From IMG/VR virus record IMGVR_UViG_3300014208_000027, positions 32,001 through 96,000 of that record: DNA of 64,000 nucleotides; one strand, given 5' to 3'. Numbering within the stretch: position 1 is the first letter of the stretch; each line of letters starts with the position of its first letter. The DNA comes from a virus (taxonomy: Duplodnaviria > Caudoviricetes). Under the pieces are notes generated by a model. That model made no database searches. It was given only the letters and a program-made list of their open reading frames with translations, and was not told the DNA's origin. The position numbers and the translations under genes are program-made. Shown here piece by piece: positions 1-64,000 of this stretch.

Positions 1-530
1 ACCATCCTAGCCATTTCTCTAGCTACTTCTGAACTTAGCAAGGCTTCATATAGAGACAAACTATTTTTTACGTGCTGAGCAATCAAATCATTAGCAGATT
101 GATTAGAATAGTTCTTCATATCAGGATGAAACCAATCTTCTACCGATGCTTGTTTATCTTTTTCGTGAGGTTTACGATACACTTGTGGCATATAAAATTG
201 AATGTTTTCAGATGTATACCTCCTAGAAATTTCATTCGCCGCCCACCACTTCCAAGTTCTATGTCTAGCATGTTGTTGTTTAATAAACATTGGAACAGTA
301 AATTTAAAGGTTACTCCGCAACTTTCTAGTGGACTGCTATGATGGTTATCCAGCAAATATTTTATTAACTTTACATCCTTATCTTTAATTTCTTCTATTT
401 CTTTACCATAAGAAACTTTTGCAGAATTAAGAATCATTCTATCAGAACCATAATGTTGGATATAACTTACTTCACCAATATCATCACCACATTCTTCATA
501 GAGTTTAATAATCTTCTTATAATCAGACAT
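1..530 (-). CDS. thyX: Flavin-dependent thymidylate synthase, runs off the window's left edge
   Basis: Manual translation from ATG at 530: MSDYKKIIKLYEECGDDIGEVSYIQHYGSD...HHSSPLES...FTVPMFIKQQHARHRTWKWWAANEISRRYT...AREMARM; RHR..NE.S.RY ThyX signature. Not in the ORF track because it has no stop in the window. Confidence 0.9.
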   Translation of the reverse strand, partial: MSDYKKIIKLYEECGDDIGEVSYIQHYGSDRMILNSAKVSYGKEIEEIKDKDVKLIKYLLDNHHSSPLESCGVTFKFTVPMFIKQQHARHRTWKWWAANEISRRYTSENIQFYMPQVYRKPHEKDKQASVEDWFHPDMKNYSNQSANDLIAQHVKNSLSLYEALLSSEVAREMARM

Positions 531-1477
531 TATTTTAAACTTTCCACTAAGGATTTTAGATCTATTCCTGCAATGTCCCACTTTTCTTTATTTTGATGAT
601 AATGTCCAACAATGCCTCTATAGGTACAGTTTTGCACTTCGCTAGACACCTCATAGAGCCCGTTTCCATCCTTATCAAGTGGAGTATCTAGTGGAATGTT
701 TAACCCCGTAGAAAGGGCTTTAAGTAGTACCTTAAGCGCTTCTATTTGAATAGGATATAGTCCTAGGAAATTTTTATATTTATGCCCATGGAAAGTTTGT
801 GATTTAACAATGGGTCGTGAAGGCAATCCTTTGCTGGTATAATAAGAATTATATTTTGTCTCAATAGGATTACAAACTTCAATACCAACAGAATAGGAAT
901 TAATATTTCCGCAATGTTGTGCGCTATATTGAAGGTCTGTTGACTGATAAATTGTTCCATCATAATCGATGAGAAACCCGATTGACAATCCTCGCCTTTC
1001 TAAAACTTTGAAACAATCATGAGAAGTTAAACAAACATCGTGGTGACAAACAATCATATTAATTGGATGTCCATGTCTTGGACGAATATTTTTTTCCGAC
1101 GCTGCTAGTGGTTTTCCACTGTATAAACCAATAAACTTATCCCATGGAATTTCAAAACTATTAGAACCATTGACAATATAGTTTTTTTGTTCCAAATTTA
1201 GAGATTTTGACTCGAACTTCTGCTTAACAAGTTCAAATTTTAATTGTCTATCATTGTTAATAGACCGAAATGTATTAGGACCACATAAACCATCGGCCCG
1301 AAGATTGTTATTTGTTTGATAATTTTTAATAGCTTCAGTTAAAGTTTCATTAAATTCAGAAGCCCCGAACCATTCAGGCAGCCATCCTAACATATTTGCG
1401 CTGGCTTTATTATAAAAAATAGGATCTTTAATTTCCGACATCTTGACCTTTCCTTTTCTTTCCGCTAGGTATCCCAC
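530..1477 (-). CDS. N-acetylmuramoyl-L-alanine amidase (Amidase_2) with N-terminal peptidoglycan-binding domain; probable endolysin (likely start ATG 1441)
   Basis: PG-binding motif AIKNYQ..NNLRADGLCGPNT; zinc amidase motifs IVCHHD, FLIDYDGTIYQ, AQHCG, SVGIEV, GHYH...K.D. Confidence 0.85.
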   Translation of the reverse strand: MGYLAERKGKVKMSEIKDPIFYNKASANMLGWLPEWFGASEFNETLTEAIKNYQTNNNLRADGLCGPNTFRSINNDRQLKFELVKQKFESKSLNLEQKNYIVNGSNSFEIPWDKFIGLYSGKPLAASEKNIRPRHGHPINMIVCHHDVCLTSHDCFKVLERRGLSIGFLIDYDGTIYQSTDLQYSAQHCGNINSYSVGIEVCNPIETKYNSYYTSKGLPSRPIVKSQTFHGHKYKNFLGLYPIQIEALKVLLKALSTGLNIPLDTPLDKDGNGLYEVSSEVQNCTYRGIVGHYHQNKEKWDIAGIDLKSLVESLK

Positions 1478-1895
1478 CGAAAGATTGTGATTTTTTTTTC
1501 TTTACTGCCCAAAAGTTTTTATTTTTAGGATCATCTGTTAGTAGCGTTGCTTCAATGTATGAATAATTTGTAGTTTTTTTAAATTTATAGGTATATAATT
1601 GCAAAAATCCATATTCATAAACTATTTTTTTGTTCCTTTTTTTACCCTTTGGTTTGTTAAGGTATTTTAAACATCCTTCAATTATTTCTTGTTCATTTTT
1701 TCCTAATACTAAATTTTCATTAACTCGAATATAGACACAGATAATCCAGTTATTTTTTTGTTCATCATTTAGCGAAAAGCTAGAACCATGATATTTTCCA
1801 CTTTTTAATTTTTGTTCCTCAATTGGTTTATATAGACACACATGTTGAGGAATTTGAACAAAAGAACATTCAATGGAATTTGTATTATCTTCCAA
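1428..1895 (-). CDS. Hypothetical protein
   Basis: 155-aa ORF co-oriented with its neighbours. Confidence 0.6.
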   Translation of the reverse strand: MEDNTNSIECSFVQIPQHVCLYKPIEEQKLKSGKYHGSSFSLNDEQKNNWIICVYIRVNENLVLGKNEQEIIEGCLKYLNKPKGKKRNKKIVYEYGFLQLYTYKFKKTTNYSYIEATLLTDDPKNKNFWAVKKKKSQSFGGIPSGKKRKGQDVGN

Positions 1896-1997
1896 GAGAC
1901 TTCACTTTTCTAGATAAAATCTTTGCTAATTCTATTGTGGCAACAAAAAAAAGATTAATTGGAAGAAGTGGAAATCCAATAATTCCCCTTATGTTTT

Positions 1998-2204
1998 TTA
2001 AAATTGCCATGCTATATTTTCTGATCTAACTTTTATCTCGTTGTCTTGTTGTAATAAACCAATTAAACTTGATAGGTAGTTACAAAAATCTACATTTCCA
2101 TTATCCCCAATGAGATAAAAATTTTCTTTTACAGTTTGAAGTAATGTTTGAGTTACACTAATTCCAATATCAATATTTTTCCGCTCATTGCCAGTGATTT
2201 TCAT
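1998..2204 (-). CDS. Hypothetical protein
   Basis: 68-aa ORF in a minus-strand run. Confidence 0.55.
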   Translation of the reverse strand: MKITGNERKNIDIGISVTQTLLQTVKENFYLIGDNGNVDFCNYLSSLIGLLQQDNEIKVRSENIAWQF

Positions 2205-2219
2205 ATTATCATACTTTCT

Positions 2220-2495
2220 TCAGGAGTGCAATACTGATTCTAACATTCTTTTTGTTTCACTCGTTAATTTGTGTCCAAGCGATCGCAAACTCTCACTAAT
2301 CAATAATTTAACTTGTGCTAATGGGACATAAGTACTTCTATTCCAAGCACTATCTGGATCAAAAACAAATTCAGGTTTAACAGGCCCAGTTTCTTTAGTT
2401 ATGATTTCTTTTTTTTTACTTACACAAACTGCTTTATTATCTAAAGATGTTTTAGCTTCTCGGATAGTTTTAGCTTCGTCTTCATAATTTGACAT
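2220..2495 (-). CDS. Hypothetical protein
   Basis: 91-aa ORF, overlaps the upstream gene. Confidence 0.6.
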   Translation of the reverse strand: MSNYEDEAKTIREAKTSLDNKAVCVSKKKEIITKETGPVKPEFVFDPDSAWNRSTYVPLAQVKLLISESLRSLGHKLTSETKRMLESVLHS

Positions 2496-2685
2496 TTTTA
2501 GACTTTCTAAAGTATTGTTTTAATTTATATATTTCAACATCTGCCAATAACTCCAAAAGAGTTTTAGGAAGCTGCGCTGAACTTTTTAAACATTGTTCCC
2601 ACCCGTCTGTTGAATAAATTCGTTGTTCCTCGTCAAAATAAACTTTAATTTTGTCGGTTGACATATTGTCAATATGGCAGAACAA
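2482..2685 (-). CDS. Hypothetical protein
   Basis: 67-aa ORF in the operon. Confidence 0.5.
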   Translation of the reverse strand: MFCHIDNMSTDKIKVYFDEEQRIYSTDGWEQCLKSSAQLPKTLLELLADVEIYKLKQYFRKSKNVKL

Positions 2686-3109
2686 TGATTTTTGTCAAGT
2701 GGGTAACAAACAAATTTATCCATTGAGCCATTTTGTTTTCTACGTGTATACAACCATGACTATGGTGAAAAAAATTTCCTTTCCATTCATTTTCACTACT
2801 TCCATGAATACTTTGTGAGTTTATTTTTACAGCCCAAGGCATTTTAGCTTTATTTTTTTTGTCTAACGGGTATAAAGAAGACCTGTGATATTTCGTATAT
2901 TTCACCAACGGATAAAATATTCCGTGTAGCGTTTTACAACCTCTATTAATGTCCGGGCAGTACCTTTTTCCACCACTCGCCAAACCAGTCTTTATTTCTT
3001 TACCATCATAATCATATGCTGTCCATTTAAAATGCTTCAAATCAATAACAATAGTTTGTTCTTTTGGTTGAGAATGAAACAAAAACAAAGAAAAAATTAC
3101 TATTTTCAC
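2669..3109 (-). CDS. L,D-transpeptidase (YkuD) catalytic-domain protein with short hydrophobic N-terminus
   Basis: S.G...T..G.F, KMPWAV, SIHGS...SHGCIHV (H-x14-16-HGC motif). Confidence 0.8.
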   Translation of the reverse strand: MKIVIFSLFLFHSQPKEQTIVIDLKHFKWTAYDYDGKEIKTGLASGGKRYCPDINRGCKTLHGIFYPLVKYTKYHRSSLYPLDKKNKAKMPWAVKINSQSIHGSSENEWKGNFFHHSHGCIHVENKMAQWINLFVTHLTKIIVLPY

Positions 3110-3115
3110 AATTAA

Positions 3116-3172
3116 ACATTAGCAAAAAGTTATTATTTTGTCAATTGACATTTTTTATCTTTCTGATATGAT
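3116..3172. promoter_or_regulatory. Divergent pair of sigma70-type promoters sharing the palindrome TGTCAATTGACA
   Basis: + strand TTGACA 3145-3150, 16 nt, TGa-TATGAT 3167-3172; - strand TTGACA 3144-3139, 17 nt, TGc-TAATGT 3121-3116. Confidence 0.7.
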
Positions 3173-3178
3173 ATAGTT

Positions 3179-3766
3179 ATGAACACTAAGTTGACGATTT
3201 TTTGTGATATGGATGGTGTTCTTGTGAATTTTCGAGATGCCGTCTTGGAACTTATAAATTATTCCTTATACAACAAAGAAATTTTTGATCCTTTTGAAAA
3301 AAAAATGACTGAAGAATTAACTAATATGTATTGTGGTAGAAAAATAACGATTGAAAATTTTCTAAAAGAAGACTCTAAAACACCTTATCTTTCTTATTAT
3401 ATGTTTTTTTTAATTCGTAACGCTATTAATCTTTGGGCAGACTTACCGTGGAATCCAGGTGGTAAAGAACTTTGGAAATATCTTCTTTTAAATTATAGAA
3501 ACGTTTGTATTTTATCTGCGCCTGCTGACGGTAAAGCATTTGAAAATTGTATTCGCGGCAAATGTCAATGGATAACTAAAAATCTTTGTTATCCTATTGA
3601 AAAATGTTACTTCTATAAAAAGAAATACATATTTTCTAATAAAAAATCTATACTTATTGATGATAGAAAAGATAACGTAGAACTTTTTCGACAAAAAGGT
3701 GGTTTTGCTATTCTTCATAAAGATGCAAAAACTACTATTTTAACCCTTCAGACATTTTTTCAATAA
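3179..3766 (+). CDS. HAD-family 5'(3')-deoxyribonucleotidase (NT5C-like)
   Basis: Motif I CDMDGVL, ILSAP, K, motif IV ILIDDR..N. Confidence 0.85.
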   Translation: MNTKLTIFCDMDGVLVNFRDAVLELINYSLYNKEIFDPFEKKMTEELTNMYCGRKITIENFLKEDSKTPYLSYYMFFLIRNAINLWADLPWNPGGKELWKYLLLNYRNVCILSAPADGKAFENCIRGKCQWITKNLCYPIEKCYFYKKKYIFSNKKSILIDDRKDNVELFRQKGGFAILHKDAKTTILTLQTFFQ

Positions 3767-3787
3767 TCTTTTTTCTTTTTATTCCGT

Positions 3788-3794
3788 CTAATTA
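3788..3794 (+). promoter_or_regulatory. Putative phage late-promoter heptamer CTAATTA
   Basis: 4 nt before ATG 3799; same motif and spacing recur. Confidence 0.6.
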
Positions 3795-3798
3795 AGGC

Positions 3799-4293
3799 AT
3801 GGACAAAACCTTACTTAAACAATTAATTCTTGAAGAAATGCAAAATATGGTCACTGAAGCCACAGTTGATCCTGCTCAGCAAAAAAAAATGGCTATTGAA
3901 AATGTTAATAAACACTTTAGATTACTTAAACTTTTGAAATCAACCATTAAACAAATTAAAATGCCTGATGAATTTAGTAAAATGTCTGAAATGGTTAAAA
4001 ACTCTAACACACCTTCATTTCTTTCGCAATTTCTAGGCGTTAAAGATGATGTACCTGTGAAAGTTGAGGCTCTCTTGACAAATCCACTTGGAGTAATTCA
4101 ATCCGTAATTGATGAAGTTATTGGAAGTGCTTATAAAAATGCCAAACAAAAATTAACAGAAGATAAAAATATTGTCGGCGGAATTAAACGCTTAGGATTA
4201 GAAGACCCTGACATGCTCAAGAAAAAACACGATAAGAAAAAGAAAACATCTACTATTAAAGAGCCTATTGTGGAAACAAGTGACAAAGATTAA
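3799..4293 (+). CDS. Hypothetical (probable virion/head) protein
   Basis: N-terminal LKQLILEE..VTE motif; heptamer upstream. Confidence 0.6.
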   Translation: MDKTLLKQLILEEMQNMVTEATVDPAQQKKMAIENVNKHFRLLKLLKSTIKQIKMPDEFSKMSEMVKNSNTPSFLSQFLGVKDDVPVKVEALLTNPLGVIQSVIDEVIGSAYKNAKQKLTEDKNIVGGIKRLGLEDPDMLKKKHDKKKKTSTIKEPIVETSDKD

Positions 4294-4295
4294 CA

Positions 4296-4715
4296 GTGAA
4301 TAATTTTCTTAAAGATTCTGCTAAATTAAAAGAACTTCAAACTCTTTTAATCGATTTATATAAATTTATAACTGAACAGCTATCATTTTCTCCTGGTATA
4401 TTAATTATTTTAAAACATGATGGTCAAAATGCGAGTAATCCACTAGGCAATACTGGATATTTTGACGTAGGCAACAAAAAAATAATTCTCTATACGACAG
4501 ATAGACACATTAAAGACATTTTAAGAACATTTGCTCATGAAATGTACCATGTATTTCAAAATTATGATGGCAAATTGACGGGTGAAGAAAAAACATATTC
4601 TTCAAAATATTTTCAAGAAGATCCTCATTTAAGAGAACTTGAAAAAGAAGCCTATGAAAAAGGAAATATATTATTCAGAACTTGGACAGAAAACAAATCT
4701 GGCAAAGAAAAATAA
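4296..4715 (+). CDS. Zinc metallopeptidase-like protein (HExxH)
   Basis: DILRTFAHEMYH...E.EAY. Confidence 0.7.
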   Translation: MNNFLKDSAKLKELQTLLIDLYKFITEQLSFSPGILIILKHDGQNASNPLGNTGYFDVGNKKIILYTTDRHIKDILRTFAHEMYHVFQNYDGKLTGEEKTYSSKYFQEDPHLRELEKEAYEKGNILFRTWTENKSGKEK

Positions 4716-5897
4716 ATGATCGCATATGCTTGTAGCGTCAATGCTCCATTACTTGCAAGATGGGATGGTAGTTCGTGGGCATCGGTAACTATCCCAGCTA
4801 AAACAATTGGAAACAATACACCCCAAATTATTAAAGGCTCAAGCGCAAGTAATATTTGGATGGCAGGAGATAGCCCAGCAGAAGTTTGGTATTATAATGG
4901 AACTTCTTGGAGTTTGGTTTCAACTGGAATAACTTCTACGTGGAAAGTAAACGACCTTCTTGTTTTATCTCCAACAGACGTATGGTTGTCAGTTAATGAA
5001 GCTGGAGCGTCTAAAGGGATATATTTTTATGATGGCGCTACGTGGTCTTTGGAATATAACTCTTCATTTGTAGGATTTAAGGGTTGTGGTACTGGAACAA
5101 GTAAGTCCGATGCATTTTTAATGTATGGAACTCATCCTGCTCATGGTTCGTATAGGTATAATGGGTCATGGTCTCAAATAGCTGTCGGATCAGCAAATTG
5201 GGTGGATGGAATTTCTTGTTTGTCTTCAACAAATGTATGGGCTAGAACTGCCGCAGCAACTCCTGATGTTTACAGTTTTAATGGAACGTCTTGGTCTTTG
5301 CAGTTTTCCGGAACAAATCTAGCAGCCTCAAGTTTAAATGTTAATGGAAATAAAATTTATTCTAATTCATCTAATGGTAAAATATGGATTATGGGCGATG
5401 TTGGTGGTTCAACTTCTACAACACTACACTACTGGTATTTTAATGGAACAACTTGGTCAGATAATAATGATGGTGCTGTAAAAACCGCTGGAGCAACTTT
5501 GAGAGATGGTGGAATACATGGAGATGGAGATAATGTATGTATGGTTGGTGGATCGGATGCGTTCTTTTGGAACGGAACTGCATTTACGCTAGATACTACA
5601 GGCGTTACTTTTAATGGGGTAAAGGATGTTTTTGTTGTGCCTTCTACGATTTCTCCCGTTGTTGTTCGTTCTTGCCCTTTACCTCCAATCGGCTCTGATT
5701 TTACTATTAATAATTTAAATTGTTTGCCTAGTCAGTTTTATGATGGGTCTGGTAATTCATTAACTATCGCTCCATATTTTCTCAATACTCCCATGGCATC
5801 TTTAAGAAATCGAGCAAATCCGCTATCTTCCACGTTACAAGAGCAAAAAGTTAAATTTACAACTCTTCCAAAGAGTACCTCTACGGGTTCATTCTAG
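4716..5897 (+). CDS. Ser/Thr/Gly-rich beta-propeller repeat protein (possible fibre/adhesin)
   Basis: Repeated (W/Y)-x-(Y/F)-(N/D)-G-x-x-W-S units about every 45-48 aa. Confidence 0.7.
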   Translation: MIAYACSVNAPLLARWDGSSWASVTIPAKTIGNNTPQIIKGSSASNIWMAGDSPAEVWYYNGTSWSLVSTGITSTWKVNDLLVLSPTDVWLSVNEAGASKGIYFYDGATWSLEYNSSFVGFKGCGTGTSKSDAFLMYGTHPAHGSYRYNGSWSQIAVGSANWVDGISCLSSTNVWARTAAATPDVYSFNGTSWSLQFSGTNLAASSLNVNGNKIYSNSSNGKIWIMGDVGGSTSTTLHYWYFNGTTWSDNNDGAVKTAGATLRDGGIHGDGDNVCMVGGSDAFFWNGTAFTLDTTGVTFNGVKDVFVVPSTISPVVVRSCPLPPIGSDFTINNLNCLPSQFYDGSGNSLTIAPYFLNTPMASLRNRANPLSSTLQEQKVKFTTLPKSTSTGSF

Positions 5898-5906
5898 AAA
5901 CAAAAA

Positions 5907-5913
5907 CTAATTA
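5907..5913 (+). promoter_or_regulatory. Putative late-promoter heptamer CTAATTA
   Basis: Intergenic, upstream of SD AAGGAG and ATG 5935. Confidence 0.5.
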
Positions 5914-5934
5914 TTTTCACAAAGGAGTATCCTC

Positions 5935-6159
5935 ATGGCCAGTCCTAGACGTAGACGAGCACTTAAACTTGCAAGGCAACAAAAAAATAATCCTTTACCT
6001 GTACAAGAAGTAGTAGTTCCTGTAGAGGTAGTTGAAGTAGAACTTCCAGTTGTTGAGGAGGTTGTTACTGAAAAAATTGTTCAAGAGGTAGAACCAGTCA
6101 CAGTTAAACAAACTTATGCAAGTGTTGGTAGACCTAGAAAGAATAAGGCTACATCTTAA
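5935..6159 (+). CDS. Hypothetical protein with basic ends and an acidic Val/Glu/Pro core
   Basis: SD AAGGAG; MASPRRRRALK..VEEVV..GRPRK. Confidence 0.65.
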   Translation: MASPRRRRALKLARQQKNNPLPVQEVVVPVEVVEVELPVVEEVVTEKIVQEVEPVTVKQTYASVGRPRKNKATS

Positions 6160-6161
6160 TA

Positions 6162-6455
6162 ATGTACAAAGTAAAAGTTAATTTTGATGAATTTGGAAAA
6201 CTTATCAGAGATTTTTTAACTGAAAATCTTAACAAACCTAGTTTACAAAGTTATGTTGAAAACTTAACTAAAATTGTAGAGGGTATGAAGCCTCATTCAA
6301 GTAAAGAAGTTAGATATTATGAAATGGCTAGACATAATCTTCGTGAAATTCGTAACGGTATTAAGCGTTTGGAAGAAGAAAAAAATACATTAGCTGAACA
6401 ACTTAAACTATTAGAAGAAGAAAAGGTAGCCAAACTAAGTGGTAGAAAAAAATAA
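6162..6455 (+). CDS. Hypothetical coiled-coil protein
   Basis: 97-aa ORF, heptad C-terminus. Confidence 0.65.
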   Translation: MYKVKVNFDEFGKLIRDFLTENLNKPSLQSYVENLTKIVEGMKPHSSKEVRYYEMARHNLREIRNGIKRLEEEKNTLAEQLKLLEEEKVAKLSGRKK

Positions 6456-7485
6456 AGTTATCTCTGAAGAATCTGCAATGGGTGCTGGTGCTGTAGTCGG
6501 TGCTCCTAGCTTATCAGGCTCTTTAGAAGAAGAAAAAGATTATCAAACTTCTGTGAAATCTCATCATTCTGGTTATAAATCTGCGATGATTGACCATGGT
6601 AATCAAACAAAAGGTAGCGAACCTTTTACTGTTAAACCTAATATGAAACGTAGTAAGTCTGCGCCTCCTTTAGGAGAAGATTTTAAAATGACTGATAAAG
6701 CTCAAATAGATGAAGAACTTACCTTACGAAAAGCTATTCGTAATTTTATTAAAGAAGAAAAAAGTTCTTTACTTAAAGAATCATTAGAAGAGTCTAAACT
6801 TCGGGGATATATTCGCACTCTTCTCAAGGAAGAAAAAAGCAAAGTCGAAAAAGAAATACCCTACGATTCTACCGGTATTAATGTACTAGAAGATTTGCTA
6901 AAGAAAGTTCTTCCTATTGTTGAGACAGACTTTAAAAGTTTAACTTCCGATCCAGCTCAAAGAGAAAGTTTCAGGGCACACATTCTAACATCTATTCAAA
7001 ATACGCTTATGCCTTCCATCTTAACGAAGCATAGAGAGCGAAGAGAAGATAGTCCTGCTGAATCTCCAGAAATGGAATTAGAAGATAAAGAATTAGATGT
7101 AACCATTGGTTCTGATACTGTTCCTATGACTTCACCGGATCCTACAGGTTTTATTGATATCAGTAAAAAGAAGCCGCATGTATCATCCTTTGTAAATCTA
7201 CCCGATCAGGACGAGACGGGCAAAAATATGGCGCTGAAAACGTTCGACAAGATAGAAAAAAGTATTCTTGAGGCGTATGAAATTCTAGCTAATGAAGAAG
7301 ATGAACAGTTGTTTTATGATTATCTCATTACAAATCTGAAATTATATTGCGAAAAATGGTCTGATGAGTTAAGTTCGTCAGTAGAAGAACCTACTACACC
7401 AGAGTACGAAAAGACTAAAGATGATATCGAACAAATCAAAAGTCAAACCGATCCGGATGTAGCCTCAGATAATCCGGTCAATTAA
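6439..7485 (+). CDS. Hypothetical acidic protein, possible head scaffold/core
   Basis: Repeated LR..IR..(I/L)KEE motifs, very acidic. Confidence 0.65.
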   Translation: MVEKNKVISEESAMGAGAVVGAPSLSGSLEEEKDYQTSVKSHHSGYKSAMIDHGNQTKGSEPFTVKPNMKRSKSAPPLGEDFKMTDKAQIDEELTLRKAIRNFIKEEKSSLLKESLEESKLRGYIRTLLKEEKSKVEKEIPYDSTGINVLEDLLKKVLPIVETDFKSLTSDPAQRESFRAHILTSIQNTLMPSILTKHRERREDSPAESPEMELEDKELDVTIGSDTVPMTSPDPTGFIDISKKKPHVSSFVNLPDQDETGKNMALKTFDKIEKSILEAYEILANEEDEQLFYDYLITNLKLYCEKWSDELSSSVEEPTTPEYEKTKDDIEQIKSQTDPDVASDNPVN

Positions 7486-8058
7486 TTTATACTTCAGACA
7501 AGTCTCGGCATCAAAAAATAGATCATGTTTAAGAATTCCGCTTAACTGTTTCTTGGGAATTTTAGTATAAACTAGATAAGTTTCGATGATTTTACTCATC
7601 AGTAATTCACAATTCGCCATTTCATCTTGTAGGTTAGCAAAACTTCCCCAAAACTGGGTTGAGAGTTGATGAATCAGCATTACAGAATTACGCATCATTG
7701 ATCTTTTATGCCCAGAAACAGACATAATTGTAGCTGCCGAACTACATTCGCCTTCAACTACAGTTAAAACGGGCACAATAGAGCTTCTAATAAGATCTGA
7801 AGCTAAAATACCATCTACAGCAGAACCACCTGGGCTATTAATATGCAAAACAATTTCTTGTTCAGGTGTACCCATTTCAATGCTAATTTGTTTAGACACA
7901 ATTCCAATGCGTTTAATTTCTTTGTGCAAATCTAAAACAGAACTTTTATTTACTCCAGTGTAGAAATAGATCTCATTATTTACTGAAGTAACACGTTCAT
8001 CATCATCGTCATGTTCATCATTTCTTTCTTTATCGCGTTTGTCTTCAAGATCACACAT
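7465..8058 (-). CDS. clpP: ClpP-like serine peptidase (S14); start set at ATG 8058
   Basis: LHINSPGGS..DG, CSSAAT (Ser), MIHQ (His), HDLFF (Asp), LID.I. Confidence 0.85.
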   Translation of the reverse strand: MCDLEDKRDKERNDEHDDDDERVTSVNNEIYFYTGVNKSSVLDLHKEIKRIGIVSKQISIEMGTPEQEIVLHINSPGGSAVDGILASDLIRSSIVPVLTVVEGECSSAATIMSVSGHKRSMMRNSVMLIHQLSTQFWGSFANLQDEMANCELLMSKIIETYLVYTKIPKKQLSGILKHDLFFDAETCLKYKLIDRII

Positions 8059-8074
8059 TTCGCAAAGGTTATAC

Positions 8075-8500
8075 TTATTTTTTCTCTGTATTAGTTTTTT
8101 CAAACACGTCTCCTTGACCAAAATAGGTATCTGGATGATATTTTTTAATTATTTTAATATAATCTTGCCTAGTTATGCCCATAATAGCATAGGCTTCTCG
8201 GTGATAATCTGCTACTGACCAATAGTATTTTAACAAAGCGTCTCTAACAACATCTTTTAATGAATACCAAAGTGGGTGTCCAAATATGCCACCACCAAAA
8301 GATTTTGCTGCTAGTTCAAGTTTAAGACCAATAATTTCTTCTAAGGATAATTGATTAAGCATAACTTCAAACTCTTGGGTGGTTTTACCCTCCTTTTCTA
8401 ATTTTTTAGATAAAGAACAGAGTAACTTTTTCTTACTCTTGGCATAATTTTTCTTTTTACGCCATTCTAAAAGATTAAAATCAATTTTATCCACTTCCAC
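8075..8500 (-). CDS. Hypothetical protein with possible C-terminal Fis-like HTH
   Basis: 141-aa ORF; REAYAIMGITRQDYIKIIKKY. Confidence 0.6.
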   Translation of the reverse strand: MEVDKIDFNLLEWRKKKNYAKSKKKLLCSLSKKLEKEGKTTQEFEVMLNQLSLEEIIGLKLELAAKSFGGGIFGHPLWYSLKDVVRDALLKYYWSVADYHREAYAIMGITRQDYIKIIKKYHPDTYFGQGDVFEKTNTEKK

Positions 8501-8506
8501 ATGTTA

Positions 8507-8535
8507 ATGTTACTAAAAAAAAACTTAATAGTCAA
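8507..8535 (-). promoter_or_regulatory. sigma70-type promoter
   Basis: TTGACT (8535-8530), 17 nt, TAACAT (8512-8507), 6 nt before GTG 8500. Confidence 0.55.
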
Positions 8536-8569
8536 TAAGAATTTTCACAAGGAAACAAAAAAAAGATGC

Positions 8570-8597
8570 TTGACAATTAGCATGAATGTGATAAGTT
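8570..8597 (+). promoter_or_regulatory. sigma70-type promoter with no downstream + strand gene
   Basis: TTGACA 8570-8575, 16 nt, TGa-TAAGTT 8592-8597. Confidence 0.55.
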
Positions 8598-8603
8598 AGA
8601 AGA

Positions 8604-8676
8604 GCGTAACGTTCCTTTTCTCATCAAAAAATTGGAAACAATTTTCCCGGTAGCTGGTTACTACCGGGTTTTTTTT
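8604..8676 (+). ncRNA. Candidate ~70-nt small RNA
   Basis: Bounded by a + strand promoter and a + strand intrinsic terminator between two - strand genes. Confidence 0.45.
8646..8676 (+). terminator. Rho-independent terminator
   Basis: Perfect 8-bp stem CCCGGTAG-ctggtta-CTACCGGG followed by T8. Confidence 0.85.
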
Positions 8677-8867
8677 ATTTTAACTTGTCATTTAATGCTC
8701 TTGAGAACATATTATATACCTTTAACGGCTCTGAACGGCATATTGGGCCAATCTCCGACCCGTACCCCTCTAGCCGCACTTGTAAGCGTCTAATAAGCTC
8801 GCTAAGAGGGTTTCTAGCGTTAGATACATCCTAAGGTGGGTAGAACTAAGAACGCTTTGTGACGCCG

Positions 8868-9635
8868 TTAAACGCCTTTGAGGAAGTCTTTGAGAAAGTC
8901 ATGCGTACAAGAAAAAAGAAAATGATCCATAACGGAAAACCCACTATGCACCATACCAATAAGTTGCCCATACCGATTAACAATCATACTCCCACTACTA
9001 CCCCCAGCAACAAATAAAGAATATGTGGCTACTTCACCTTTAAGACTGTTTGGCATAGTAATACTTCCACTATAGAAACCTTCAAAAATTGGTGAAGATC
9101 CTGAAATGTAAATTCCTTTAGGGTATCCAATGTATAGAACTTTTTCTCCAATTCTTGGACCATTCTTAGATATTTTAACAGCAGGCATAAATAAATTTTC
9201 TACTGTCATTAAACAAGCATCTTTTGCGGAGTCAGTTTTTAAAACTTTAGTCTTTTCATAAGAATTGCCATCAAAATCGTAAATTACATACTCAAATTTA
9301 ACATTCTTCAGCGTGATAAAAGATGGTGGTGTTGGTAATTCGATACTGCAAATATGATTAGCTGTTAAAACTACTGAACTTCCAACATTATTTTTAACTA
9401 CAGAACCAGAACCAAAAGCTAAAGAACTTTTGTCAAAACAGACTTCTCCATTTTGTTGCACACAAACCTTAAATGATGTTTTGATCTTAATATGAACTGC
9501 CGACTTGTAAGGAACAAAATTGTCGCTGGAAGAAGAAAAATAGTTTCCATTCAAACCCTGTGTGCAGCATAGCTGAAAAAAAATAGGAACGGCGAGAACT
9601 GCTAAAAACGGTAGGGTTTGCTTGGTATACTTCAT
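8868..9635 (-). CDS. Trypsin-like serine protease (S1) with signal/lipoprotein-like N-terminus
   Basis: LTANHIC (His), DACL (Asp), GGSSGS (Ser); SD AAGGAG. Confidence 0.85.
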   Translation of the reverse strand: MKYTKQTLPFLAVLAVPIFFQLCCTQGLNGNYFSSSSDNFVPYKSAVHIKIKTSFKVCVQQNGEVCFDKSSLAFGSGSVVKNNVGSSVVLTANHICSIELPTPPSFITLKNVKFEYVIYDFDGNSYEKTKVLKTDSAKDACLMTVENLFMPAVKISKNGPRIGEKVLYIGYPKGIYISGSSPIFEGFYSGSITMPNSLKGEVATYSLFVAGGSSGSMIVNRYGQLIGMVHSGFSVMDHFLFSCTHDFLKDFLKGV

Positions 9636-9747
9636 GTATTATATCTCCTTACATTTAATTATGTTGCAATGAAGAAAAAAAATCTAATAATGGGTTTAGA
9701 ATTCTAGATAAGAAGAAGGGATGTTCAAACTTAAAAAGGAGTACCGC

Positions 9748-11058
9748 TTGAGCAAAAAAATCTATGTCTTCGACACGAACATAATCTTGCATGACCCACA
9801 GTCAATCTACAACTTTCCAAACTCTGAGATTATTATACCTCTAATAGTTTTAGAAGAGTTAGACCGTACAAAAATAAAGTTTGATAATGTGGGTGTTAAT
9901 GCTCGAAACTTTATTAAAACTATGGATGGACTAAGAAACAAAGGAAGTTTGTTTGGTGGTGTAGAATTAGTAGAAAATTGTATTGTAAAGGTAAAAGATA
10001 TTAAAAAAGATTTCTCTTTTGGAAATAACTCATCATTGTCTCTAGAGAGTAATGATAATAGAATTTTAGCTCTTGCTGTAGTGGAACAATTTAATAATCC
10101 TGAGAAAGAAGTAACTCTAGTAACAAGAGATTTAAATCTTAGAGTAAAAGGAGATAGCGTAGGAGTAAAATCTGAAGGATATGACAAGGACAAGACGGTA
10201 ACATCAAGAGATGAATTATACGATGGGTTTGCTGAAATAGAAGTTGAAGATGAGTTAATAGATCGCTTCTATGCGGGGGAAAAAGTATTCTTAGATAATA
10301 ATAATTTATACTGTAACCAATTTGTAAATCTTTTGGGTAGGAACAATAATAAAAAGTCTGGATTAGCAAGGTTTGTTGGAGAAGGGAAAGAATTAGCTAA
10401 GGTAGGGGAATTTAAAAAAGGTTGTTTTGGTCTTTATCCGAAGTCAAAAGAACAAATTGCGGTACTAAATCTACTGATGGATCCTAGTATTGCTGTTGTA
10501 TCTTTGTCAGGGCAAGCAGGAACCGGGAAGACTCTCTGTGCATTAGCGGCTGGTTTGCAACAAGTGATTGGTAGTAAACAAAAATACAAAAAAATTATTG
10601 TATCTCGGCCAAATACATCCATCGGACCCGGTTTAGGTTGGGTCCCCGGAACAAAAGAAGATAAGATTCTTGTTGGGATGGGATCAATAATTGATAACCT
10701 AGACTTTATGCTTGGAGATTCTAGAGCGTTAGAAAATTATGTAGACCAAAATATTATTGAATTAGAAAATTTATCCTACATACGAGGAAGATCTATTAAC
10801 GAAGCTTATATAATTTTCGATGAATGTCAAAGTTATACTCCCAATGAAATGAAAGCAATTCTTACAAGAGTTGGTGAAGGAAGTAAAATTATTCTCACTG
10901 GAGATCTTGAACAAATTGACACTCCAAACTTGAATGAATTAACTAGTGGATTTTCTTATACTATTGAAAAACTCAAAGGACAAAAATTCTTTAGCCATGT
11001 TACTCTAAAGAAATCTGAAAGATCTGAAGTAGCTGGTGTTTGTGCTAGACTATTATAA
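9748..11058 (+). CDS. phoH: PIN-PhoH fusion (PhoH2-like ATPase/RNase); start set at TTG 9748
   Basis: PIN motifs VFDTNII, EELD, DNRI, TRDLNLRVK; Walker A GQAGTGKT; RGRS, IFDECQ, GDLEQID; SD AAGGAG before TTG. Confidence 0.9.
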   Translation: MSKKIYVFDTNIILHDPQSIYNFPNSEIIIPLIVLEELDRTKIKFDNVGVNARNFIKTMDGLRNKGSLFGGVELVENCIVKVKDIKKDFSFGNNSSLSLESNDNRILALAVVEQFNNPEKEVTLVTRDLNLRVKGDSVGVKSEGYDKDKTVTSRDELYDGFAEIEVEDELIDRFYAGEKVFLDNNNLYCNQFVNLLGRNNNKKSGLARFVGEGKELAKVGEFKKGCFGLYPKSKEQIAVLNLLMDPSIAVVSLSGQAGTGKTLCALAAGLQQVIGSKQKYKKIIVSRPNTSIGPGLGWVPGTKEDKILVGMGSIIDNLDFMLGDSRALENYVDQNIIELENLSYIRGRSINEAYIIFDECQSYTPNEMKAILTRVGEGSKIILTGDLEQIDTPNLNELTSGFSYTIEKLKGQKFFSHVTLKKSERSEVAGVCARLL

Positions 11059-11171
11059 TCCGCTAACATGCTTGAGCATGATTACGGATTTATATTTTTT
11101 TTCCTATTACAAATTTTAATTTAAAACCTCTGAGGTCTTCTTAGTCTTTTCTCTATCTTACTAAATTATAT

Positions 11172-11401
11172 AACTTTTTTACTCTTTTTTTGTTAAGGTA
11201 AAAACTTTTATCTTATTTTTTTCTACCTTGCAATATATTTTTGGAACAGTTCTTGCATATTAACTATGAATCTTTAAAGATTACTATTATCACCAAAAAC
11301 TCACAAGTTAGATAACTTTTAAACTTTTCTTTAACCAATCTTATAGTTACAAACTTTTTTCTTTTACTTTTATAATTGGTGAACTTTTCTTTTTAACTTT
11401 T
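11172..11401 (+). repeat. Cluster of AACTTTT direct repeats in a non-coding, T-rich region
   Basis: Exact copies at 11172, 11203, 11314, 11322, 11352, 11382, 11395 plus TACTTTT at 11365. Confidence 0.6.
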
Positions 11402-11526
11402 TTCTACTTGATCAGGTTAAATTAGTAGATTTCCTAATGAGAACTGTTATAGTAGTTAATCTTTTAACCGTTGTTAAGTACCGTCTGAAGTAAAACTACT
11501 TGTTTTAACTGAAGACCAATAGAGAG

Positions 11527-11555
11527 AATTTATCACACGATTTTCATCAAGTCAA
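11527..11555 (-). promoter_or_regulatory. Leftward sigma70-type promoter firing into the non-coding region
   Basis: TTGACT (11555-11550), 17 nt, TGa-TAAATT (11532-11527). Confidence 0.5.
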
Positions 11556-11696
11556 GAAAAATTTTTACTATATGATATTGTTGATGTTTTTTTACATTTT
11601 TCACTTGACAAGGCTTCTAACGCACTGTGTCTAACTTACTCTCCAAATAGGCCAAATCAAGCATTTCATCGTATTTTCTATCATCATTATTTTTTC

Positions 11697-11725
11697 TTGA
11701 CATGTCGGTGTGGTTTTGCTATAGT
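11697..11725 (+). promoter_or_regulatory. sigma70-type promoter
   Basis: TTGACA-17 nt-TATAGT, then SD AGGAG and ATG 11744. Confidence 0.8.
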
Positions 11726-11743
11726 TCATAGTAGGAGCAAAAA

Positions 11744-11941
11744 ATGTTAGATAAATGTTTATTTGTAGGTCTTCTTTCTTTGGTTTTATTTTTCATGAGC
11801 GTGTTATGGTTTAAGAGAACAAATTTTCAAACCATTACTCAGACAGTTTCGTTAGCTTGTGTTGGAACATTCTTAACTATTTCTTCACTATGTTTCTTTG
11901 TAGTTCTAATTAAGTTAATGTTATGGACGCTAGAAGTTTAA
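11744..11941 (+). CDS. Small membrane protein (two TM segments)
   Basis: SD AGGAG; two hydrophobic stretches. Confidence 0.7.
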   Translation: MLDKCLFVGLLSLVLFFMSVLWFKRTNFQTITQTVSLACVGTFLTISSLCFFVVLIKLMLWTLEV

Positions 11942-11943
11942 TA

Positions 11944-12036
11944 ATGTTATCATCTTGGAAATTTACCTACATACTTTTAGTCACAATGTCCACGTTATGG
12001 ATCGTTTCAGCTATTTTTATATACTTTAATAGGTAA
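11944..12036 (+). CDS. 30-aa single-TM peptide (below the ORF track cutoff)
   Basis: MLSSWKFTYILLVTMSTLWIVSAIFIYFNR exactly fills the gap. Confidence 0.55.
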   Translation: MLSSWKFTYILLVTMSTLWIVSAIFIYFNR

Positions 12037-12039
12037 ATC

Positions 12040-12726
12040 ATGTTTCAACATTTAAAAGAAAGTTCGAATCGTTCGCAAATGAAGAATATTCAGTTTTTTA
12101 ATTATATACCAGTGATCGTTAAAGATCCTTTTTTATCCAATATCGATGTTGTAAAGGTTATTAGAAAGTTACAATCTTTAATCCCCAGTACTTTTGTTGA
12201 AGGTTTGGATTCAATCTATATTGGTGATTTTAATTTTTTGAATGAACGTAAACTACAAGCGATGTATCTTGACAATGTTGTTTATGTTTCTAATATTCAG
12301 AAAAATGAAGATAGCTGCGCTACTAATATTCTTCATGAGTTAGGTCATTTAGTTGAAGATTCTTATTCAAATGATATTTATGGTGATGGTAAACTTAAAA
12401 AAGAGTTTATGGTTAAGCGAGTATGGCTTTACAATTTCGTCAAGTCTCATTTAAATTCAGATAATATGCCTTTGGAACAATATAAAAATGTTGAATATGA
12501 TGTAAATTTTGATAAATATCTTTATGATTCTCTAGGATATCAATTATTAGTGATGAATACAGCTAGTGTATTTCCTAGTGCATATTCAATCACTTGCCTT
12601 CGCGAATATTTTGGGATAGGTTTTGAAAAGTTTTTTGGTAGGAATGTAAATGACCGAGAATATTTAAAATCTATTTGTCCGGTTCTTTATGAAAAAATCT
12701 TTAATCTTCAGGAAAATTATCGATAA
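12040..12726 (+). CDS. Hypothetical protein with HExxH motif
   Basis: ILHELGH...LREYF..GFE. Confidence 0.65.
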   Translation: MFQHLKESSNRSQMKNIQFFNYIPVIVKDPFLSNIDVVKVIRKLQSLIPSTFVEGLDSIYIGDFNFLNERKLQAMYLDNVVYVSNIQKNEDSCATNILHELGHLVEDSYSNDIYGDGKLKKEFMVKRVWLYNFVKSHLNSDNMPLEQYKNVEYDVNFDKYLYDSLGYQLLVMNTASVFPSAYSITCLREYFGIGFEKFFGRNVNDREYLKSICPVLYEKIFNLQENYR

Positions 12727-13070
12727 TGAGTTTATGCATTCATAATATTGGAGATTTTACTCCAGAAGAAGTTCTTAGTTATTATGATGAACCTCTGCTT
12801 TTTACATTTAAAACAACAGACAGTGAATTATTTCTTGCTTGTTGTTCATTAAATAAACATGATTGTGAGTTTTTTGCTGTTAAAACTTTCCCATATATAA
12901 TTTCATCCTTAGTGAACGGTAAAATAAGTGTTCGTTCTATTTTGTGTAGTAAATCTTATCTATATGTAATAGATACAGATTGTTTCAAAGTTCCGAAAAA
13001 AGTATATATTATGGAAGTTAATGATATTCCAGAAGATTATTTACCTAAAGAAGGAATTAAAGTACGCTAA
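12726..13070 (+). CDS. Hypothetical protein
   Basis: TAATG coupling; YYDEPLLF..YLP.EG. Confidence 0.65.
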   Translation: MSLCIHNIGDFTPEEVLSYYDEPLLFTFKTTDSELFLACCSLNKHDCEFFAVKTFPYIISSLVNGKISVRSILCSKSYLYVIDTDCFKVPKKVYIMEVNDIPEDYLPKEGIKVR

Positions 13071-13582
13071 TGTTATTTGAGAATAAAAATATTACTATTA
13101 CTCAATGGTTAGTTTCTAACAACTCAAATGTAGATGGCTGTTATACTGCTACCCTTCATGTTAGTCTTGAATTGTTGGATCAAGAAGAACGCGGAGCAAA
13201 GTTTATTTCTTTTTGTACTGCTGAAGCAATGCGCCTTGTTAAGTCAGAGTATCAATTTCAAGTTTTAGATATTTTAACGCCATGTACAATTTTTAATAAT
13301 CTTGAGAATGCTCGCCACGGTATTTGGATATTTATGGGTAAGTTTTTGGTTGGCAAAGATTCAGAGTGGCTGTACAAAAATAAAGATGCTCTTAAAAGCG
13401 TCCGTAGTGGCCTACAGAAAGCCGCAGACCTTCCCTTTGTCGAAGGTGTTGTTGAAGAAGATAAACGTCCTGTAGAGGCTGTAGACGTGCTTGACGTATT
13501 CGATCCATGTGCTACTGTTGAACAAACAGGTGAATCAAAGTCCAGAGTAAAAAGAATTAAGGCGCAGAAGAATAATTTATGA
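13070..13582 (+). CDS. Hypothetical protein
   Basis: TAATG coupling, 170 aa. Confidence 0.65.
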   Translation: MLFENKNITITQWLVSNNSNVDGCYTATLHVSLELLDQEERGAKFISFCTAEAMRLVKSEYQFQVLDILTPCTIFNNLENARHGIWIFMGKFLVGKDSEWLYKNKDALKSVRSGLQKAADLPFVEGVVEEDKRPVEAVDVLDVFDPCATVEQTGESKSRVKRIKAQKNNL

Positions 13583-13680
13583 TTTCTATCACGACTTCAT
13601 TTGCAGTAGGTCTTCTAACCATTACAGGTGGAATAGTTGGTTTACTGCTAATAGCTATTTTAATCTCATCTAAAAAATAG
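13579..13680 (+). CDS. 33-aa single-TM peptide (below the ORF track cutoff)
   Basis: ATGA overlap; MISITTSFAVGLLTITGGIVGLLLIAILISSKK. Confidence 0.55.
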   Translation: MISITTSFAVGLLTITGGIVGLLLIAILISSKK

Positions 13681-13691
13681 AAAGTAATTTC

Positions 13692-14495
13692 ATGTCAAAA
13701 GTTCATATTTCGTATTCTGAACTTAAAGATTATGTTAAGTGTTCCTATTATCATAAACTAAAGCACATTGACGGTATTGAATGTTGGGAAGATAATATTC
13801 ATGCTGCTTTTGGTTCTGCTATTCATAAAGTAGCTGAAATAAAAATTAAAGAAGAAGACCAGTCTAATTGCAAAGAATTATTTGAATCTGAATTTCTGAA
13901 AATTCTTCAAGGTATAAAAAAAAAGAATCCTAAATTTGAAATTGATGAAGATATTATCAATGAGTTTAGAGCGCAAGGTCGTATTCTTTCCCAATTGATT
14001 ATTCCAGGATTAAAAGAAGAATTTGGTGACTTTGAAATAGTCAGTACAGAACAAGAATTTTATGAGTCTATTCAAGGCTTGAATCTTTTAAAAAAGTTTA
14101 ACTATAAAGGGTTCATTGACCTTATCATTCGCACTAAAGATAATAAAATTATCATCCTTGATTATAAAACAACTACTGCTGGTTGGTGGGGTAGAGATAA
14201 ATCAGATAAAATGCGTTTGTATCAGTTAGTATATTATAAACATTTTTATTCTGAAAAGTATAAGGTAGATATTAAGGATATTGAAACCTACTTCTACCTA
14301 CTTAAAAGAGCCGTGAAAAAAGAACATACAGAAATGTATAAAATTACTTCTGGCAAGAAACGTATTGACAATGCTATGCTATTGTTGGAAAAAGTTGTTA
14401 ATGATATAATCTTAGGAAAGGCATACAAAAATAAAAAATCATGTGAGTATTGTCCTTTTAGCGGGACAGTTCATTGCGAAGGGAATAAAAAATAA
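13692..14495 (+). CDS. PD-(D/E)XK exonuclease, Cas4/RecB-like with Fe-S cysteines
   Basis: ISYS.L..Y.KC, GSAIH, GFIDLI, ILDYKT, QL..Y, C.YCPF...C. Confidence 0.85.
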   Translation: MSKVHISYSELKDYVKCSYYHKLKHIDGIECWEDNIHAAFGSAIHKVAEIKIKEEDQSNCKELFESEFLKILQGIKKKNPKFEIDEDIINEFRAQGRILSQLIIPGLKEEFGDFEIVSTEQEFYESIQGLNLLKKFNYKGFIDLIIRTKDNKIIILDYKTTTAGWWGRDKSDKMRLYQLVYYKHFYSEKYKVDIKDIETYFYLLKRAVKKEHTEMYKITSGKKRIDNAMLLLEKVVNDIILGKAYKNKKSCEYCPFSGTVHCEGNKK

Positions 14496-14496
14496 A

Positions 14497-14760
14497 ATGT
14501 CTGCTGATGAAATTTTGAAGATAATGGTTGAAAAGAATATTTCTTTAACTCCTGTGATTAAAACGGTGTTGAGGAGAAGAAAATGTTATGAAGAAGTTAT
14601 GTGGCATGCTGGGTATAGAAGATTATCTACTGATAAATGGTTAAACGTAACTCGTTCCAATGAATTTGCTATGGGGGAGACTCCAGAAGAGGCAATGAAA
14701 AAATTACTTGCTGGTGATGTTATGTACCCTAGACAAGTTTCTGACGATAGTGTTTTGTGA
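14497..14760 (+). CDS. Hypothetical protein (start set at ATG 14497)
   Basis: In-operon ORF. Confidence 0.55.
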   Translation: MSADEILKIMVEKNISLTPVIKTVLRRRKCYEEVMWHAGYRRLSTDKWLNVTRSNEFAMGETPEEAMKKLLAGDVMYPRQVSDDSVL

Positions 14761-14776
14761 AGGAACAAAAAAATAA

Positions 14777-15094
14777 ATGCTACACGAGTCAAAATATATC
14801 TACTGTATCAATGTTTTTAATGTATGGAGTGGTGGTCAAGTTAGAGACGGTAGATGTTGGGGGTGGTTTAGACGATTTGAAGATGCTGAAAGCTGCGTAA
14901 AGGACAATGAACATGACATCTATGAAGGTGGGACGTATAATATGGCGTTGATAGAAAAGGTGGCAGAAGGTGTTACTTGTTTAGCAGTTGAAGAACATTG
15001 GTATAGTGTTAAATTTGACGGAAAGGGGTATAAAGTAACAGTATCCAATAAACCAGAAGATTTCAAACACATACACTTTTTTTCGTTTCAATAG
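14777..15094 (+). CDS. Hypothetical phage protein
   Basis: SD AAGGA; RCWGWF..FEDAE..DIYE..Y..ALIE. Confidence 0.65.
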   Translation: MLHESKYIYCINVFNVWSGGQVRDGRCWGWFRRFEDAESCVKDNEHDIYEGGTYNMALIEKVAEGVTCLAVEEHWYSVKFDGKGYKVTVSNKPEDFKHIHFFSFQ

Positions 15095-15106
15095 AAAGGC
15101 GGCTGA

Positions 15107-15319
15107 ATGACAAAAGTTCTTAAGAATGATGTTGAGCTAAAGTCTCTCGGTATGAATGTATTTATTCCTTCTGGTTCGTCTGTATGTTGTATTGATGAAA
15201 CTGAAGATTTTTATAAAGTTTGTTATGAAATGAAGAATTTTTGGAATAATTCTGATAAACGATTACAAAATGTAGGGGTAGATGTAAATTTTTATGTAAA
15301 AAAATATGAGTTAGAATAG
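15107..15319 (+). CDS. Hypothetical protein
   Basis: 70-aa ORF with SD-like AAGG. Confidence 0.55.
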   Translation: MTKVLKNDVELKSLGMNVFIPSGSSVCCIDETEDFYKVCYEMKNFWNNSDKRLQNVGVDVNFYVKKYELE

Positions 15320-15347
15320 TTTTTCTAGTCTTTCTAGTTCCTGCCTA

Positions 15348-15354
15348 CTATTTA
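15348..15354 (+). promoter_or_regulatory. Putative late-promoter heptamer CTATTTA at the head of the glycan region
   Basis: Intergenic copy of the recurring motif. Confidence 0.4.
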
Positions 15355-15369
15355 TTATTACAACCATAA

Positions 15370-15525
15370 TTGCCAAAAATTTCACCTGATAAAGAACAAA
15401 TAAATTTAATCATTGAAAAGTCTTGGAAGACTAAACTTCAAGATTGTGCTCGCCATGAATCCGTGGCACAAAATAAAGATATATCTTATCTTGAACTTAT
15501 TAAGCAACTAATTTCTACCTTTTTA
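15370..15525 (+). CDS. 51-aa hypothetical protein (TTG start, not in track)
   Basis: MPKISPDKEQINLIIEKSWKTKLQDCARHESVAQNKDISYLELIKQLISTF fills the gap. Confidence 0.4.
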
Positions 15526-15547
15526 ACAGGTTCCGGGAGAACTTAGC

Positions 15548-16804
15548 ATGGAAAGAAAAATTAAAATTTTTGCATTAGGTGACGCATGTGTAGCTCCAAG
15601 CGGAGTTGGATCCCAACTTAAATACATTTTCGATGCTCTACTAAAGTCTGGAAAATTTATAATTAGACAATTTGGTGGGGCTGTAAAACATGCAAGTTAT
15701 CAACCTATCAAATTAGAAGAGTATGGGGATGATTTAATTATTTACCCCGTAGATGGCTTTGGGACTAAAGAAATGGTTAGAAGTTTTCTAAGGAATGAGA
15801 AGCCGGATATAGTGCTATTGATGGCTGACCCAAGATTCCTTACGTGGCTCTTTGAAATTGAAAACGAAATTAGACCGCTATGTCCTGTATTGTGGTATAA
15901 TGTGTGGGATAACCTACCTTTACCTACATTTAACAAACCTTATTATTTATCATGCGACAAACTTGTAAGTATTTCAAAACTTACTAGTGGAGTTAATAAA
16001 GAACTTACACCGGAAGTTGAACAAGAATATCTTGGTCATGCTGTAAATGATTCTATTTTCAAACCTTTACCACTGGAGGATGTGTTGCGTTTTCGTTCCG
16101 ACACTGTCCCAACAGCTAAAGGAAAAATGTTATTTTTTTGGAATAATCGGAATGCTAGAAGAAAAAATTCCGGAACATTAATTTTTTGGTTTAAAGAGTT
16201 CTTAGATATTATTGGACACGATAAAGCTAGTCTGCTTATGAAGACGAATGTAAAAGATGAAAATGGGCCTGATTTAGAAGCAATTATAAGGTTTTTGGGG
16301 TTAACACACGGAGAAATTCTTTTCGGTCAAGACGTTTACCCGCCGGAAGTGATTTCGCTTATGTACAATATGTCTGATTGCACAATAAACATTGCCAATA
16401 ACGAGGGGTTCGGTCTATCAACTTTAGAAAGTTTATCTTGTGGCAAGCCAATTATTTGCACTAAAACTGGAGGGCTTACCGAGCAGGTTGAGTATGAAGG
16501 TGGTCCCGTTGGTTTTGGTATTAAACCTGAGAGTCAAATGTATGCAGGGAGCCAGCAAATCTCATGGATTCTGGAAGATGGTATTACCAAATCTGCATTT
16601 CTCAAGGCCATGATTGATTTTTATAACCTTTCTCAGGAAGAGCGAGATGTTATGGGTCGTAACGGTTGTGAACATGTCTTGAAGAATTATAATTTTCAAC
16701 GATATGGCCAACGGTGGGTAGAAATCATGGAAGAAGTACATGAAAAACACGGTTCTTGGGATACTCGCAAAAATTATAATCCCGTTTACTTTAAAAAATT
16801 CTAA
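15548..16804 (+). CDS. Glycosyltransferase, GT4 (GT-B)
   Basis: SGVG, NRNARRK, NEGFGLSTLESLSCGKPII.T.TGGL.EQ (E-x7-E). Confidence 0.9.
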   Translation: MERKIKIFALGDACVAPSGVGSQLKYIFDALLKSGKFIIRQFGGAVKHASYQPIKLEEYGDDLIIYPVDGFGTKEMVRSFLRNEKPDIVLLMADPRFLTWLFEIENEIRPLCPVLWYNVWDNLPLPTFNKPYYLSCDKLVSISKLTSGVNKELTPEVEQEYLGHAVNDSIFKPLPLEDVLRFRSDTVPTAKGKMLFFWNNRNARRKNSGTLIFWFKEFLDIIGHDKASLLMKTNVKDENGPDLEAIIRFLGLTHGEILFGQDVYPPEVISLMYNMSDCTINIANNEGFGLSTLESLSCGKPIICTKTGGLTEQVEYEGGPVGFGIKPESQMYAGSQQISWILEDGITKSAFLKAMIDFYNLSQEERDVMGRNGCEHVLKNYNFQRYGQRWVEIMEEVHEKHGSWDTRKNYNPVYFKKF

Positions 16805-16817
16805 AAGGAGAATTTCA

Positions 16818-17030
16818 ATGGCAAAAGAAAAAAGTTTTGATCGTAGTAATGATTTTGATCTAGTTTATTTCCAAAATGAGCTTGACAAACTGACTCAAAC
16901 AGTTAATAATCTTTCTAGTGATCTTGCTATGCTTAAAACGCGCGTGACAGGTAATTTGGCAGATCAACTTGCAGAGATGAAACAACATATTGAACAATTA
17001 GAAAATGTTATGCGCAAACAAGGATTTTGA
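16818..17030 (+). CDS. Small coiled-coil protein (start set at ATG 16818)
   Basis: SD AAGGAG; heptads. Confidence 0.65.
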   Translation: MAKEKSFDRSNDFDLVYFQNELDKLTQTVNNLSSDLAMLKTRVTGNLADQLAEMKQHIEQLENVMRKQGF

Positions 17031-17031
17031 T

Positions 17032-17643
17032 ATGGCAACAAAGAAAATTGATGATACAATAAAAAAAACATTCGAAGAAGAACTCAATGTTATCTGTAAG
17101 CGCCATGAAAACAATGTAGCGCCTTGGGAAGTTGTAGCTGATCATCTTTGGCAAAGTTATAAAACATTTAGTGATACAGTTTTATGGCTTAAAAATGGAA
17201 GTTTTACCGAGGAACAAGAAAAAAAATGTCTTCTAGATTGCTGCAATACTAAAAAAGTTTTAGATAAGACTTCTGGTGTTGATGAAGTATTACTAGAAGA
17301 AAATTCTTTTCCACTTGTAGAAGATTATCAAGTTAAGCGTTATAATCGTGGGTATAGGGCTGGATATAGTGGAAAGTCTTTACCTTGGAATTTTACTAAA
17401 GAATACGTATTAGGGTTTGAAGATGGTAGAAATCAGTTAAAACTTGAAGAAGATAATAAAGTAGATTTCCAAAAGGAGCAAAAAAGTAAAAGTTACCAAC
17501 GAGGATATGACGCTGGTTATAATGGAGAGCCTTATAGGGGAAAGACAATCGATTATCAAGATGGATATGAATGGGGAGAAGCGGATTTTAAAGAAAATAA
17601 CAAAGACGGGAAAGTAAGTTCTGGAGTTATGTGGAAATTTTAG
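17032..17643 (+). CDS. Hypothetical protein with two Y.RGY..GY..G...Y..G repeats (RMF-like)
   Basis: YNRGYRAGYSG..EYVLGFEDG; YQRGYDAGYNG..DYQDGYEWG. Confidence 0.65.
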   Translation: MATKKIDDTIKKTFEEELNVICKRHENNVAPWEVVADHLWQSYKTFSDTVLWLKNGSFTEEQEKKCLLDCCNTKKVLDKTSGVDEVLLEENSFPLVEDYQVKRYNRGYRAGYSGKSLPWNFTKEYVLGFEDGRNQLKLEEDNKVDFQKEQKSKSYQRGYDAGYNGEPYRGKTIDYQDGYEWGEADFKENNKDGKVSSGVMWKF

Positions 17644-17662
17644 TTAATTTTGTAGGATACTG

Positions 17663-17983
17663 ATGAAAAACTTTTATTGTGAATGGTTTAATATATGCCA
17701 AAATGTAAAATTGTCTGAATCATTCATAGAGGAACACCAAGAAGAATTAGATTGGTCAATAGTATCTTCCTATCAAACTCTATCTGAAGACTTTATAGAG
17801 AAATTCAAAGATAAAGTGCATTGGGGACATATTTCAAGTAATCAATATTTGTCACAAGCCTTTATAGAACGATTTAAAAATAATGTAAATTGGGTGAATT
17901 TGTTTGCTAATAATAAGATATTGTTAAGAACTAGGCAATACTTCATGAATGAGTTTGTGCAAGGAAACAAAAAAGATGTCTAA
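17663..17983 (+). CDS. Tryptophan-repeat family protein
   Basis: Three ~23-aa repeats LS(E/Q).FIE.F...(D/H/N)W..(I/V)S..Q. Confidence 0.75.
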   Translation: MKNFYCEWFNICQNVKLSESFIEEHQEELDWSIVSSYQTLSEDFIEKFKDKVHWGHISSNQYLSQAFIERFKNNVNWVNLFANNKILLRTRQYFMNEFVQGNKKDV

Positions 17984-18305
17984 AAACGTAAAACAAAGAA
18001 AAATTTCCTTTGAGAGTGCACTTATAAATCTTTGCAAACAATATGAAGACGAATGGGATTGTCCATATTCTATTGTTTCTGAGCACCTTAGAAAAAATTT
18101 TATAACACTAAACGAAACGCTTCTTTTTCTGAAAAATAATACATCTTTTTTTAACCTACCTGTTTCAACCGTCATAGAAGACAAACACATTAAACGGTAT
18201 CAAAGAGGATATCAAGCGGCTTGGAAAGGTGGAAAATGTCTTGGCGATACGGAAGAATATAAAAAGGGCTATGAGGATGCAACACAAGAAAGTTTCTACT
18301 TTTAA
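17976..18305 (+). CDS. Paralogue of 17032..17643 with one RMF-like repeat
   Basis: Shared N-domain (FE..L..(I/L)CK..E...V..HL...T...L.(W/F)LKN) and YQRGYQA..G...EYKKGYEDA. Confidence 0.65.
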   Translation: MSKNVKQRKISFESALINLCKQYEDEWDCPYSIVSEHLRKNFITLNETLLFLKNNTSFFNLPVSTVIEDKHIKRYQRGYQAAWKGGKCLGDTEEYKKGYEDATQESFYF

Positions 18306-18323
18306 GTTTTAAGGGAAAATAAC

Positions 18324-20312
18324 ATGGCAAAGAAAAAAGTTTTACTTAAAGGACCAACCCTCGTTTTAGCAGGTTACGGACATCATTCGCGTACTGTACT
18401 AAGGTCATTACGAGCCTACGAAGATGTGTTCGACATTTACGTAGAACCACTAAACTGGGGGCATTGTTCGTGGCTCCATACTGATGATGAAGAAAGAAAA
18501 TATATTGATAGCCTGGTTATGAAGACTGCTCAATATCATCAAGTGAGTAATGGTAATCCTGAGTATGATATTATAGCGCATGTTTCAATTTTGGGAGAAT
18601 TTGAAAAAAAAGGTAGTGCTAGAATAGTTGGAATTACTGCTGGTGTTGAAAGTAATAAAATATCTCCTCAATGGCTTGAACGAACCCAAGTTTGTAACAA
18701 TATCATAACGATTTCTGAGCACGCTAAGAATGGTATAGTCAATACGACTTATGAAGCTAAAGACCAATTTGGTAACGTAGTAAAAGATTTTAAGTGTCAG
18801 ACACCAGTAAAAGTTATTGGTTATCCAGCTAATGCGTTTGAACCAGAACCTTTCCCAGAATTGGAACAAATTGATACAGATTTTAATTTTCTTACAATTT
18901 GCCAGTGGTCGCCAAGAAAGAACTTAGAGACGCTTATTTCTTCTTTTATTGAAGAACATCATGATAACTCTAATGTCGGGTTAGTATTAAAAGTAAATCT
19001 TGCTGCAAATTCTATAATTGACAGGACTCATACTGAGAATCGCTTGCAATATAATTTAAGCAAGTACCCCGATAAGAAGTGTAAAATTTATTTGATCCAC
19101 GGTGATTTGACTGAAAATAATCTTGCGGCTCTTTATTTGCATCCAAAAATTAAAGCTTATGTAAGTGTTGGACCGGAAGGATTCTGTTTACCTGCTTTTG
19201 ACGCTACCTTATATGGAATGCCTGTAATTACAATGCCTTGGGGTGGTTATACTGAATATTTGTATATGCCAATGAAGTCTAGCAAAGGGAAAGAATATAA
19301 TAAAGCTATGTTTGCTGAAATTGATTGGGAATTAAAGAAGATTCCTCAAGAAGCGGTTTGGGATGGGGTTTTGGTGGCTGATAGCTCATGGGGTGTAGTA
19401 AAGCCTGGAAGTTTGAAAGTTAGAATGAGGGATGTCCGAGGGTCATATCAAAAATACAAAGATATGGCTTTGAAGTTACAAGAGCATAATCTTGATAAGT
19501 TTAACGAAGAAAAAATCTATGCTGCCTATGCAAGTGAGATATTGGGAGAACCTATCAAACGGGTAACAATAGAAGAGTTGCCTGGAGTATCTCTTTTTAC
19601 TTCAGTATTTAGGTCAAAGTTGTATTTAGAGAATTTTTTCCAGGAAATGTCCAAACAAACTATTTTTAACAAATGTGAAATTTTACTTGGCCATCCAAAA
19701 ACCAGCCCAGATTTTGAGGAAGAGAAAAAAATAATTGACAGGTATATGGCTAAGCACAGTAACATCAGCTATTATGAACTAGAAGAAGATCCTGGTCTTT
19801 ATGGTGTATGGAATTATTTAATTCCTAAGACAAAATATGATATTATTAGTAATGCCAACACAGATGATGTTAGATCATATGACTGCTTAGAGAAGTGCAG
19901 TAGAGAGCTATATCTTAATCCAGAAGTCGATAGTTTGTACTTCGATCAAAAAATAACAAATGTTCCAAATCAGAATTTTTATGAAAACTCTTCAGAAGGT
20001 AGACAATATACTTTTGCGGAGTACTCTTTTGCTTATCTAAAAATGATGAATTTGACTTTTCACGCTATGCCTGTATATAGGAAGAGTATGCATGATAGGT
20101 GGGGTATGTATGATGCAAAGTATAAATCTAGCGGTGATTGGTGTTTTGCGTTAACTTGCGGCGCTGGTGGAGCAAAATTTAAAAAAATGGGAGAAGTTTT
20201 AGGTTTATATCTATTCAATGAGGTAGGTATCTCTACAAATCCGGCTAATTTTTCCTGGAAGCAACTTGAAGAAAAAGAAGTGTTTGAAAAATTTAAAGAT
20301 ATTAACTTATAG
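18324..20312 (+). CDS. Bifunctional glycosyltransferase (GT4-like N-domain + GT2 C-domain)
   Basis: GYG.HSR, RKNLE.L, EGFCLP.FDA..YG.PVI; C-domain ANTDD (DxD), FD..Y.SSGDW. Confidence 0.85.
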   Translation: MAKKKVLLKGPTLVLAGYGHHSRTVLRSLRAYEDVFDIYVEPLNWGHCSWLHTDDEERKYIDSLVMKTAQYHQVSNGNPEYDIIAHVSILGEFEKKGSARIVGITAGVESNKISPQWLERTQVCNNIITISEHAKNGIVNTTYEAKDQFGNVVKDFKCQTPVKVIGYPANAFEPEPFPELEQIDTDFNFLTICQWSPRKNLETLISSFIEEHHDNSNVGLVLKVNLAANSIIDRTHTENRLQYNLSKYPDKKCKIYLIHGDLTENNLAALYLHPKIKAYVSVGPEGFCLPAFDATLYGMPVITMPWGGYTEYLYMPMKSSKGKEYNKAMFAEIDWELKKIPQEAVWDGVLVADSSWGVVKPGSLKVRMRDVRGSYQKYKDMALKLQEHNLDKFNEEKIYAAYASEILGEPIKRVTIEELPGVSLFTSVFRSKLYLENFFQEMSKQTIFNKCEILLGHPKTSPDFEEEKKIIDRYMAKHSNISYYELEEDPGLYGVWNYLIPKTKYDIISNANTDDVRSYDCLEKCSRELYLNPEVDSLYFDQKITNVPNQNFYENSSEGRQYTFAEYSFAYLKMMNLTFHAMPVYRKSMHDRWGMYDAKYKSSGDWCFALTCGAGGAKFKKMGEVLGLYLFNEVGISTNPANFSWKQLEEKEVFEKFKDINL

Positions 20313-20352
20313 TAACGAAAAACATAACCTTTTGCAATCATTATCGTGACCC

Positions 20353-21750
20353 ATGCCGCTTACTAAAAGTAATAATGTTGCCAGTTACTCTTTATGGGGT
20401 TGTAATCCTAAATATTTAATCGGTGCGCTAGAAAATGCTCGTTTAATTCCTAAAATTTATGAAGGGTTTTCTACACGTTTTTTTGTTGATAATTTAGTAC
20501 CTACTTCTATTATTTATCAACTCAAAGATCACGGCGCCGAAATTATTTTTACTAACGAGTTTGGCACCGCTCGTAACGGTATGTTTTGGAGGTTCAAATT
20601 TCTTCCTAATGATGATATTGTCCTTGTCAGAGATTGTGATTCTAGACCTTCAGAGCGTGAATTTGCTTGCTACACTCATTGGTTAACCACAGATAAAAAT
20701 GTTTCTACTATTGTAGACCATCCGTATCATCAAGAGTTTGTCCTTCCAGGACTTATGAATTTTAAAGCTCAGCATTTTTTAAATCTTTATGATACACTTG
20801 TCAATGTCTCTAAAAATATTGAGTATGGCGTAGATTATCAGGCATTTAGAGATATTTCCCATATCATTTCCCCGCAATTGATAACTTATGGCCGTGATGT
20901 AAAAATTCTTCATAAGCGAAACAAATTACATTTCGTGGGTGAGGTTTTCAACGCCGATGGTTCTAATGTTCAAGCCCATACTGATGCTTTACGTCACCAC
21001 CTTGATCAGTCAGAATCTCATTTATATATTTACCATCATCTCGGTCTAGGTGATTGCTTTGACCTTAACGCAGCAGTTCGTATTTTATTAGATCAGCATA
21101 ATCTTGAGCGCGTCTATGTCTTTTGTAAGCGCAAGTTTGAGAAAATTATTTCTTATATGTATCGTGATAATACTTCTATTATAGTACTTCCTATTGATGC
21201 TGATACTTATGAACAAGAAGTTAAAAATGTCTCTACTACAATTGGTAACGACCCTAATTTTTTAATCATTGGTCATAATAATTATCAGGCTCATGGTGGT
21301 AGAGAGAAAGAGCTTGGTAAGGCATGTGCAGAACTATTTTATGAACAAATTGGTATTCCTTTTGAACGCCGTTTTACAGACTGGAAATTTGAACGTGATT
21401 TACTAGAAGAAGAACGTGTCTTTAATAAGTTAAATCCTACAGGTGAAGATTATATATTTGTTCATCATGACCCTTCAAGAGGTTTTACGATTCCAGATAA
21501 AAAAATATTTGACATTTACGGAAAATCTGTTAAACTCGTTTATAACGATATGAGTGAAAACCCTCTACACTTTTTTAAGATTTTAGAAGAAGCTAAACAA
21601 ATTCATAGCATGGAAAGTTCTTTTAAATCGTTAATAGAAGTGTTAGAATTTAAAAAAGATGTATGGTTTCACAACTTTAGGCCCGGAGCTAGTTCATTTC
21701 TTGGCAAAACAAGACAAAATTGGAAAGAGATAACATATGCCAACGTATAG
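20353..21750 (+). CDS. Two-domain putative glycosyltransferase
   Basis: N: SYSLWG, MFWRF, VRDCDSR, DHPYH; C: HHLGLGD, YMYRD, ESSF (GT-B-like). Confidence 0.65.
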   Translation: MPLTKSNNVASYSLWGCNPKYLIGALENARLIPKIYEGFSTRFFVDNLVPTSIIYQLKDHGAEIIFTNEFGTARNGMFWRFKFLPNDDIVLVRDCDSRPSEREFACYTHWLTTDKNVSTIVDHPYHQEFVLPGLMNFKAQHFLNLYDTLVNVSKNIEYGVDYQAFRDISHIISPQLITYGRDVKILHKRNKLHFVGEVFNADGSNVQAHTDALRHHLDQSESHLYIYHHLGLGDCFDLNAAVRILLDQHNLERVYVFCKRKFEKIISYMYRDNTSIIVLPIDADTYEQEVKNVSTTIGNDPNFLIIGHNNYQAHGGREKELGKACAELFYEQIGIPFERRFTDWKFERDLLEEERVFNKLNPTGEDYIFVHHDPSRGFTIPDKKIFDIYGKSVKLVYNDMSENPLHFFKILEEAKQIHSMESSFKSLIEVLEFKKDVWFHNFRPGASSFLGKTRQNWKEITYANV

Positions 21751-22042
21751 ATATGGATCAGTAATTTCAAGTTTAGAATTGACAACTAAAGATACTGTTC
21801 CTGGTTCTAACACTTTGAATGGTGAGATTCAGATTACTCATCACCAAGATCAAATTTTTATTGTGTCTTCTAAACAACCAATAGATTTAGATATTCCAGT
21901 TAAAAAATTAGGGCGACTACCACAAATTGATCTTACCATGGAAACTTATGTAAATCTTTCATCACTTTCTAATGATTTACAAGCTAAAGTTCGTGAAGAA
22001 CTGAAAGTACGCCGTGAAGTTAATGTCAGTCAAGAAACTTAA
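21737..22042 (+). CDS. Hypothetical protein
   Basis: Overlapping in-operon ORF. Confidence 0.6.
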   Translation: MPTYRYGSVISSLELTTKDTVPGSNTLNGEIQITHHQDQIFIVSSKQPIDLDIPVKKLGRLPQIDLTMETYVNLSSLSNDLQAKVREELKVRREVNVSQET

Positions 22043-22286
22043 ATACTTCACTTATGGCTTTGGTCCTCTCAACTATTCTCCAGAGCCAGGATCGGTTGAG
22101 TATGACTACTATCATTTCACAGAGAAAAATAGTGAGTTTTATAAAGTAAACTTTGACGGTGAAACATTTGATTGTTACATTGCTAATCCTAAAGAATTTT
22201 CACGCCTCAAAAATGAAGGAAAAATAGTCTCTACCTATGATAATGGGCTTGGAAAAGTATATCAAGTCAATCACAAATTGATGTAG
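22023..22286 (+). CDS. Hypothetical protein (start set at ATG 22023)
   Basis: In-operon ORF. Confidence 0.55.
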   Translation: MSVKKLKYFTYGFGPLNYSPEPGSVEYDYYHFTEKNSEFYKVNFDGETFDCYIANPKEFSRLKNEGKIVSTYDNGLGKVYQVNHKLM

Positions 22287-22295
22287 AGGTTCACA

Positions 22296-22451
22296 ATGCA
22301 TACTTATCGCAAACAATTAGAAGAAATTAAAAAAGGTACTCTTGATTGTACAAAACTTCTTGAACTTGCAGAATCTATGTTATTAAGTTTAGAAGAAGCA
22401 GATGAAGAAATTGAGTATTTGCAAGATGAGATTGGGTACCTCAATGCTTGA
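22296..22451 (+). CDS. 51-aa acidic coiled-coil protein (not in track)
   Basis: SD GAGG; MHTYRKQLEEIKKG...DEIGYLNA; stop overlaps next ATG. Confidence 0.6.
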   Translation: MHTYRKQLEEIKKGTLDCTKLLELAESMLLSLEEADEEIEYLQDEIGYLNA

Positions 22452-23340
22452 TAATAATACTTTAATTTGTTATAATATTTGGCCATTGTTTGCCGATCAT
22501 ATTCTTGATTATTCTAAAGAATATTATAAGCATTATGGTGTTGAACGTCTTCATAATAAAGATAATTTTATTCCTGAAAACGTTAAAGAAGGTGAGATTG
22601 TTTTTGTTAAAACCGATTTTATTGCTGATGGAACTTTCTATCAACATTTTTTCCCGGGCATAAAGAATAAGTTTAAATTGATAACTGGGAATTCTTCTTA
22701 TCAGCTTGGAAATCATACTCCACTTGATCAACTTAAATCAATTTTAGATAGTCCTAAACTTATTACTTGGTTTTGTACAAATCCACCAGACCTAAAACAC
22801 GAGAAAATAGTTAGTTTGCCAATAGGTTTTGAAGAGATGAGTCGTGCAGGTGGCAATCAGCTTTTACTAAATAATGCTCGTAAACGTCAACGATATTTTT
22901 GGCACAAGGAAGATAAAGTTTTCCTTCCTTATCATGGCTCTACTAATCCTCAACGCGCCTCACAAGTTAATTTTCTTTCTTCCTTTGAATTTGTCAAAGC
23001 ACAACATGAAAAGCAAGATATTTTAGATTATTTAAATGATATTGATAAGTATAAATTTGTGATATGCCTTGGAGGCGCTGGTAACGATCTTCATCGTATT
23101 TACGAAACTTATCTTATGGGAAGTATTCCTATTGTTCAAAAATCTTCTCTAGAAAAACTCTTTTCATTTTATGACTTACCCGTTGTAATGGTTGATAGAT
23201 GGGAAAATTTTGATAAGTTGTTAATTGCTACCTATAGAGCGTATTCTCCAGGCGACGTACTCGTTAAAAAACTAGAGAATGTAGGTAGATTTTTAATGGC
23301 GTGTAATTATAAAAATCTCTTTGAAACAGGAAATTTTTAA
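22444..23340 (+). CDS. Exostosin/GT47-like glycosyltransferase (start set at ATG 22444)
   Basis: SLPIGF, YKFVICL.GAG.DLHRIYE..LMGSIPIV. Confidence 0.7.
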   Translation: MLDNNTLICYNIWPLFADHILDYSKEYYKHYGVERLHNKDNFIPENVKEGEIVFVKTDFIADGTFYQHFFPGIKNKFKLITGNSSYQLGNHTPLDQLKSILDSPKLITWFCTNPPDLKHEKIVSLPIGFEEMSRAGGNQLLLNNARKRQRYFWHKEDKVFLPYHGSTNPQRASQVNFLSSFEFVKAQHEKQDILDYLNDIDKYKFVICLGGAGNDLHRIYETYLMGSIPIVQKSSLEKLFSFYDLPVVMVDRWENFDKLLIATYRAYSPGDVLVKKLENVGRFLMACNYKNLFETGNF

Positions 23341-23741
23341 TGCTGATAGATGTTTCTATTGGTGAAGTATTTGATAAAGTAACGATTTTAGAAATTAAAC
23401 GAGAAAGAATAAAAGATATTGGTAAATTGTTTCACATTGAATACGAATTAAATATTCTTAATGAAACTTTGAGAAATTCTTTTAAAAAAGATTCCCCTAC
23501 ATTTCCAGAAGAACTTTACAATTCTCTCAAGTTAGTAAACGAACAACTTTGGGATCTTGAAGATGTTCTCCGGGAAAAAGAAAAAAATAAGTGTTATGAT
23601 GAAGAGTTTATTAAGTGTGCAGAAGGAGATTCTGTTCTAAATGATAAAAGGTTTCTTATTAAGAATGAAATAAATAATTGGTTTAAATCTGACATTAAAG
23701 AACAAAAGAGCTATAAGCATTTAGATTATAAAAATGAGTAA
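23340..23741 (+). CDS. DUF6165-like protein typical of glycan loci
   Basis: VSIGE..DK.TILEIK...N..LWDLED..R...ND.RF.IK..IN. Confidence 0.7.
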   Translation: MLIDVSIGEVFDKVTILEIKRERIKDIGKLFHIEYELNILNETLRNSFKKDSPTFPEELYNSLKLVNEQLWDLEDVLREKEKNKCYDEEFIKCAEGDSVLNDKRFLIKNEINNWFKSDIKEQKSYKHLDYKNE

Positions 23742-24843
23742 AAAAATGATTCCTCAGATTCAGCCTTATTTTGATCGTTCTGAATGGAAAGAAGTTAAAA
23801 AGGTTCTACGGTCAACCTATCTGACAGAAAATAAGGCTACTGAGACCCTTGAGGAGATGTTTTGTACTTATACAGGTGCCAAGTATGCTATCGCTGTTAA
23901 TAACGCCACTGTGGGGCTATACTGTTGCTTAAAGGCACTTGGTATTGGTGATAATCCTGATGATGAAGTAATTGTACCAAACTTAACTTTTATTGCTACT
24001 GCTAATGCTGTTTTAATGGCTGGTGCAAAAGTAGTTTTACATGACGTTAATTCTTATACATGTCAATTAAGTGTTGATGGGTTAGAAGAAAAAATAAATA
24101 AAAATACTAAAGCAATTATTCCTGTTCATTTATATGGTTATGCTGCCGAGATTGACACCATAAATGATATATGCGAAAGAAATTATATTTTTTGCATTGA
24201 AGATGCGGCACAAGCACTAGGTGTTCTTTATAAGGATAGACATGTAGGAACGCTTGGTACTTTTGGAGTTATTTCTTTATATGGTAACAAGAGTATTACT
24301 ACTGGTGAAGGTGGGATAATTCTTACAAACAGTGAAGAATTGTATAAGAAATGTTATCGTCTTAAAAATCATGGCAGAGAGAAGAAAGGTGTATTTATTC
24401 ATGAAGAGATAGGATACAATTTTTGCTTTACTGATTTGCAAGCTGCAATTGGTATTGCTCAAATGAATAAGTATGATAAAATTCTGAAGAGGAAAGAAGA
24501 AATTTTTCTTAACTATTGTAAAGGATTTGAAGGCATAGAAGAAATTGAATATTTTGATGAGAAAAATACAACTCCAAATTATTGGTTTTCATCATTTAAG
24601 TTCTCCAAAAGTACATCCTTAAAGTTTTATCTTGAAAAAAATGGAATTCAAACAAGAGATTTTTTCTACCCTTTAAGCCTACAACCTTGTTACAAAAACA
24701 GGGAAGATGTTATTATAGATGGTGATTCATTAAACAGTTGTAAGTTATATTCACAAAGTTTATCACTTCCATCATCTTTTAACTTGACAAATAGGCAACA
24801 AAAATATATTATAAGACGCATAAAGGAATTTTACGATACGTGA
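23734..24843 (+). CDS. DegT/DnrJ PLP aminotransferase, GDP-perosamine synthase-like
   Basis: NATVGL, TFIATANA, EDAAQA.G, SLYGNKSITTGEGG (PLP Lys kept). Confidence 0.85.
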   Translation: MSKKMIPQIQPYFDRSEWKEVKKVLRSTYLTENKATETLEEMFCTYTGAKYAIAVNNATVGLYCCLKALGIGDNPDDEVIVPNLTFIATANAVLMAGAKVVLHDVNSYTCQLSVDGLEEKINKNTKAIIPVHLYGYAAEIDTINDICERNYIFCIEDAAQALGVLYKDRHVGTLGTFGVISLYGNKSITTGEGGIILTNSEELYKKCYRLKNHGREKKGVFIHEEIGYNFCFTDLQAAIGIAQMNKYDKILKRKEEIFLNYCKGFEGIEEIEYFDEKNTTPNYWFSSFKFSKSTSLKFYLEKNGIQTRDFFYPLSLQPCYKNREDVIIDGDSLNSCKLYSQSLSLPSSFNLTNRQQKYIIRRIKEFYDT

Positions 24844-26018
24844 TTAAGCTTGTTCAAAATTCTATATCGAAAGAAGAAATAAATTCCCTTTGTGAGTGGT
24901 TACAAACAGATCCGCGTCTCACTAAAGGGGAGTTAACTGTTCAATTTGAAAAAGAATTTGCAGAATTTGTTGGATCTAAGCATGCTGTTTTTGTCAATTC
25001 AGGTTCTTCTGCTAACTTGATAGCGTTGTATACTCTTTTATTGCGTTATTTTCCAGACTACCAAGAATATAGGGAAAAAATAAAAGTTATTGTTCCTGCT
25101 CTTTCTTGGATCACTACTGTAAGCCCGGTAATTCAATTTGGAATGCAACCGATTCTTTGCGATTGTGATAGAGCAACTCTTGGGTTAGATGTTGAGCACC
25201 TAGAAAGATTAATACTTCAACACAATCCGAAAGTTGTTATGTGTGTACATGTTTTGGGTTGGCCAGCAGATATTGTTAAAATTAGAAATATGTGTGAACA
25301 CTATGGCGCACTTTTGATTGAAGATACATGCGAAAGCATGGGTTGTCGGTGGAATAATAAGTGTCTTGGAACAGCAGGAAATGTTGGTACGTATTCTTTT
25401 TATTATGGTCATTTAGCTACCACTATTGAAGGTGGAATGCTTGTGACTAATGATGAAGCAATATATGATCTCGCTATTATGCTTCGTTCCCATTCTTGGC
25501 TTCGTGAATTTTCCGCAGAGAAACAAAAAAAACTTTATGATTTGTATGGGTTAGACGAATTTCAAGGATTATTTTCTTTCTTCTTTCCAGGGTTTAATCT
25601 TCGGTCAACGGATTTACAAGCTTTTCTAGGCTTGGGTCAATTAAAAAGACTTCCTGCGATGAATGAACAACGCATGGAAAATACAAAATTATATGATAGG
25701 CTAATTGAGAATGATTTTTGGAAAGTGAACATGTCAAGAGAAGCTTATACGGCTAGTCAGGCATATCCAATTATTACAAGGACTCCAAAACAAAGGAAAA
25801 AAATAGTTGAAGATTTAAAGGAAAATGGAGTTGAAACTAGACCATTGATTGCAGGTTCAATAGGAAGACAACCGTTTTGGATTGACAGATTTGGAGTTAC
25901 TAATTTAAAGATGGCGGATCTTGTTCATAACAATGGACTCTACGTACCGAACAATCATCAAATTACTGAAGAAGAAATAAAAAAAGTTTGCAGCGTTGTT
26001 AATAGGAACATTTTATGA
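24840..26018 (+). CDS. ColD-like sugar-nucleotide 3-dehydratase (DegT fold, Lys-to-His)
   Basis: NSGSSANL, EDTCES.G, SFYYGHLATTIEGGM (His at the Lys position). Confidence 0.8.
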   Translation: MIKLVQNSISKEEINSLCEWLQTDPRLTKGELTVQFEKEFAEFVGSKHAVFVNSGSSANLIALYTLLLRYFPDYQEYREKIKVIVPALSWITTVSPVIQFGMQPILCDCDRATLGLDVEHLERLILQHNPKVVMCVHVLGWPADIVKIRNMCEHYGALLIEDTCESMGCRWNNKCLGTAGNVGTYSFYYGHLATTIEGGMLVTNDEAIYDLAIMLRSHSWLREFSAEKQKKLYDLYGLDEFQGLFSFFFPGFNLRSTDLQAFLGLGQLKRLPAMNEQRMENTKLYDRLIENDFWKVNMSREAYTASQAYPIITRTPKQRKKIVEDLKENGVETRPLIAGSIGRQPFWIDRFGVTNLKMADLVHNNGLYVPNNHQITEEEIKKVCSVVNRNIL

Positions 26019-26752
26019 TACACAATGAAGAAAAGTTTATTTTATCTAGAGGAAAGAAAAAACTTGTTTCTGTTTTAATCCCGTCTAGAGGTAGAATTGA
26101 TAAGTTATTAGAAGTTATTGATAATGTTGTTGAGAAGAGTGCAGATGTTAATAAAATTGAGATATTGATTAGGTTTGATTCAGATGATTTTCAGAGTATT
26201 GAAAAAATAAAAGATCTACCATTTAATAAAGTGGATATATATGTTTTAATTGGAGAAAGATTTAGGGGATATAGAGACTTACATTTCTTCGTTAATGAAT
26301 TAAGTTCTTTGTCAAGAGGCGAGTTTATTTTTCTTTTCAACGATGATTCCTATATTGTTTCAGAGAAGTGGGAAAATAATTTGGAACCATTTTCTAATCA
26401 AGTAGTCATTCTTAAGCCAGAAACAAAGGATGATGCTTCAAATTATAATACCTTCCCAATAATTAACAGAAGTGTTTTTGAAATTTTACATCATTTTTCT
26501 TTACAAACTCACAATGACACATGGATGCAAGAAATTGGAAGAAATTTAAACATTGAACGTTCTTTGTACGGGTTAGAAATTTTTCATGATCGCCCTGACA
26601 ATCCAAATAAGAAAACTTTAGAGGAAGATGAGACCTGGGTAAATGGTAGAAAAACGTGGAATACTTCTAGGGTTGAATTTGATGAGGGAAAGTATCAAAT
26701 TCTAAGACAACAAGATATAATGGATATATTAAATTACTATAAGTCCAAATGA
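26015..26752 (+). CDS. Glycosyltransferase GT2-like (GT-A)
   Basis: SVLIPSRGR, FDSDD, FNDD, NDTW. Confidence 0.8.
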   Translation: MIHNEEKFILSRGKKKLVSVLIPSRGRIDKLLEVIDNVVEKSADVNKIEILIRFDSDDFQSIEKIKDLPFNKVDIYVLIGERFRGYRDLHFFVNELSSLSRGEFIFLFNDDSYIVSEKWENNLEPFSNQVVILKPETKDDASNYNTFPIINRSVFEILHHFSLQTHNDTWMQEIGRNLNIERSLYGLEIFHDRPDNPNKKTLEEDETWVNGRKTWNTSRVEFDEGKYQILRQQDIMDILNYYKSK

Positions 26753-28020
26753 ATTTAGATAAAGTAATACTAGTAATTCCTGTTGATAGAATAGATTTTA
26801 ATCCCTTAACCTATCCTCCTTTGGGTTTATTATATATCGCCGCTGCGTTGGAAAAAGAATTTGTTGTTGAAGTCTTTGACATGCGCGAAGAGTATAATAC
26901 GATTGATAAAATTGGAGAAGCTGATTATTATGGATTTACAGCAACAACTTCTCAATTTGATGATGTTTTATATTGTGTCAATTTCTTGAAGAGAAAGAAT
27001 AAAAAATCTTTTTATTTTATTGGAGGGTCTCACGCTTCTTGGATGTATGAAGAAATAAAACACGATTTTAATGCGACGATAGTCGGGGAAGCTGACTTAC
27101 AGATTATTGATATTTTAAAGAGCAAAAAAGAAGGAGTTTTCTATTGTAATCTTAAAAAAGAAAATTTGGACGAGATTCCTTTTCCAGCAAGACACTTGAT
27201 GTTGTCAAATAGAATTGTTAGTAGTGATTTGTGGGATGGAGAGGGATATCAAAAAGAAAATTGTTCTACATTAGCTACGACTTTAATAACTTCAAGAGGA
27301 TGTCCATGGAAGTGTTCCTTTTGTGCAAATATACCGCAGAAAGTGAATTATAGATCTGAAGAAAATATAATTAAAGAAATTGAAAAAATTATTGAAGAGT
27401 ATACGTGTAGAAATTTTAGATTTCTTGATGATAATTTTTTAATGAACAAAAAGCGTCTTTTCCAATTGTTGCCAATGTTGAAGACTAAGAACATTTCTTA
27501 TAGATGTTCTGGTCGGTCTGACTTAATTGATGATAATATTTGCAAGCTTTTGTATGAAAGTGGGTGTAAAGAAATTGGGTTTGGCGTGGAAACAGCCGAT
27601 GATGAAGTTTTAAAACTGATAAATAAGGGAGAAAGTGTTGAGGAACACGAAAGAGCTATTAAATTAGCTAAACAAAATAATTTAAGAGTTAAGATTTTTA
27701 TGATGGCTGGATTACCCCTGGAGTCGTGGGAAACAATAGAAAAAAATAAAAGATTTATAGAGAAAACTCAACCGGATAAAGTCATTGTTACATTGTTTAC
27801 GCCATATCCTGGAAGTGATGCTTATAGATTCCCTGAAAAATATAAAATCAAAATTAAACAGGATGAGTGGAAATCGTTTTTCCAAACATATCCATCAAAG
27901 TCTATCATTTCAACAGATAAATGTTCATCAGAAGAATTAACTGAACATCATGAAACTATGATAAATTTTTTGCTTGATTTTAACAAAAAAAACAAGTATG
28001 ATTTACTAAAACAAAAATAG
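26749..28020 (+). CDS. B12-binding radical SAM enzyme (class B)
   Basis: PPLGLLYIAA, GG.HAS, GEA; TSRGCPWKCSFC; DDNF. Confidence 0.9.
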   Translation: MNLDKVILVIPVDRIDFNPLTYPPLGLLYIAAALEKEFVVEVFDMREEYNTIDKIGEADYYGFTATTSQFDDVLYCVNFLKRKNKKSFYFIGGSHASWMYEEIKHDFNATIVGEADLQIIDILKSKKEGVFYCNLKKENLDEIPFPARHLMLSNRIVSSDLWDGEGYQKENCSTLATTLITSRGCPWKCSFCANIPQKVNYRSEENIIKEIEKIIEEYTCRNFRFLDDNFLMNKKRLFQLLPMLKTKNISYRCSGRSDLIDDNICKLLYESGCKEIGFGVETADDEVLKLINKGESVEEHERAIKLAKQNNLRVKIFMMAGLPLESWETIEKNKRFIEKTQPDKVIVTLFTPYPGSDAYRFPEKYKIKIKQDEWKSFFQTYPSKSIISTDKCSSEELTEHHETMINFLLDFNKKNKYDLLKQK

Positions 28021-28032
28021 GAGAATTTTGTC

Positions 28033-29283
28033 ATGGAACAAAAAAAAATTGGTTTCGTAGGGTTAGGGAAGCTTGGTTTGCCTTGTGCTATGGCTATTGA
28101 GCAAGAAGGTGGATACAAAGTCTGTGGATATGATCCCGATCCAAGAGTTGAAGAAACATTGCTAACAAGACAACTTCCGTATAAAGAACATTTAGCTCAA
28201 GACTATTTGGATGAGACCAACATTACTCTTTATGATTCAATTAAATTGGTTGTTCAGAACTCTGACATTATTTTTGTTCCAATTCAAACTCCGCATCTTC
28301 CATTATACGAAGGAGATGTTAGAATTCCTGAAAGTAGAGTGGATTTCGACTATTCTTTTCTAAAAACTGGTATTGAAGAAATTTCTAAATGTATTTTAGA
28401 AGAAAAAAAAGAAAAGGTGGTAATTATTATTTCCACGGTTCTTCCAGGAACAGTTGAAAGAGAACTAAAACCGCTTCTTAATCAATATGTTAAATTGTGT
28501 TATAACCCATTTTTTATTGCCATGGGAACGTGTATACCAGATTTTCTTAACTCAGAATTTATTCTTTTCGGAGTTGATGATTCCGTTGCTGCAGGAATTG
28601 CAGAAAATTTTTATAAAACGATAACTAAATCTCCGTTTTATAAAACAACAGTTAAAAATGCAGAATTGGTAAAGGTCGCATACAATACATTCATTGGAAT
28701 GAAAATTGTTTTTGCAAATGTTTTGATGGAAATTTGTCACAAAACTGGAGCTGACGTTGATGCTGTTACAAATGCTTTAAAATTGGCAAATAGAAGAATT
28801 ATTAGCGGAAATTATTTTTCTGGCGGGATGGGCGATGGTGGAGGTTGTCATCCAAGGGATAACATTGCGCTTTCGTGGCTGGCAAAGAAATTAAACTTGA
28901 GTTACGACTGGTTCGAGGGTGTAATGGTTGCGAGAGAAAATCAAACTGAGTGGCTGGCAACTCTCATGGAACAATATGATTTGCCGAAAGTCATTCTAGG
29001 AAAGGCATTCAAGCCAGAAACAAATTTGACTCTTGGAAGTCCTTCGGTTCTGTTAAAGAATATTTTGGTTGAAAAAGGATATACTGTCACGATTTTTGAT
29101 CCTTTTGTTGATGGTGTCGTTCCAAAATTTGAGAAAAGCGTATTTTTGGTTGGAACCAAACATGAATGTTTTAAGGATTATGAATTTCCCGTTGGGTCTG
29201 TTGTCATTGATCCATGGAGATATATTCCAGATAAAGCTGGAATAACTATTATTAGAGTTGGAGAAGGAAAAGATGGAAATTGA
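28033..29283 (+). CDS. ugd: UDP-glucose/GDP-mannose 6-dehydrogenase family
   Basis: GLGKLG, IQTP, STVLPGT, YNP.F, AELVK..YN, GGGCHPRD. Confidence 0.85.
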   Translation: MEQKKIGFVGLGKLGLPCAMAIEQEGGYKVCGYDPDPRVEETLLTRQLPYKEHLAQDYLDETNITLYDSIKLVVQNSDIIFVPIQTPHLPLYEGDVRIPESRVDFDYSFLKTGIEEISKCILEEKKEKVVIIISTVLPGTVERELKPLLNQYVKLCYNPFFIAMGTCIPDFLNSEFILFGVDDSVAAGIAENFYKTITKSPFYKTTVKNAELVKVAYNTFIGMKIVFANVLMEICHKTGADVDAVTNALKLANRRIISGNYFSGGMGDGGGCHPRDNIALSWLAKKLNLSYDWFEGVMVARENQTEWLATLMEQYDLPKVILGKAFKPETNLTLGSPSVLLKNILVEKGYTVTIFDPFVDGVVPKFEKSVFLVGTKHECFKDYEFPVGSVVIDPWRYIPDKAGITIIRVGEGKDGN

Positions 29284-30109
29284 TAAGGTAAAAACTTTCT
29301 GGAACAACAGACCTTGCAATATCAAGCACTCTGTAAATGATATCGGAACAAAAAAATATTTTGATGAGGTGGAACAGAGGCGATATTTTGTTGAACCTCA
29401 CATTAGAACTTTCGCAGAATTTGATAAATGGAAAGGAAAAAGGGTTTTAGAAATTGGATGTGGCATAGGAACAGATACAATCAATTTCGCTCGTTATGGA
29501 GCTTTTGTTGATGCTGTTGATATTTCAGAGAAATCTTTAAATATTGCTATAAACAGAGCAAATATTTTTCAACTAGATCATAAAATAAATTTCTTTTTAC
29601 TAAGTGCAGAGGAATTAACAAAAAACCCTGTTATTTCTAAAACGAAATATGATTTAATATATTCTTTTGGGGTATTGCATCACACACCAAATCCATTTCT
29701 GGCTTTTTCTGAAATTAAAAAACTGTGTTGTCCTGAGACTGTTATTAAAATAATGCTTTATAATAAGTTCTCGATAAGATCGTTAGAAATGTTTTTTGAA
29801 CAAGTTTTCAATAGTGGGTTAGGTAATATCAAAAAATTTGCTTCAAACAACTCTGAGGCGCAAAAAGGATGTCCGTATACGTATGTATACGGAAGTAGAG
29901 AGATAAAAAAAGTGCTTTCCGGTTTTGGATTTGATTGTTCGGTTTCTATAAAACATATTTTTCCATATAATATATTTGAGTATATTAAACATAATTACGT
30001 TAAAAAGTGGTATTATAGATACATGCCTAGTTTTGTTTATGATTTTTTGTATAATTGTTTTGGTTGGCACTTGTTAATAGATGCTCATGTTCGGAATGAT
30101 AATGTTTGA
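29273..30109 (+). CDS. Class I SAM-dependent methyltransferase
   Basis: VLEIGCGIGTD, DLIYSFGVLHHTP. Confidence 0.85.
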   Translation: MEIDKVKTFWNNRPCNIKHSVNDIGTKKYFDEVEQRRYFVEPHIRTFAEFDKWKGKRVLEIGCGIGTDTINFARYGAFVDAVDISEKSLNIAINRANIFQLDHKINFFLLSAEELTKNPVISKTKYDLIYSFGVLHHTPNPFLAFSEIKKLCCPETVIKIMLYNKFSIRSLEMFFEQVFNSGLGNIKKFASNNSEAQKGCPYTYVYGSREIKKVLSGFGFDCSVSIKHIFPYNIFEYIKHNYVKKWYYRYMPSFVYDFLYNCFGWHLLIDAHVRNDNV

Positions 30110-30827
30110 AATAGATTCTGAATTAAACCTTATTTTAGAAAATAAACGAGTTGCTCTCATAGGACCATCTAATCATCTAATTGGGTCAGGTCTTGGAAAA
30201 ATTATTGATTCCTACGATGTTGTTTGCAGAATCAATGAGTCATACGCTTATGGTTATGAAAAGGATTATGGGGAAAGAACAGATATAGTTTTTCATAATA
30301 TGAATTCTTTGGATGGAATACCTCAAATTGAAGAAGAGTTTAAAGAAAAATGGGAAGAAATTAAAAAAATTAAATACTATGTGTGTCCTCAATATAAAAT
30401 TGATGATTTGAACATTAATTTGATTGAGGCATTTAGAAAAATAAACTTTTTAAATATTCCGTTTTATTATATAGGTGACAGAAATTACGACTTGCTTCGT
30501 TCTCGTTTTAGTTTAAAACCATCTACTGGTTTGATTTCTTCTGAAATGCTTCTTGAATACAATATTCGAGAATTATTCATCTCGGGACTATCGTTTTATT
30601 ATGGAAAAAATCTAATAGCCGAAGGCGTGCATCCAGCTCATTATGTTGGGAAACTTCCTCAAGGAGGACCAACAAATGGTCACAATTTTCTAAAAGAAAT
30701 GGAATATTTTTCCTTGCTAATGATAAAGAATTGTAATAGAACTAGAATTGACTCTTTTTTGTATAAAATTCTTCGCTTGAATGGTTTCTTCGTAAGAAGT
30801 GATGTTTGTATGATCAAAGATATTTGA
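30081..30827 (+). CDS. GT29 sialyltransferase-like protein
   Basis: Sialylmotif L RVALIGPSNHLIGSGLGKIIDSYDVVCRIN..YGYEKDYGERTD; motif S PSTG....LFISGLSFY; motif VS HNFLKE. Confidence 0.8.
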   Translation: MLMFGMIMFEIDSELNLILENKRVALIGPSNHLIGSGLGKIIDSYDVVCRINESYAYGYEKDYGERTDIVFHNMNSLDGIPQIEEEFKEKWEEIKKIKYYVCPQYKIDDLNINLIEAFRKINFLNIPFYYIGDRNYDLLRSRFSLKPSTGLISSEMLLEYNIRELFISGLSFYYGKNLIAEGVHPAHYVGKLPQGGPTNGHNFLKEMEYFSLLMIKNCNRTRIDSFLYKILRLNGFFVRSDVCMIKDI

Positions 30828-30844
30828 TAAAAAGATAAAATCTT

Positions 30845-31735
30845 ATGAACGCAAAATGTTATATGTGTAATGAAAATTCGCTGTTTAAAAGATCTGAAAG
30901 AGTTAGAGATAATGAATTTCTTAATGTTTTTCAGTGTTCTTCTTGTGGGTTAATCTCTCTTTCTGATTTTTCTCATATTTCTAATGAGTTTTACGAATCG
31001 TCTACTATGAGAAGGGGAGATGCAGAGCAGCAAATTGCTGAGATTTTAGAGGCTTCAAAAAATGATGATGAAAGAAGATTTGAATATGTTAAAAAAAAGA
31101 AAGAATTATTTAAGAAAGAAAAAGTTGTTCTAGATTATGGTTGTGGTGCCGGAGGGTTTTTATTAAATCTTAGCAAACTTATTGATAAAAGCAAATTGTA
31201 TGGAATTGAAATTGAAGACATGACACGGCGTTTTTTAAATGATTCTGGAATAAAAGTTGTTAAAAGCGTTGAAGAATATAAAAAAAATGTAGGGCAAAAA
31301 GTTGATTTTGTTTCAATGTTCCATGTGCTAGAACATCTTCCAGATCCCAAGAAGTGTTTAATTGAATTGAGAAGTATTTTAACGGATACTGCAAAAATAT
31401 TTATAGAGGTTCCAAACGCCGATGATGCTTTGTTGTCAATTTATAAATGTGAATCGTTTGCCAATTTTGTATTTTGGTCGCCCCATTTGTATACGTTCAA
31501 TATTAAGAGTTTTGAAATAATGGCAAAGGAAACTGGGTATAGTTTGAAAAATATTAAACAAATTCAAAGATATCCGATTTCAAATCATTTATACTGGTTA
31601 AAAGAAGGCAAGCCAAACGGCCATAAGATGTTTGACATTTTTAATTACGATAGGCTATCCTATGAATACGAAAAAGTCTTGCGAAAAAATAAAATATGTG
31701 ATACTTTAATGGTGGAATTTGAAGTTCAACCTTAA
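30845..31735 (+). CDS. SAM methyltransferase with N-terminal Zn ribbon
   Basis: CYMC..CSSC; VLDYGCGAG; HVLEHL.DP; EVPN. Confidence 0.85.
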   Translation: MNAKCYMCNENSLFKRSERVRDNEFLNVFQCSSCGLISLSDFSHISNEFYESSTMRRGDAEQQIAEILEASKNDDERRFEYVKKKKELFKKEKVVLDYGCGAGGFLLNLSKLIDKSKLYGIEIEDMTRRFLNDSGIKVVKSVEEYKKNVGQKVDFVSMFHVLEHLPDPKKCLIELRSILTDTAKIFIEVPNADDALLSIYKCESFANFVFWSPHLYTFNIKSFEIMAKETGYSLKNIKQIQRYPISNHLYWLKEGKPNGHKMFDIFNYDRLSYEYEKVLRKNKICDTLMVEFEVQP

Positions 31736-31763
31736 AGTCGTTCAAAAAGGGAAATGATAGATT

Positions 31764-32600
31764 ATGAGAAATAAAAGAGTTTTTGTTATCGCAGAAATAG
31801 GGTTAAATGCAAATGGAGATGTTAGTATTGCTAAGGATTTAATTCTTAAATCTAAAGAATCTGGATGTGATGCAGTTAAATTCCAAAAACGAACAATTGA
31901 AGCGGTTTATTCTAAAGAAGAATTAGATTATTTTAGGGAAAGTCCTTGGGGTAATACAAATAGAAAGCAAAAAAACGGGCTTGAGTTTAGTAGAGAACAA
32001 TATGATGAAATAGACCAGTATTGTAAGCAAATAAACTTTTTGTGGTTTGCTTCCGCGTGGGATACTGAAAGTCAAGTTTTTCTAAGAAAATATGATCTGT
32101 TATATAACAAAATTGCCTCGGCTCTTTTGACACATAAAAAGTTGTTAAATATGGTTGCAGAAGAAAAGAAATATACTTTTATTTCAACAGGCATGAGCGA
32201 TTTAACACAGATCCGTGAGGCAGTAGAAGTTTTCAGATCTAAGGATTGTGAATTTGAATTGTTGCATTGCAACTCAACGTATCCAATGAAAAATGAAGAT
32301 GCAAATTTAAGAGTAATAAAAACTTTAAGAAACGAATTTGGGTGTGATGTTGGATATAGTGGTCATGAAACGGGAAGGGTTGTATCAGTAGCAGCAGTGG
32401 CTCTTGGGGCAACATCTATTGAACGACATATTACTTTGGATAAAACTATGTACGGGTCAGATCAAGCTGCTTCAATAGAAATTTCTGAATTAAAAAGACT
32501 TGTCGAAGACATTCGACAAGTTGAATTGGCTTTAGGTTCTTCAGAAAAGAGGGTCTTGGAAACAGAAATTCCAATTATGAAGAAACTGCGAAAGAATTGA
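31764..32600 (+). CDS. neuB: N-acetylneuraminate (nonulosonate) synthase, short form without SAF domain
   Basis: IAEIGLN.NG, AVKFQK, KIAS, ISTGM, LHCNSTYP, GYSGHE, IERHITLD. Confidence 0.9.
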   Translation: MRNKRVFVIAEIGLNANGDVSIAKDLILKSKESGCDAVKFQKRTIEAVYSKEELDYFRESPWGNTNRKQKNGLEFSREQYDEIDQYCKQINFLWFASAWDTESQVFLRKYDLLYNKIASALLTHKKLLNMVAEEKKYTFISTGMSDLTQIREAVEVFRSKDCEFELLHCNSTYPMKNEDANLRVIKTLRNEFGCDVGYSGHETGRVVSVAAVALGATSIERHITLDKTMYGSDQAASIEISELKRLVEDIRQVELALGSSEKRVLETEIPIMKKLRKN

Positions 32601-33301
32601 TGATTTCTGCTTTAATACCCGCTCGCGGCGGAAGCAAGGGGATTCCTAAAAAAAATATTTTGAATATATTCGGGTATCCATTGATTGCGTATTCCATTTC
32701 TGTTTGTAAAAAATGTAAAGATATAGATAAAGTTTACGTTTCTACTGACGATGAAGAAATTTCTGCCATTTCGGAGTTTTATGGAGCGACTGTTCTTAGA
32801 AGGCCAAGTGAGCTTGCAATGGATCTTTCAAATGATTATGGTGTTGTAAAACATTTTTTTGATTGTTTCCCGTGTGAAGAAGTTTCTTACATTAGACCAA
32901 CAACTCCTGCAAGAAACGTTGAAACACTCTCCAGTTGTATATCTTTTTATAAGAATAACAAATATAAATTAACTGGAGTTAGATCGGTTCATGAGTTGTC
33001 TGAGTCTCCATATAAATTTATAAAAATTGAAGATAGTGGATATTGTGGGGGTTTTTTTGAAAGTTTTAATGGGATAAAACAATATACAAATTTGCCAAGA
33101 CAGATGTTTCCAAAGGCGTACCACCCTAATGGTTATATCGATATACTTAAGAAAGAAACTATAGAAAAAGGAAGTGATTTTGGTGATAAAATTCTTCCAT
33201 TTTTGACTAGGAGAGTTTGCGAATTAGATATAGAAGAAGATATTGAATTCGTAAAAAATGATTTGGAAAGAAACGTAACTTTTGATATTTTTGAATCATG
33301 A
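32597..33301 (+). CDS. neuA: CMP-nonulosonate synthetase (cytidylyltransferase)
   Basis: IPARGGSKGIPKKN, VSTDD, RP.ELA.D, PT.P.R, NGYI, D...D. Confidence 0.9.
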   Translation: MMISALIPARGGSKGIPKKNILNIFGYPLIAYSISVCKKCKDIDKVYVSTDDEEISAISEFYGATVLRRPSELAMDLSNDYGVVKHFFDCFPCEEVSYIRPTTPARNVETLSSCISFYKNNKYKLTGVRSVHELSESPYKFIKIEDSGYCGGFFESFNGIKQYTNLPRQMFPKAYHPNGYIDILKKETIEKGSDFGDKILPFLTRRVCELDIEEDIEFVKNDLERNVTFDIFES

Positions 33302-34548
33302 TAAAAACTAAAAATAGAATAATTCAACCGGGGTTTGATGTTGAATCTTGTAGAATTCTTTCAGAAGAAAGAAAGAACATTGAAGATTATTCCGCTTGTT
33401 CTGAAATTCCGGTTTTATGGGATAAAGCGAAAAACTACTCTGTATATGACAACCTAGGAAACAAATGGATAGATTTAACTTCTGGAATTTTTGTCGCGAA
33501 TGCCGGACATTCAAATCCAAAAATCAAAAAAGCAATTAGAGAATGTCTTAAGAAAGATTTGTTATATTCTTTTTGTTATAATAATGAAATACGAGTGAAG
33601 TTTATAAAGAAACTTTTATCAATATCTCCTTCTTGTTTTAATAAAGCAATTATTTCTAATTCTGGGTCTGAAGCAACAGATACGGCTTACAAGTTGATAA
33701 AGGTATGGGGTAGACAATTTTCTCCACACAAAAATAGAATAATTTCATTTAAAGGCGCTTATCACGGAAGGTGTTTGAGTAGTTGTTTTCTTAGTAGATC
33801 AAAAGAGTATTCTGAATGGGCAGGCTTTGAGAACGATGTTACTTTCTTAGATTTTCCAGAAAGAGATGAAGATTTCCCGAGAGAATCTATAGGTGAAAAT
33901 GTAGCTGCGTTTGTAATTGAAACATATCAAGGCTGGAGTGCGTCGTTTTTACCAATTCAATATATGAAACAATTATATGAGTATGCTAAAGAGAAAGACG
34001 TTCTTATTGTTTTTGATGAGATTCAATCTGGGTTCTATCGAACTGGGAAGTTATATGGTTATATGAATTACGGCGAATATTTGGAGCCAGATATCATTAC
34101 TCTTGGCAAAGGTATTTCCTCATCGCTCCCAATGTCCGCTGTTTTGAGCAGAAAAGAAATTGTAGATATGGACAAAGGCATGGATTACTCTGGAACACAT
34201 CCAGGCGATCCTATTTGTTGTTATGCTGCTTTAGCAAATTTGGAGTTTCTTCATGAAAGTGTTTTCCAAAGAAAACTTAAAAACAAAATTAAAGTATTTT
34301 CTAAAATTAAAGAAATAGAAAAATATAATTGTGTGCAAAAAGTAAATGTCTTTGGTATGGTTGCCGGAATAATTTTTAGTTCAAAAGAGATTGCGGATAG
34401 AGTTGTGTATGGATGTATAAATAATGGAGTTTTCCCCGTGTATACTTATAAAAATTCTATAAAACTTGGACCACCTCTTACGATAAGTAATTCTGCAATA
34501 AAAGAAGCTTTTGGTGTTTTGGAAACGGAAATTAAAAAACATGAGTAG
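33298..34548 (+). CDS. Class III PLP aminotransferase
   Basis: D..GN.WIDL.SG, NSGSEA, AYHGR, FDEIQSG..RTG, PDIITLGKG. Confidence 0.85.
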   Translation: MIKTKNRIIQPGFDVESCRILSEERKNIEDYSACSEIPVLWDKAKNYSVYDNLGNKWIDLTSGIFVANAGHSNPKIKKAIRECLKKDLLYSFCYNNEIRVKFIKKLLSISPSCFNKAIISNSGSEATDTAYKLIKVWGRQFSPHKNRIISFKGAYHGRCLSSCFLSRSKEYSEWAGFENDVTFLDFPERDEDFPRESIGENVAAFVIETYQGWSASFLPIQYMKQLYEYAKEKDVLIVFDEIQSGFYRTGKLYGYMNYGEYLEPDIITLGKGISSSLPMSAVLSRKEIVDMDKGMDYSGTHPGDPICCYAALANLEFLHESVFQRKLKNKIKVFSKIKEIEKYNCVQKVNVFGMVAGIIFSSKEIADRVVYGCINNGVFPVYTYKNSIKLGPPLTISNSAIKEAFGVLETEIKKHE

Positions 34549-35197
34549 CATTTTAAAGTCTTCAAAATATCTTGAGGTTACCTATGAGAAAAGAGGCGTA
34601 GGATATCCTCGGGCTCTTTCAGGTTGGATTAAAAAGAATATTTTCAAGAAAACGGGTCGGTTACTTGATGTTGGTTATGGTCATGGGGATTATTTGCGTG
34701 CTTTTTCAGACTTACAATATAATGTTTGTGGAGCAGATCTTTCTCCGACTCTTATTCGTCCGTTTGATTGTAGAATAGTTGATATCGAAGAAAGACAATA
34801 CCCAAAAGAAGAATTTGATTTTGTATTTTCTAAATCCGTTATAGAACACGTAAAAAATGTTGACAATGCTACAAAGTTTCTGTATGATAGTCTTAAAGTA
34901 GGAGGAAAACTCGTTGTTATGACTCCATCTTGGGAATATACAAGTTTTGGCCCGTTCTATAATGATCACACTCACGTAACTCCATTTACAAAAACTTCTC
35001 TAGAAAATATATTGAAGATGCATAATTTCAAGAATATTCAAGTCGATTATTTCTATCAACTTCCGTTTGTTTGGAAATATCCATTCTTGAAATATTTTTG
35101 CAAACTTATCAATTTTTTAAAAATTCCATACAAAGATTCTAAATTGATTAGATTTTCTAGAGAAGTTATGTTGCTTGCAATTGCGGACAAATTATAA
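34541..35197 (+). CDS. Class I SAM methyltransferase
   Basis: LLDVGYG.G, FDFVFSKSVIEHV, DHTHV.PFT. Confidence 0.85.
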   Translation: MSSILKSSKYLEVTYEKRGVGYPRALSGWIKKNIFKKTGRLLDVGYGHGDYLRAFSDLQYNVCGADLSPTLIRPFDCRIVDIEERQYPKEEFDFVFSKSVIEHVKNVDNATKFLYDSLKVGGKLVVMTPSWEYTSFGPFYNDHTHVTPFTKTSLENILKMHNFKNIQVDYFYQLPFVWKYPFLKYFCKLINFLKIPYKDSKLIRFSREVMLLAIADKL

Positions 35198-35198
35198 A

Positions 35199-35603
35199 AT
35201 GAAGATTAGACATGTCGGACTTGTTGTTAAGAACTTGGGAGAGTCTATCCTGTTTTATGAGTCAATCGGTTTTAGGGTTTTTAGTAACGAAATTGAACAA
35301 GGAAATCATATTTCCAATTTTTTCAGCGAAGAAGGGTTACAAGTTCATATAGCAAAACTTAAAAATGACTTTGGAGAGTGTTTGGAACTTTTGTGGTTTG
35401 GTAACGGCACAAAAAAGAAAAAAAATAGCTTGAAAAGTCTTGGACTCACGCATATTGCGCTAACCGTAAGAGACAGTGGAGACCTGTATAGCAGTTTTAA
35501 AAAATGTTGCGAAGTGCAAACAACGCCCACTGGTCACAAAGTTCTTTTCGTGCAAGATCCCAATGGCGTTTTTCTAGAGCTTGTTCAGGATCCAAGATGC
35601 TAA
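35199..35603 (+). CDS. VOC/glyoxalase-family protein (epimerase-like)
   Basis: RHVGLVV.NL..S..FY, LEL, HIAL.V, DPNG..LELV. Confidence 0.85.
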   Translation: MKIRHVGLVVKNLGESILFYESIGFRVFSNEIEQGNHISNFFSEEGLQVHIAKLKNDFGECLELLWFGNGTKKKKNSLKSLGLTHIALTVRDSGDLYSSFKKCCEVQTTPTGHKVLFVQDPNGVFLELVQDPRC

Positions 35604-36388
35604 ACGGCCTAGCAAACATCAACATAGAACTGACTGACATTTGTAACAAAAAATGTTGGATGTGTGGTCGGCGCAAGAGAGAAAAGCAATATCCAGATAT
35701 CATCAAGTCATACGGTTATATGGATTTTTCTTTAGTTGAACAAATTTCTAAACAAGTTCCCGCAAATATTATGGTTCAATTCCATAATAATGGTGAGGCA
35801 TTTTTGTACCCTCGTTTTGGGGAAGCAATTAGTTTGTTTGGGAAGCAAATTAAAAATGTTGTTACCAATGGGAAACTTCTTCTTGAAAAATATGATGAGA
35901 TAGTTAATAACCTTGATACGATAGCAATTTCTGTTTTTGAGAGTGACCCAGAAGCAGAAGAACAATATAAAATTGTTAACGAATTTGTGTCAAGAAAGGG
36001 TTTGAATAAGCCACTTATGATTATTAGAGCAAATGGAAATGTTGATATCCGCAGATATGAGCAGATGGGTTTGAAGGTTGCAAGGAGAATCTTACATGCT
36101 CCAGAAGGCTCGTTTAACTATGTTGGAAAGAATCCAACCATTCCAGAACACGGTATATGTTTAGATTTTCTTACGCACCTTGCAATTAGTAAAAATGGCG
36201 ATGTTTCAATTTGTGTTAGATATGATCCGAATAGAAAAGGTGTTCTTGGAAATATCAAAAATAATTCATTAGAAGAATTGTGGAATTCTGAATTGAGAAT
36301 GGAATGGATGGGATGTCATAAACAAGGTTGCAGAGATAAAATTCCTTTATGCTCCGGTTGTGAATTTTATGGAGTACCGACACAATAG
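35597..36388 (+). CDS. Radical SAM/SPASM-domain protein (start set at ATG 35597)
   Basis: ELTDICNKKCWMC; GE..L.P; TNG; C-terminal C..DG.VSIC..GNI..SLEE.W..C..C. Confidence 0.85.
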   Translation: MLNGLANINIELTDICNKKCWMCGRRKREKQYPDIIKSYGYMDFSLVEQISKQVPANIMVQFHNNGEAFLYPRFGEAISLFGKQIKNVVTNGKLLLEKYDEIVNNLDTIAISVFESDPEAEEQYKIVNEFVSRKGLNKPLMIIRANGNVDIRRYEQMGLKVARRILHAPEGSFNYVGKNPTIPEHGICLDFLTHLAISKNGDVSICVRYDPNRKGVLGNIKNNSLEELWNSELRMEWMGCHKQGCRDKIPLCSGCEFYGVPTQ

Positions 36389-36408
36389 TAATGTAATTTA
36401 TAGGAAAT

Positions 36409-37314
36409 ATGATGATTAAAAATTTTGATATAACAATAGAACTTATCGTAGATGCTATGCGAAATCAAGCTTTAGAAGCACACACCTCTAAGGCAGAGGT
36501 TGACATATCAGGGGGAGTAGATAGTGCTGTTGTTGCGGCATTATCTTGTAGAGCGTTTGGCAGGGAGAATGTAATTGGAGTTTACAGCTCTATTAATTCT
36601 TCTGACTCTTCACGTCGTCTTGCAAAAATGGTCGCTGACAAGTTTAAATTCCATTTTATTGAGCTAGATCTTTCCGAAGCTTACCGACAAATCACAATGC
36701 AAGTTATGGTTTCTTTTTGGAAAGCTGGTTTGGTTTGTCCGAATCAAGGAGACGTTGATTCTAAAAAAACATATGGTGGACTTAGAAGTTGTTTGCGTGC
36801 TCCTGTTGGAAGATTTATAAATAGGATGTTCGGCGGCGGAATACGAGAAGGTACTGGTAATCGCGATGAAGATGAACTGATTCGTTTTTATCAGAAAGGT
36901 GGAGATGGAGAAGTTGACAGTAATTGGATCGAAGGTTTGTTTAAGGGTGAGGTTTGGGAACTTGCGAAACATTTAGGAGTCCCTGATGAAGTTATCAACG
37001 CAACGCCAACACCTGATTTATGGGGTGGAGAGGTTCACAGTGATGAGAAAGAACTTGAAGACATCACTGGGGTGAAATTGACTTACACACGTCCTGGTGG
37101 ACCAATGGGAACGATTGAATGGGCAAGTCGAGAGAATTCGGAGAATGACTGTATCATAAATCAAGATCTCGACTTGAATGTTTTTGGTTATGATGAGAAG
37201 CAGCTTAAAATCATTAATGCAATGCGGAAATTAGAAAAATCAAGTCGACACAAGGGTTGTATGCCTCCGTATATTTGTAGAGAGGTTCTTATTGAAAAAG
37301 GAGCTGTGGAATGA
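36409..37314 (+). CDS. nadE: NH3-dependent NAD+ synthetase
   Basis: ISGGVDSAVV, R...R, GTGN.DE, FY.K.GDG.VD, L.K.EV..LAK.LG, PTPDLW, DE.E. Confidence 0.85.
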   Translation: MMIKNFDITIELIVDAMRNQALEAHTSKAEVDISGGVDSAVVAALSCRAFGRENVIGVYSSINSSDSSRRLAKMVADKFKFHFIELDLSEAYRQITMQVMVSFWKAGLVCPNQGDVDSKKTYGGLRSCLRAPVGRFINRMFGGGIREGTGNRDEDELIRFYQKGGDGEVDSNWIEGLFKGEVWELAKHLGVPDEVINATPTPDLWGGEVHSDEKELEDITGVKLTYTRPGGPMGTIEWASRENSENDCIINQDLDLNVFGYDEKQLKIINAMRKLEKSSRHKGCMPPYICREVLIEKGAVE

Positions 37315-38513
37315 AGGTTTTGTTCGCTAATTTTTTTAATGATGAAGCTTACGGAATGAGAATTTTGCATTCTATTGTTTCAGAAAGGTATGATTGTAAA
37401 ATTCTTTTCATTAAAGAAAATAATGAACAATTAATAACGAAAGTTATTTCTAATTACTCTCCTGATGTGTTGTGTGTCAGTCTTACTTCCCCTAATTTTT
37501 GTTTGTACAAAAAACTTTATGAGGGTATTAGAAAATCTATGAATGGTGGTTTGATTGTTCTGGGTGGTTGGCATCCCACATTAAACCCAAATTCCTGTGC
37601 TCCATATTGTGATGTTGTTGTTCAAGGTGAGGCAGAAAAAAATATACTGAAGATTCTTGATGATATAGAAAGAAAATCTTTTTTAAATTTATATACGTTT
37701 TCGTCGCTTTCTAAAGATATTAATCACCCTCTTTTTGTATTTAATGGGAATAATTGCATAACAATTGAAAAAGGACAAATTCTTTTCGGTGAACCTTATT
37801 CTAGAAACGAACGCTATGGAACAATGATGGGTAGAGGTTGCCCTTATAGTTGTACTTATTGTTCTAATTCATTTATGAAAGAAAAATATAATAACTGGAC
37901 GAAAATTAGATATAGAAACTTTGAAAAGGTTTTGGAAGAACTTTTAGTGGTTCGTAAATTGTTTCCAAATATTAAAAAAATAAACTTCTATGATGAGGTA
38001 TTCTTTCAGACAGAACAGTATGATTCTTTTTTAAGGCAATATAAGCAGGAGATTGGTCTACCATTTTTTTGTATGTTTTACCCTGGAACTGTTTCTGAGC
38101 CTATGGTAGAAAAATTAAAAGAAGCAGGAATGGTCGGAGTATGGTTGGGTGTTCAATCTGGATCTGAGAGAGTTAGGAGACACGTCTTTGAAAGACGATA
38201 TTCAAACGAGAAACTAATGAAACAGATTCTCATGTTTAAAAAACATGACGTTGATGTAAGATATGATTTTATTTTCAGTAATCCGTTTGAAACCAAGGAA
38301 GAATATCAAGAGACAATACAGTTAATAAAAACATTTCCAAAGCCATTTTCCATTAATATGTTTGAACTTAAGTGGTTTCCAAATACAAAAATAACAAAAA
38401 TGGCTTTGGAAAGTGGTTATTCAATAACTACAGAAGATGAAATATTTTATGAAAACCCTTCATACTTGATAGATGAAGAAAAACAAAAAGAAATCTTACA
38501 GGAAATCGGTTAG
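37311..38513 (+). CDS. B12-binding radical SAM enzyme (class B)
   Basis: GGWHPT..P, GEAE; GRGCPYSCTYC; DE.F; GVQSGSERVR. Confidence 0.9.
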   Translation: MKVLFANFFNDEAYGMRILHSIVSERYDCKILFIKENNEQLITKVISNYSPDVLCVSLTSPNFCLYKKLYEGIRKSMNGGLIVLGGWHPTLNPNSCAPYCDVVVQGEAEKNILKILDDIERKSFLNLYTFSSLSKDINHPLFVFNGNNCITIEKGQILFGEPYSRNERYGTMMGRGCPYSCTYCSNSFMKEKYNNWTKIRYRNFEKVLEELLVVRKLFPNIKKINFYDEVFFQTEQYDSFLRQYKQEIGLPFFCMFYPGTVSEPMVEKLKEAGMVGVWLGVQSGSERVRRHVFERRYSNEKLMKQILMFKKHDVDVRYDFIFSNPFETKEEYQETIQLIKTFPKPFSINMFELKWFPNTKITKMALESGYSITTEDEIFYENPSYLIDEEKQKEILQEIG

Positions 38514-38547
38514 TGTATAAAGCTATTTTTTTTAAGCTTATAGAAAA

Positions 38548-38967
38548 ATGATGGTACTTGAAGAAGACACTAGACGATGTACTCGATGTAGAAAAGTAAA
38601 AAGTATTATTGAATTTGATGAGAAGTCTACTGATGAACATTATAAATCTTGTTCAAAATGTCTTGATTATGAAAGAGAATATAAACATCGTAGAAACAAA
38701 GAAGTAACAAAGAAAAATAAGCGTACTAGAGATTTGAAAAGATTATATAATCTTTCTTTAGAAGAATATGAAAAAATGGTTGCATTACAAGGTGGAAAAT
38801 GTTATATTTGTCAAAGAGATAAAAAATTAGTAGTTGACCATAACCATTTAACCAATAAAGTAAGGTCGCTACTATGTGATAAGTGCAATAGAGGGTTAGG
38901 TTTTTTTGATGAAGATATTGGTTTTTTAATTGGCGCTATAGAGTATTTACAACTTCACAAGGGATAA
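38548..38967 (+). CDS. Endonuclease VII-like HNH homing endonuclease
   Basis: CTRC..CSKC; Y.L..EEY..M...Q.GKC.IC, VDHNH.T.KVR.LLC.KCN.GLG. Confidence 0.9.
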   Translation: MMVLEEDTRRCTRCRKVKSIIEFDEKSTDEHYKSCSKCLDYEREYKHRRNKEVTKKNKRTRDLKRLYNLSLEEYEKMVALQGGKCYICQRDKKLVVDHNHLTNKVRSLLCDKCNRGLGFFDEDIGFLIGAIEYLQLHKG

Positions 38968-38971
38968 AAAA

Positions 38972-39151
38972 ATGAAAGTGTCTAGACAGTTTGCAAAAAG
39001 TTTAATGCTAGCAGTACAAAAAAGTATTATGGAACAAGTTGATATTCTTGAAACCTTGGAAGGATTTGAAGTCGTCGATACTGAAGATGGCCTAGTGGTA
39101 ACAAATCCGCCCATTTTGAAAGTTGATACTGTTACACCTGAAGAAGAATAA
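38972..39151 (+). CDS. 59-aa hypothetical phage protein (not in track)
   Basis: MKVSRQFAKSLMLAVQKSIMEQVDIL...GLVVTNPP... Confidence 0.7.
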   Translation: MKVSRQFAKSLMLAVQKSIMEQVDILETLEGFEVVDTEDGLVVTNPPILKVDTVTPEEE

Positions 39152-39153
39152 TC

Positions 39154-39411
39154 TTGCCTATCTACACCTACCATTGTTCATCTTGTTTAATAAATTTTTG
39201 TGTTTCTCATATGTTGTGTGAAAAAATCGAATATTGTGAATGTGGTGGTAAGGTAGAACGAGTTCCAAGTAATTTCTCAAGTTCTGGAGTTATACAAAGG
39301 CAGCAAAATAAAAAAGTTGGCGATGATACTAAGAAATTTATTGAAGAATCTCGGAAAGCATTACAATCCCAACGAGAAGAGTTAGAAACACAAAGAACCA
39401 CGGGTAGATAA
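39154..39411 (+). CDS. FmdB-like zinc-ribbon protein; last codons replaced by the tnpB element
   Basis: MPIYTYHCSSC..F...H.....C.CGG. Confidence 0.8.
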   Translation: MPIYTYHCSSCLINFCVSHMLCEKIEYCECGGKVERVPSNFSSSGVIQRQQNKKVGDDTKKFIEESRKALQSQREELETQRTTGR

Positions 39412-39414
39412 CAG

Positions 39415-39444
39415 TTGACTAAACCATTTACATTGATATATAAT
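39415..39444 (+). promoter_or_regulatory. sigma70-type promoter of tnpB inside the element's left end
   Basis: TTGACT-18 nt-TATAAT. Confidence 0.65.
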
Positions 39445-39457
39445 CACTTATAAATAA

Positions 39458-40633
39458 ATGCTAAGAGCCTATAAGACAGAATTAAACCCAAATAATAAAC
39501 AAAGGACGCTTCTGTTAAAGCACGCTGGCGCAGCCAGGTGGGCTTATAATTGGGGTTTAGCTAAAAAGATTGAAGAATATCAATCAACCGGAAATTCTCC
39601 TTCTGCAATTGATTTACACAAGCAGTTGAATTTACTGAAGAAAACTGAGATATCTTGGATGTATGAAGTCTCCAAAATGGCTCCGCAGGAGGCTTTGAGA
39701 AACCTTGATATAGCTTTTAAGAACTTCTTTAGAAATTGTAAGAAAGGTTCTAAACAAAAAGGTTTCCCAAGATTTAAATCTAAGAAAAATGGAGTTGGTT
39801 CGTTTACCTTTTCCATGCAAGTCCGAGTAATTAATGGAAAAATCCAGTTACCAAGATTAGGAAAGATTCGACTAAAAGAAACTGACTATTTTCCAACTAA
39901 TACTAAGATTAGGTCCGCAACCGTTTCGGAAAAAGCTGGCAGATGGTTTGTATCAATTTTAGTTGACGAAGAATTTACCAAAGAGCAAGGTGGTGAAATT
40001 ATTGGAGTTGATGTTGGAATCAAGACTTTGGCAACTTTGTCCAATGGAATTATTTTTGAAAATTCAAGGTCTCTAAAAAAACACGAAAGGAAACTGCGAA
40101 GACGAAGTAAATCAGTTTCTCGCAAAAAGAAAGGATCAAACAATAGAAAGAAAGAAGTCAAGAAGTTAGCGAAGCTACACTACAAAATCTCTTGTACCCG
40201 AAAAGATTCAATTCATAAAGCTACGACTGCGATAACCAAGCAGGCAAAAGTTTTGTGTATCGAAAACTTGAATGTTTCCGGCATGATGAAAAATCACAAG
40301 CTAGCGAAATCATTGTCGGATGCTTCAATGGGAGAATTTTTAAGACAACTGGAATATAAGGCAAGCTGGGCAAATATTCCAGTAATTAAAGCTGATCGAT
40401 TTTTCGCTAGTAGTAAGTTGTGTTCGAATTGTGGTTGTCTCAAAGAAACATTAAGTTTAGGTGAACGAATTTATTGTTGTGAACATTGCAATCTTTCTAT
40501 TGACCGAGACTTAAATGCAGCAATTAATCTAAAAACCTTGGCCGGTAGTTTACCGGACAATAAAAACGACTCTGGAGGCACTCGGTTGGTGTCGGTGAAA
40601 GAGGAAAAAAGCACAATTAGTAACAATTGGTAA
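39458..40633 (+). CDS. tnpB: RNA-guided endonuclease TnpB
   Basis: HTH_OrfB N-terminus, GFPRFK, RuvC-I GVDVGIK, RuvC-II IENL, Zn finger CSNC..CEHC, RuvC-III DRDLNAAINL. Confidence 0.95.
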   Translation: MLRAYKTELNPNNKQRTLLLKHAGAARWAYNWGLAKKIEEYQSTGNSPSAIDLHKQLNLLKKTEISWMYEVSKMAPQEALRNLDIAFKNFFRNCKKGSKQKGFPRFKSKKNGVGSFTFSMQVRVINGKIQLPRLGKIRLKETDYFPTNTKIRSATVSEKAGRWFVSILVDEEFTKEQGGEIIGVDVGIKTLATLSNGIIFENSRSLKKHERKLRRRSKSVSRKKKGSNNRKKEVKKLAKLHYKISCTRKDSIHKATTAITKQAKVLCIENLNVSGMMKNHKLAKSLSDASMGEFLRQLEYKASWANIPVIKADRFFASSKLCSNCGCLKETLSLGERIYCCEHCNLSIDRDLNAAINLKTLAGSLPDNKNDSGGTRLVSVKEEKSTISNNW

Positions 40634-40667
40634 GTCTTTTATAACGGAATACCAGTAAAGGTTAACA
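40520..40667 (+). ncRNA. Predicted omega/reRNA scaffold plus guide of TnpB
   Basis: Hairpins CCGGTA-gtt-TACCGG (40542-40556) and CTCT..GGCAC/GTGTC..AGAG (40570-40603) in the tnpB 3' end; guide would start at 40648. Confidence 0.65.
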
Positions 40668-40979
40668 ATGATATTTTTAAGCATATTTCTTGTTCTTTCC
40701 ATATCAATAAATATATTGCTGGTTTGGTATTGTAGAAAGGTTACTGAGCGTCTATATTATGTATCTGAAAATATGGGAGAATTTCATGAAAGAATTGCAG
40801 AGTTTGAAGAACATGTAAACGTAATTTCGACAATGGAAACATTTATTGGAGAACCTATTATAGAAAACTTACAGAAACATGCCAGAGCTATGGTAGAAGA
40901 AATTAAATCTTATAAAGAAGTTTATTCTTTAACACATGAAGTTCAAGGCGATCAAGTTGTCGAGGAATCTGAAGTTTAA
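40668..40979 (+). CDS. Membrane-anchored coiled-coil protein
   Basis: N-terminal TM, then heptads. Confidence 0.7.
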   Translation: MIFLSIFLVLSISINILLVWYCRKVTERLYYVSENMGEFHERIAEFEEHVNVISTMETFIGEPIIENLQKHARAMVEEIKSYKEVYSLTHEVQGDQVVEESEV

Positions 40980-41698
40980 TGGCTAGACCTAAAGGTTCTA
41001 CTAAAAGCGTAGCCAGGCCCGGTCAAGATAAAAAACAATATTTTACTAAAGATCATGAAAACGCTATTCTTGCTTATGTAAAAACTGATAGTCTTCCTAT
41101 TCGTACCAAACTTTATATTCAGTTCATAGAGCCTTCATTTTCAGAAATGGTAGAAAAGATTTCCTTCACTTATAAATTTAATTCTTTGCCTAACATAAGT
41201 TTTCTCAAAGAAGAATGTAAGATTTGGCTTGTGACTATTTTAGATAAATTTGATGTTAATAAGGGCTATAAAGCTTTTTCTTATTTTTCTATTATAACCA
41301 AGAATTGGTTTATAGCTAAGACAAAGAAGAACGCTAGTCAAAATAAAAAAGAGATTCAAGGTGAAGATCTTTCCAAAGAGTTAGAATACAAATACTATTC
41401 TGATAGTAATGAATACTTTGAGAAGCGTGAAGAGGCTGAATTTTGGATTCACTTCTTGCAAGAGTTAGATCGTTGGGACGACTTAGCTGTTAAGGAAAAT
41501 GAAGTAAAAGTATTAGATGGTATTAAAGTTTTGGTAGCAAACATAGAAGATATACCAATTTTTAATAAGAAGGCAATTTATTTTTTCCTTCGTGAAATTA
41601 CCAACCTATCAACCAAGCAAATCGTAGCATCGTTGAATAAGTTTAAAGCAGAATATAAGTTGTTCAAGAATGATTGGGATAACGGCGAAACTTTTTAA
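40979..41698 (+). CDS. Phage sigma-factor-like protein (gp55-like, region 2)
   Basis: QYF...HE.AI..Y; KFD..KG.KAFSYFS.ITKN.F resembles sigma region 2.2-2.3. Confidence 0.6.
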   Translation: MARPKGSTKSVARPGQDKKQYFTKDHENAILAYVKTDSLPIRTKLYIQFIEPSFSEMVEKISFTYKFNSLPNISFLKEECKIWLVTILDKFDVNKGYKAFSYFSIITKNWFIAKTKKNASQNKKEIQGEDLSKELEYKYYSDSNEYFEKREEAEFWIHFLQELDRWDDLAVKENEVKVLDGIKVLVANIEDIPIFNKKAIYFFLREITNLSTKQIVASLNKFKAEYKLFKNDWDNGETF

Positions 41699-41699
41699 C

Positions 41700-42044
41700 A
41701 TGGCAAAGAAAAATATATATTGTGTTGAAGTGCTAACAAAATTTGTTGTAGAGGCTGAGACAGAAGAAGAAGTTTATCACAAGTCTATAGACTATGCTAA
41801 GGAAGAAATTATAAATTCTGGAACGATAGAAAAAGTAGTTTTGATTTCTAGTCTGTCTGACCTTCCCAGCGATTGGAAAGAATTTCATTTGCCTTATGAT
41901 CAAAAAAATAGTATTACTATAGGTAACCATTTAAAAATACCTCCTAGAGTTATGGGCGAGTCAAAAACTTTTGAAAAACAAGTTGGATTACCTCACGATA
42001 TGGCATTAAAAATTTTCAATAATATGACAAAAAAAGGGGGCTAA
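41700..42044 (+). CDS. Hypothetical protein (start set at ATG 41700)
   Basis: In-operon ORF. Confidence 0.6.
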   Translation: MAKKNIYCVEVLTKFVVEAETEEEVYHKSIDYAKEEIINSGTIEKVVLISSLSDLPSDWKEFHLPYDQKNSITIGNHLKIPPRVMGESKTFEKQVGLPHDMALKIFNNMTKKGG

Positions 42045-42046
42045 AA

Positions 42047-42265
42047 GTGCCGAATTATAATGGCAGCAAAGATTATAGCTCTAGAGATTTCAGAAAAGAG
42101 TTTATTAAAGTAAAAGAACTGAACCTTCATTATGATGAAGAGACGGGTACTTATTTTGATGTGAAGGAGTTTATTGAAGAATTACTTGAAGAAGTTGATA
42201 CCTTACGCTTAACAATTGATGTCAAAAATGGAGATATTCCAGAGGAGAATAGTGATGTGAAATAG
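42047..42265 (+). CDS. Hypothetical protein
   Basis: GTG start with GGGG SD-like. Confidence 0.55.
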   Translation: MPNYNGSKDYSSRDFRKEFIKVKELNLHYDEETGTYFDVKEFIEELLEEVDTLRLTIDVKNGDIPEENSDVK

Positions 42266-42316
42266 AATATTTTTGTTGCCTTGTAAATCATTTTAACTTT
42301 TAAAGGAGATTTTGAA

Positions 42317-42517
42317 ATGTCACAACAAACATGTAAGAATTGTAAGTTTTATTGTTCTGAGCCACGAGAAGATCAACAAGTTCAAAAGGGTAAGTGTAAG
42401 CGTTTTCCGCCTTCAATGATGGTAACCGAGGAAAGGATCCGATACTATTTTCCTATTGTTACAGAATTTGATGCTTGTGGTGAGCATCTTGATAAGCCAG
42501 TTTTGCTGAACGATTAA
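42317..42517 (+). CDS. Small Cys-rich phage protein
   Basis: SD AAGGAG; C.NCKF..G.C.RFPP..FP....D.CGEH. Confidence 0.75.
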   Translation: MSQQTCKNCKFYCSEPREDQQVQKGKCKRFPPSMMVTEERIRYYFPIVTEFDACGEHLDKPVLLND

Positions 42518-42539
42518 GTTTTTCCTTCCTTTTTTTTCA

Positions 42540-42568
42540 TTGACTTTCTCTACATCCTTTGCTATACT
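42540..42568 (+). promoter_or_regulatory. sigma70-type promoter
   Basis: TTGACT-17 nt-TATACT with extended -10 TG. Confidence 0.8.
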
Positions 42569-42589
42569 TAATTTAGAGGCAAAATAAAA

Positions 42590-42748
42590 ATGCAAGTTTT
42601 TGTAGTTGTAGATGCTGTAATGGGTAGAATTTCTCACATAGAAGCAGTCTTTTCTACTGTAGAGTTAGCTAAGGAATATGTGGAAAAGAATAAACTTAAC
42701 GCTATGGGTAGGCTGGTTTATCAGCAATTCGAAGTGGACAAGGTGTAG
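42590..42748 (+). CDS. 52-aa hypothetical phage protein (not in track)
   Basis: SD GAGG; MQVFVV....I.AVFSTVELAKEY. Confidence 0.65.
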   Translation: MQVFVVVDAVMGRISHIEAVFSTVELAKEYVEKNKLNAMGRLVYQQFEVDKV

Positions 42749-42750
42749 TC

Positions 42751-43140
42751 ATGTTGAATAGTTTTTTATTCTTTTTATCTGGGATATGCTGCTATGCTTT
42801 CCTTAGCAAGGTTATGCAATACTATCATATTACTAGTACTTTTTTTGTAACAAACTATTCTTGTTTGCGTCTTGCAAAATATGTTGAAGGAATTTATTAT
42901 AATACTTTGAGGCTTTCTCGTAAAAAAACGAGAGAGGTAGAAAAAATTAGCGAGGAAGAAGAAAAATATCTTGAGAAGTCTGATGATGCCATGGTAGAAG
43001 ATTGGAAGAACTTGTTTATTATTACCATGATGAATATGTATCCTCCTAAACTTAGAAAACATTTGCCATTTGAAACTTGGCGTCAAGCTATGAATTGGAT
43101 GGCAAAAGAAGAAAAAAGATATGGACTGGATAAAGTTTAA
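42751..43140 (+). CDS. Membrane-anchored hypothetical protein
   Basis: N-terminal TM. Confidence 0.6.
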   Translation: MLNSFLFFLSGICCYAFLSKVMQYYHITSTFFVTNYSCLRLAKYVEGIYYNTLRLSRKKTREVEKISEEEEKYLEKSDDAMVEDWKNLFIITMMNMYPPKLRKHLPFETWRQAMNWMAKEEKRYGLDKV

Positions 43141-43172
43141 AGAATTAGTGTGGCGATTATCAACTACATGGT

Positions 43173-43439
43173 TTGAGTGATATGAAAAAAATACTTCTCA
43201 CTGCATGCTTTCTGTTATCTTCCAGTGTAACATTTGCTGGAGAAAGTACAGATATAATAATTAATAACCCGAAATCTGCTAACGCGCTATTAGAAATTAA
43301 GTGTGATTTTCAATATAAATTAGGTACTTACAAGTTTTTTAATAGATTCTGGGTGATGAAAAAAAGTAATTCTCTTTTACCTGTTCCATATGGTATGAAG
43401 AATTGTGAGATCTGGGTTATAGATGTAAAGGTTTTCTAA
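43173..43439 (+). CDS. Secreted hypothetical protein
   Basis: MKKILLTACFLLSSSVTFA signal peptide. Confidence 0.6.
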   Translation: MSDMKKILLTACFLLSSSVTFAGESTDIIINNPKSANALLEIKCDFQYKLGTYKFFNRFWVMKKSNSLLPVPYGMKNCEIWVIDVKVF

Positions 43440-43458
43440 CAATTTAACAGGAGTCATA

Positions 43459-44109
43459 ATGCGTAGTCTAATCTTCCTTTCTCTAGTATGTTTTGCCTGT
43501 ACAACACCAAACTCTGGTGGTCAGCCCGAATTTGATCAAGGGGATCCTGCATCTGGTAACTACATGATCTTCCTTAATGAAATTTTAAATAGTTGTTCCG
43601 TAGATGGTCGTCAAGGTGCTCTTAGAGATCTTTTTGTTTCTCCTTTAGATACTGACGGTATGGGTCAAGGGAGTCTTGTTATGGGGAATGTTTATTTCGG
43701 ATTAAACATTCTTCAAACTCCAACGGGTTATAAATTTTCTTTAGTTAAAGAAGATTGCACATTTATGGATGGAAATTATTTGTCTGCCAAAACTTGTAAT
43801 TCTGTTAATGCTGTTCCAACTTTTGACGGAGAGTATAGTTTTGAAACAAATCGTTTGAGTGGGGTGGTTACTTTTGATTACTCTGGGGTATGCGGCGAAT
43901 CTGGCCTTGATAACGGGCAAAGTAAGTTAAAATTCGATGGTAATCGTGAAGCTTTTGCAACCGTTTGTAGGGAAGGAAGTTTTTATTGTTACACTGAGAA
44001 AGATTGCAAGGGTAAGCTACCGTGGTGTAAAATTCAAGAAGGTTTTTGTGTTGCTTGGAACGCTAAGAGTTATCGAGTGGTTGGAACTTCAGATTGTGTG
44101 AATTATTAA
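43459..44109 (+). CDS. Putative lipoprotein with Cys-rich C-terminus
   Basis: SD AGGAG; lipobox-like CFAC; C...CYT..DC....PWC....FC. Confidence 0.65.
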   Translation: MRSLIFLSLVCFACTTPNSGGQPEFDQGDPASGNYMIFLNEILNSCSVDGRQGALRDLFVSPLDTDGMGQGSLVMGNVYFGLNILQTPTGYKFSLVKEDCTFMDGNYLSAKTCNSVNAVPTFDGEYSFETNRLSGVVTFDYSGVCGESGLDNGQSKLKFDGNREAFATVCREGSFYCYTEKDCKGKLPWCKIQEGFCVAWNAKSYRVVGTSDCVNY

Positions 44110-44405
44110 ATCCTGCCTGGCTGGTTATATCGATACTGCATCATATCCGTGATTTCTTTATAAGGAAAAGTAGTTTTAATTTCTCTGTTAAAGTACTTTC
44201 CTTTAGACCCTGCTTTTTGTAATTCTTCCCAAATCCATACAGGTACTTGAGAGTATAAATACTTTCTACCATTTTGAAACGTGATAGTTAATTCTTTTCT
44301 ATCGGTTTCATAAACCATATCTAAGATATTAGTACTGTCCACATTTAACGCCTTTTCTATAGCTTCTTTAATAAGCGCATAGAATTGTTTAGTTGATAGC
44401 ATCAT
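44106..44405 (-). CDS. KTSC-domain protein
   Basis: S.NI....Y....L.I.F.NG..Y.Y..VP...W..L..A.SKG.YFN..IK. Confidence 0.9.
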   Translation of the reverse strand: MMLSTKQFYALIKEAIEKALNVDSTNILDMVYETDRKELTITFQNGRKYLYSQVPVWIWEELQKAGSKGKYFNREIKTTFPYKEITDMMQYRYNQPGRI

Positions 44406-44407
44406 AA

Positions 44408-44430
44408 TAATTAGTCTTTTTCTCTATTTA
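44408..44430. promoter_or_regulatory. Back-to-back late-type heptamers (CTAATTA on -, CTATTTA on +)
   Basis: - copy 44414-44408 before the KTSC gene; + copy 44424-44430, 4 nt before ATG 44435. Confidence 0.6.
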
Positions 44431-44434
44431 CTGC

Positions 44435-44725
44435 ATGGCAAAGAAAAATAAAACTTCTCTTGTAGAGGAAACTGTTGAAAATTGTAGGTCTGATAGAGAA
44501 CAGGCTCAATGGCTTCTTACAAAACTTATTTATGTTTTAGGTCAAGAACATGATAAACATAGAGAGTATGGTTTAATAGCTGCAAAGTATTTAGAAACTC
44601 TTCAAAGATCTAATGAACAAATGGTTAAGATTGCACTGGTACAAAGTAAAAATGAAGTAGTAGATATGGAGTTGTCTGAAGAAGATCGCGAAGAATTGTT
44701 TGATAGTATAAAAGACGAAAAATAA
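44435..44725 (+). CDS. Hypothetical helical protein
   Basis: N.R.DR..A..LL...G....KY.ETLQRSNEQ.VK. Confidence 0.7.
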   Translation: MAKKNKTSLVEETVENCRSDREQAQWLLTKLIYVLGQEHDKHREYGLIAAKYLETLQRSNEQMVKIALVQSKNEVVDMELSEEDREELFDSIKDEK

Positions 44726-45808
44726 TTATTTAAAGTTTTCGTAAAAATCTTTTAAACTTGGATAGACTGGGATTTTCATATCTTTTGCTTGTTTAAGATA
44801 TTCCGGAATGTTAGTTATTATAAATTTAATGACAGATTCGGAAGGGATTAGCCAAAATTCTGTTCTTTTTGGCCTGTTGTGTAATTCTGTAGGATATCTC
44901 CTTCCAGTGGGTATGTTTATTTTTGACCATGTATCTACATCAAATTGATAATCGGATTTCCCATAAACTCCAATTATTAGTAATTTGTTCGGATCGTGTA
45001 TAAGAATATTTTCTCCGGGATTTGTAGAAGAAAAACATACTTCTCCTGTTATGTTTTTAAAAAGGAATAAAACTTCTTTCAAAGGTTTTTTTTTGTCAGC
45101 GCGTTGACTGTGCAGAAAGACCCCGGTTGCCGCTTTTTTTTGGTCAGAACTTAAAGTTTTTTCTCTGTCATACAGTTGCGCGATGTTTTTAGCCCAATCA
45201 AAGATGACTATATATTTTTTTGGAAGCGAATGGCTTATAATTTTTTCAAAGGTATAATTTCTATCAGTTTGATCTGTGTGACTTATATAATATTGTTTAA
45301 TTTTTGAGGGAATTTTAACTGATTTGTTTTTTACGAGTTCTTTCACAAAAGTGTTAATATCTTCGTATGTTGGGTCCTTTTCATCTATCGTATTATTTGT
45401 TTCGTCATTTTTTACGATATAATTTAATATACTTTGGATATCATTAGAAAGTTCATAAATAGCTTTTTTTACTTCTTCTTTGTTAAACCTAAAATGATGC
45501 CAATCAACTCTATCTGCACTCGGTCTGGCTAAGGTGACGCAAGCGCTTCCGGTCGGCTTTTCGTTATATTCATCTTTTTCTTTATATGAAAATAATATTG
45601 AGAATTTAACCTCTGGGTTTATTCTTGAGGTTATAATTATGTTATTTTTATCTAGAACTCCTGGGGTAAATTTGAAATCCCGATTAAATTTATTTTCTAT
45701 TTTTTTAGACATATCGTAAAATATGTCTAGTGCCATTGGTTCTGTTATCACAGAATCATTTTTAATCGCAATATATTCTCTCAGTATTTGTTTAAAATTG
45801 AATGACAT
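44726..45808 (-). CDS. Hypothetical protein, possible ART-like C-domain
   Basis: FKQILRE N-terminus; ISHT, CFSST, RTEFW. Confidence 0.6.
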   Translation of the reverse strand: MSFNFKQILREYIAIKNDSVITEPMALDIFYDMSKKIENKFNRDFKFTPGVLDKNNIIITSRINPEVKFSILFSYKEKDEYNEKPTGSACVTLARPSADRVDWHHFRFNKEEVKKAIYELSNDIQSILNYIVKNDETNNTIDEKDPTYEDINTFVKELVKNKSVKIPSKIKQYYISHTDQTDRNYTFEKIISHSLPKKYIVIFDWAKNIAQLYDREKTLSSDQKKAATGVFLHSQRADKKKPLKEVLFLFKNITGEVCFSSTNPGENILIHDPNKLLIIGVYGKSDYQFDVDTWSKINIPTGRRYPTELHNRPKRTEFWLIPSESVIKFIITNIPEYLKQAKDMKIPVYPSLKDFYENFK

Positions 45809-45812
45809 GTAA

Positions 45813-45833
45813 TAAATAGTTGTTTTCTAATTA
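45813..45833. promoter_or_regulatory. Back-to-back late-type heptamers (CTATTTA on -, CTAATTA on +)
   Basis: - copy 45819-45813, 4 nt before ATG 45808; + copy 45827-45833 before ATG 45842. Confidence 0.65.
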
Positions 45834-45841
45834 CTTATGTT

Positions 45842-48832
45842 ATGGCTAAGAATGAACCAACCACACCATTTTATCCTGCTCATGGCATATTAAATAAGTT
45901 AGAAAAACCTCAGGTATCTTCTAGAGTTAACCTTGAAAATTATGATGCCTTTACTACAAATAAAAACATCGTCAAGGAATTTTATGCTTATGATGCCGTA
46001 ACAAATACGGGACCATATAAAGGAATTGTTTTGAGATGGGAAGGAAATAATGTTCCTGAAGCTGGTGGATGGTTAGAAAGTTGGTTTAAAAATAAAGGTA
46101 CTGCTCCTACTCTAGTAAAGATAAAAGTTAGAATACCTGAACTTCATGCCATGCTACCTATACCTAAACAACTAGGTGGTGGTAACAATCCTGATAATGC
46201 AATTATTGATATGTATCCAACCTTCATTGCTCAAAACAATGGAGTAGAATTAGCAAATTACCCTGAGATAGCTTCGTTAGTTTGGGTAGATTATGGTAAC
46301 AAAGTAAATTTTTCTGATCCTATCTATCTTAGGCCTGTATCTATGGCTCAAGCTGGGGCTGGGGCAAAAGGAGATATTTCTGCTCAAGGCGCACATAATA
46401 ATAAATGTGGTGGCTTATTACAATCAAATCCTCCACCTGGTGATGAACTAGCTGGTAGAAATAAAGCACTATCTCACTCTGGATTGCCTTTACTACCAAG
46501 AAAATTATCTAATGCTAACATAGGTGAAGGTATTCTAAAAGGGCCACAAGTTAATTCTTTAACCGTTTCAACCTGGCAAAAAGAAATGAAGGCTTCTGGC
46601 ATACCTGGCATAACTTGGATAGGCAACATAAAATTTAATGGTATAGAAGACTCTACGCATGAAAACAATAAAAGAGAGACAATTATATTCTCTCCTAACG
46701 TCACGGACTATTCTGCACCATTAGAACTTATTTACTTTTTCCATGGAGCTACTGAATTTGACAAAACTAAAGATTTTCAAAAGCGTTATCCTGCTGCATT
46801 AAAAAGATTAGCAAGTGATAATAGAAACTTTATATTTGTTATGCCTGAGTTACCGTGGGGAAAATATGCTGGAGCTAACGCATTAAAAAATGTTAAGAAT
46901 GGTAATGTCTGGCAAGGTAATGATAACTTTGCTAGTTTTCATGGAGATGTGCTGGCAACAATAAAAAATTCATTCTCTGATAAAGTAAAAATAGAATATA
47001 TATCGGTTATAACAGTTAATAATGGTACGCTGGCATTATCAAACGCATTCAAAAATGGTATGGATAATGTAAAACCAAATAGGCTAGTTTTAACCGAGGT
47101 AACAAAGAATTTTTCTGATCTAGTAGCAACTGCTAAAGAATCTATCATACAAGTGGTAGTAAAGAAAAACTCTGAAGATGAGAAGAGATTTAATCAATAT
47201 GATGGTAAAGATAAAATAGATTTCAAAGCATTAGATAAGAGTAGCGAAGAAATAAACAATGAAGCCATATTTTATATTGGAAATAAAACAGATAGTCTAA
47301 AAAAAGAAGGACAAAAATTACCTGCTCCTAAAAATGCAGACAAATCACCAGGCATAAAAGAAAAAACTGTTATCAATGGGAATAAGGTAACTATAGAACC
47401 AGCAGAGGGGTTCAAAGAGAATAGAGTATACGTAGCTCAATTTGGCGTCCTAAAGGGCACTGAAGACGTTTTAGTGAAGGTACCCAGCGTAGGAGCACAA
47501 CAATTTTTGCACTCTCTAGCGGCCAAGAGACTAGCTCTAATGAGTGCAGCATGGCAACAAGAGAATGCAGGACAGCCAGAAATAAAAATAGCTTCGGGTT
47601 GGAGAGCAAATGATTTTGCCACTAAGGCTGATTGGGAAGCTTATCTAAGAGTACAATATAAGGGTGATGTAGAAAAAGGAAAAGGATTAAAAGCTTTCGA
47701 GTCTCCTCATAGTGCGGGCTTGGCTTTTGACATTGGAAATTTAGGATTAACTCCAAAGAGTACTACAAATGAGCAACAAAAACAAACTAAGTTACATAAA
47801 TGGTTAGTTAACAATGCTTATAAATTTGGTATTACACCTTACAAACTTGAGGCATGGCACTGGGAAGTTATGTTGCCTAGAGATAGTTGGGTTAGTGGCA
47901 AGGAGTTTACCGATAATCTAGCAGTGAGAGTACTTAATCCTGGTAAAGGAAATAATCTTCCAATGGCTAGCAACGATAATAAAGATTGTGTAGCAACCGT
48001 GGCAAGTGTCATGGGATCGTCACCTAACAATCCTAACGGAAGTTTAAATAAACCTGCTAGTGAAGATGGAGAAGTAAATCTTGTGTACACAGATTTTGCT
48101 AGGAAGAAGGCTCCACGACCGTCAATTCAAGGTTTGCTAGATGGCGCAAAAAAAGTAGATCAAAAATGGGGTACACTAATAAAAAAATATCAAGGTAATT
48201 TACCGTACGGGTTAACATGTGTTCGTATTGCTCATGAAAATGGAGTTGTTGCAAAATCTAAACCAACACCTCACGGTGAGACGGGATTATTTCAAATTTG
48301 GTGCGGTCCCGACTTTTATCAAGATTATGTAACATATGGAGTAGATGAAGCAGTGAAACGTGGAAATTTTCAACCTGGAAGATTGGGTGCAAAGTGTAAA
48401 AAAATAAAACCTGATTTTAATCCGTTTAATGCAGATGATAATATATGGGGTGGGTTAAGTGATTTTAATGTTCAAGCTAATAGATTGGCTTATGGAAAGT
48501 TACAAAGATATTTTCCTAAAGCAGATGTCCAATTTTGGGGATGTGTTAATATCCAGTTGAGTATTGGAGATGGAGCTTTTCCGTTTTTATTGAAGAAAGT
48601 TAATCCAACTCCAGGAAATGCTTTAAATGAGTTGTGCAATTATGTTGCAAATAATGGGGAAAGTCTGGTAGAATATGCCGAGAAGGGATTATTTGGGAAA
48701 GGAGTAACAGCTAATTCGGTAGTGTCGAGAGTTTTAGTCACTCCTTTTTGGATCAAGGCAGCTCAACAATTAACTGGTGAATCAGTGGCTACAGCAGATT
48801 ATGGTATGAAATCATTTTTAAATTTTGCTTAA
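45842..48832 (+). CDS. Multidomain baseplate hub/tail lysin: gp5-like OB fold, hydrolase-like domain, M15 D,D-peptidase, lysozyme-like domain
   Basis: KVRIPELH..LP.P (OB); YFFHG; IASGWR..SPH.AGLAFDI..E.WHWE (M15); HENG..GETGLFQI (lysozyme-like). Confidence 0.75.
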   Translation: MAKNEPTTPFYPAHGILNKLEKPQVSSRVNLENYDAFTTNKNIVKEFYAYDAVTNTGPYKGIVLRWEGNNVPEAGGWLESWFKNKGTAPTLVKIKVRIPELHAMLPIPKQLGGGNNPDNAIIDMYPTFIAQNNGVELANYPEIASLVWVDYGNKVNFSDPIYLRPVSMAQAGAGAKGDISAQGAHNNKCGGLLQSNPPPGDELAGRNKALSHSGLPLLPRKLSNANIGEGILKGPQVNSLTVSTWQKEMKASGIPGITWIGNIKFNGIEDSTHENNKRETIIFSPNVTDYSAPLELIYFFHGATEFDKTKDFQKRYPAALKRLASDNRNFIFVMPELPWGKYAGANALKNVKNGNVWQGNDNFASFHGDVLATIKNSFSDKVKIEYISVITVNNGTLALSNAFKNGMDNVKPNRLVLTEVTKNFSDLVATAKESIIQVVVKKNSEDEKRFNQYDGKDKIDFKALDKSSEEINNEAIFYIGNKTDSLKKEGQKLPAPKNADKSPGIKEKTVINGNKVTIEPAEGFKENRVYVAQFGVLKGTEDVLVKVPSVGAQQFLHSLAAKRLALMSAAWQQENAGQPEIKIASGWRANDFATKADWEAYLRVQYKGDVEKGKGLKAFESPHSAGLAFDIGNLGLTPKSTTNEQQKQTKLHKWLVNNAYKFGITPYKLEAWHWEVMLPRDSWVSGKEFTDNLAVRVLNPGKGNNLPMASNDNKDCVATVASVMGSSPNNPNGSLNKPASEDGEVNLVYTDFARKKAPRPSIQGLLDGAKKVDQKWGTLIKKYQGNLPYGLTCVRIAHENGVVAKSKPTPHGETGLFQIWCGPDFYQDYVTYGVDEAVKRGNFQPGRLGAKCKKIKPDFNPFNADDNIWGGLSDFNVQANRLAYGKLQRYFPKADVQFWGCVNIQLSIGDGAFPFLLKKVNPTPGNALNELCNYVANNGESLVEYAEKGLFGKGVTANSVVSRVLVTPFWIKAAQQLTGESVATADYGMKSFLNFA

Positions 48833-48857
48833 TAAATTTTTTCACAAAGGAGAAATC

Positions 48858-49121
48858 ATGTTACGATTTACTGTTTACGGGGCCGTTTGGTGCCAAGGCT
48901 GTATAAAAATGCAACATATTATTTGGTCTGTCTTGAGAGAATTTAATCATATTGAGTATAGACACATCGATATAGACACAAGTGAAGAGCGAGATCTTTT
49001 CAAGGAAACTGGCAGTAGAACAGTTCCATTTTATACGCTTCAAAAAAATGACAAGATGATATGGTCCGGTGGTGGGGTGATGAGTAAAGATTATCTGAGA
49101 AGTGTGCTAGCGAGATATTAA
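48858..49121 (+). CDS. Thioredoxin/glutaredoxin-like protein (start set at ATG 48858)
   Basis: WCQGC, TVP; SD AAGGAG. Confidence 0.85.
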   Translation: MLRFTVYGAVWCQGCIKMQHIIWSVLREFNHIEYRHIDIDTSEERDLFKETGSRTVPFYTLQKNDKMIWSGGGVMSKDYLRSVLARY

Positions 49122-49123
49122 AA

Positions 49124-50011
49124 ATGGGGTGGAAAAAAAGACCGAAAAAAACCGGCATTTGCGATTCTTGTAATGAAGAGAAACAGGTAATTACAAAAAG
49201 AAATGGACAATTAGAATGCCTTCTGTGTAACTCAAGAGCGGCTAGAGATAAGTATATAAATACTCACAGGAGAATTTGTTCGCTTTGTTTAGAGGAATCA
49301 ATTATTTTTGCAGAGAACGATGATAAATTTTATTGTCAAAATTGTTATAGAAATCATATTAAAAATAAAAATGTGTGTTTTTTTTGTAATGAAAAAAAGA
49401 TTTCTTATTTCAATAAAAAAATAGAAAAGTTTTATTGTTCGAATTGTCATTCAAAATATATACGTGGAAAAAAAGTATGCTCGATTTGTAATGAAGAAGG
49501 TATAGTTAATAAATATGATGATGGGAAACCCATTTGTTCTCGTTGTTATCATAAAAACTTTTATGAACCACCAACTGGAGAATGTTATGTTTGCCATAAA
49601 ATTGATTCTTTACCAGTTCCAGTTGACGATCAAAAAAGGATATGCAGAAATTGTGATTTAGCATGCAGAAGAAAAAACGATGCTAAATTTAATATAATAC
49701 AAAGATTAAGATCTCGTTTATCAAATGCTTTTAGAATTTATTCTAAAAATGGGAAGGTAAATTCATCTAAAGAATATGGCATAGATTATCAAGCTATTTT
49801 TGAATATATTGGCGAGTGCCCTGGAAATAGAAAAGATTATCATATTGATCATATAAAACCTTTATGTTTATTCGATTTTGATGACCCTGAACAAGTAAAA
49901 GAAGCATATCGGGCAGATAATCACCAGTGGATGTTAGCTTCTGAAAATATAAAAAAAGGTTGTAAATATATTGAACCCGTTTTAGGAGAGGAAGATAAAA
50001 AAAATGAGTAG
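49124..50011 (+). CDS. HNH homing endonuclease with ten CxxC motifs
   Basis: LRSRL; YHIDHIKPL..FD..D..Q......N.Q...A.EN.KKG. Confidence 0.85.
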   Translation: MGWKKRPKKTGICDSCNEEKQVITKRNGQLECLLCNSRAARDKYINTHRRICSLCLEESIIFAENDDKFYCQNCYRNHIKNKNVCFFCNEKKISYFNKKIEKFYCSNCHSKYIRGKKVCSICNEEGIVNKYDDGKPICSRCYHKNFYEPPTGECYVCHKIDSLPVPVDDQKRICRNCDLACRRKNDAKFNIIQRLRSRLSNAFRIYSKNGKVNSSKEYGIDYQAIFEYIGECPGNRKDYHIDHIKPLCLFDFDDPEQVKEAYRADNHQWMLASENIKKGCKYIEPVLGEEDKKNE

Positions 50012-50927
50012 CCTCAAAAAAGCATTAGATCGTGATGGTCTTTCCGATGAAACAAAAAAAATAATTGGTAACACTTCTTACTCTGCCAAAATAGATGCTC
50101 AAGGTATTGCTGGATCGACTTTATCTGAGCCAGTTCCGAACTATATTTCTACGCCTAGTGAAATTGTTTTATCAAACAAATCCAATAGTTGGATAGTGCT
50201 TGGTCGGGATCGTCCTGGATCCCGTCTATCCGGTTACGGTGGTCGGGGTGATTCTGGTGCAGCATCTATAGATCTTGTTGTAGGCCGTAATGGCAGTAAT
50301 GTAAAACAAGTTGATGTGAGTAACCAGCAACTCTGGACTGACTCTGATTTTGTTAATGATTCTGCCAGGATATACATTTCCGCTAAAGCCGACATTGACG
50401 ATTATTTAAAACTTGACGGTACTAATCATAAAACTAGATCGGCGGTCGGGATTAAAGCCGACCATATTCGAATAGTGGCTAGAGAAAAAATAAAATTAGT
50501 GACCGGCACTGACGACACGAATTCCCAGGGTGGTTTAATAAATGAATTATCTGGTATAGAAATTAACGCTGGTAACAATAGTGAATCCTTACAACCAATG
50601 GTCCTAGGTTCCAATGTTGTCTCTGCTTTGTCAGGAATTGTTAATCATATAGATTCTTTAGCGGGTATAGTAGATTCTTTAACCATGATTATTTTTGACT
50701 ACAATCAGCAGATCGCTACCCATTTTCATATTAGTCCGTTCTTCGCTCAGTGTACCACTCCCAGTGAAGTTCTTATTCCTGAAGGAACCAAAGCTAACAT
50801 TAATCTTCTTCAAAAGGTTAAGCGTAGTATTTTAAATTTGAAAATAAATTTGGGATCCTTTAAAATAACTCATCTCGAACAGGTAGGTAAAAATTATGTA
50901 TGCTCGCGTAGGAATAAGGTTAACTAA
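50004..50927 (+). CDS. Baseplate central spike (gp5 C-terminal-like)
   Basis: IVLGRDR..SGYG..A.SIDLVVGR..SARIYIS beta-rich repeats; H-x-H apex motif THFH. Confidence 0.65.
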   Translation: MSSLKKALDRDGLSDETKKIIGNTSYSAKIDAQGIAGSTLSEPVPNYISTPSEIVLSNKSNSWIVLGRDRPGSRLSGYGGRGDSGAASIDLVVGRNGSNVKQVDVSNQQLWTDSDFVNDSARIYISAKADIDDYLKLDGTNHKTRSAVGIKADHIRIVAREKIKLVTGTDDTNSQGGLINELSGIEINAGNNSESLQPMVLGSNVVSALSGIVNHIDSLAGIVDSLTMIIFDYNQQIATHFHISPFFAQCTTPSEVLIPEGTKANINLLQKVKRSILNLKINLGSFKITHLEQVGKNYVCSRRNKVN

Positions 50928-50930
50928 TTA
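50924..50930 (+). promoter_or_regulatory. Late-type heptamer CTAATTA
   Basis: 4 nt before ATG 50935. Confidence 0.6.
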
Positions 50931-50934
50931 ACTT

Positions 50935-51861
50935 ATGCAACTTAAAAAACTTCTTGAATCATTTAACCAATTTTTAGAAGAATCCGTTACAGATGTTGTC
51001 TTCCATGGTACAGAATTTTCAACCTTGTTGGTAGTTTTAAAAAATAATAAGTTCACTACATCTGTTGCTAAAGGTATTTCTTCCGACGAAAGAGATAACA
51101 AAGGAAGAATTTATTATTTCTCTACCGCTCGGTCAATAACCAGCACCTATTTGACAGGTCTTGGTTCTAGGGCTGTTCTGCTTAAGCTAGATGGTCGGAA
51201 GTTATCTCAAAGATATAAGTCTACCCCAGTTGATTATTATAATAAGTTTGACAAGTCAACAGGGGGATATGATGAAATGGAAGACAGAATTGTAACAGAC
51301 AAGCCGTCAATCGATAATGCCTTAAGTTATATCCTAGAAATTCACTGTCTTGCAAAATATGCAGAGACCACAGAGCAAGCGCAAGATTATTATAAAGTCC
51401 AGAGTATCGCAAACAAAAATAACATTCCAATTTACTTTTACACCGATAGCGATTCTTTTTATCTCTTGAACAAGAAAAAGGCTTTGTCTGCTGAAAACGC
51501 CGTAAAGTTCATAGCTCAGAAACAAGGTGAGCCGAAAGAAAAAGAGAAGGATGCATATTGGGACAGCTTATCTTTTGACTCAACTGATGCAAAAGATCTT
51601 GTTAACATCCTAAAAGCAATTGAGGTTGGTAACAAAGATTTGATTTCTAGTGATAATCATTGGAAAAGATTTATTTTAAGTTATCCTAGAGATTTTAATA
51701 GTCACCTTCCGATAATGATTCAAAATGATAGAAAAAGTCCTAAAAATAGGAAATATATAGACGACATTCTTCACTATATGAAGAGTAAAAAACTGTCTAC
51801 TTTTGATGATTTTAGAGAATACTTGAAGGTTGAGTTGGAAAAGCTGTACACGGAAACCTAA
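50935..51861 (+). CDS. Putative packaged ADP-ribosyltransferase-fold protein (paralogue 1)
   Basis: LLESFNQFLEE leader; FHGT, YYFSTARS, DEMEDRI. Confidence 0.55.
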   Translation: MQLKKLLESFNQFLEESVTDVVFHGTEFSTLLVVLKNNKFTTSVAKGISSDERDNKGRIYYFSTARSITSTYLTGLGSRAVLLKLDGRKLSQRYKSTPVDYYNKFDKSTGGYDEMEDRIVTDKPSIDNALSYILEIHCLAKYAETTEQAQDYYKVQSIANKNNIPIYFYTDSDSFYLLNKKKALSAENAVKFIAQKQGEPKEKEKDAYWDSLSFDSTDAKDLVNILKAIEVGNKDLISSDNHWKRFILSYPRDFNSHLPIMIQNDRKSPKNRKYIDDILHYMKSKKLSTFDDFREYLKVELEKLYTET

Positions 51862-52094
51862 CTTATTACCTCAATATATTTTGTTTGCCAGTCTGTTCCG
51901 CCACAAAGTTCACAGTATGAATTATCTGTAAGGTATACAAGTTCCTCATCTAAGTGTTCCCAATTAAAATTATACATTTTTATGTTTTGTTCTTGGTTTT
52001 TTGTTTTTTTATCATCAATGTGAAGTATTATATAAACATTGTCACATCTATACCAACTTGTGGGGAATTTGATTAAGTCTCCTATTTTTAGCAA
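51858..52094 (-). CDS. Small SH3/KOW-like hypothetical protein
   Basis: LKIGDLIK...VYII. Confidence 0.55.
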   Translation of the reverse strand: MLKIGDLIKFPTSWYRCDNVYIILHIDDKKTKNQEQNIKMYNFNWEHLDEELVYLTDNSYCELCGGTDWQTKYIEVIS

Positions 52095-52265
52095 TTAACC
52101 TTCCTCTATTTCTGTTAATTCCCAAAATGGTTTAAGTTCTCTATCCTCTTCTTCATTTTCTTCTAGTAGTTCTTGCTCGTCTCTTTTATTTTTTCTTTCC
52201 CGCGAGTTCATAAAGTCTACACTTACATCACGTTCATTCCCTTTAAACTTACTACTCCTACTCAT
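52095..52265 (-). CDS. 56-aa charged hypothetical protein (start set at ATG 52265)
   Basis: SD GGAG-like; in operon. Confidence 0.55.
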   Translation of the reverse strand: MSRSSKFKGNERDVSVDFMNSRERKNKRDEQELLEENEEEDRELKPFWELTEIEEG

Positions 52266-52266
52266 T

Positions 52267-52707
52267 TCAGATTCCTTCTCCTTCAGACAGGTTATTGATT
52301 TCTTTTTTACAATTATTACAAACAAAAAATTTCTTGCCTAGTGCCCAATTTTCTTGTGGATTATTGCTATGACAATTACAAAACTTACTTACGCATTGTT
52401 TTTTTACATACTCTTTACCATCATTTTCCTTATCCCATTGATTGAGTAAATCTTTTATATCTACAGGTTCATCAGGTGTGGCTTCGTCAGGATCAAAAAA
52501 GTTAAAACTTGATTGTGGAACGCCTTGATAATTTCCTTGTGGTTTGTGACCCACAGAATTAAAAAATGTTTGTTCATATGCATCTACAAGTTCAATAAGT
52601 TTATCTAGTTCATCATATTCCGGCGTGTTTGGTTGTGCAGTCCAAAGATCGTCCATTCTTTGAAGTGCTTCATCATAATCTTGTTCATTGTTAATTTGCG
52701 TAATCAT
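52267..52707 (-). CDS. Protein with HigA-antitoxin N-terminal domain (no HTH) and C-terminal Cys cluster; start set at ATG 52707
   Basis: I.NEQDYDEAL.R.D.LW.AQP.TPE.DELD.L..LV.AYE; SD AAGGA. Confidence 0.75.
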   Translation of the reverse strand: MITQINNEQDYDEALQRMDDLWTAQPNTPEYDELDKLIELVDAYEQTFFNSVGHKPQGNYQGVPQSSFNFFDPDEATPDEPVDIKDLLNQWDKENDGKEYVKKQCVSKFCNCHSNNPQENWALGKKFFVCNNCKKEINNLSEGEGI

Positions 52708-52711
52708 TTTT

Positions 52712-53242
52712 TTATTCCTTATTAGTGCTTCCAAATCCACCCCTAGATTTCCTACTAATATACATATTATTATAATCTTCCTTAGAAACTTCTTCAATCT
52801 TTCCAAATATATTAGCGCGCACAACAATTTGTACAAGTGGCTTTTTTTCGATATCTACATTATCCAAAAATTGATGACTACCTGTAGAATTATAGAAAGC
52901 AACTTTTAATTCGTCTTCAGGACCACAGTAGCTAGGGTCAATGAGTCCTACATGGTTAGCTAGTAAAAGTCCGGGGTAACGCTTTGGAGTGCTGCTACGA
53001 AGTAAAATTTCATAGTGGTAGCCAATTGGGGGAATTCCTACTAAACCTGTTGGGAGAATCTTAACTTCTCCAGGATCAAATCCATAACCTACTTTTTCTT
53101 GTTGCCATTCTTCATTAATGTACTCGCTTACATGTTTTTCCCCTGGCAATAAAAATAAATCCATACCTAGAGCTTGTTCTTCTGCTTGCCGAGGAAGTTT
53201 AGCTAAGGGATTAATTCTAACAAACCTGCAATCAACGTGCAT
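52712..53242 (-). CDS. dut: Trimeric dUTPase
   Basis: G.DL, PTGL, RSS, GLIDPSY.G, SRGGFGST. Confidence 0.9.
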   Translation of the reverse strand: MHVDCRFVRINPLAKLPRQAEEQALGMDLFLLPGEKHVSEYINEEWQQEKVGYGFDPGEVKILPTGLVGIPPIGYHYEILLRSSTPKRYPGLLLANHVGLIDPSYCGPEDELKVAFYNSTGSHQFLDNVDIEKKPLVQIVVRANIFGKIEEVSKEDYNNMYISRKSRGGFGSTNKE

Positions 53243-53243
53243 G

Positions 53244-53522
53244 TTATTCTCCTAGAATTTCTAAAGCAATAATTTCTTTGCCATCGTCATATACATATGC
53301 TCTTAACTGTGAGTCAAAAGGCCTACAGTCAAATTCCCTAACAGTTTTTCCGACGTGAGTTCCAAAGTCGCATGTTCTTTTTATTTCTCTTTTCCAATTG
53401 CTTTCTTTGCATGCCAAAGATTCGTCCACTTTATCTCCTGCAAAAAGATTAGAAATATACCCATTATTATTTTTAACAAACTCTACAATTGCTTTTTTAC
53501 ACGTTTCAGTTGAAATTTTCAT
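53244..53522 (-). CDS. Hypothetical protein
   Basis: SD GAGG; in operon. Confidence 0.65.
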   Translation of the reverse strand: MKISTETCKKAIVEFVKNNNGYISNLFAGDKVDESLACKESNWKREIKRTCDFGTHVGKTVREFDCRPFDSQLRAYVYDDGKEIIALEILGE

Positions 53523-53546
53523 TTCAATCCTCTGTGAATGTTAAAT

Positions 53547-53576
53547 ATATTATGACTGGTTTTAGAGAATTGTCAA
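53547..53576 (-). promoter_or_regulatory. sigma70-type promoter of the antisense islet
   Basis: TTGACA (53576-53571) with CATAAT (16 nt) or TAATAT (18 nt). Confidence 0.6.
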
Positions 53577-53578
53577 GT

Positions 53579-53893
53579 CTATTTTTTCAGGAAAGCTGCC
53601 CAAATTGTAGCACTAAACCCTAGACTTGTTAGAGCAGAAAAAACAATCCAAAAAACTTTTGATGCATTTCTTTTCCACGATTCTACCACTTTTACTCTAG
53701 CATACAAACCTTTTTCAGGGTCTAGAATTGTATCGGCAAGTTTAACTGTATGTTCTTTAATTTCTTCAATAAATTTGTCTTGGTAGGAGAGTTTTTCTAG
53801 GATAACATCAAATTTATTTTCTACATCACATTTATTTTTTGGGAATAGCTGGCAGTTATTGTTGGAATTACGAACTGGTTCATGAGCAGCCAT
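53579..53893 (-). CDS. Coiled-coil protein with C-terminal TM (holin/XhlA-like topology)
   Basis: DPEKGLYARVK.VESWK, then a hydrophobic helix. Confidence 0.6.
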   Translation of the reverse strand: MAAHEPVRNSNNNCQLFPKNKCDVENKFDVILEKLSYQDKFIEEIKEHTVKLADTILDPEKGLYARVKVVESWKRNASKVFWIVFSALTSLGFSATIWAAFLKK

Positions 53894-53897
53894 AACT

Positions 53898-53930
53898 TAG
53901 ATAGTCCGAAGTAGGAATAATTTCTATTTA
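53898..53930. promoter_or_regulatory. Divergent late-type heptamers (CTATCTA variant on -, CTATTTA on +)
   Basis: - copy 53904-53898, 4 nt before ATG 53893; + copy 53924-53930 before SD AAGGAG. Confidence 0.5.
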
Positions 53931-53953
53931 CCTTTGTCACTAAGGAGAAAAAA

Positions 53954-54865
53954 ATGGAGTTCAAAAAACTTATTGAATCATTTAAACAATTTCTAGAAGA
54001 AACGGTTACAGATATTGTTTATCATATTACAGATTTAGAGTCGGCTGCAAAAATATTGGAAACAAACAAATTTTTAACCTCTATTTCAAGAGGTGAAGAT
54101 ATGGAAAACCCGTCTAGCACTAAAATGAGTAAAGGAAAACAATATTATTTTTCAGTAGCAAGATCTACAATGAGTAGTTATTTTAAAGAATTCCATAGTC
54201 CCGCTGTGATTTTTGTGTTAGATGGAAACAAACTCTCCCAAAGATATAAAGGAATCCCAGTAGACTATAATAGTAGTTTGAGGTTTAAACATCACAGTTT
54301 TGATGAAATGGAGGATAGAATTGTTACCGATAAGCCGTTTATTGAAAATGCGAAGAATTATATTATGGAGGTTCATTGCTTTATTTGGGGTGAAGAATTT
54401 TATAGTCACGACGCTGACTTTTATCATGATGTGAAAAAAATAACAGAAGATAATAATATTCCTATTTTTTTATACATAAAAAAGAAACCATTTCTGTTTT
54501 TGAATAAAAGTAAGTCTATTCCATCGCACAAAATAGATTCTTTTTTGGTAAACAATTCCTTGGGCTGGAAGAAAGTAAGTCGTTATAATGATCCGTTTGA
54601 GAAGGAACTTGAATCTCTAGTAAATATAATCAAGAATTCTGAATCTGAAAATAAACAAAACATAAATAACGAATGGAAAGAAAGAATTCTTGCTGCACCG
54701 AGAGGGTGGGAGCAATATATTAGTTCTATTATCAACAATAGCGATATGCATCGTCACAAGAGAGAGATAATGGACTTTGTTATTTCATATATGAAAAAAA
54801 ATAAACTTTCTTCATATACAGAACTCGGAATCTTTTTAAAAAATAAATTAACAGGTAAAATTTAG
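53954..54865 (+). CDS. Putative packaged ADP-ribosyltransferase-fold protein (paralogue 2)
   Basis: LIESFKQFLEE leader; YHIT, YYFSVARS, LDG.KLSQRYK, DEMEDRI. Confidence 0.55.
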   Translation: MEFKKLIESFKQFLEETVTDIVYHITDLESAAKILETNKFLTSISRGEDMENPSSTKMSKGKQYYFSVARSTMSSYFKEFHSPAVIFVLDGNKLSQRYKGIPVDYNSSLRFKHHSFDEMEDRIVTDKPFIENAKNYIMEVHCFIWGEEFYSHDADFYHDVKKITEDNNIPIFLYIKKKPFLFLNKSKSIPSHKIDSFLVNNSLGWKKVSRYNDPFEKELESLVNIIKNSESENKQNINNEWKERILAAPRGWEQYISSIINNSDMHRHKREIMDFVISYMKKNKLSSYTELGIFLKNKLTGKI

Positions 54866-54874
54866 GAAATCTTA

Positions 54875-57800
54875 ATGTCTACCATTGATACCATTCCATC
54901 AAAAGTTTCCGATACTGCCATCAGGCCAGACGATACCGGCAACGCTGTTAAACTTATTCAAAGTTTTTTAAATAACCAGCCTGGTATGAAGGATCAGCAA
55001 GAACTTTTTCTTTCTACGGGTGGCGTTGATACTTCCTTAACAAGTGCAAAGATTTTCGGTACTTACGAAATTGAAACTCGTAAGGCTATTAGGGATTATC
55101 AAAATAACAACAAGTCTAGGATGAAAAAACTTTCTCAGGCTACCGATGCTGATATTGAGAAAGAAATAAACTTTGGATACATTTCATATATTACTGGTTT
55201 AGTTCTACAAGAAGACATGGGCTTGAAGCCTAATCCTGTGCAGGAAGAAATAAAAAAACCTGTCTTTGATACTCCAACTAAAAAACTTGAAGAGGTATTG
55301 TCTCCACCAGCCAAAATAGAAAGTGTTCCAGAAGCGACTTTTTATGTTAAGACAAAAAATCCTACGCATAGGTTAGCTCTACGTAAGGCTCCTGCTTATG
55401 TGAAGGTTTCTAAAGAAGCAGACCAGGATGAAGATAAAAAGGGTGAGCGAGTTGATATGATGCCTAATGGTACTCTATTAAAGGTTATAGAACCTCATGT
55501 AGGGTATAACTGTGAGTGGCATCAAGTTGAAGTAGTTGATCCAGATTCTAAATGGATTTGGGTTAAAGAAATACAGAAGGCAGATGATTTATTCTGTTAT
55601 GCAGAATTTGTTCAACCTAAAGATGAAAAAAATATTCTTATCCCTGTAAATTGTATTGATTGTACTGAAGTCATTACAGGATCAGAAAGAAAAACTCCTT
55701 TTCCTGATTGGACAAAGTTAACTGAATGTGAACCCTTTTATGACGAAGAGACTTGCAAATTTTACATCGTTGTACAATCTAGTGAAGAAAACACTACGGA
55801 AGAACGTATTATAGAACAAAAAAAAATTGCTGCCATAGATGGCGTTAGGATGTTGCTAGAGTTTTACGACAAACAATGGAGTAAAGAGACTCTTGATAAA
55901 TTAGTTTCATCTGTTGGTGATAAAATTATTGGTAGTAAAGATTACTTTCTTGATGGTAGACCAAGTTCACAGTTAAAATTTCTTGTTGGCATACCTGGAA
56001 AGTATTTTAGAGCTATTCCAAGAACAACTGAATTTTTAGAAAATATTCCTACGCTTGGAGGAATTTTACCTGAAGGTTGGCGAACTGTTTCTTTTAAGTA
56101 TGGAGATTTTAAAGCCAATCTTGAAGTAGTAACAAAAAGATTTGACGAGTACGCTATAGAAATTGATAACTTTGAAGGTGAAATTCTTGACTATGATATA
56201 AGGGAAGAAAATAAAAAACTCAAAGCATTTCCTAAAGTATTTGAACAATTCCTAAAATGGAATGATGTCCCTCCTTCTGATGATAATCAATTTGAAATTG
56301 GATTCTCTGGCCCATGCTTTCAACTTATTTATGTTTTATGGAAACAAGACGTTATTGGTACCCCTTTAAGAATTGGCTTAGAATGTTTTAAACAAACAGA
56401 ACCAGTTCCATTTGAAAGAACGATGGGTTATGTTTTCTACATGTTGGAAATGGGGAAGGACATAAAAAAAGAAAAGCGTAGGTGGATTAGTTTTATTAAC
56501 AGCTATACGTGTCCATTACCAAGAATTGTTATGTCTGCCCCACCAAAGAAAAATGTTGAGGTGGTTGCGAAACGCCATGACGAGAAACCAGTTAAAACCA
56601 CTAAAGAAAAAGAAGTAGAAGACCGTGAAATTGAAACTTTTAGAGATAAATTTATAAGTGTTCGTAATACGCTTATGGAATTTGTTGGTGATCCACTTTT
56701 AGCTTGTGATAATTCAGAAATAGATAAAATTTCTACGCTTGATGAGCTGTATGACAAAGTTTTAAACAAGATAAGTCTGAAGTCTCTTACATCGTTCATT
56801 GCATCTTGTGTAATGGCAAACTTGTCTATTCCAGATATCAATAAAATTATTTGTGATATGGTTTTGAAAGCGTTGCCACTTGATCAGTTAGAAAAACTAA
56901 ATTCTTTACTGGCTAATAATGCGTTTACTAAAGTTCAAGATAAACTTGCAAAATTATCTACCGATCCAAAATTTGCAAATGTTACACCTTCAATAAGATT
57001 AAAAACTGCTATTATTGATGGAGCAACAAAAGATGAAATTTGTAGTGCCATTAACATTTTAGACCCTGGCCTTATAGCATTCCAATTTGCAAAGTTATTT
57101 CCACACATTAACATAAGATTATTTATTCCACCTATTATTAACTTAAAAGATCTTTTACCTACGGCTGACACTCTTAGAGAAATCCGTGCTTTATTAGAAG
57201 AGGCTATCAAGCAAGCCATATCTGCTGCATTGTTGTCAGTAATTAAAAATTTATTTAAGACACTATGCAAATTATGCGCAGCTAGAGGTTTACCAAAAGC
57301 AGATGGAAATTTTGGAGATGTTAATCTTAGAGATGAGTTACCTCCTGGTATAGATCTTAGTAAGTTTGACATTCCTGAAAACATCGATGATTTTTTTGGT
57401 GATTTATCTTCTATTTTAACACCTAATGAGTTATGTGCTTTGTTAAATGGTGAAGCCCCAATAGAAGTTTTAAATGTTGTTAAGTCTCTTTTAAGACGTA
57501 AGTACCCTGATTTATTTATAAGTTTAGACGACACGAGCAAAATAAAAAGTTTATTTTTATACCTTGGAAAATTTGTAGATCCAAGTTTGTGTGCTGAAAT
57601 TGAAAAAGGAAGCACTACTGGGGTACCTTCAAGTCTTTGTGAAGAGAGGGAAAATATAAAAAGAAGTTTGCTTGATGGTAGAATGTCAGATGCTCAAATT
57701 CAAGAACAGATTGACACCGAAAAAGAAAGAAGCAAAGATTTACTTAAAGCACTTCTTGAATTAACTGATGATGGTATATTAGAAAAAATTCTTCCTCCTA

Positions 57801-60535
57801 TTACGAGAGACCCTTGTGATAAGTCTGGAAATAATACTCCAGCTTTGAGAAGCCTTGTACCTCATGACCCTCCATCAATACAAAAATTAAACGATCAAGT
57901 AATAGAAACGATGTATGGTAGTATTGAAAGTACATTCGATGCTGACCTAAAAGGCTTTATAAATTCTTTACAGATTACACCAAATTATCAGGTGAATAAA
58001 GAAGAAAGTGGAAAGTTATATGATCTCGAAAGAAAACTTTCTTCCGATCTTAGCGAGGAAGAAAAAAATAAAAAATTAGAATTAACAGTAAAACAAAATT
58101 CTGTTTCTGCTATTCCTGTTGTGCTTCCAGTTTTGCGAAGAAGTCTGAAGGATAAGAATAATTTCTTTATCAACACTAAAGGAAAACTATATAACAATTT
58201 AGAGTTTAGATATCCTATTCAAGATCCTGAAACCTTAGCATTGTTTGAAGATTTAAAGAAACGAGCACAAGCGTTGACAAAGGAAGAAATAAAAAAGATT
58301 GTAGCAGATACTCCATTGATTATGGACTTCTTTAATAATCTGAACAGTAATATGTTTCAATTAAACAGAGTTGGGAATACTTGCCCTGCTACTTTAGGGA
58401 GTTTTGATAATCCTTCACAACCTGAAGATGTGATAAGTCCTGACGCTATTATTTCTTATAGATTATTTTCTAAGGTGGGAGAAAATAAAAAAGATGATTA
58501 TCACTTCCGGATCTTAGATCCTATTTTTGGTCAAGATGGTGTCTTTACAAATTCTATTGATATTGACCAAGATATAAAAAATTACTTTGCAAACTTTGGA
58601 TTACCATTAGATGCTTCGCTACCTAGAGCAACTTTTGCAAACATGATTCAGAAGACATATCTTGACGTGGTTACGCCGGATAGCAAAGAAAAAATAAAAG
58701 CTAACGTAAAGTTATTTGCATATGCTTACAATGAATTATATGAAGAGATATTTGAAAATCTAGTAGAGAAGTGTACATTGCAAATATCAAATTCAGAATT
58801 GTTTGATGCTAACATTTTAAATAATGTGAAGTGGCAACCTGATAAAGAATTTGCTGAGGATTGTAAAACGAGTCCGAAAACAAGTTTGCTTGGTGTTGAA
58901 GATATTATGGAAAGCGTTAAGCAGCAATATGAACGCGAAATTGGTAAGTGTCCAGATTTATTAGATGAGATTGCTTCTAAAATGGAACCAATGGAACGTG
59001 CTGGTATAAGTGGTGCTGTTACGGCATACGTAAAAGTTGAAACCATAGAAGAACTTATGAGAAGCATATTTGTTTTTACTGAGTTTAAATCTGCCGATCT
59101 TTTTGCCGATCATTCATTTATTGACTATCTCGTTAGAAGGATTAAGCAAGGGATAGAATTAAAAGATCCTGATTTTTATAAAACTATTCTAAGGGAAAGT
59201 AAAAATATAGTTGCCTCCAAGGGTTCATCGATTAAAGACCCATTTGATACTGATGAAAGTATGAATACTAAAAAAATAGTTGATGATACTAACCCTGACT
59301 GGGTTGATGGTTCTGCCGCATTAGAATGGCTTATAAAAAACAACATTAAAAATATGTCCTCAAACCTTGAGGAAGTATTACAGTTTAACAAGTCTGAAAA
59401 TATCTATGAAAACTTATTTGACCAATGGTTCCCAATGAGAGGTTTAATAGAAAGCCATAGAGGATATGAAGATTATTTAAAAAATCCTTTAGGCGATTTT
59501 ACAAATGTATTGACAATTGGAGGAGCGGTAGAGAGTCTTGCAGTTTTGTTTCAAGATAACAACGCAAAAGGTAATTTTATAGTAGAGAAATATAAAAGAT
59601 TTTGCGAACCCTTGGATGGTAAAACTAGTGTAGCTACTGCTGATAAACAACAAAAAACAGATTCAAAATTTAGATACGGTTTACGTTTATCGTTTATCCC
59701 AAGTACGGCGGTAAACTTTAAGAATGATGTGTTGTCAATCTCTGTAGACCCTGCCCTGGCAACAAAAGAAAATAGTTACGCATTTATGTATAATACTGAT
59801 AGTTCTACAGGTGGAGAGTTTACTAAATCAAATAAAGAAACTCATGTTATTATACCATTGGCATTTGCTGAAGAGGAAGATTTAAGGGATGTAAACCTAA
59901 ATGGAGAGGAAGAAAAAAATAAGTTTGTTGAATTGAAGAAGAAGCTAGTCAATACTATAGAGTTTAGAACATTGTTTAACTTTGTATTCCCACTTAAAAG
60001 AATCTTATCATTAAGCGCAATATACAGCATCATCGGTACAGGGAAAGAAGCAAAGAATGCAGAATTTGCATTTGAGAATAGTAAAAGAGTAGTGAAAAAT
60101 TTAATCCAAATCCTTCTACCAACCAACGAGGAATGGTGGCAGAAAAAACTACCTGGTTCTGATAATGATGCGTTAAGAGAAAAATATAATAGTAACGTAA
60201 GCACGAGTGGGGCACCTGGGTATGAAGCATTAGCATTACAAGCTGTAGGACTTATAGCAAAAGGAATGGCTGGAAAATTTGATAGTTGGTATATTCTCGC
60301 GAAAAAATTATTTGATTTTGCTCCGGATGCGTTACCTGCTGGACTTTCACCTGCATCAATTTTAGGAATGCCCCCTGTTAATTTAATTCCGATTATTGGA
60401 GTCTTTCCACCCCTAACTATGCTTGGTATGGCAGCTCTTGCTTTTGGCCTGTTACCAGGGGAAAAGAAAAAAATGTTACAGAATAGTGAGAAAGAGAAAC
60501 AGAAACAATTAGAAAACTGTAAGGATAAAAAATAG
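54875..60535 (+). CDS. 1886-aa probable virion protein; PG-binding-like and SH3b-like N-terminal domains
   Basis: VKLIQSFL..G.Y..ETRKAIRDYQ; LALRKAP..MPNGTLLKV..WHQV; lies before gp25. Confidence 0.65.
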   Translation: MSTIDTIPSKVSDTAIRPDDTGNAVKLIQSFLNNQPGMKDQQELFLSTGGVDTSLTSAKIFGTYEIETRKAIRDYQNNNKSRMKKLSQATDADIEKEINFGYISYITGLVLQEDMGLKPNPVQEEIKKPVFDTPTKKLEEVLSPPAKIESVPEATFYVKTKNPTHRLALRKAPAYVKVSKEADQDEDKKGERVDMMPNGTLLKVIEPHVGYNCEWHQVEVVDPDSKWIWVKEIQKADDLFCYAEFVQPKDEKNILIPVNCIDCTEVITGSERKTPFPDWTKLTECEPFYDEETCKFYIVVQSSEENTTEERIIEQKKIAAIDGVRMLLEFYDKQWSKETLDKLVSSVGDKIIGSKDYFLDGRPSSQLKFLVGIPGKYFRAIPRTTEFLENIPTLGGILPEGWRTVSFKYGDFKANLEVVTKRFDEYAIEIDNFEGEILDYDIREENKKLKAFPKVFEQFLKWNDVPPSDDNQFEIGFSGPCFQLIYVLWKQDVIGTPLRIGLECFKQTEPVPFERTMGYVFYMLEMGKDIKKEKRRWISFINSYTCPLPRIVMSAPPKKNVEVVAKRHDEKPVKTTKEKEVEDREIETFRDKFISVRNTLMEFVGDPLLACDNSEIDKISTLDELYDKVLNKISLKSLTSFIASCVMANLSIPDINKIICDMVLKALPLDQLEKLNSLLANNAFTKVQDKLAKLSTDPKFANVTPSIRLKTAIIDGATKDEICSAINILDPGLIAFQFAKLFPHINIRLFIPPIINLKDLLPTADTLREIRALLEEAIKQAISAALLSVIKNLFKTLCKLCAARGLPKADGNFGDVNLRDELPPGIDLSKFDIPENIDDFFGDLSSILTPNELCALLNGEAPIEVLNVVKSLLRRKYPDLFISLDDTSKIKSLFLYLGKFVDPSLCAEIEKGSTTGVPSSLCEERENIKRSLLDGRMSDAQIQEQIDTEKERSKDLLKALLELTDDGILEKILPPITRDPCDKSGNNTPALRSLVPHDPPSIQKLNDQVIETMYGSIESTFDADLKGFINSLQITPNYQVNKEESGKLYDLERKLSSDLSEEEKNKKLELTVKQNSVSAIPVVLPVLRRSLKDKNNFFINTKGKLYNNLEFRYPIQDPETLALFEDLKKRAQALTKEEIKKIVADTPLIMDFFNNLNSNMFQLNRVGNTCPATLGSFDNPSQPEDVISPDAIISYRLFSKVGENKKDDYHFRILDPIFGQDGVFTNSIDIDQDIKNYFANFGLPLDASLPRATFANMIQKTYLDVVTPDSKEKIKANVKLFAYAYNELYEEIFENLVEKCTLQISNSELFDANILNNVKWQPDKEFAEDCKTSPKTSLLGVEDIMESVKQQYEREIGKCPDLLDEIASKMEPMERAGISGAVTAYVKVETIEELMRSIFVFTEFKSADLFADHSFIDYLVRRIKQGIELKDPDFYKTILRESKNIVASKGSSIKDPFDTDESMNTKKIVDDTNPDWVDGSAALEWLIKNNIKNMSSNLEEVLQFNKSENIYENLFDQWFPMRGLIESHRGYEDYLKNPLGDFTNVLTIGGAVESLAVLFQDNNAKGNFIVEKYKRFCEPLDGKTSVATADKQQKTDSKFRYGLRLSFIPSTAVNFKNDVLSISVDPALATKENSYAFMYNTDSSTGGEFTKSNKETHVIIPLAFAEEEDLRDVNLNGEEEKNKFVELKKKLVNTIEFRTLFNFVFPLKRILSLSAIYSIIGTGKEAKNAEFAFENSKRVVKNLIQILLPTNEEWWQKKLPGSDNDALREKYNSNVSTSGAPGYEALALQAVGLIAKGMAGKFDSWYILAKKLFDFAPDALPAGLSPASILGMPPVNLIPIIGVFPPLTMLGMAALAFGLLPGEKKKMLQNSEKEKQKQLENCKDKK

Positions 60536-60537
60536 TC

Positions 60538-60933
60538 ATGGCTCAAGGTATTTCCTGTGCGTTACCATTAGTAATTGACACTAGCGATGGTGCGTATCAT
60601 TTAATTAAAAATTACAAAGACATGGTGCGTCAAAATTTAAAAATGCTCTTATTAACCTCGCCGGGTGAACGGGTTTGGGATGCCAACTACGGTGTAGGCA
60701 TAAAAAGATACTTATTTTTACATAACATTTCAAGTGTCCTAAATGATATCCACACCCGCATCATGACTCAATGTCAAAATTTTATGCCGTTCCTAGACAT
60801 TCAAGATATACAGTTTTTCACTTCGGATAATGATCCTAACGTAGATGTAAACGCTATAGTAATAAAGATATCTTACAGTATTATACCGTTGGGGGAAGAT
60901 GACACTTTAACACTTAATGAGAAGTTAAGTTAG
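60538..60933 (+). CDS. Baseplate wedge gp25/GPW-like
   Basis: VRQNLKMLLLTSPGERVWD.NYGVGI..YLF. Confidence 0.9.
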   Translation: MAQGISCALPLVIDTSDGAYHLIKNYKDMVRQNLKMLLLTSPGERVWDANYGVGIKRYLFLHNISSVLNDIHTRIMTQCQNFMPFLDIQDIQFFTSDNDPNVDVNAIVIKISYSIIPLGEDDTLTLNEKLS

Positions 60934-61109
60934 AGTTTATCGTAGTGGTTACTTAAATGACTTATCCATTCCCAGCCCTTGCAATTATCTGCAAAAGAGA
61001 ACATATTTATTTTAAAAACATTGTCATATCTTAATGGTTCACTTGTTACTAAATAAATATTTTTAGTGAGACGACTTTGAATCAAATCACCAACTTCAAA
61101 GTTTGTCAT
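60930..61109 (-). CDS. 59-aa SH3/KOW-like protein (not in track)
   Basis: MTNFEVGDLIQSRLTKNIYLVT... Confidence 0.6.
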   Translation of the reverse strand: MTNFEVGDLIQSRLTKNIYLVTSEPLRYDNVFKINMFSFADNCKGWEWISHLSNHYDKL

Positions 61110-61488
61110 TTCTAAATCTTTCTCTCCATTTTTCTTCCGCTTCTTCTATAGATTCTTCACTTTCCCAATCATCGATAAGAGTTTTTGGATCGTCTGCATA
61201 TCCTAGTTGTTCTGCAAGATAGATAAGTGATGGATTATTATATTTTCTACCTCGACGAAAAATTCCATGGCTATAAACTTTTGATATCCACGTACCTTCG
61301 TTTTCAACTTCTATTCGTGCAAAAAGTACGTGAACATGTTTACCATCTTGTTCTTCTTTTATATATTTTAAACTTCCATCTGAATAATTATAATGATATT
61401 CATTAGCCGCTTCTTCTGGCGTTTCTGCTTCTATCGCCTTATAATTTGATATTGCTGGAATTACCATTCTACAATTAAAATTTGTCAT
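61096..61488 (-). CDS. Hypothetical protein
   Basis: SD GAGG; 130 aa. Confidence 0.65.
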   Translation of the reverse strand: MTNFNCRMVIPAISNYKAIEAETPEEAANEYHYNYSDGSLKYIKEEQDGKHVHVLFARIEVENEGTWISKVYSHGIFRRGRKYNNPSLIYLAEQLGYADDPKTLIDDWESEESIEEAEEKWRERFRNDKL

Positions 61489-61691
61489 AATTCCTCAAAT
61501 ATACCTAAATGATCTTCTGGAATTAAAGTTTTGTGATTTTTCGTAACATTTAAAACACCAATCATTCTTTGATCTTCTACGACTTCCCAAAGCACATCAT
61601 CCCCACCATCGCCTAGAACTAGATATATGTCTGTATCAAATGGGCCTTTTATCTTTATAAGTTGCCCTTGTTTTAGTTCTTGTAACTTCAT
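61485..61691 (-). CDS. Small SH3/KOW-like protein
   Basis: LKQGQLIKI..DIYLV. Confidence 0.6.
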   Translation of the reverse strand: MKLQELKQGQLIKIKGPFDTDIYLVLGDGGDDVLWEVVEDQRMIGVLNVTKNHKTLIPEDHLGIFEEL

Positions 61692-61697
61692 TCATAC

Positions 61698-61725
61698 AAT
61701 ATACCATACTTACCAAAATTTTCAA
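61698..61725 (-). promoter_or_regulatory. sigma70-type promoter
   Basis: TTGAAA (61725-61720), 16 nt, TGg-TATATT (61703-61698), 6 nt before ATG 61691. Confidence 0.55.
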
Positions 61726-61757
61726 GTGGCAACAAAAAAATAATCTATTCCAATTTG

Positions 61758-61764
61758 CTAATTA
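61758..61764 (+). promoter_or_regulatory. Late-type heptamer CTAATTA
   Basis: Upstream of SD AAGGA and the baseplate wedge gene. Confidence 0.55.
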
Positions 61765-61790
61765 CTACACAACAGTAAGGAAACTACACC

Positions 61791-63587
61791 TTGGCACAGA
61801 AAAGACGTAAAGTAGGAGTTGATTACTTATCTACCGATTTTAATAGTATTAAAAATTCTCTAGTAGAGTACGCTAAACGATATTACGAGAATAGTAATAA
61901 AGATTTCTCAGAAAATAGCTTTGGTAGTATGGTTACCGACATGACTGCATATGTAGGTGATATACTATCATATTACTTAACTTATTCTGTAAATGAAAGT
62001 TTTCTTGATAGTGCTTTAGAATATCAAAATGTTATAAAAATAGGAAGATCTCTAGGATACAAATTTAAAGGTGTTCCAACTTCATATGGCGTCTTAACGA
62101 CATACGTTATGATCCCGTCAGACGGTCAAGGAAGACCAGATATAAGATATTTTCCTACACTTATGAAAGGTTCAAGATTTAGTTCTAATGGTGGGGCAAG
62201 TTTTACACTTAGAGAAAATATAGACTTTAGCAAGAGTGACAATGAAATAATTGTTGCTGCTGTAAATGATAACGGGTCACCTGCTAGTTATGCCGTAAAA
62301 AGTTTTGGAACTGTTCTTAGTGGGGATTACAATGAAGAAATTATTAGCATTGGAAGTTTTCAAAAGTTTCTTAAAGTTAGATTAAGTGGCCAAAATATAG
62401 CAGAAGTGTTAGAAGTGGTAAGTCAAGAAGGTGACAGTTGGTATGAAACGGAGACGTTGAGCCAAAATGTCGTCTGGAAGGAAATAAATAATGTTAACGC
62501 TGCAACCGACGGTGCATTATCAATCTTAAAACCTATCACAGTTCCTAGAAGATTCTCAGTAGAACAAGATGGAAATGGGAATACTTTTCTACAGTTTGGA
62601 GCAAGTTCTGGTGAAGATATATTAGCAAATAATATTTTAGATCCTACCAATACTACGCTACAGCTTCTAGGAAGAGATTATATTTCAGATACGAGTTTTG
62701 ATCCGTCAGAATTGTTAACAGGTGATGGAATGGGAATAGCTCCGTCTAATACACAATTAAGAGTGCTAACAAGAAATTTAAGTATTCAAAACTCTAACGC
62801 TGCACAAAATAGCATAACGGAAGTAACAAGTCCTATATTTGAATTTAGGAATAGAGTAAGTTTAAATACAAATACTATAAATTCTGTTGTAAGTTCTCTA
62901 GAGGTTCTAAATGACGAGCCAATTTTAGGTGCAATATCTTTGCCTACTAGTGAAGAATTAAAACTAAGAATTGAAGGCAATTACGCTAGTCAAGATAGAT
63001 GCGTAACCGGACAAGATTTTAAGGCAGCAATTTATAACATGCCTGCTAAATTTGGAGCAATTAGACGCTGCAACGTGATGACGGATATCAACTCGTTCAA
63101 AAGAAATTTAAACATTTATCTGGTTAGTGAAAACTCTGATGGAACACTTGTTGCGCCATCAAATACTATCAAACAAAATTTGAAAAACTGGCTGGCAAGT
63201 AAAAAGTTAATTGGTGATACTGTAGATCTACTTCCCGCCATAATTGTGAATGTTGGTATAAACTTCGAAATCGTCGCGCAACCTGAAAAAAATAAATTTA
63301 GCGTTTTACAAATAGCTACTGATGAATTAATTTCTCAATTATCAACTGTGCAAGATATAGGTCAAAGTTTCGACGTAAGTGCAATATATCAAATATTGAA
63401 AAATATACCAGAAGTTTTGGATTGTGTTAGTGTAAATATTATAAATAAAAATGGCGGGAACTATTCTGACGTGTCTGTAAATATTGACCAATTACTTGAT
63501 CCAAGTGGAAGATTTGTACGTTGCCCCAACAATGTGATATTCGAAATAAAATATTTACGTAGTGACATTCAAGGATCTGTCTCCTAA
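61791..63587 (+). CDS. Baseplate wedge gp6/J-like
   Basis: YL..DF.SIK..L..YA..Y..DF.E.S.G....D..AYVGD.LSYY; QDRCVT.QD...MP.KFG.I. Confidence 0.9.
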   Translation: MAQKRRKVGVDYLSTDFNSIKNSLVEYAKRYYENSNKDFSENSFGSMVTDMTAYVGDILSYYLTYSVNESFLDSALEYQNVIKIGRSLGYKFKGVPTSYGVLTTYVMIPSDGQGRPDIRYFPTLMKGSRFSSNGGASFTLRENIDFSKSDNEIIVAAVNDNGSPASYAVKSFGTVLSGDYNEEIISIGSFQKFLKVRLSGQNIAEVLEVVSQEGDSWYETETLSQNVVWKEINNVNAATDGALSILKPITVPRRFSVEQDGNGNTFLQFGASSGEDILANNILDPTNTTLQLLGRDYISDTSFDPSELLTGDGMGIAPSNTQLRVLTRNLSIQNSNAAQNSITEVTSPIFEFRNRVSLNTNTINSVVSSLEVLNDEPILGAISLPTSEELKLRIEGNYASQDRCVTGQDFKAAIYNMPAKFGAIRRCNVMTDINSFKRNLNIYLVSENSDGTLVAPSNTIKQNLKNWLASKKLIGDTVDLLPAIIVNVGINFEIVAQPEKNKFSVLQIATDELISQLSTVQDIGQSFDVSAIYQILKNIPEVLDCVSVNIINKNGGNYSDVSVNIDQLLDPSGRFVRCPNNVIFEIKYLRSDIQGSVS

Positions 63588-64000
63588 TGATTAAAAAATA
63601 TGTTTGTACCGCAGACAATGTTATAACCGACGCTTATCAAAGTAATAATAATTACCGCGCCACTTCGAGCAATCAAGGAAATTCGGATACATTACAAGTA
63701 TTTATGACATTTGGGCAACAATCTTCTAACTCTCGTGAACGGTCTAGAATTCTTTTAAAGTTCCCTACTGATCAAATTGCATTAGATCGTTCTCTTGGTA
63801 AAATACCAGCCAGTGGATCAGTTAACTTCTCTGTTAAGTTATTCAACGCACCACATCCATTTAGTCTGCCAAGAAATTATTATTTATGCCTGTCAGCTTT
63901 AAGTGGAGCACTTTTTGATGAAGGAATTAGTAATGATAGTGATGAGTTTTCTCAAGATGGAGTGAGTAACTGGATGACGTGTAATTCTTCTTCTACTGGG
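63587..64000 (+). CDS. Virion structural protein, truncated at the window's right edge (not in track)
   Basis: TAATG coupling; MIKKYVCTADNVITDAY..N.G.SD.L.VF...SRILLKFP open to the end. Confidence 0.75.
   Translation, partial: MIKKYVCTADNVITDAYQSNNNYRATSSNQGNSDTLQVFMTFGQQSSNSRERSRILLKFPTDQIALDRSLGKIPASGSVNFSVKLFNAPHPFSLPRNYYLCLSALSGALFDEGISNDSDEFSQDGVSNWMTCNSSSTG

Follow-up and report, generated by a model that had tools for sequence, protein, structure and literature searches.

The glycan island lies at positions 15,548 to 38,513 of the window (the whole stretch of 64,000 nucleotides that was analysed) and forms one tightly packed block, in which all genes are co-directional and most junctions are overlaps of 1-8 nt, in line with the coupling that had been predicted (Table 1). 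Its approximately 27 soluble enzymes take up 11% of a 203-kb T4-like phage genome. Gene classes were called with Pfam and NCBIfam, with Atlas features and structures and PDB matches for some of them, and all those listed in the original prediction were found in place; the NadE-like and DUF6165 genes had been absent from that list. The contig is not bacterial or chimeric at the island, a doubt that had been raised beforehand: it represents a full T4-like phage genome, with a CheckV completeness of 100% and genes for gp23, gp20 and the baseplate, the synteny flanking the island is common to 75-80 of 80 relatives, and an independent assembly, L207, shows identical gene order, with 56-82% identity over the island genes compared.

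Table 1. Features of the glycan island and its flanks (window coordinates).
Feature	Position	Strand	Evidence or remark
CTATTTA heptamer, putative late-promoter motif	15348..15354	+	200 nt before GT4 gene
GT4 (GT-B), conserved head GT	15548..16804	+	Pfam PF00534, E 6.7e-13
Three small ORFs between head GTs (212, 106, 118 aa)	17005..18305	+	no family found
GT4-like (GT-B) + GT-A (GT2-like) fusion, second and third conserved head domains	18324..20312	+	
Two-domain viral GT (GT8/DUF5672-like GT-A + GT9-like GT-B)	20353..21750	+	Atlas features 0.91
Two small ORFs (101, 90 aa)	21737..22286	+	no family found
A075L/GT114-like (exostosin-like) GT-B	22402..23340	+	PDB 8avq/8asa/8q8i, E 1.8e-13, residues 87-272
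DUF6165 protein	23340..23741	+	Pfam E 3.3e-10
DegT-family sugar aminotransferase (LegC/PseC-like)	23734..24843	+	Pfam E 3.8e-99
DegT-family PMP-dependent sugar 3-dehydratase (ColD/RfbH type)	24840..26018	+	best NCBIfam RfbH, 226 bits
GT2 (GT-A)	26015..26752	+	weak Pfam; Atlas features 0.99, TM 0.87 to viral GT2 clusters
B12-binding radical SAM, class B, probable C-methylase or rearranging enzyme	26749..28020	+	PF04055, PF02310
NDP-sugar 6-dehydrogenase (Ugd family)	28033..29283	+	three Pfam domains
Class I SAM methyltransferase	29258..30109	+	Pfam
GT29-like nonulosonate (sialyl-type) transferase	30081..30827	+	Pfam 50.4 bits, cut-off 23
Class I SAM methyltransferase	30845..31735	+	Pfam
NeuB-family nonulosonate synthase, short form without SAF domain	31764..32600	+	Pfam E 1.5e-73
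CMP-nonulosonate synthetase (CTP_transf_3)	32597..33301	+	Pfam, NCBIfam
Class III aminotransferase	33298..34548	+	Pfam E 3.1e-69
Class I SAM methyltransferase	34511..35197	+	module partner of NeuB, NeuA, VOC on contig L005
VOC/glyoxalase-fold protein	35175..35603	+	Pfam
Radical SAM enzyme with SPASM domain	35504..36388	+	Pfam
NadE-like PP-loop ATP-dependent amidoligase	36409..37314	+	Pfam E 4.1e-27
Second B12-binding radical SAM enzyme	37311..38513	+	Pfam, NCBIfam
Mobile-element insertions	38548..40633	+	study genome specific; in 0/80 relatives
EndoVII-type nuclease (mobile insertion)	38548-38967	+	
TnpB/IS605 OrfB (mobile insertion)	39458-40633	+	
Conserved right-flank gene, probable phage sigma factor	40979..41698	+	Atlas 0.98 to viral Sigma70_r2-bearing clusters

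The predicted glycosyltransferase (GT) genes or domains, at least six in number, are all present, and the island contains six such genes with eight domains. The GT4 at its head occurs with 48-56% identity in at least 375 IMG/VR contigs and belongs to a family of at least 7854 protein clusters; its best PDB match, over the full length, is chlorovirus B736L (E 8e-16), a protein for which we know of no function. The fusion GT that follows has Pfam matches under the cut-off. Its GT-B part gave a profile match to B736L (E 1.5e-6), and PF00535 was found on the GT-A part of the 56%-identical L207 homologue. The N-terminal part shows about 40% identity in 12 of 12 relatives and the C-terminal part is homologous to their separate third gene, this third (GT-A) domain being found in 10 of 13 genomes. 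Between the head GTs, the 212-aa ORF shows 37% identity to an L207 protein.

The two-domain GT (82% identity to its L207 homologue) matched Atlas clusters of virus-dominated GT8/GT9, and its structure splits at about residue 220. On the basis of the PDB match (E 1.8e-13), the label "GT47-like" originally given to the next GT was replaced by A075L/GT114-like. In this protein Arg208 is kept and the catalytic Asp73 of A075L is aligned with a Ser, a substitution that we counted against the virion-protein reading considered below. For two of the GTs the best solved relatives are chlorovirus enzymes, one of them A075L; these matches are distant. The GT29-like protein retains motifs L and S and the VS histidine, and mammalian GT29 sialyltransferases occupy all of the first 23 places among its fold matches.

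The expected tailoring set was recovered in full, with three SAM methyltransferases and three radical SAM enzymes (two B12-binding, one SPASM); for the first B12-binding enzyme an NCBIfam equivalog was not found. The LegC/PseC-like aminotransferase scored 287 bits (LegC) and 263 bits (PseC) in NCBIfam, both under the cut-off, and has the Schiff-base Lys in a GNK motif; at the position of this catalytic Lys the ColD/RfbH-type enzyme has a His. The Ugd-family protein reached 184.9 bits with TIGR03026 (cut-off 189.8). The NadE-like protein exceeds the cut-off of TIGR00552 (90.9 bits vs. 63.65), its PDB matches are NH3-dependent NAD synthetases, and in relative G037 the island has a homologue adjoining Ugd. 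The DUF6165 family is also found in giant-virus clusters (Atlas). The NeuB-family enzyme scored under both the NeuB and the PseI cut-offs of NCBIfam, and in the PDB it came closest to a pseudaminic acid synthase (E 1.8e-38). A nonulosonate cap, as originally proposed, is plausible because NeuB, CMP-transferase and GT29-fold transferase are all present; the NeuB/CMP-transferase module also recurs with VOC and methyltransferase genes on contig L005. Since neither an SDR 4,6-dehydratase nor a recognised NeuC/PseB step was found in the study phage, it depends on (keto-)sugar nucleotides of the host. These results support a reading of the island as a self-contained set of soluble, phage-encoded enzymes for building a glycan. 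The predicted product would be a complex, methylated sugar chain with a sialic-acid-like cap.

The island is one allele of a hypervariable, fixed-position locus of the Far-T4/Immutovirus-like lineage. The order of the locus is PhoH, PD-(D/E)XK nuclease, three head GT domains, variable cassettes, sigma-like gene and baseplate operon, and its first part (PhoH, nuclease, GT4, second GT) was found in 75-80 of 80 relatives. The variable body measures 12-28 kb. The 303 island genes of 13 genomes fall into 150 families, 111 of which are genome-unique, and the sugar-tailoring functions in this pool include GT2/4/8/11, FkbM methyltransferases, formyl- and carbamoyltransferases, APS kinase and a NeuC-like enzyme.

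The late-type heptamer that had been said to head the region is indeed there, followed by a 58-aa ORF (15370-15546) with the first GT gene directly next to it. CTATTTA occurs 57 times in the genome, as compared to 144 ± 12 expected, with 30 copies at most 40 nt upstream of a start codon, and is a real regulatory signal in the study genome. Nevertheless, it was found at the island head in none of 12 relatives, one of which has a sigma70-type promoter there. On the right flank, past the mobile insertions (between which lie two small conserved ORFs), the sigma-like gene shows 49-59% identity in 12 relatives; in 11 of the 12 the conserved late motif is located no more than 850 nt past the start of this gene, and the baseplate operon follows. 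The island thus sits upstream of a putative late sigma gene, in an early/middle-looking part of the genome. Both this position and the absence of the motif at the island head in relatives weaken the argument for late expression drawn from the heptamer.

In our opinion, the best reading is that the glycan is built on the phage's own virion proteins, to which we assign a probability of about 0.45. In this model, the three conserved head domains (GT-B, GT-B, GT-A) would attach an invariant core to an acceptor that is itself conserved. The most likely acceptor is one or more of the virion proteins, which would receive their glycan in the cytoplasm, prior to or in the course of assembly. The variable cassettes would lengthen and decorate this core, in the study phage by ColD-type 3-deoxygenation, aminotransferases, NDP-sugar dehydrogenase and NadE-like amidoligase, C-, O- and N-methylating enzymes and the NeuB/CMP-transferase/GT29-like capping module. 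The outcome would be strain-specific surface glycan "serotypes". The process would resemble the cytoplasmic virion-protein glycosylation of chloroviruses and mycobacteriophages. A075L, in particular, is the xylosyltransferase for the N-glycan of the capsid protein Vp54, a glycan that viral enzymes assemble in the cytoplasm (PMC11571054; PMC5408694).

Hydrophobic segments number at most four in any protein of the 203-kb genome and at most one in any island ORF; multi-pass membrane proteins were found neither in the genome nor among the 303 island proteins. Likewise, priming transferase (Bac_transf), flippase, polymerase, ligase and ABC permease were found neither in the 13 islands nor in the study genome, which agrees with the predicted lack of a Wzx/Wzy/ABC exporter. 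A soluble acceptor at the cytoplasmic face fits the lack of multi-pass membrane proteins and of a Bac_transf enzyme. The head GT, moreover, follows the capsid clade phyletically, in phages whose hosts belong to several phyla. In fact, among 50,697 phage records it was found only in immuto, Mel-JY01, RM378 and LR756508, which are also the nearest capsid relatives and whose hosts belong to three phyla (Flavobacterium, Microcystis, Rhodothermus); immuto has the same nuclease, GT, GT order as the study phage. Vertical inheritance alone may explain this co-occurrence. The major capsid protein of the lineage has a hypervariable, Ser/Thr-enriched insertion at residues ~181-300 (conservation 0.42-0.55 vs. 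0.8-0.97 elsewhere in the protein), which is a candidate acceptor surface. Overall, the original interpretation, a nonulosonate-capped glycan on virion proteins with a putative role in shielding or mimicry, is partly supported, and its virion-glycan component is strengthened by the chlorovirus relatives of the GTs, the tie between head GT and capsid, and the immuto DNA, which has no sugar adduct.

Solubility is likewise a property of the peripheral GT4 and GT2 enzymes in O-antigen and core pathways, which use lipid-linked acceptors that are universal across phyla (Und-PP-sugar, lipid A-core). For this reason, enzyme solubility and the head GT/capsid co-occurrence are compatible with a host carrier, flippase and ligase. 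Further points against the virion-protein reading are the distance of the chlorovirus matches, the early/middle-looking position of the island, the lack of the late motif at its head in relatives, with a sigma70-type promoter in one of them, and the need for host sugar nucleotides. As a less probable alternative, host lipid-linked intermediates (Und-PP-glycan or lipid A-core) may be the substrates of the soluble GTs, and the flippase and ligase of the host would then bring an altered LPS or capsule to the surface of the infected cell. The purpose would be to prevent superinfection or grazing, or to keep progeny from adsorbing to lysing cells. O-antigen and capsule loci have the same enzyme families, the conserved edge with a hypervariable body is an O-antigen-like pattern, and both the reliance on host keto-sugar nucleotides and the position upstream of the late sigma-like gene, with the sigma70-type promoter of one relative, would suit such remodelling. 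Host-surface modification is also the usual reading of the "LPS genes" of T4-like cyanophages, and the glycan genes of the cyanomyoviruses P-SSM2, S-SCSM1 and S-SCSM2R (up to 22, including 13 GTs) were read as cell-surface modifiers (PMC12801897). Against it stand the missing priming, export, polymerisation and ligation functions, the head GTs, about 50% identical across the lineage and recognisable in phages of three host phyla, and the nearest solved relatives, which are viral capsid-glycan enzymes and not bacterial LPS enzymes. In addition, Wzx and ABC systems of hosts are usually selective for their own unit.

It is less probable still that the target is another soluble one, either non-virion phage or host proteins (takeover, anti-defence) or a free glycoside or aminoglycoside-like metabolite. 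All enzymes are soluble, and the two DegT enzymes, class III aminotransferase, radical SAMs and methyltransferases resemble aminoglycoside tailoring, with weak NCBIfam matches to AprD4 and PhpK-type families. However, the set lacks a cyclitol synthase as well as any resistance or export gene; NeuB, CMP-transferase and the sialyltransferase-fold enzyme point to a capped glycoconjugate, and surface glycans typically show the combination seen across the lineage, a conserved head (here of three GTs) and a hypervariable body.

Thymidine hypermodification is known to involve radical SAM and PLP enzymes, and the two head GTs gave weak, sub-threshold Pfam "GT4-conflict" matches, which could suggest an oligosaccharide on a modified genome base that evades restriction. 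Phage GT clusters do add mono- to trisaccharides to 5hmC/5hoC (bioRxiv 10.1101/2023.12.21.572611; PMC13326640), but DNA is an unlikely, indeed very improbable, target here: a nonulosonate cap with 6-8 GT domains goes far beyond any known DNA glycan; as predicted, no enzyme providing a base "handle" was found in the study genome (thymidylate-synthase (ThyA) homologue, C5 DNA methylase and TGT/DpdA were searched; a TET/JBP search also gave no match, but its controls were silent as well and it is given no weight here); and virion DNA of the cultured relative immuto, which has a homologous island, contains no glycosylated nucleoside, with only dA, dC, dT and fdPreQ1 by LC-MS (bioRxiv 10.1101/2023.04.13.536721).

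What is new here is the fixed-position hypervariable glycan locus, which is a core feature of the very abundant and widespread Far-T4/Immutovirus-like lineage. Since each related phage has a different set of sugar genes in the same slot, the sugar "serotypes" of these phages probably vary from one to another, and their most likely location is the phage particle itself.

The glycan island comprises 27 ORFs, all on the plus strand and joined mostly by overlaps of 1-8 nt. Every enzyme class named in the original prediction was recovered by Pfam, NCBIfam, PDB-sequence, Atlas and fold searches, with one change of family: ORF 22402, described there as GT47-like, is indeed a glycosyltransferase, but is instead similar to the chlorovirus enzyme A075L (GT114-like; E 1.8e-13 across 186 residues). 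The key residues of A075L are the catalytic Asp73 and the phosphate-binding Arg158 and Arg208 (PMC11571054); Arg208, in the HR motif, is kept in ORF 22402, while an Arg lies one position off Arg158 and a Ser is found at Asp73, the match being a distant one. The DegT-type ORF 24840 had been called ColD-like, and this assignment stands. In the alignment of the DegT fold pair, GNK of ORF 23734 corresponds to YGH in ORF 24840, and replacement of the Schiff-base Lys by His is the mark of ColD/E1-type PMP-dependent sugar 3-dehydratases. Considering also that its top NCBIfam match is RfbH, ORF 24840 was assigned to this class.

Positions of the features discussed (window coordinates unless marked as genome coordinates)
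Feature	Position	Size or remark
p12040, left-flank gene	12040-12726	228 aa
Glycan island	15548-38513	plus strand
Head glycosyltransferase (GT4)	starts at 15548	
Fusion glycosyltransferase (second GT, GT-B, with third GT-A domain)	18324-20312	counterpart at L207:5980-7971
Two-domain glycosyltransferase	starts at 20353	
A075L/GT114-like glycosyltransferase	starts at 22402	
DUF6165 protein	starts at 23340	
DegT-type enzyme with GNK	starts at 23734	
DegT-type enzyme with YGH	starts at 24840	
GT29-like transferase	starts at 30081	
NadE-like enzyme	36409-37314	
EndoVII-type nuclease	38548-38967	
Small right-edge protein	39154-39411	85 aa
TnpB/IS605 OrfB	39458-40633	
Small right-edge protein	40668-40979	103 aa, N-terminal hydrophobic segment
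p40979, right-flank sigma-like gene	40979-41698	
CTAWTTA at baseplate operon start	44424-44430	
ORF with VanY-type domain	45842-48832	996 aa
Major capsid protein	genome C1:162217-163989	590 aa, outside the window

Two island genes had been overlooked, namely those of a NadE-like PP-loop enzyme and of a DUF6165 protein. The NadE-like NH3-dependent amidoligase is found within the islands of two divergent phages and, in the relative G037 (L204/L205), its gene directly follows that of a Ugd-family dehydrogenase. This enzyme may amidate a sugar carboxylate, so that its product would be a uronamide and not NAD. For the second head glycosyltransferase, the PDB match ranked second was SdgB, the protein O-GlcNAc transferase of S. 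aureus (E 7.6e-5; identity of the PDB entries taken from PMC8561734); it was set aside as too weak and generic. No useful match was returned by phmmer against the PDB for the fusion and two-domain glycosyltransferases, the island had no megablast match among 50,697 phage records, and searches for related loci with the GT29-like or the two-domain protein alone found no close relatives.

The source record (203,498 bp, 34% GC, CheckV 100% complete; the window covers bases 32001-96000) is that of a phage, non-chimeric at the island. It codes for a T4-type major capsid protein, portal, baseplate wedge proteins, PhoH and a PD-(D/E)XK nuclease, and its sequence places it in the 'Far-T4' part of the T4 superfamily. 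The nearest cultured relatives of its capsid protein (40-48% identity) belong to Flavobacterium phage immuto, Microcystis phage Mel-JY01 and Rhodothermus phage RM378, with the uncultured huge phage LR756508 also near. Capsid genes that are 55-67% identical over their full length occur on more than 596 IMG/VR contigs. The head glycosyltransferase was detected on at least 375 IMG/VR contigs by an alignment-based scan, the sole type of search that found related loci, and in at least 7854 protein-database clusters at E<=1e-10. Of the 50,697 phage records, the four of immuto (where it is KNV73_gp181/180) and those of Mel-JY01, LR756508 and RM378 alone contain it, and these phages are also among the top capsid matches. 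The 30 capsid-bearing fragments are uninformative on the head glycosyltransferase, because the island lies 115 kb from the capsid gene, beyond their reach.

When all genes of the genome were compared by tblastn with two long relatives, the order was found to be conserved: PhoH, p12040, nuclease, GT4 (~50% identical) and second glycosyltransferase (~40%), then variable DNA, then a right flank of p40979 (55-59% identical), p44435, p50004 and the baseplate genes. Of the 80 best loci, 75-77 have PhoH, p12040, the nuclease and the second glycosyltransferase alongside the head gene. The product of p12040, directly upstream of the nuclease and kept in 75 of 80 relatives, has a sub-threshold similarity to the ATLF (anthrax lethal-factor-type) metalloprotease domain (E 7e-6; 26.3 bits, cut-off 27.4). 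On the baseplate side, an ORF with the late motif at its head carries a VanY-type D-Ala-D-Ala carboxypeptidase domain (E 1.7e-6) and probably encodes a baseplate or tail-tip cell-wall hydrolase.

Thirteen loci, including ten added from long genomes, were compared in full. The span from the head glycosyltransferase to p40979 varies from 12.2 to 28.4 kb, 296 of the 303 island genes are co-directional, and the GC content of the island is usually 1-7 points lower than that of the right flank. By blastp the 303 genes fall into 150 families, 111 of which are limited to one genome. The shared families are glycosyltransferases (13/13), SDR (12/13, missing only in this genome), DegT (9) and Ugd (7), and the third head domain (GT-A) is kept in 10 genomes, being fused to the second glycosyltransferase in this genome and in the relative G001. 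A Pfam tally of 60 family representatives showed that the variable pool includes glycosyltransferases (GT2, GT4, GT8, GT11), transferases of methyl (FkbM and others), formyl and carbamoyl groups, PfkB and APS kinases, GFO/IDH/MocA oxidoreductases, a NeuC-type epimerase, transketolase and a RuBisCO-like protein. The fully annotated islands of G001 and of another relative, G002, differ completely from that of the window: the former has five methyltransferases, a transaldolase-like aldolase, a short NeuB, NeuA and a 2-hydroxyacid dehydrogenase, the latter a PseB-, PseC-, PseH- and PseI-like set, a second short NeuB and two weakly Maf-like (MptE/Maf-like) proteins. The relatives' cassettes (L186-L205) also contain transketolase halves, RpiB, a PhyH dioxygenase and a RuBisCO-large-chain-like protein, and hint at sulfated, carbamoylated and formylated sugars and unusual sugar-phosphate chemistry. 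A conserved three-glycosyltransferase head followed by an extremely variable body is the pattern left by a surface glycan under diversifying selection.

L207, assembled independently from a different sample and the closest known relative of this phage, has the same gene order as the window plus one extra ORF. Identity is 81-82% for three glycosyltransferases, 70% for DegT and 56% for the fusion glycosyltransferase. The allele is thus real and itself evolves by insertion and recombination. The low value of the fusion protein with respect to its neighbours suggests local recombination or faster change in one head enzyme. Genes for an EndoVII-type nuclease and for TnpB/IS605 OrfB are inserted after the end of the glycan block, ahead of the sigma-like gene; neither is present in any of the 80 relatives, and both are therefore recent mobile-element arrivals. 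The two small right-edge proteins, of 103 and 85 aa, are kept in 7 and 9 of the 13 genomes, respectively.

A nonulosonate synthase (PF03102, E 1.5e-73) and a CMP-activating enzyme (PF02348, E 5.7e-22) are both encoded in the island. Neither reaches an NCBIfam equivalog cut-off, the synthase has no SAF domain, and enzymes for the precursor steps of Neu5Ac, Pse or Leg (a NeuC-type 2-epimerase, or a PseB/LegB 4,6-dehydratase plus an N-acetyltransferase) were not found: SDR epimerases and dehydratases are absent from the entire genome, and Epimerase_2 and GNAT gave no match among the island ORFs. Relatives do carry precursor enzymes for SDR, NeuC-type and GNAT-type steps. Universal occurrence of NeuB in the lineage was ruled out: of 8 further complete genomes 2 carry it, as do 6 of the 13 compared, and NeuA is found in 5 of the 13. 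Because the genome lacks an SDR epimerase or dehydratase, the DegT enzymes would have to draw on keto-sugar nucleotides made by the host or on keto groups introduced by the radical SAM enzymes.

The GT29-like protein matches PF00777 with 50.4 bits (Pfam cut-off 23) over a region that spans motif L. The L-like and S-like blocks and the invariant His201 (the VS histidine, here H-x4-E) are kept across 6 homologues, and the disulfide cysteines of the luminal enzymes are not kept. With its AlphaFold model (pLDDT 73.6, pTM 0.80), Foldseek ranked mammalian GT29 structures in all of the first 23 places (E down to 4e-7, TM ~0.5), followed by Cst-II (GT42). As modelled, the protein has the features of a GT29 enzyme, that is sialylmotifs L and S, the VS histidine and the GT-A variant sialyltransferase fold. 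Only five homologues were detectable among 5.8 billion proteins. In an unrelated metagenome contig, GT29, NeuA, NeuB, VOC, SDR and methyltransferase genes are clustered together, which indicates that the VOC protein and one methyltransferase are members of the nonulosonate module.

The timing of expression was considered through the heptamer CTA(A/T)TTA, which has 57 copies in the genome as compared to 144 ± 12 expected (about 2.5-fold depletion). For thirty of the 57 (53%) a start codon follows within 40 nt, often with 4-5 nt between motif and ATG, and many of the genes that they head are large or virion-structural. This placement shows it to be a genuine, probably late, promoter element. A copy is present 200 nt ahead of the head glycosyltransferase, as originally noted; the argument for late expression drawn from it was rejected, since none of 12 relatives keeps the motif there. 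In most relatives the glycosyltransferase gene begins within ~30 nt of the nuclease gene end, and in one (G038) the island is headed by TTGACA-N17-TATATT. Inside the island, a scan for sigma70 promoters and terminators gave nothing above shuffled expectation. The island lies upstream of p40979, whose product shows 49-59% identity across 12 relatives, matches no Pfam or PHROG family and is grouped in the Atlas with viral Sigma70_r2-type sigma factors. Just after its start region, at the start of the baseplate operon, CTAWTTA occurs in 11 of 12 relatives, and p40979 is a candidate late sigma factor with CTAWTTA as cognate promoter. The early genes have TTGACA-N17-TATAAT promoters, which argue for a host with a canonical sigma70, not of the Bacteroidota type.

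A hydropathy scan found no ORF with more than four hydrophobic segments in the whole genome and no island ORF with two or more, and a search for the Bac_transf priming transferase was negative. Wzx, Wzy, WaaL, PglB, WecA and ABC permeases are therefore all missing, in agreement with the predicted lack of a Wzx/Wzy/ABC exporter. This absence of export machinery, the constancy of the three-glycosyltransferase head and the interchangeable cassettes point to a model in which the head would place a constant core glycan on a conserved acceptor and the donor-synthesis, transferase and tailoring cassettes would elaborate it in a strain-specific manner.

We favour virion proteins of the phage itself as the acceptor, with a probability of about 0.45. 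In fact, the best solved relatives of two head glycosyltransferases and of ORF 22402 are chlorovirus enzymes, the head glycosyltransferase tracks the capsid clade across host phyla, a DNA target is unlikely, and in this lineage the capsid protein contains an insertion that is hypervariable and enriched in Ser/Thr. This insertion falls in the stretch ~130-325, between two Pfam Gp23 matches and not covered by the model; in 80 relatives, conservation at residues 181-300 is 0.42-0.55 as compared to 0.8-0.97 elsewhere. A075L belongs to a capsid-glycan pathway in which the virus enzymes are cytoplasmic and need no ER, Golgi or lipid-carrier machinery (PMC5408694; PMC11571054). The island resembles the chlorovirus PBCV-1 Vp54 system (A064R, A075L, A111/114R, A546L/B736L family) in its soluble multi-domain glycosyltransferases and methyltransferases, in having no lipid-carrier or membrane steps, in a conserved core with variable decorations, and in direct sequence similarity to B736L and A075L (PMC5408694; PMC11571054). 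It differs in belonging to a bacterial virus with a putative capsid glycan, in the distance of the similarity, with Asp73 of A075L not aligned, and in its additional nonulosonate module, ColD-type dehydratase and B12 radical SAM enzymes. Mycobacteriophage glycosyltransferases decorate their own capsid and tail-tube subunits (Freeman et al. 2023, as cited in PMC12619734 and PMC12801897) and share with the island the phage-encoded enzymes, the particle being the proposed target in the island's case. Those phages have few such genes, the island has ~27, those for donor synthesis included, and host type and phage type differ. Somewhat more tentatively, a lineage of large T4-like phages that is abundant worldwide may keep an O-antigen-like 'serotype' locus for its own particle, the glycosyltransferase head priming a virion protein, perhaps at the hypervariable Ser/Thr-rich capsid insertion, and the cassettes varying the glycan. 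Free exchange of cassettes, including sialic-acid-like caps added by the animal-type GT29 enzyme, would generate hundreds of distinct virion glycans.

Remodelling of the host envelope is how cyanophage 'LPS genes' are usually read (PMC12801897), and we consider it less likely here than glycosylation of virion proteins. It is consistent with the facts that peripheral O-antigen glycosyltransferases are equally soluble and that their acceptors are universal among bacteria. Bacterial O-antigen and capsule loci also share with the island the enzyme families, conserved flanks, hypervariable content and often a lower GC than the flanks. However, unlike these loci, none of the 13 islands contains an initiating phosphoglycosyltransferase, a flippase or ABC transporter, a polymerase, a chain-length regulator or a ligase, and none of their 303 proteins exceeds two hydrophobic segments. 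The T4-like cyanophages P-SSM2, S-SCSM1 and S-SCSM2R are likewise large phages with many glycosyltransferases, and their 'LPS' or cell-wall sets comprise glycosyltransferases, epimerases and ulosonic-acid (KdsA/KdsB) genes in plastic regions (PMC12801897). The present lineage belongs to another T4-like clade (capsid ~32-37% identical) and has one contiguous block at a fixed locus, three conserved head domains, and NeuB with a GT29-like transferase in place of Kdo enzymes. Flagellin O-glycosylation islands (Campylobacter and others) are similar in being cytoplasmic, with tailored nonulosonic acids, and G002 has a Pse-like set; unlike these Pse/Leg and Maf/DUF115 systems, the window lacks PseB, PseG, PseH and a Maf-like protein (PF01973 gave no match in the window and weak sub-threshold matches in G002 alone), and its transferase is GT29-like. 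The GT29 family acts on glycan acceptors.

To our knowledge, phage DNA glycosylation clusters (T4 hmC, RB69/DLP3 arabinosyl-5hoC, MT/5mYOX/GT), which resemble the island in LPS-related glycosyltransferases and sometimes in their own donor genes, all require a ThyA-like enzyme, or a methylase and TET. ThyA (PF00303) and C5 DNA methylase (PF00145) homologues are absent from this genome, the control searches having given matches, and so is TGT/DpdA. This agrees with the predicted lack of a base-hydroxymethylase; the TET/JBP search (PF12851), negative with silent controls, was uninformative. The annotation of immuto shows, over ~11 kb, a PD-(D/E)XK nuclease, two glycosyltransferases, GT2, aminotransferase, methyltransferase, mannosyltransferase, epimerase and a further glycosyltransferase; its virion DNA, analyzed by LC-UV-MS, has canonical dA, dC and dT with dG wholly fdPreQ1, and no glycosylated nucleoside is reported (bioRxiv 10.1101/2023.04.13.536721). 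Genome content and these nucleoside data make DNA an unlikely target. A literature search found no papers on Mel-JY01 and no report on virion glycans of RM378 or immuto.

Chloroviruses and mimiviruses are known to glycosylate their own particles with enzymes that they encode, and mycobacteriophages do so with few genes; neither this nor phage glycan cargo is new. A fixed-position, conserved-head, hypervariable glycan locus appears to be undescribed, as do its abundance, its GT29-type capping and a cultured test system: none of these four aspects (locus architecture, abundance, cytoplasmic GT29-type capping, cultured link) was described in the literature searched. As far as we know, the 'LPS' gene sets of T4-like cyanophages have been unexplained for two decades; here a very abundant phage lineage (at least 7854 head-glycosyltransferase clusters) keeps its glycan genes at a single fixed locus, which also offers unusual enzymes, namely a cytoplasmic GT29-type transferase, a putative NadE-like sugar amidoligase and B12 radical SAM sugar tailoring. 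Since the cultured Flavobacterium phage immuto has the same architecture, the choice between virion, host surface and DNA can be put to a direct test. Should the virion carry the glycan, phage particles would fall into glycan serotypes, with a bearing on adsorption, aggregation, grazing, defence evasion and the reading of phage diversity from metagenomes. An O-antigen-like virion locus, if true, would give bacterial viruses a counterpart to the capsid glycosylation of chloroviruses, with immuto as its test system.

Follow-up and report, generated by a model that had tools for sequence, protein, structure and literature searches.

A soluble GT29-like glycosyltransferase within a conserved viral cassette for a putative nonulosonate in a groundwater jumbo phage

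Introduction

The occurrence in one viral genome of neighbouring genes that resemble a sialyltransferase, a nonulosonate synthase and a CMP-nonulosonate synthetase raises the question of which sugar these genes provide for and on what it is placed. The window, by which we mean the whole 64,000-nucleotide stretch of DNA analysed here, comprises bases 32001-96000 of a 203,498-bp IMG/VR record rated complete by CheckV. An earlier note on this DNA had assigned the module to a phage, and the record indeed encodes a portal, major head protein, large terminase, tail sheath and baseplate wedge; the carrier is a lytic-type jumbo myovirus of about 203 kb from groundwater. A further glycosyltransferase gene has the portal gene on one side and the major head gene on the other. 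The GT29, NeuB and NeuA genes lie on the + strand in a single tightly packed row, at the positions first proposed for them, and are best explained as serving the final reactions of a nonulosonic-acid branch within a 23-kb glycan-building island (15548-38513).

The GT29-like glycosyltransferase

30081..30827, + strand: soluble GT29-like sialyltransferase-fold glycosyltransferase (248 aa; likely true start 30102)
30144-30293, + strand: motif L (residues 22-71)
30516-30599, + strand: motif S, with PSTG (residues 146-173)
30678-30698, + strand: VS motif, H201-x4-E206
residues 187-190 of the same protein: candidate motif III, HYVG (assignment uncertain)

The public gene call begins this protein at Met8 (nt 30102), which shortens its overlap with the upstream gene to 8 nt. 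Sialylmotifs L, S and VS, previously reported in that order, were all found, and assignment to GT29 was upheld by both profile and predicted fold. Pfam PF00777 matched with an E value of 2.6e-13 (50.4 bits, cut-off 23), the match being confined to profile positions 55-130, which correspond to motif L, while with a profile of six family members both motif L and motif S could be aligned with pig ST3Gal-I (E 2e-9). The top 30 Foldseek matches of the structure model (pLDDT 90.1, pTM 0.90) were GT29 enzymes only, followed by GT42 CstII. Across 50 relatives H201 is near-invariant and G150 and D224 are conserved too; His201 would be the catalytic base.

The same protein had been called 'eukaryote-type', a description that did not survive closer analysis. 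Recent capture of the gene from a eukaryote would agree with animal enzymes being the top PDB matches by sequence and structure, among which there was no bacterial GT29 structure for comparison, yet we regard it as highly improbable. Identity to the animal enzymes ST3Gal-I, ST6Gal1, ST6GalNAc2 and ST8SiaIII is only 15-21 %, and the phage catalytic domain is about 50 residues shorter; the phage protein lacks the stem, the membrane anchor and the disulfide cysteines of motifs L and S, and is cytoplasmic where the animal enzymes reside in the Golgi. The six-member profile, moreover, scores bacterial GT42 CstII almost equally to GT29. This form of GT29, soluble, of about 240 aa, Cys-poor and found mostly in tailed-phage contigs, is also widespread (at least 136 IMG/VR contigs and at least 1413 protein clusters), and its nearest Atlas clusters are mostly of tailed-phage origin. 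Finally, bacterial proteins without the anchor or cysteine pair had already been described by Petit et al. (2018, Sci Rep 8:2946; PMC5811610), who reported 23 GT29-like sequences of untested function, with motifs L, S and VS, from cellular genomes. Phages were not considered in that study, whereas the set of relatives of the phage protein is far larger and mostly viral; within one bacterial phylum, the family was present in no more than 4 of the 301 genomes sampled. Campylobacter CstI and CstII (GT42) scored below GT29 throughout, and the phage protein matches the Pfam model for GT29, not that for GT42.

Predicted synthesis and activation of the sugar

31764..32600, + strand: short NeuB-family nonulosonate synthase (278 aa; PF03102, 247.6 bits)
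32597..33301, + strand: NeuA-type CMP-nonulosonate synthetase (cytidylyltransferase; PF02348, 79 bits)

The synthase had been described as a short form lacking the SAF domain and bearing NANG in place of NHNG, and all of this was confirmed. Its C-terminus falls at the point where 349-aa PDB enzymes continue into the SAF domain, and such a domain is missing from the rest of the genome as well. Its N-terminal motif, AEIGLNANG (residues 10-18), carries Ala for His, a form seen elsewhere among the viral NeuB relatives compared only in the huge phage LR756508.1; GYSGHE and ERH, the His motifs that bind metal, are retained. The best PDB matches were 8h2c and 6ncs, the latter (290 aa; E 4.6e-37) likewise having no C-terminal SAF domain. 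However, 6ncs is a cellular protein, whereas in an alignment of viral short forms a conserved RESPWG-TNR-QK insert proved particular to the viral short-NeuB clade.

The start of NeuA overlaps the NeuB stop codon. Its proposed role as the CMP-activating enzyme is supported by the Pfam score and by its best PDB match, the CMP-Neu5Ac synthetase 6ifd (E 1.4e-30, residues 5-223). NeuB scored under the NCBIfam equivalog cut-offs for NeuB and PseI, and NeuA, with 99 bits, under that for PseF. Neither protein reaches the cut-off of any NCBIfam equivalog, so that these scores do not point to one particular sugar.

The earlier proposal that the module is self-sufficient was contradicted by the rest of the genome, in which there was no match above threshold to Epimerase_2 (NeuC/LegG), no match to Polysacc_synt_2, no SDR epimerase/dehydratase and no membrane export part. 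With no precursor or export genes in the phage, the host must provide the hexose precursor and carry out any export.

A conserved viral cassette

22402..23340, + strand: GT-B glycosyltransferase, A075L-like (GT114; AF2 pLDDT 91.6)
23340..23741, + strand: DUF6165 protein, conserved in the cassette
23734..24843, + strand: DegT-family aminotransferase (PF01041, 332.7 bits), closest to LegC and PseC
24840..26018, + strand: second DegT-family enzyme, closest to RfbH-type dehydrase
26015..26752, + strand: GT2-like protein (weak Pfam match), conserved in the phage G003 cassette
28033..29283, + strand: nucleotide-sugar 6-dehydrogenase
29258..30109, + strand: SAM methyltransferase MT1, immediately upstream of GT29
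30845..31735, + strand: SAM methyltransferase MT2, between GT29 and NeuB
33298..34548, + strand: class-III (omega) aminotransferase (PF00202, 234 bits), adjoining NeuA in viral cassettes
34511..35197, + strand: SAM methyltransferase MT3, member of the conserved cassette
35175..35603, + strand: VOC/glyoxalase-fold protein (PF00903)
36409..37314, + strand: NadE-like PP-loop amidotransferase

GT29, NeuA, NeuB and VOC genes, often with two DegT genes, form a conserved viral cassette. An independent contig whose GT29 is 36 % identical has the order GT29-NeuA-short NeuB-VOC-SDR-MT, and in the nearest relatives NeuA begins directly after GT29. A phage of 157 kb, 94 % complete and lacking any match to the capsid protein of the source phage, retains 13 island genes in the same order. 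That this phage keeps the NadE-like gene makes a sugar amidating enzyme more likely than NAD synthetase. NeuB, NeuA, aminotransferase and VOC genes recur together on many viral contigs at 46-65 % identity, in keeping with the suggestion that the aminotransferase, VOC and methyltransferase genes belong to the pathway. The VOC gene is the steadiest companion of viral short NeuB and NeuA, adjoining NeuB in L002, L010-L012, L016, L018 and 19 of 80 viral NeuB loci. The class-III aminotransferase, present in L018 and in 14 of the 80 (46-50 % identity), matched acetylornithine, ornithine and GABA aminotransferases in the PDB and is probably a tailoring enzyme. The first DegT gene scored 287 bits against the LegC family and 263 bits against PseC, each under its cut-off, and is kept upstream of GT29 in L007, L010-L012 and L018. 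GT29-methyltransferase fusions and adjacent pairs were seen in other loci.

The cassette is not invariable. Of the 80 viral loci whose short NeuB is closest, 72 had no GT29-like gene within 8 kb, which makes GT29 one of several possible transferases; pairing of GT29 with NeuB is therefore not obligatory. Conversely, of 80 viral loci recovered with a GT29 profile, 26 had NeuA within 6 kb of GT29 and 14 had NeuB. Both absences would fit a GT29-like protein that uses another CMP-ulosonic acid, for instance a host Kdo-type eight-carbon sugar, or a different donor, and bacterial GT29 domains have been tied to Kdo transfer by inference (PMC13171606). Nevertheless, we consider such a donor very unlikely, for GT29 abuts NeuA and NeuB in the source phage and its closest relatives, and NeuA neighbours GT29 at 26 of the 80 loci though NeuB and NeuA are very rare across phages: of 50,697 phage records on deposit, just 3 contain NeuB. 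The expectation that the system was undescribed seems to hold for the literature searched, in which no description of this gene set in phages was found; it is not unique to this genome, as the module occurs in many uncultured phages.

Bacterial NeuBAC, legionaminic and pseudaminic acid (Leg/Pse) systems, including those for flagellin glycosylation, share with the island a NeuB-family synthase, a CMP-synthetase and a LegC/PseC-like aminotransferase, all cytoplasmic. The island differs in its SAF-less NeuB, in having no 4,6-dehydratase, acetyltransferase or hydrolysing epimerase, in its constant class-III aminotransferase and VOC partners, and in a transferase that is GT29-like rather than Maf, GT38, GT42, GT52 or GT80.

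Proposed pathway and acceptor

15548-16804, + strand: GT4 gene
18324-20312, + strand: two-domain GT4/GT2-like protein
20353-21750, + strand: two-domain phage-type GT-like protein (its Atlas match is a lead only)

These genes make up the upstream part of the island (15548..21750). Island proteins have at most one hydrophobic segment each and are all predicted to be soluble, and no flippase, polymerase or priming enzyme is encoded in the island. From the observed gene identities, folds, motifs, neighbourhood conservation and absence of precursor and export genes we infer which substrates are used, how tailoring is ordered and what the acceptor is, as follows. The SAF-less NeuB would condense PEP with a six-carbon sugar, which lies beyond the phage's own synthesis and for which the host would supply at least an early precursor, possibly modified by the LegC/PseC-like DegT enzyme, to give a nine-carbon 2-keto-3-deoxy acid. 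NeuA, using CTP, would couple this acid to CMP, and from the resulting donor the GT29-like enzyme would transfer it to a glycan that the remaining glycosyltransferases of the island assemble. The class-III aminotransferase, VOC protein and methyltransferases would tailor the sugar, which, because such enzymes accompany NeuB and NeuA in many viruses, is probably not plain Neu5Ac.

We think it fairly probable that a nonulosonate is made, CMP-activated and transferred in this way and that the acceptor is most likely a structural protein of the phage, which would receive its glycan in the cytoplasm while virions assemble or earlier. This acceptor is suggested by the cytoplasmic nature of all parts, the lack of flippase, polymerase and priming genes and the A075L-like enzyme. 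A075L is a capsid-protein xylosyltransferase that builds the capsid-protein glycan of the chlorovirus PBCV-1 (PMC11571054). The predicted structure of the island protein (22402-23340) matched 8asa, 8avq and 8q8i (Foldseek E 1.9e-13, TM 0.62-0.67, 23-25 % identity), a likeness of fold, not of acceptor. PBCV-1 and mycobacteriophages offer precedents for virus-encoded soluble glycosyltransferases that act in the cytoplasm on virion proteins, and mycobacteriophage capsid and tail proteins bear glycans, as cited in PMC12619734. No acidic nine-carbon sugar is given for either system in the giant-virus glycan review searched, which names only one viral sialyltransferase, that of myxoma virus.

The soluble enzymes could equally work on the cytoplasmic side of the host membrane, with lipid- or nucleotide-linked intermediates of the host as their substrates. 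By the same chemistry the island might then remodel host lipopolysaccharide, capsule, S-layer or flagellin through host priming, flipping and ligation, with superinfection by other phages blocked or the cell surface changed as a consequence. Serotype-changing phage glycosyltransferases are well established, and a phage without precursor genes is already reliant on host sugar metabolism. Bacterial GT29-like genes exist (PMC5811610), one of them in the E. coli K6 capsule locus, where Kdo addition to the capsule has been inferred (PMC13171606). Against this, known seroconverting systems use membrane proteins, of which none was found in the island; it seems a demanding task to work some seven soluble glycosyltransferases into a lipid-linked pathway of the host in the course of a single lytic cycle; and the A075L-like and head-block glycosyltransferases favour virion proteins. 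We therefore hold a host-surface target to be possible but unlikely, and favour cytoplasmic glycosylation of virion proteins.

Phage glycosyltransferases also hypermodify DNA with diverse glycans (bioRxiv 10.1101/2023.12.21.572611), and the island glycan might be destined for phage DNA rather than for proteins or lipids. That report, however, does not mention sialic or CMP-sugar chemistry, and no thymidylate-synthase-like hydroxymethylase was found in the genome; a Tet/JBP search of the genome also gave no match, the control of that search being uninformative. We judge this destination extremely improbable.

Accessory genes

26749..28020, + strand: B12-binding radical SAM enzyme, missing from the G003 cassette
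35504..36388, + strand: radical SAM/SPASM enzyme
37311..38513, + strand: second B12-binding radical SAM enzyme, closing the island

These three genes are accessory. A radical SAM/SPASM gene accompanies NeuB at close range at 7 of the 80 viral loci, and genes like the first B12-binding enzyme adjoin GT29-like genes in two bacterial genomes.

The GT29-like protein and its fold

Animal cells, some pathogens and flagella are the best-known bearers of sialic-acid-type sugars, which cap their surfaces, and GT29 is the family that adds such sugars in animals. The sugar-related genes of the phage form a near gap-free row on the plus strand (15548-38513, here the island) that includes the three genes of principal concern:

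30081-30827, +, GT29-like gene (PF00777, 50.4 bits against a cut-off of 23, E 2.6e-13)
31764-32600, +, NeuB (PF03102, 247.6 bits, full profile 1-241)
32597-33301, +, NeuA (PF02348, 79 bits against a cut-off of 22.6)

The earlier note, made from the sequence alone, had assigned the product of the first gene to GT29, and the PF00777 threshold was indeed passed, by a match limited to profile positions 55-130, which are the motif L part; a genome-wide search with PF00777 returned the same single match. The sialylmotifs L, S and VS are present in the order that had been described, at residues 22-71, 146-173 (with PSTG) and H201-x4-E206, and H201 is near-invariant, being conserved in at least 90% of 50 relatives. 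HYVG at residues 187-190 occupies the place expected for motif III, (H/Y)Y(Y/F/W)(E/D/Q), in a stretch that is poorly conserved in the family and where model confidence is at its lowest (about 68-82). When searched against PDB, the lone sequence matched motif L of pig ST3Gal-I, while a profile of six relatives aligned motifs L and S to the same enzyme (E 2e-9) and also covered Campylobacter CstII, a member of GT42, almost end to end (E 3e-7). An AlphaFold model built from a 50-relative alignment had a pLDDT of 90.1 and a pTM of 0.90, and all 30 of its top Foldseek matches in PDB were animal GT29 enzymes, with CstII next. On the basis of this model the protein is predicted to have the GT-A variant sialyltransferase fold.

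Distribution of relatives and the kind of GT29

The description of the enzyme as eukaryote-type did not hold. A type II membrane topology was not found, there being no hydrophobic segment in the GT29-like protein, and the cysteines of the disulfide between motifs L and S are absent, since cysteine occurs only at 49, 102, 218 and 243, with none at the start of motif L or inside motif S. As the protein has neither the anchor nor the motif L and S cysteines of the Golgi enzymes, and its distribution is mainly viral, the label must be considered wrong. The 23 bacterial GT29 sequences of Petit et al. (PMC5811610) share the anchor-less, cysteine-less form of the phage protein, and the better-fitting description is a soluble GT29-like clade of phages and bacteria, placed between GT42 and eukaryotic GT29.

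An exhaustive HMMER search gave 1413 relative clusters, 328 of them with E < 1e-10, and the best-scoring were mostly single-domain proteins of 220-260 aa; fusions to GT2, sugar O-methyltransferase or discoidin domains and tandem GT29 arrangements also occur. About 80% of the nearest ESM Atlas clusters were labelled 'Viruses, Uroviricota', and a profile search of IMG/VR confirmed at least 136 GT29 relatives, on contigs of up to about 620 kb that included some giant-virus bins. Among bacteria, a profile search found a relative in 4 of 301 genomes sampled from one phylum, that of a Saprospiraceae genome that had a GT29-like match. Two genomes of this phylum (loci L094 and L095) have GT29-like genes flanked by B12-binding radical SAM genes and a methyltransferase gene like that upstream of GT29 in the window (29258-30109), as in the window itself. 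A NeuA-GT29 fusion, which might have served as a 'Rosetta stone', was hinted at by one Atlas cluster; none of ten multi-domain relatives scanned carried a cytidylyltransferase domain, and the fusion is a lead only.

Nothing was found when deposited phage genomes were searched with the island by megablast, or when the GT29 protein was compared by tblastn with 50,697 deposited phage records at E 1e-3. The latter search is judged too insensitive for short motif-level similarity, because a local BLAST later found GT29 ORFs in the huge phage LR756508.1 (484 kb, unannotated). This phage has four GT29 genes, matching nearly all of the Pfam profile (94-112 bits), and beside them lie GDP-fucose genes, a GT10 fucosyltransferase gene and a short NeuB in which NANG is again found:

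L004 (LR756508.1 310772-335581), positions 3981-4835, 9258-11251 and 11253-16074, GT29/short NeuB stretch

A GDP-mannose 4,6-dehydratase and an SDR gene lie beside these GT29 genes, and a GIY-YIG/HTH ORF lies between NeuB and GT29 genes. No NeuA was seen within the stretch of LR756508.1 scanned.

NeuB and NeuA

The NeuB had been described as a short form without a SAF domain and with NANG in place of NHNG, and both features are borne out. The protein has 278 aa, its PDB alignments end at about residue 277-288 of 349, where SAF starts, and the SAF domain PF08666 was found nowhere in the genome by a search whose control was positive in 8 genomes; the NANG substitution is real in the alignment. 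The metal-binding His motifs GYSGHE and IERH are kept, as seen on alignment to PseI (8h2c). Thirteen aligned viral relatives are all 272-299 aa long and viral NeuB-type relatives overall are 267-299 aa, apart from two longer, more distant matches; a conserved RESPWG-TNR-QK insert is common to the closest. A short NeuB already has a solved structure (PDB 6ncs). Several viral cassettes, as follows, have an additional NeuB-like paralogue of still smaller size (238-248 aa, with 23-26% identity to the NeuB of the window), which has no counterpart in the window:

L007, 5458-6192, second NeuB-like paralogue
L008, 7391-8137, second NeuB-like paralogue
L018, 6693-7409, second NeuB-like paralogue

The neighbouring gene, taken earlier to encode a CMP-activating enzyme, does encode a NeuA-type cytidylyltransferase, which matches PF02348 and aligns to 6ifd over residues 5-223 (E 1.4e-30); its N-terminal ARGGSKG-x-KN-type loop is PARGGSKGIPKKN (residues 8-20). 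At the equivalog level NeuB scored below the cut-offs of TIGR03569 (248.5 against 399.65) and TIGR03586 (201.2 against 340.25), and NeuA below that of the PseF model TIGR03584 (99.4 against 205.7), with KdsB models giving weak N-terminal matches only. As both proteins fall below every equivalog cut-off, the sugar cannot be named.

A recurring cassette

Gene neighbourhood indicates that the GT29-like gene, NeuB and NeuA would belong to one system. On an unrelated contig a GT29 gene whose product is 36% identical is followed by NeuA, a 279-aa NeuB, VOC, SDR and methyltransferase genes, and the genes of the closest relatives are arranged DegT-DegT ... GT29-NeuA-NeuB-VOC. Within 6 kb of 80 viral GT29 loci, NeuA was present at 26, NeuB at 14 and DegT genes at 18. 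Approached from the other side, short-NeuB relatives were found on at least 587 viral contigs, and the best 80 of these loci had, within 8 kb, NeuA in 43, VOC in 19, class-III aminotransferase in 14 and methyltransferase in 11, with a GT29-like gene in only 8. Taken together, the counts from the two sides point to NeuB-NeuA-aminotransferase-VOC as a common viral donor-synthesis unit of which GT29 is one transferase partner. Such genes are uncommon in phages generally, NeuB being matched in 3 of 50,697 deposited phage records. It is from the neighbourhood, too, that we suggest a CMP-activated nonulosonic/ulosonic acid as the donor of the GT29-like enzyme.

A capsid protein 60% identical to that of this phage was present in two of five cassette-bearing contigs tested. 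A 157-kb phage (94% complete) without a capsid match keeps 13 island genes in unchanged order, namely those for the A075L-like glycosyltransferase, DUF6165, two DegT proteins, GT2-like, sugar dehydrogenase, NadE-like, GT29, NeuB, NeuA, class-III aminotransferase, methyltransferase and VOC; its GT29-NeuB gap contains a second, shorter NeuB-like gene that is absent from the window. This phage has none of the island's three radical SAM genes and lacks two of its methyltransferase genes, all of which are thus accessory. The NadE-like gene (window 36409-37314) has a counterpart of 29% identity in the same cassette, next to the sugar dehydrogenase gene, and its retention there, where no capsid match was detected, favours a role in sugar-acid amidation over NAD+ synthesis.

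Supply of the sugar precursor

The module had also been proposed to be self-sufficient, and this part of the interpretation is contradicted: a hydrolysing 2-epimerase (NeuC/LegG), an SDR epimerase/dehydratase and a PseB/PglF-type enzyme were all not found in the genome. PF02350 (NeuC/LegG-type) gave only an 11.9-bit chance match, with control genomes positive, and PF01370 and PF02719 gave no match, with controls positive in 11-14 genomes. The product of ORF 22402-23340 was considered as a PseG-like hydrolase, a candidate that would have filled a further step of the pathway, and, when folded (pLDDT 91.6), proved to be an A075L/GT114-like transferase instead. Of the two DegT proteins (23734-24843 and 24840-26018), one has LegC and PseC as its nearest families and the second has the RfbH dehydrase, affinities that hint at a Leg/Pse-like diamino sugar; the keto-sugar substrate of these enzymes must be supplied by the host.

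Genomic setting

The 203,498-bp IMG/VR record, of which the window is bases 32001-96000, is rated complete by CheckV and has a GC content of 34%. It codes for portal, major head protein, large terminase, tail sheath, tail fibre/spike proteins and a T4-type baseplate wedge, and the phage is a tailed jumbo-class myovirus. The baseplate wedge shares 30% identity, across its whole length, with the counterpart in Flavobacterium phage immuto, and about 29-30% with the counterparts in Microcystis phage Mel-JY01 and LR756508.1. Groundwater metagenomes from two separate studies hold identical DNA, and the contigs of the second, being identical to the window, offered zero variation for selection analysis.

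The heptamer CTAWTTA stands just 5' of several virion genes (window 44424, 45827, 50924, 53924 and 61758), and a further copy lies at 15348, about 200 nt 5' of the first island glycosyltransferase gene (15548). This placement hints that the island may be co-expressed with late genes.

The acceptor

The coating of virions or of the host had both been envisaged. Proteins with several membrane segments are absent from the island, and so are a flippase, a polymerase, a transporter and a priming transferase. The ORF at 22402-23340, which stands first in the cassette and is conserved there, has as its best match A075L (E 1.9e-13, TM 0.62-0.67, 23-25% identity), which in PBCV-1 acts as a xylosyltransferase building the N-glycan core of the capsid protein (PMC11571054). 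Outside the window, within 154840-157120 of the whole genome, the portal and major head genes have a glycosyltransferase gene (phrog_13126, E 9e-26) between them, and mycobacteriophage capsid and tail proteins are glycosylated, as cited in PMC12619734. An all-cytoplasmic island, an A075L-like glycosyltransferase, a glycosyltransferase in the head block and the glycosylated virions of mycobacteriophages together lead us to favour virion proteins as the acceptor class, with remodelling of the host surface by the island placed second. Glycosylation of phage DNA by the island has no support: a hydroxymethylase homologue was not found in the genome, and the DNA-glycan paper (bioRxiv 10.1101/2023.12.21.572611) is without CMP-sugar chemistry; a Tet/JBP search of the genome also gave no match, but its control was positive nowhere and the result is uninformative. 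For the favoured virion proteins, a possible glycan acceptor is the product of a 326-aa ORF (genome 154840-155820) just upstream of the phrog_13126 gene; this product has an S/T/P-rich stretch.

Significance

The observation in the earlier note is confirmed and its interpretation partly supported. The kinds of component, the GT29 fold, NeuB and NeuA, are already known; what is new is their widespread setting in tailed phages, the minimal soluble GT29 and a NeuB that lacks SAF and is constantly accompanied by the aminotransferase and VOC. In the literature searched we met no description of a tailed phage making, activating and transferring a sialic-acid-type sugar by itself; GT29 in phages appeared there only as a count in one virome table, and a review of giant-virus glycans named the myxoma virus enzyme as the sole viral sialyltransferase. 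The module is not a one-off: GT29 relatives were found on at least 136 IMG/VR contigs and short-NeuB relatives on at least 587, and conserved cassettes of these genes occur. A broader reading, which we regard as less likely than not, is that tailed phages collectively possess a sialylation-like system. Its parts would be the minimal, soluble GT29 enzymes, forming a clade centred on phages, and a NeuB/NeuA/aminotransferase/VOC cassette, with NeuB free of SAF, that makes a modified nonulosonic acid; this sugar would cap virion-protein glycans. If this is true, a large and overlooked part of GT29 diversity, situated between bacterial GT42 and eukaryotic GT29, would reside in phages, which bears on where eukaryotic sialyltransferases arose. 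Were the product present on virions, phage virion glycosylation would extend to acidic nine-carbon sugars, and adsorption, stability and recognition could be affected. Small soluble GT29 enzymes would also express easily and be attractive for glyco-engineering, and they would fill a data gap on how the eukaryotic sialyltransferases, traced to bacteria by Petit et al. (PMC5811610), originated.

Other genes of the island and its flank

The 465-aa protein encoded at window 20353-21750 has no Pfam match; Atlas features alone liken it to two-domain GT8/GT9/DUF5672-type proteins, which are common in tailed phages, and, again from these features only, its C-terminal half is similar to DUF6165-carrying proteins. 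Directly past the island and an endonuclease VII gene (38548-38967) lies a TnpB gene (39458-40633) with OrfB_IS605 and Cas12f-like TNB domains.

Follow-up and report, generated by a model that had tools for sequence, protein, structure and literature searches.

A probable IS607-family tnpB element without transposase gene in a groundwater phage genome, with defined borders, a conserved guide-RNA scaffold, and two candidate target sites one G apart

Cas12 nucleases descend from TnpB elements, which are under development as compact genome editors. A natural role of TnpB in lytic phages, where transposition is unlikely and recombination is intense, has been proposed and not demonstrated. The locus described here, a tnpB gene between conserved phage genes, raises the question of what kind of element it is and whether its nuclease could home, i.e., cut element-free sibling phages during co-infection, as a reading of the sequence alone had proposed. 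The stretch of DNA that was analyzed (the window) comprises 64,000 nt, positions 32,001 to 96,000 of the record IMGVR_UViG_3300014208_000027 (full record 203,498 bp), and both sequencing runs that hold it are groundwater metagenomes.

The analysis points with high confidence to a non-autonomous insertion sequence of the IS607 family of 1,243 or 1,244 bp, which has lost its serine-recombinase gene and consists of a short left end, an intact tnpB, and a right end encoding the guide-RNA scaffold. In itself such an element is ordinary. tnpB-only derivatives of IS607 and IS605 are common, and so are tnpB cassettes in phages (PHROG 506, ISCaje3). New here are the exact borders, the guide-RNA model, and a test case for self versus non-self discrimination that turns on one G. 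The features of the locus are as follows:

39154..39411, + strand: Zn-ribbon (FmdB-like) gene, 85 aa, TTG start (weak Pfam match to Zn_ribbon_8, E 1.4e-4; homologues)
39402..39404, + strand: GGG at the left junction, TAM-like, containing the GG crossover core (copy-defined left junctions of relatives)
39405..39457, + strand: left end of the element (TAGA-TAACAG...) with promoter match and stops (N4-TAAC(A/T)G motif common to relatives)
39458..40633, + strand: tnpB, 391 aa, predicted RNA-guided RuvC nuclease (Pfam, PDB, PHROG 506)
40546..40647, + strand: guide-RNA (omegaRNA/reRNA) scaffold (covariance model R1)
40648..40667, + strand: predicted guide/target, AATACCAGTAAAGGTT plus AACA (end of similarity among relatives)
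40668..40979, + strand: downstream conserved gene p103, 103 aa, predicted membrane protein (tblastn synteny in L035-L061 and L158-L160)

As there is no close copy, the left border was placed by motif similarity to relatives, with an uncertainty of one base. The left end has a length of just 53 nt, carries a stop in each of the three frames within 14 nt, and contains a sigma-70-like promoter match, TTGACT-18-TATAAT (39415-39444, with the -35 box at 39415-39420 and the -10 box at 39439-39444), which agrees in 11 of 12 bases and is a consensus match only. The last two codons and the stop of the Zn-ribbon gene (GGT AGA TAA, GR-stop) come from the junction and the left end, so the element does supply a substitute stop, as had been noticed before.

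The open reading frame at 39458-40633 matches all three Pfam domains of TnpB, namely HTH_OrfB_IS605, OrfB_IS605, and Cas12f1-like_TNB, the zinc-finger domain TNB with an E value of 1e-21. The gene was assigned to the large phage family PHROG 506. The protein can be aligned from one end to the other with the TnpB of ISDra2 (8BF8/8EXA; E 9e-70), and its catalytic positions hold GVDVGI, IENL, and DRDLNAA. The RuvC D-E-D triad, which the sequence-only reading had called intact, corresponds to D185, E269, and D351; these residues are aligned with the catalytic motifs of ISDra2 and are invariant in the family alignment A1. Every invariant family residue is kept in the window TnpB, and a frame of 391 codons persists in DNA of 35% G+C. 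The tnpB gene is the sole copy in the 203,498-bp genome. At only 63% identity, the nearest other TnpB is too distant to date the insertion or to judge its recent mobility, and nothing points to a recent move.

As the closest solved structure is that of an IS200/IS605 TnpB, similarity of TnpB alone cannot fix the family, and the assignment comes from complete relatives with the same ends. The contig L002 (IMGVR_UViG_3300009664_000734) carries two complete elements in tandem (2268-4245 and 4579-6741), in each of which a TnpA with MerR-HTH and resolvase domains immediately precedes a TnpB; both of these TnpBs share 54% identity with the window TnpB. The element at 4579-6741 has GGG followed by AATC-TAACAG at its left end and ...CAGAACGG at its right end, compared to GGG followed by TAGA-TAACAG and ...TATAACGG in the window, and both L002 elements match the same scaffold model as the window (see below). 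Because these same-ended complete relatives carry a MerR-plus-resolvase TnpA, the element was assigned to the IS607 family, which the GG-core junctions had already hinted at in the sequence-only reading. The junctions fit the IS607 feature that was tested: there is GG at both ends, with neither terminal inverted repeats nor a target duplication. The element reads ACGGG then TAGA on the left and AACGG then AATA on the right, and the same pattern is present in about 28 relatives.

Profile searches of the whole 203,498-bp record yielded no match to a Y1 transposase (PF01797) and none to a resolvase-type serine recombinase (PF00239). A serine recombinase had already been reported as missing, and with the search for a tnpA in trans this extends to both TnpA types, in cis and elsewhere in the record. 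Since PF00239 is absent from the genome while the same-ended relatives have it, we filed the element as a tnpA-less derivative and not as an autonomous IS607 element. This agrees with its earlier description as a tnpB-only element; all that it encodes is TnpB and the guide RNA. In the relatives L177 and L005, tnpA-less derivatives have arisen via deletion between two TAACAG repeats.

The right border follows from an alignment of the 3' ends of the closest viral relatives, in which similarity reaches a common ...GTAAGTTTTTYAGAACGG and stops exactly after CGG in all of them. With a profile of the last 24 nt, an AACGG ending was located after tnpB homologues at about 60 loci that all differ in their flanks. 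The loci come from phages, cyanobacteria, Chloroflexota, Actinomycetota, and Asgard archaea MAGs, and 65 copies of the scaffold family are present in one cyanobacterial genome. Alignment of 32 right ends gave an architecture of a hairpin, GCCUGUGGAG, a variable stem, GAAGCAGGAAG, a second hairpin, and GUAAGUUU...AACGG, with compensatory changes in 21 of the 23 predicted pairs. The covariance model R1, which was built from 28 relatives with the window left out, matches with its entire length at 40546-40647 of the window (57.4 bits, E 2e-12) and ends at 40647. This is the single match in the whole genome; it has all four conserved scaffold helices, shares 88 nt with the 3' end of tnpB, and terminates in ...GTAAGTCTTTTATAACGG. 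The hairpins that the sequence-only reading had noticed over the tnpB 3' end thus turn out to be a conserved structured RNA, and its right border at 40647 and predicted guide start at 40648 are correct as judged by sequence comparison.

Among 42 model matches, 95.8% of the cells are paired compared to 72% in shuffles, and 17 of 18 pairs change on both sides, in an alignment whose fitting to the model somewhat favors the covariation result; shifting the pairing partners collapses the signal. The score of the window scaffold is the third lowest in the family (57 bits versus 70-116), and the variable middle stem is missing. An Rfam search of 38000-42000 with E values up to 1 matched no family at the right end, including RAGATH-18. 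With the scaffold model, one guide-RNA family can be traced over phages, cyanobacteria, Chloroflexota, and Asgard archaea MAGs, which is useful for annotation.

The predicted guide region at 40648-40667 is the 20-nt spacer in front of the next gene and contains its ribosome-binding site. This site, which had been thought to be restored by removal of the element, belongs to the right flank and is complete whether the element is present or not. The guide 16-mer AATACCAGTAAAGGTT has no other match with fewer than three mismatches in the 203-kb genome, and its sole perfect match there is the element's own flank, preceded by ACGG.

The insertion site was then compared with that of related phages. 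In 26 viral contigs, found via the downstream 239-aa protein, the gene order is p59, Zn-ribbon gene, p103, and p239, with no tnpB, and the stop of the Zn-ribbon gene lies 5-40 nt upstream of the p103 start. Three closer relatives, found via the protein collection, show the same gene order and no element. In about 28 related phage contigs the flanking genes are adjacent and the element is absent. Homologues of the Zn-ribbon protein in at least 15 related phage contigs start with MP.Y.Y.C and have 77-90 aa; on the contigs identical to the window, gene callers chose an internal ATG, which results in a protein of 66 aa. In the nearest relative, L158, p239 is 82% identical and nucleotide identity over the region is about 68%. 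L158 has an uninterrupted AACCACGG at the site, where it reads AACCACGGTGAAAATAAATAAAGGTTAAAAACTATG. As L158 is continuous here, the phage's own sequence extends on the left as far as ACGG, and the element was inserted at precisely that point. After ACGG, L158 has too many mismatches to the guide for a target. Thus, the expectation of relatives with an empty site was borne out for the gene order and for the continuous sequence of L158, but the exact junction that had been predicted was not found.

In order to say what the vacant site looked like, the left junction has to be defined to the base. ACGG is present at 39400-39403 and at 40644-40647, and deletion of 39404-40647 indeed gives the sequence put forward from the sequence alone, ACC ACG GAA TAC CAG TAA AGGTTAACA ATG. 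The ACGG flanks noted at both ends are there, but they do not constitute a target duplication: the right-hand ACGG is the conserved 3' end of the element (AACGG), as in about 60 family members. As a sign of duplication the four-base repeat has no significance; GG is all that both ends should have in common.

Left junctions were defined by comparison of closely related copies at different sites, without use of a motif. In six copy groups the common sequence begins with GGG, and TAAC comes about four bases later. The GGG left junction was seen again when copies within two bacterial genomes were compared, among them a Flammeovirgaceae genome with five full-length copies; there the assignment of the Gs is not decidable. 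A motif scan listed 28 GGG-type left junctions; there is no GGG at the left junction of the subfamily L006/L031, and C occupies position -4 in 2 of the 28 family TAMs. A reading-frame test on about 28 family insertions, asking whether the third G belongs to the target or to the element, gave mostly noise, with one decisive locus (L149) and one suggestive locus (L112); L166, L129, and L101 pointed other ways, but in these the two halves are not one gene. At L149, a locus of Okeania, a DUF4347 domain is interrupted by the element: the left fragment covers profile positions 1-56, and the match of the right fragment begins with its second residue, at profile position 59. When all Gs of the run are counted as target, and only then, a single bridging codon (G+CA) joins the two parts into a domain free of indels. 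This exact reconstruction shows that the family inserts 3' of GGG in the target.

Published experiments agree with such a motif. CboTnpB needs TGGG and spares its own TCGG end, whereby position -3 is discriminated, while TnpA strictly requires only GG (bioRxiv 10.1101/2023.11.20.567912), and the TnpB of ISXfa1 depletes GGG in TAM assays (PMC10711439). The family rule is therefore a TAM of NGGG, with the right end ...ACGG as "self." A TAM ending in (AC)GG, as first proposed, does not agree with this rule: the left junctions of the relatives, L149, and the published TGGG and GGG all give GGG as the family TAM. The TAM of the window TnpB itself could still differ from GGG.

In the window the left junction reads CCAC-GGG-TAGATAAC, with the GGG at 39402-39404, and G39404 is assignable to the target or to the element. 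Site (a), CCACGG+AATACC..., lets the Zn-ribbon gene resemble its relatives of 77-90 aa, with an end in TTEYQ-stop and nine bases left to the next ATG; its TAM is ACGG, identical to the right end of the element. Site (b), CCACGGG+AATACC..., has the TAM CGGG with a G at -3, and the Zn-ribbon frame runs 32 codons into p103, which is seen in 0 of about 18 relatives. Site (a) is thus favored by coding logic and site (b) by the family rule, and we regard the two as roughly even, with some preference for (a). Since TnpA needs only GG, insertion at site (a) is possible if the left end begins with a G or carried a G along from the previous site. The restored C-terminus and the cleavable target of the sequence-only reading are not jointly tenable under IS607 rules, because its site carries the "self" motif ACGG. 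A ..REY.. tail was also considered as support for site (a) but counts for little, as it occurs only in distant marine relatives and is absent from the three closest ones.

Identical TnpB, p103, and p59 proteins are found on four contigs, all of which are filled and 100% identical in DNA. The identical filled form is present in two groundwater studies from 2018 and 2022, four years apart, and in the 2022 run contigs cross both junctions without differences. Look-ups with p103 and p59 for an element-free contig with identical neighbors returned filled contigs only. The empty junction (a) gave 0 matches in viral_contigs, and the empty junctions (a) and (b) gave 0 matches in metagenome_contigs. 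No contig joining across the element was found in the runs, in which only contigs can be seen and rare variants are invisible; three listed cross-element joints proved to be short matches to the tnpB genes of other organisms and were discarded. None of the data sets listed with this stretch is an RNA data set. Filled and empty alleles in near-identical genomes, by which a homing element would be recognized, were thus not found, as all contigs with identical flanks are filled. With 100% identity in DNA, these contigs say nothing about the population.

From these data the following course can be proposed. The element would have arrived by GG-core serine-recombinase transposition, either with TnpA provided in trans or with tnpA being deleted afterwards, and without TnpA it would no longer transpose on its own. 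tnpB may be transcribed from the promoter match in the left end. As there is no terminator before p103, transcripts would run through the guide. TnpB is known to process the 3' end of its own mRNA into guide RNA (PMC10278001); here, the tnpB mRNA 3' end would be processed in this way into an RNA whose guide of 16-20 nt is the right flank. The complex of TnpB and RNA would then cut DNA with a GGG-type TAM beside AATACCAGTAAAGGTT. Whether the element is able to home depends on the assignment of G39404. With CCACGG as the original site, the vacant site would have the ACGG of the element's own end, so that the nuclease should ignore it and the element would be a stranded passenger. With CCACGGG, the TAM would be CGGG, which would allow the element to home by means of its guide RNA into siblings that lack it.

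Active homing would mean that TnpB cuts element-free sibling phages at TAM+AATACCAGTAAAGGTT in co-infection and that phage recombination copies the element in at near-zero cost. We consider this possible but rather doubtful. The nuclease is intact, the scaffold is conserved, the element has its own promoter match, the guide matches the insertion site only, and the cost of the insertion is the last codons of one small gene. Furthermore, in E. coli, homing into empty donor joints is driven by an IS607 TnpB (bioRxiv 10.1101/2023.11.20.567912), and a 2026 review expects "non-restorative homing" to be aimed at co-infecting phages, among others (PMC13565253). However, the empty site first proposed, with its ACGG, is "self" and would be left uncut according to the family logic and the Cbo experiments. 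Site (b) does offer the required G at -3, but there the restoration of the gene end fails, and a C at -4, as in its CGGG, is rare among the family TAMs. In addition, neither the filled/empty polymorphism nor an empty junction was found in the collections named above, and the L158 site mismatches the guide too much for a target.

A wider proposal, which we hold only tentatively and regard as quite doubtful, is that T4-like phages harbor a natural class of RNA-guided gene drives made up of TnpB-only IS607 cassettes. Such cassettes would sit in the last codons of conserved genes or directly behind these genes and bring their own promoter and stops, so that the host gene survives and siblings are converted by phage recombination; the window element would be an active member with the TAM CGGG plus AATACCAGTAAAGGTT.

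It seems unlikely that the element is an inert relic, i.e., a dead-end insertion in which TnpB and the guide RNA are idle and whose intact look stems from recent arrival or from hitch-hiking with the phage. The absence of tnpA, the single copy in the genome, the low scaffold score with its missing middle stem, and the unusable TAM of site (a) would fit with this. On the other hand, the frame has remained open with all invariant family residues kept, the four conserved scaffold helices are all present, the promoter match is near consensus, and phage genomes usually shed useless DNA quickly.

That the element is of the IS200/IS605 type (Y1 transposase family) or an IStron is highly improbable: the best solved-structure match is the TnpB of ISDra2, an IS200/IS605 element, and the only annotated phage matches carry the label IS200/IS605 ISCaje3, but the same-ended relatives have a MerR-plus-resolvase TnpA and not Y1, there is no PF01797 in the genome, the junctions are G-rich (GG core plus GGG) and not of an AT-rich TTAC/TTGAT-type TAM, and against an IStron stand the lack of a group I intron or any other intron family in Rfam (38000-42000, E up to 1) and the left end of just 53 nt.

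Among the closest known systems is CboIStron, an IS607-family TnpB/omegaRNA element of Clostridium botulinum (bioRxiv 10.1101/2023.11.20.567912). Like the window element it has GG-core junctions with GGG at the left one, in CboIStron as the end of a G-rich TAM 5' of the left end, and its scaffold ends in ...CGG directly before the guide. In CboIStron, self and non-self differ at position -3, with G in the TAM and C in the right end; the right end in the window has this C, and the TAM would have the G under site (b). The CboIStron TnpB homes into empty donor joints. In contrast, the window element has neither a group I intron nor a tnpA, its TAM is predicted, and it resides in a lytic-type phage instead of a bacterial chromosome. 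The copy in the window is a fully bounded example with a defined guide and two candidate targets one G apart, one with the "self" motif and one with a canonical TAM. This pair bears on whether the nuclease homes and on how strictly IS607 TnpBs separate self from non-self.

ISXfa1 (PMC10711439) likewise has an IS607 TnpB, a right-end RNA with a length of about 150 nt that extends beyond the border, a GG crossover common to the ends and the target, and GGG depletion in TAM assays, the latter being a result for ISXfa1; it differs from the window element in being bacterial and complete. The L002 elements differ in that they keep the MerR-plus-resolvase TnpA, and the one at 4579-6741 also has a small upstream ORF. 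The TnpB of ISDra2 (8BF8, 8EXA, 8H1J) shares with that of the window the architecture, the catalytic triad, and a right-end guide RNA. ISDra2, however, uses a Y1 transposase, single-stranded DNA, and the TAM TTGAT, whereas the window element has IS607-type ends. Among phages, blastn against the phage collection gave only short tnpB matches, in Campylobacter phages. There, the tnpB-only ISCaje3 of CP220, CC_R7, and CJLB-14 is, like the window element, a transposase-less tnpB in a large virulent phage; it differs in being annotated as IS200/IS605, and its nucleotide identity of 73-75% extends over about 110-140 nt of the query only.

With respect to a possible way of life, the element can be compared with the free-standing homing endonucleases Seg and Mob of T4-like phages (PMC2330249, PMC2790892). 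Their nuclease genes, too, lie between conserved phage genes, and they are proposed to spread in co-infection via double-strand-break repair. Seg and Mob recognize DNA by protein-DNA contacts and spare self by sequence differences, whereas the window element, by analogy with other TnpBs, would use a guide RNA plus a TAM.

Upstream of the element, the gene for endonuclease VII lies just before p59, the first gene of a block that runs to the gene of a conserved 239-aa protein (p239). The window genes concerned are:

38548-38967, endonuclease VII gene (139 aa), just upstream of p59
39154-39411, Zn-ribbon gene, with a TTG start at 39154
40979-41698, gene of the conserved 239-aa protein, downstream of the element

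In 26 related contigs, no endonuclease VII homologue was detected in the 4 kb that precede the conserved block from p59 to p239, and thus the position of this gene, or its presence, is lineage-specific. For the Zn-ribbon gene, homologues carry an MP.Y.Y.C N-terminus at the position matching the TTG start in the window; on identical contigs, gene callers took an internal ATG as the start, which leaves only 66 aa. The 239-aa protein matched no Pfam or PHROG entry. With an E-value cut-off of 1e-20 it has more than 4,000 relatives, for the most part marine, and some homologues bear the JGI label "DNA-directed RNA polymerase specialized sigma subunit".

The guide-RNA scaffolds of the family described in this analysis end in GTAAGTTTnnnAGAACGG and are not confined to phages. 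None of the Rfam families matched the scaffold copy of the window. The 11-Mb Okeania genome, source of the locus in which a related element splits a DUF4347 domain, contains 65 matches to the family and a Flammeovirgaceae genome seven, and the scaffold is also present behind tnpB in MAGs of Asgard archaea, Chloroflexota and Actinomycetota (loci L081-L129 for the Asgard and Chloroflexota MAGs). In IMGVR_UViG_3300009664_000734, an 18.8-kb viral contig, two complete IS607 elements (2268-4245 and 4579-6741) stand in tandem; the two TnpAs share 48% identity, and both right ends match the scaffold model.

Two related elements at different sites, L006 and L031, have AAAGGAG-N-TTAACATGG in common at their left borders, which lie some 1,390 nt upstream of the right end and lack GGG. 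Here, AAGGAG is the ribosome-binding site of a small, very basic 46-aa ORF within the element. At a further locus, L005 (2107-2901 and 2989-4259), a family member that lacks tnpA sits in the 3' part of a very divergent TnpB-like ORF (weak OrfB_IS605 match, E 0.036), the stop codon of which is the TAA of the TAACAG motif in the inserted left end.

In the L007 (= L190) element, with its left junction at about 2863 and its right end at 4224, the left end and the right flank begin with the same 8 nt, TGAAATAA, so that the interrupted ORF ends in ...CWVK-stop whether the element is present or absent. Across 27 elements, the in-register similarity of left end and right flank was 3.4 of 10, slightly higher than the 2.9 of shuffled pairings (p about 0.03). 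This similarity hints that targets may be chosen for their likeness to the circle junction, or that "spare" gene ends may be carried along.
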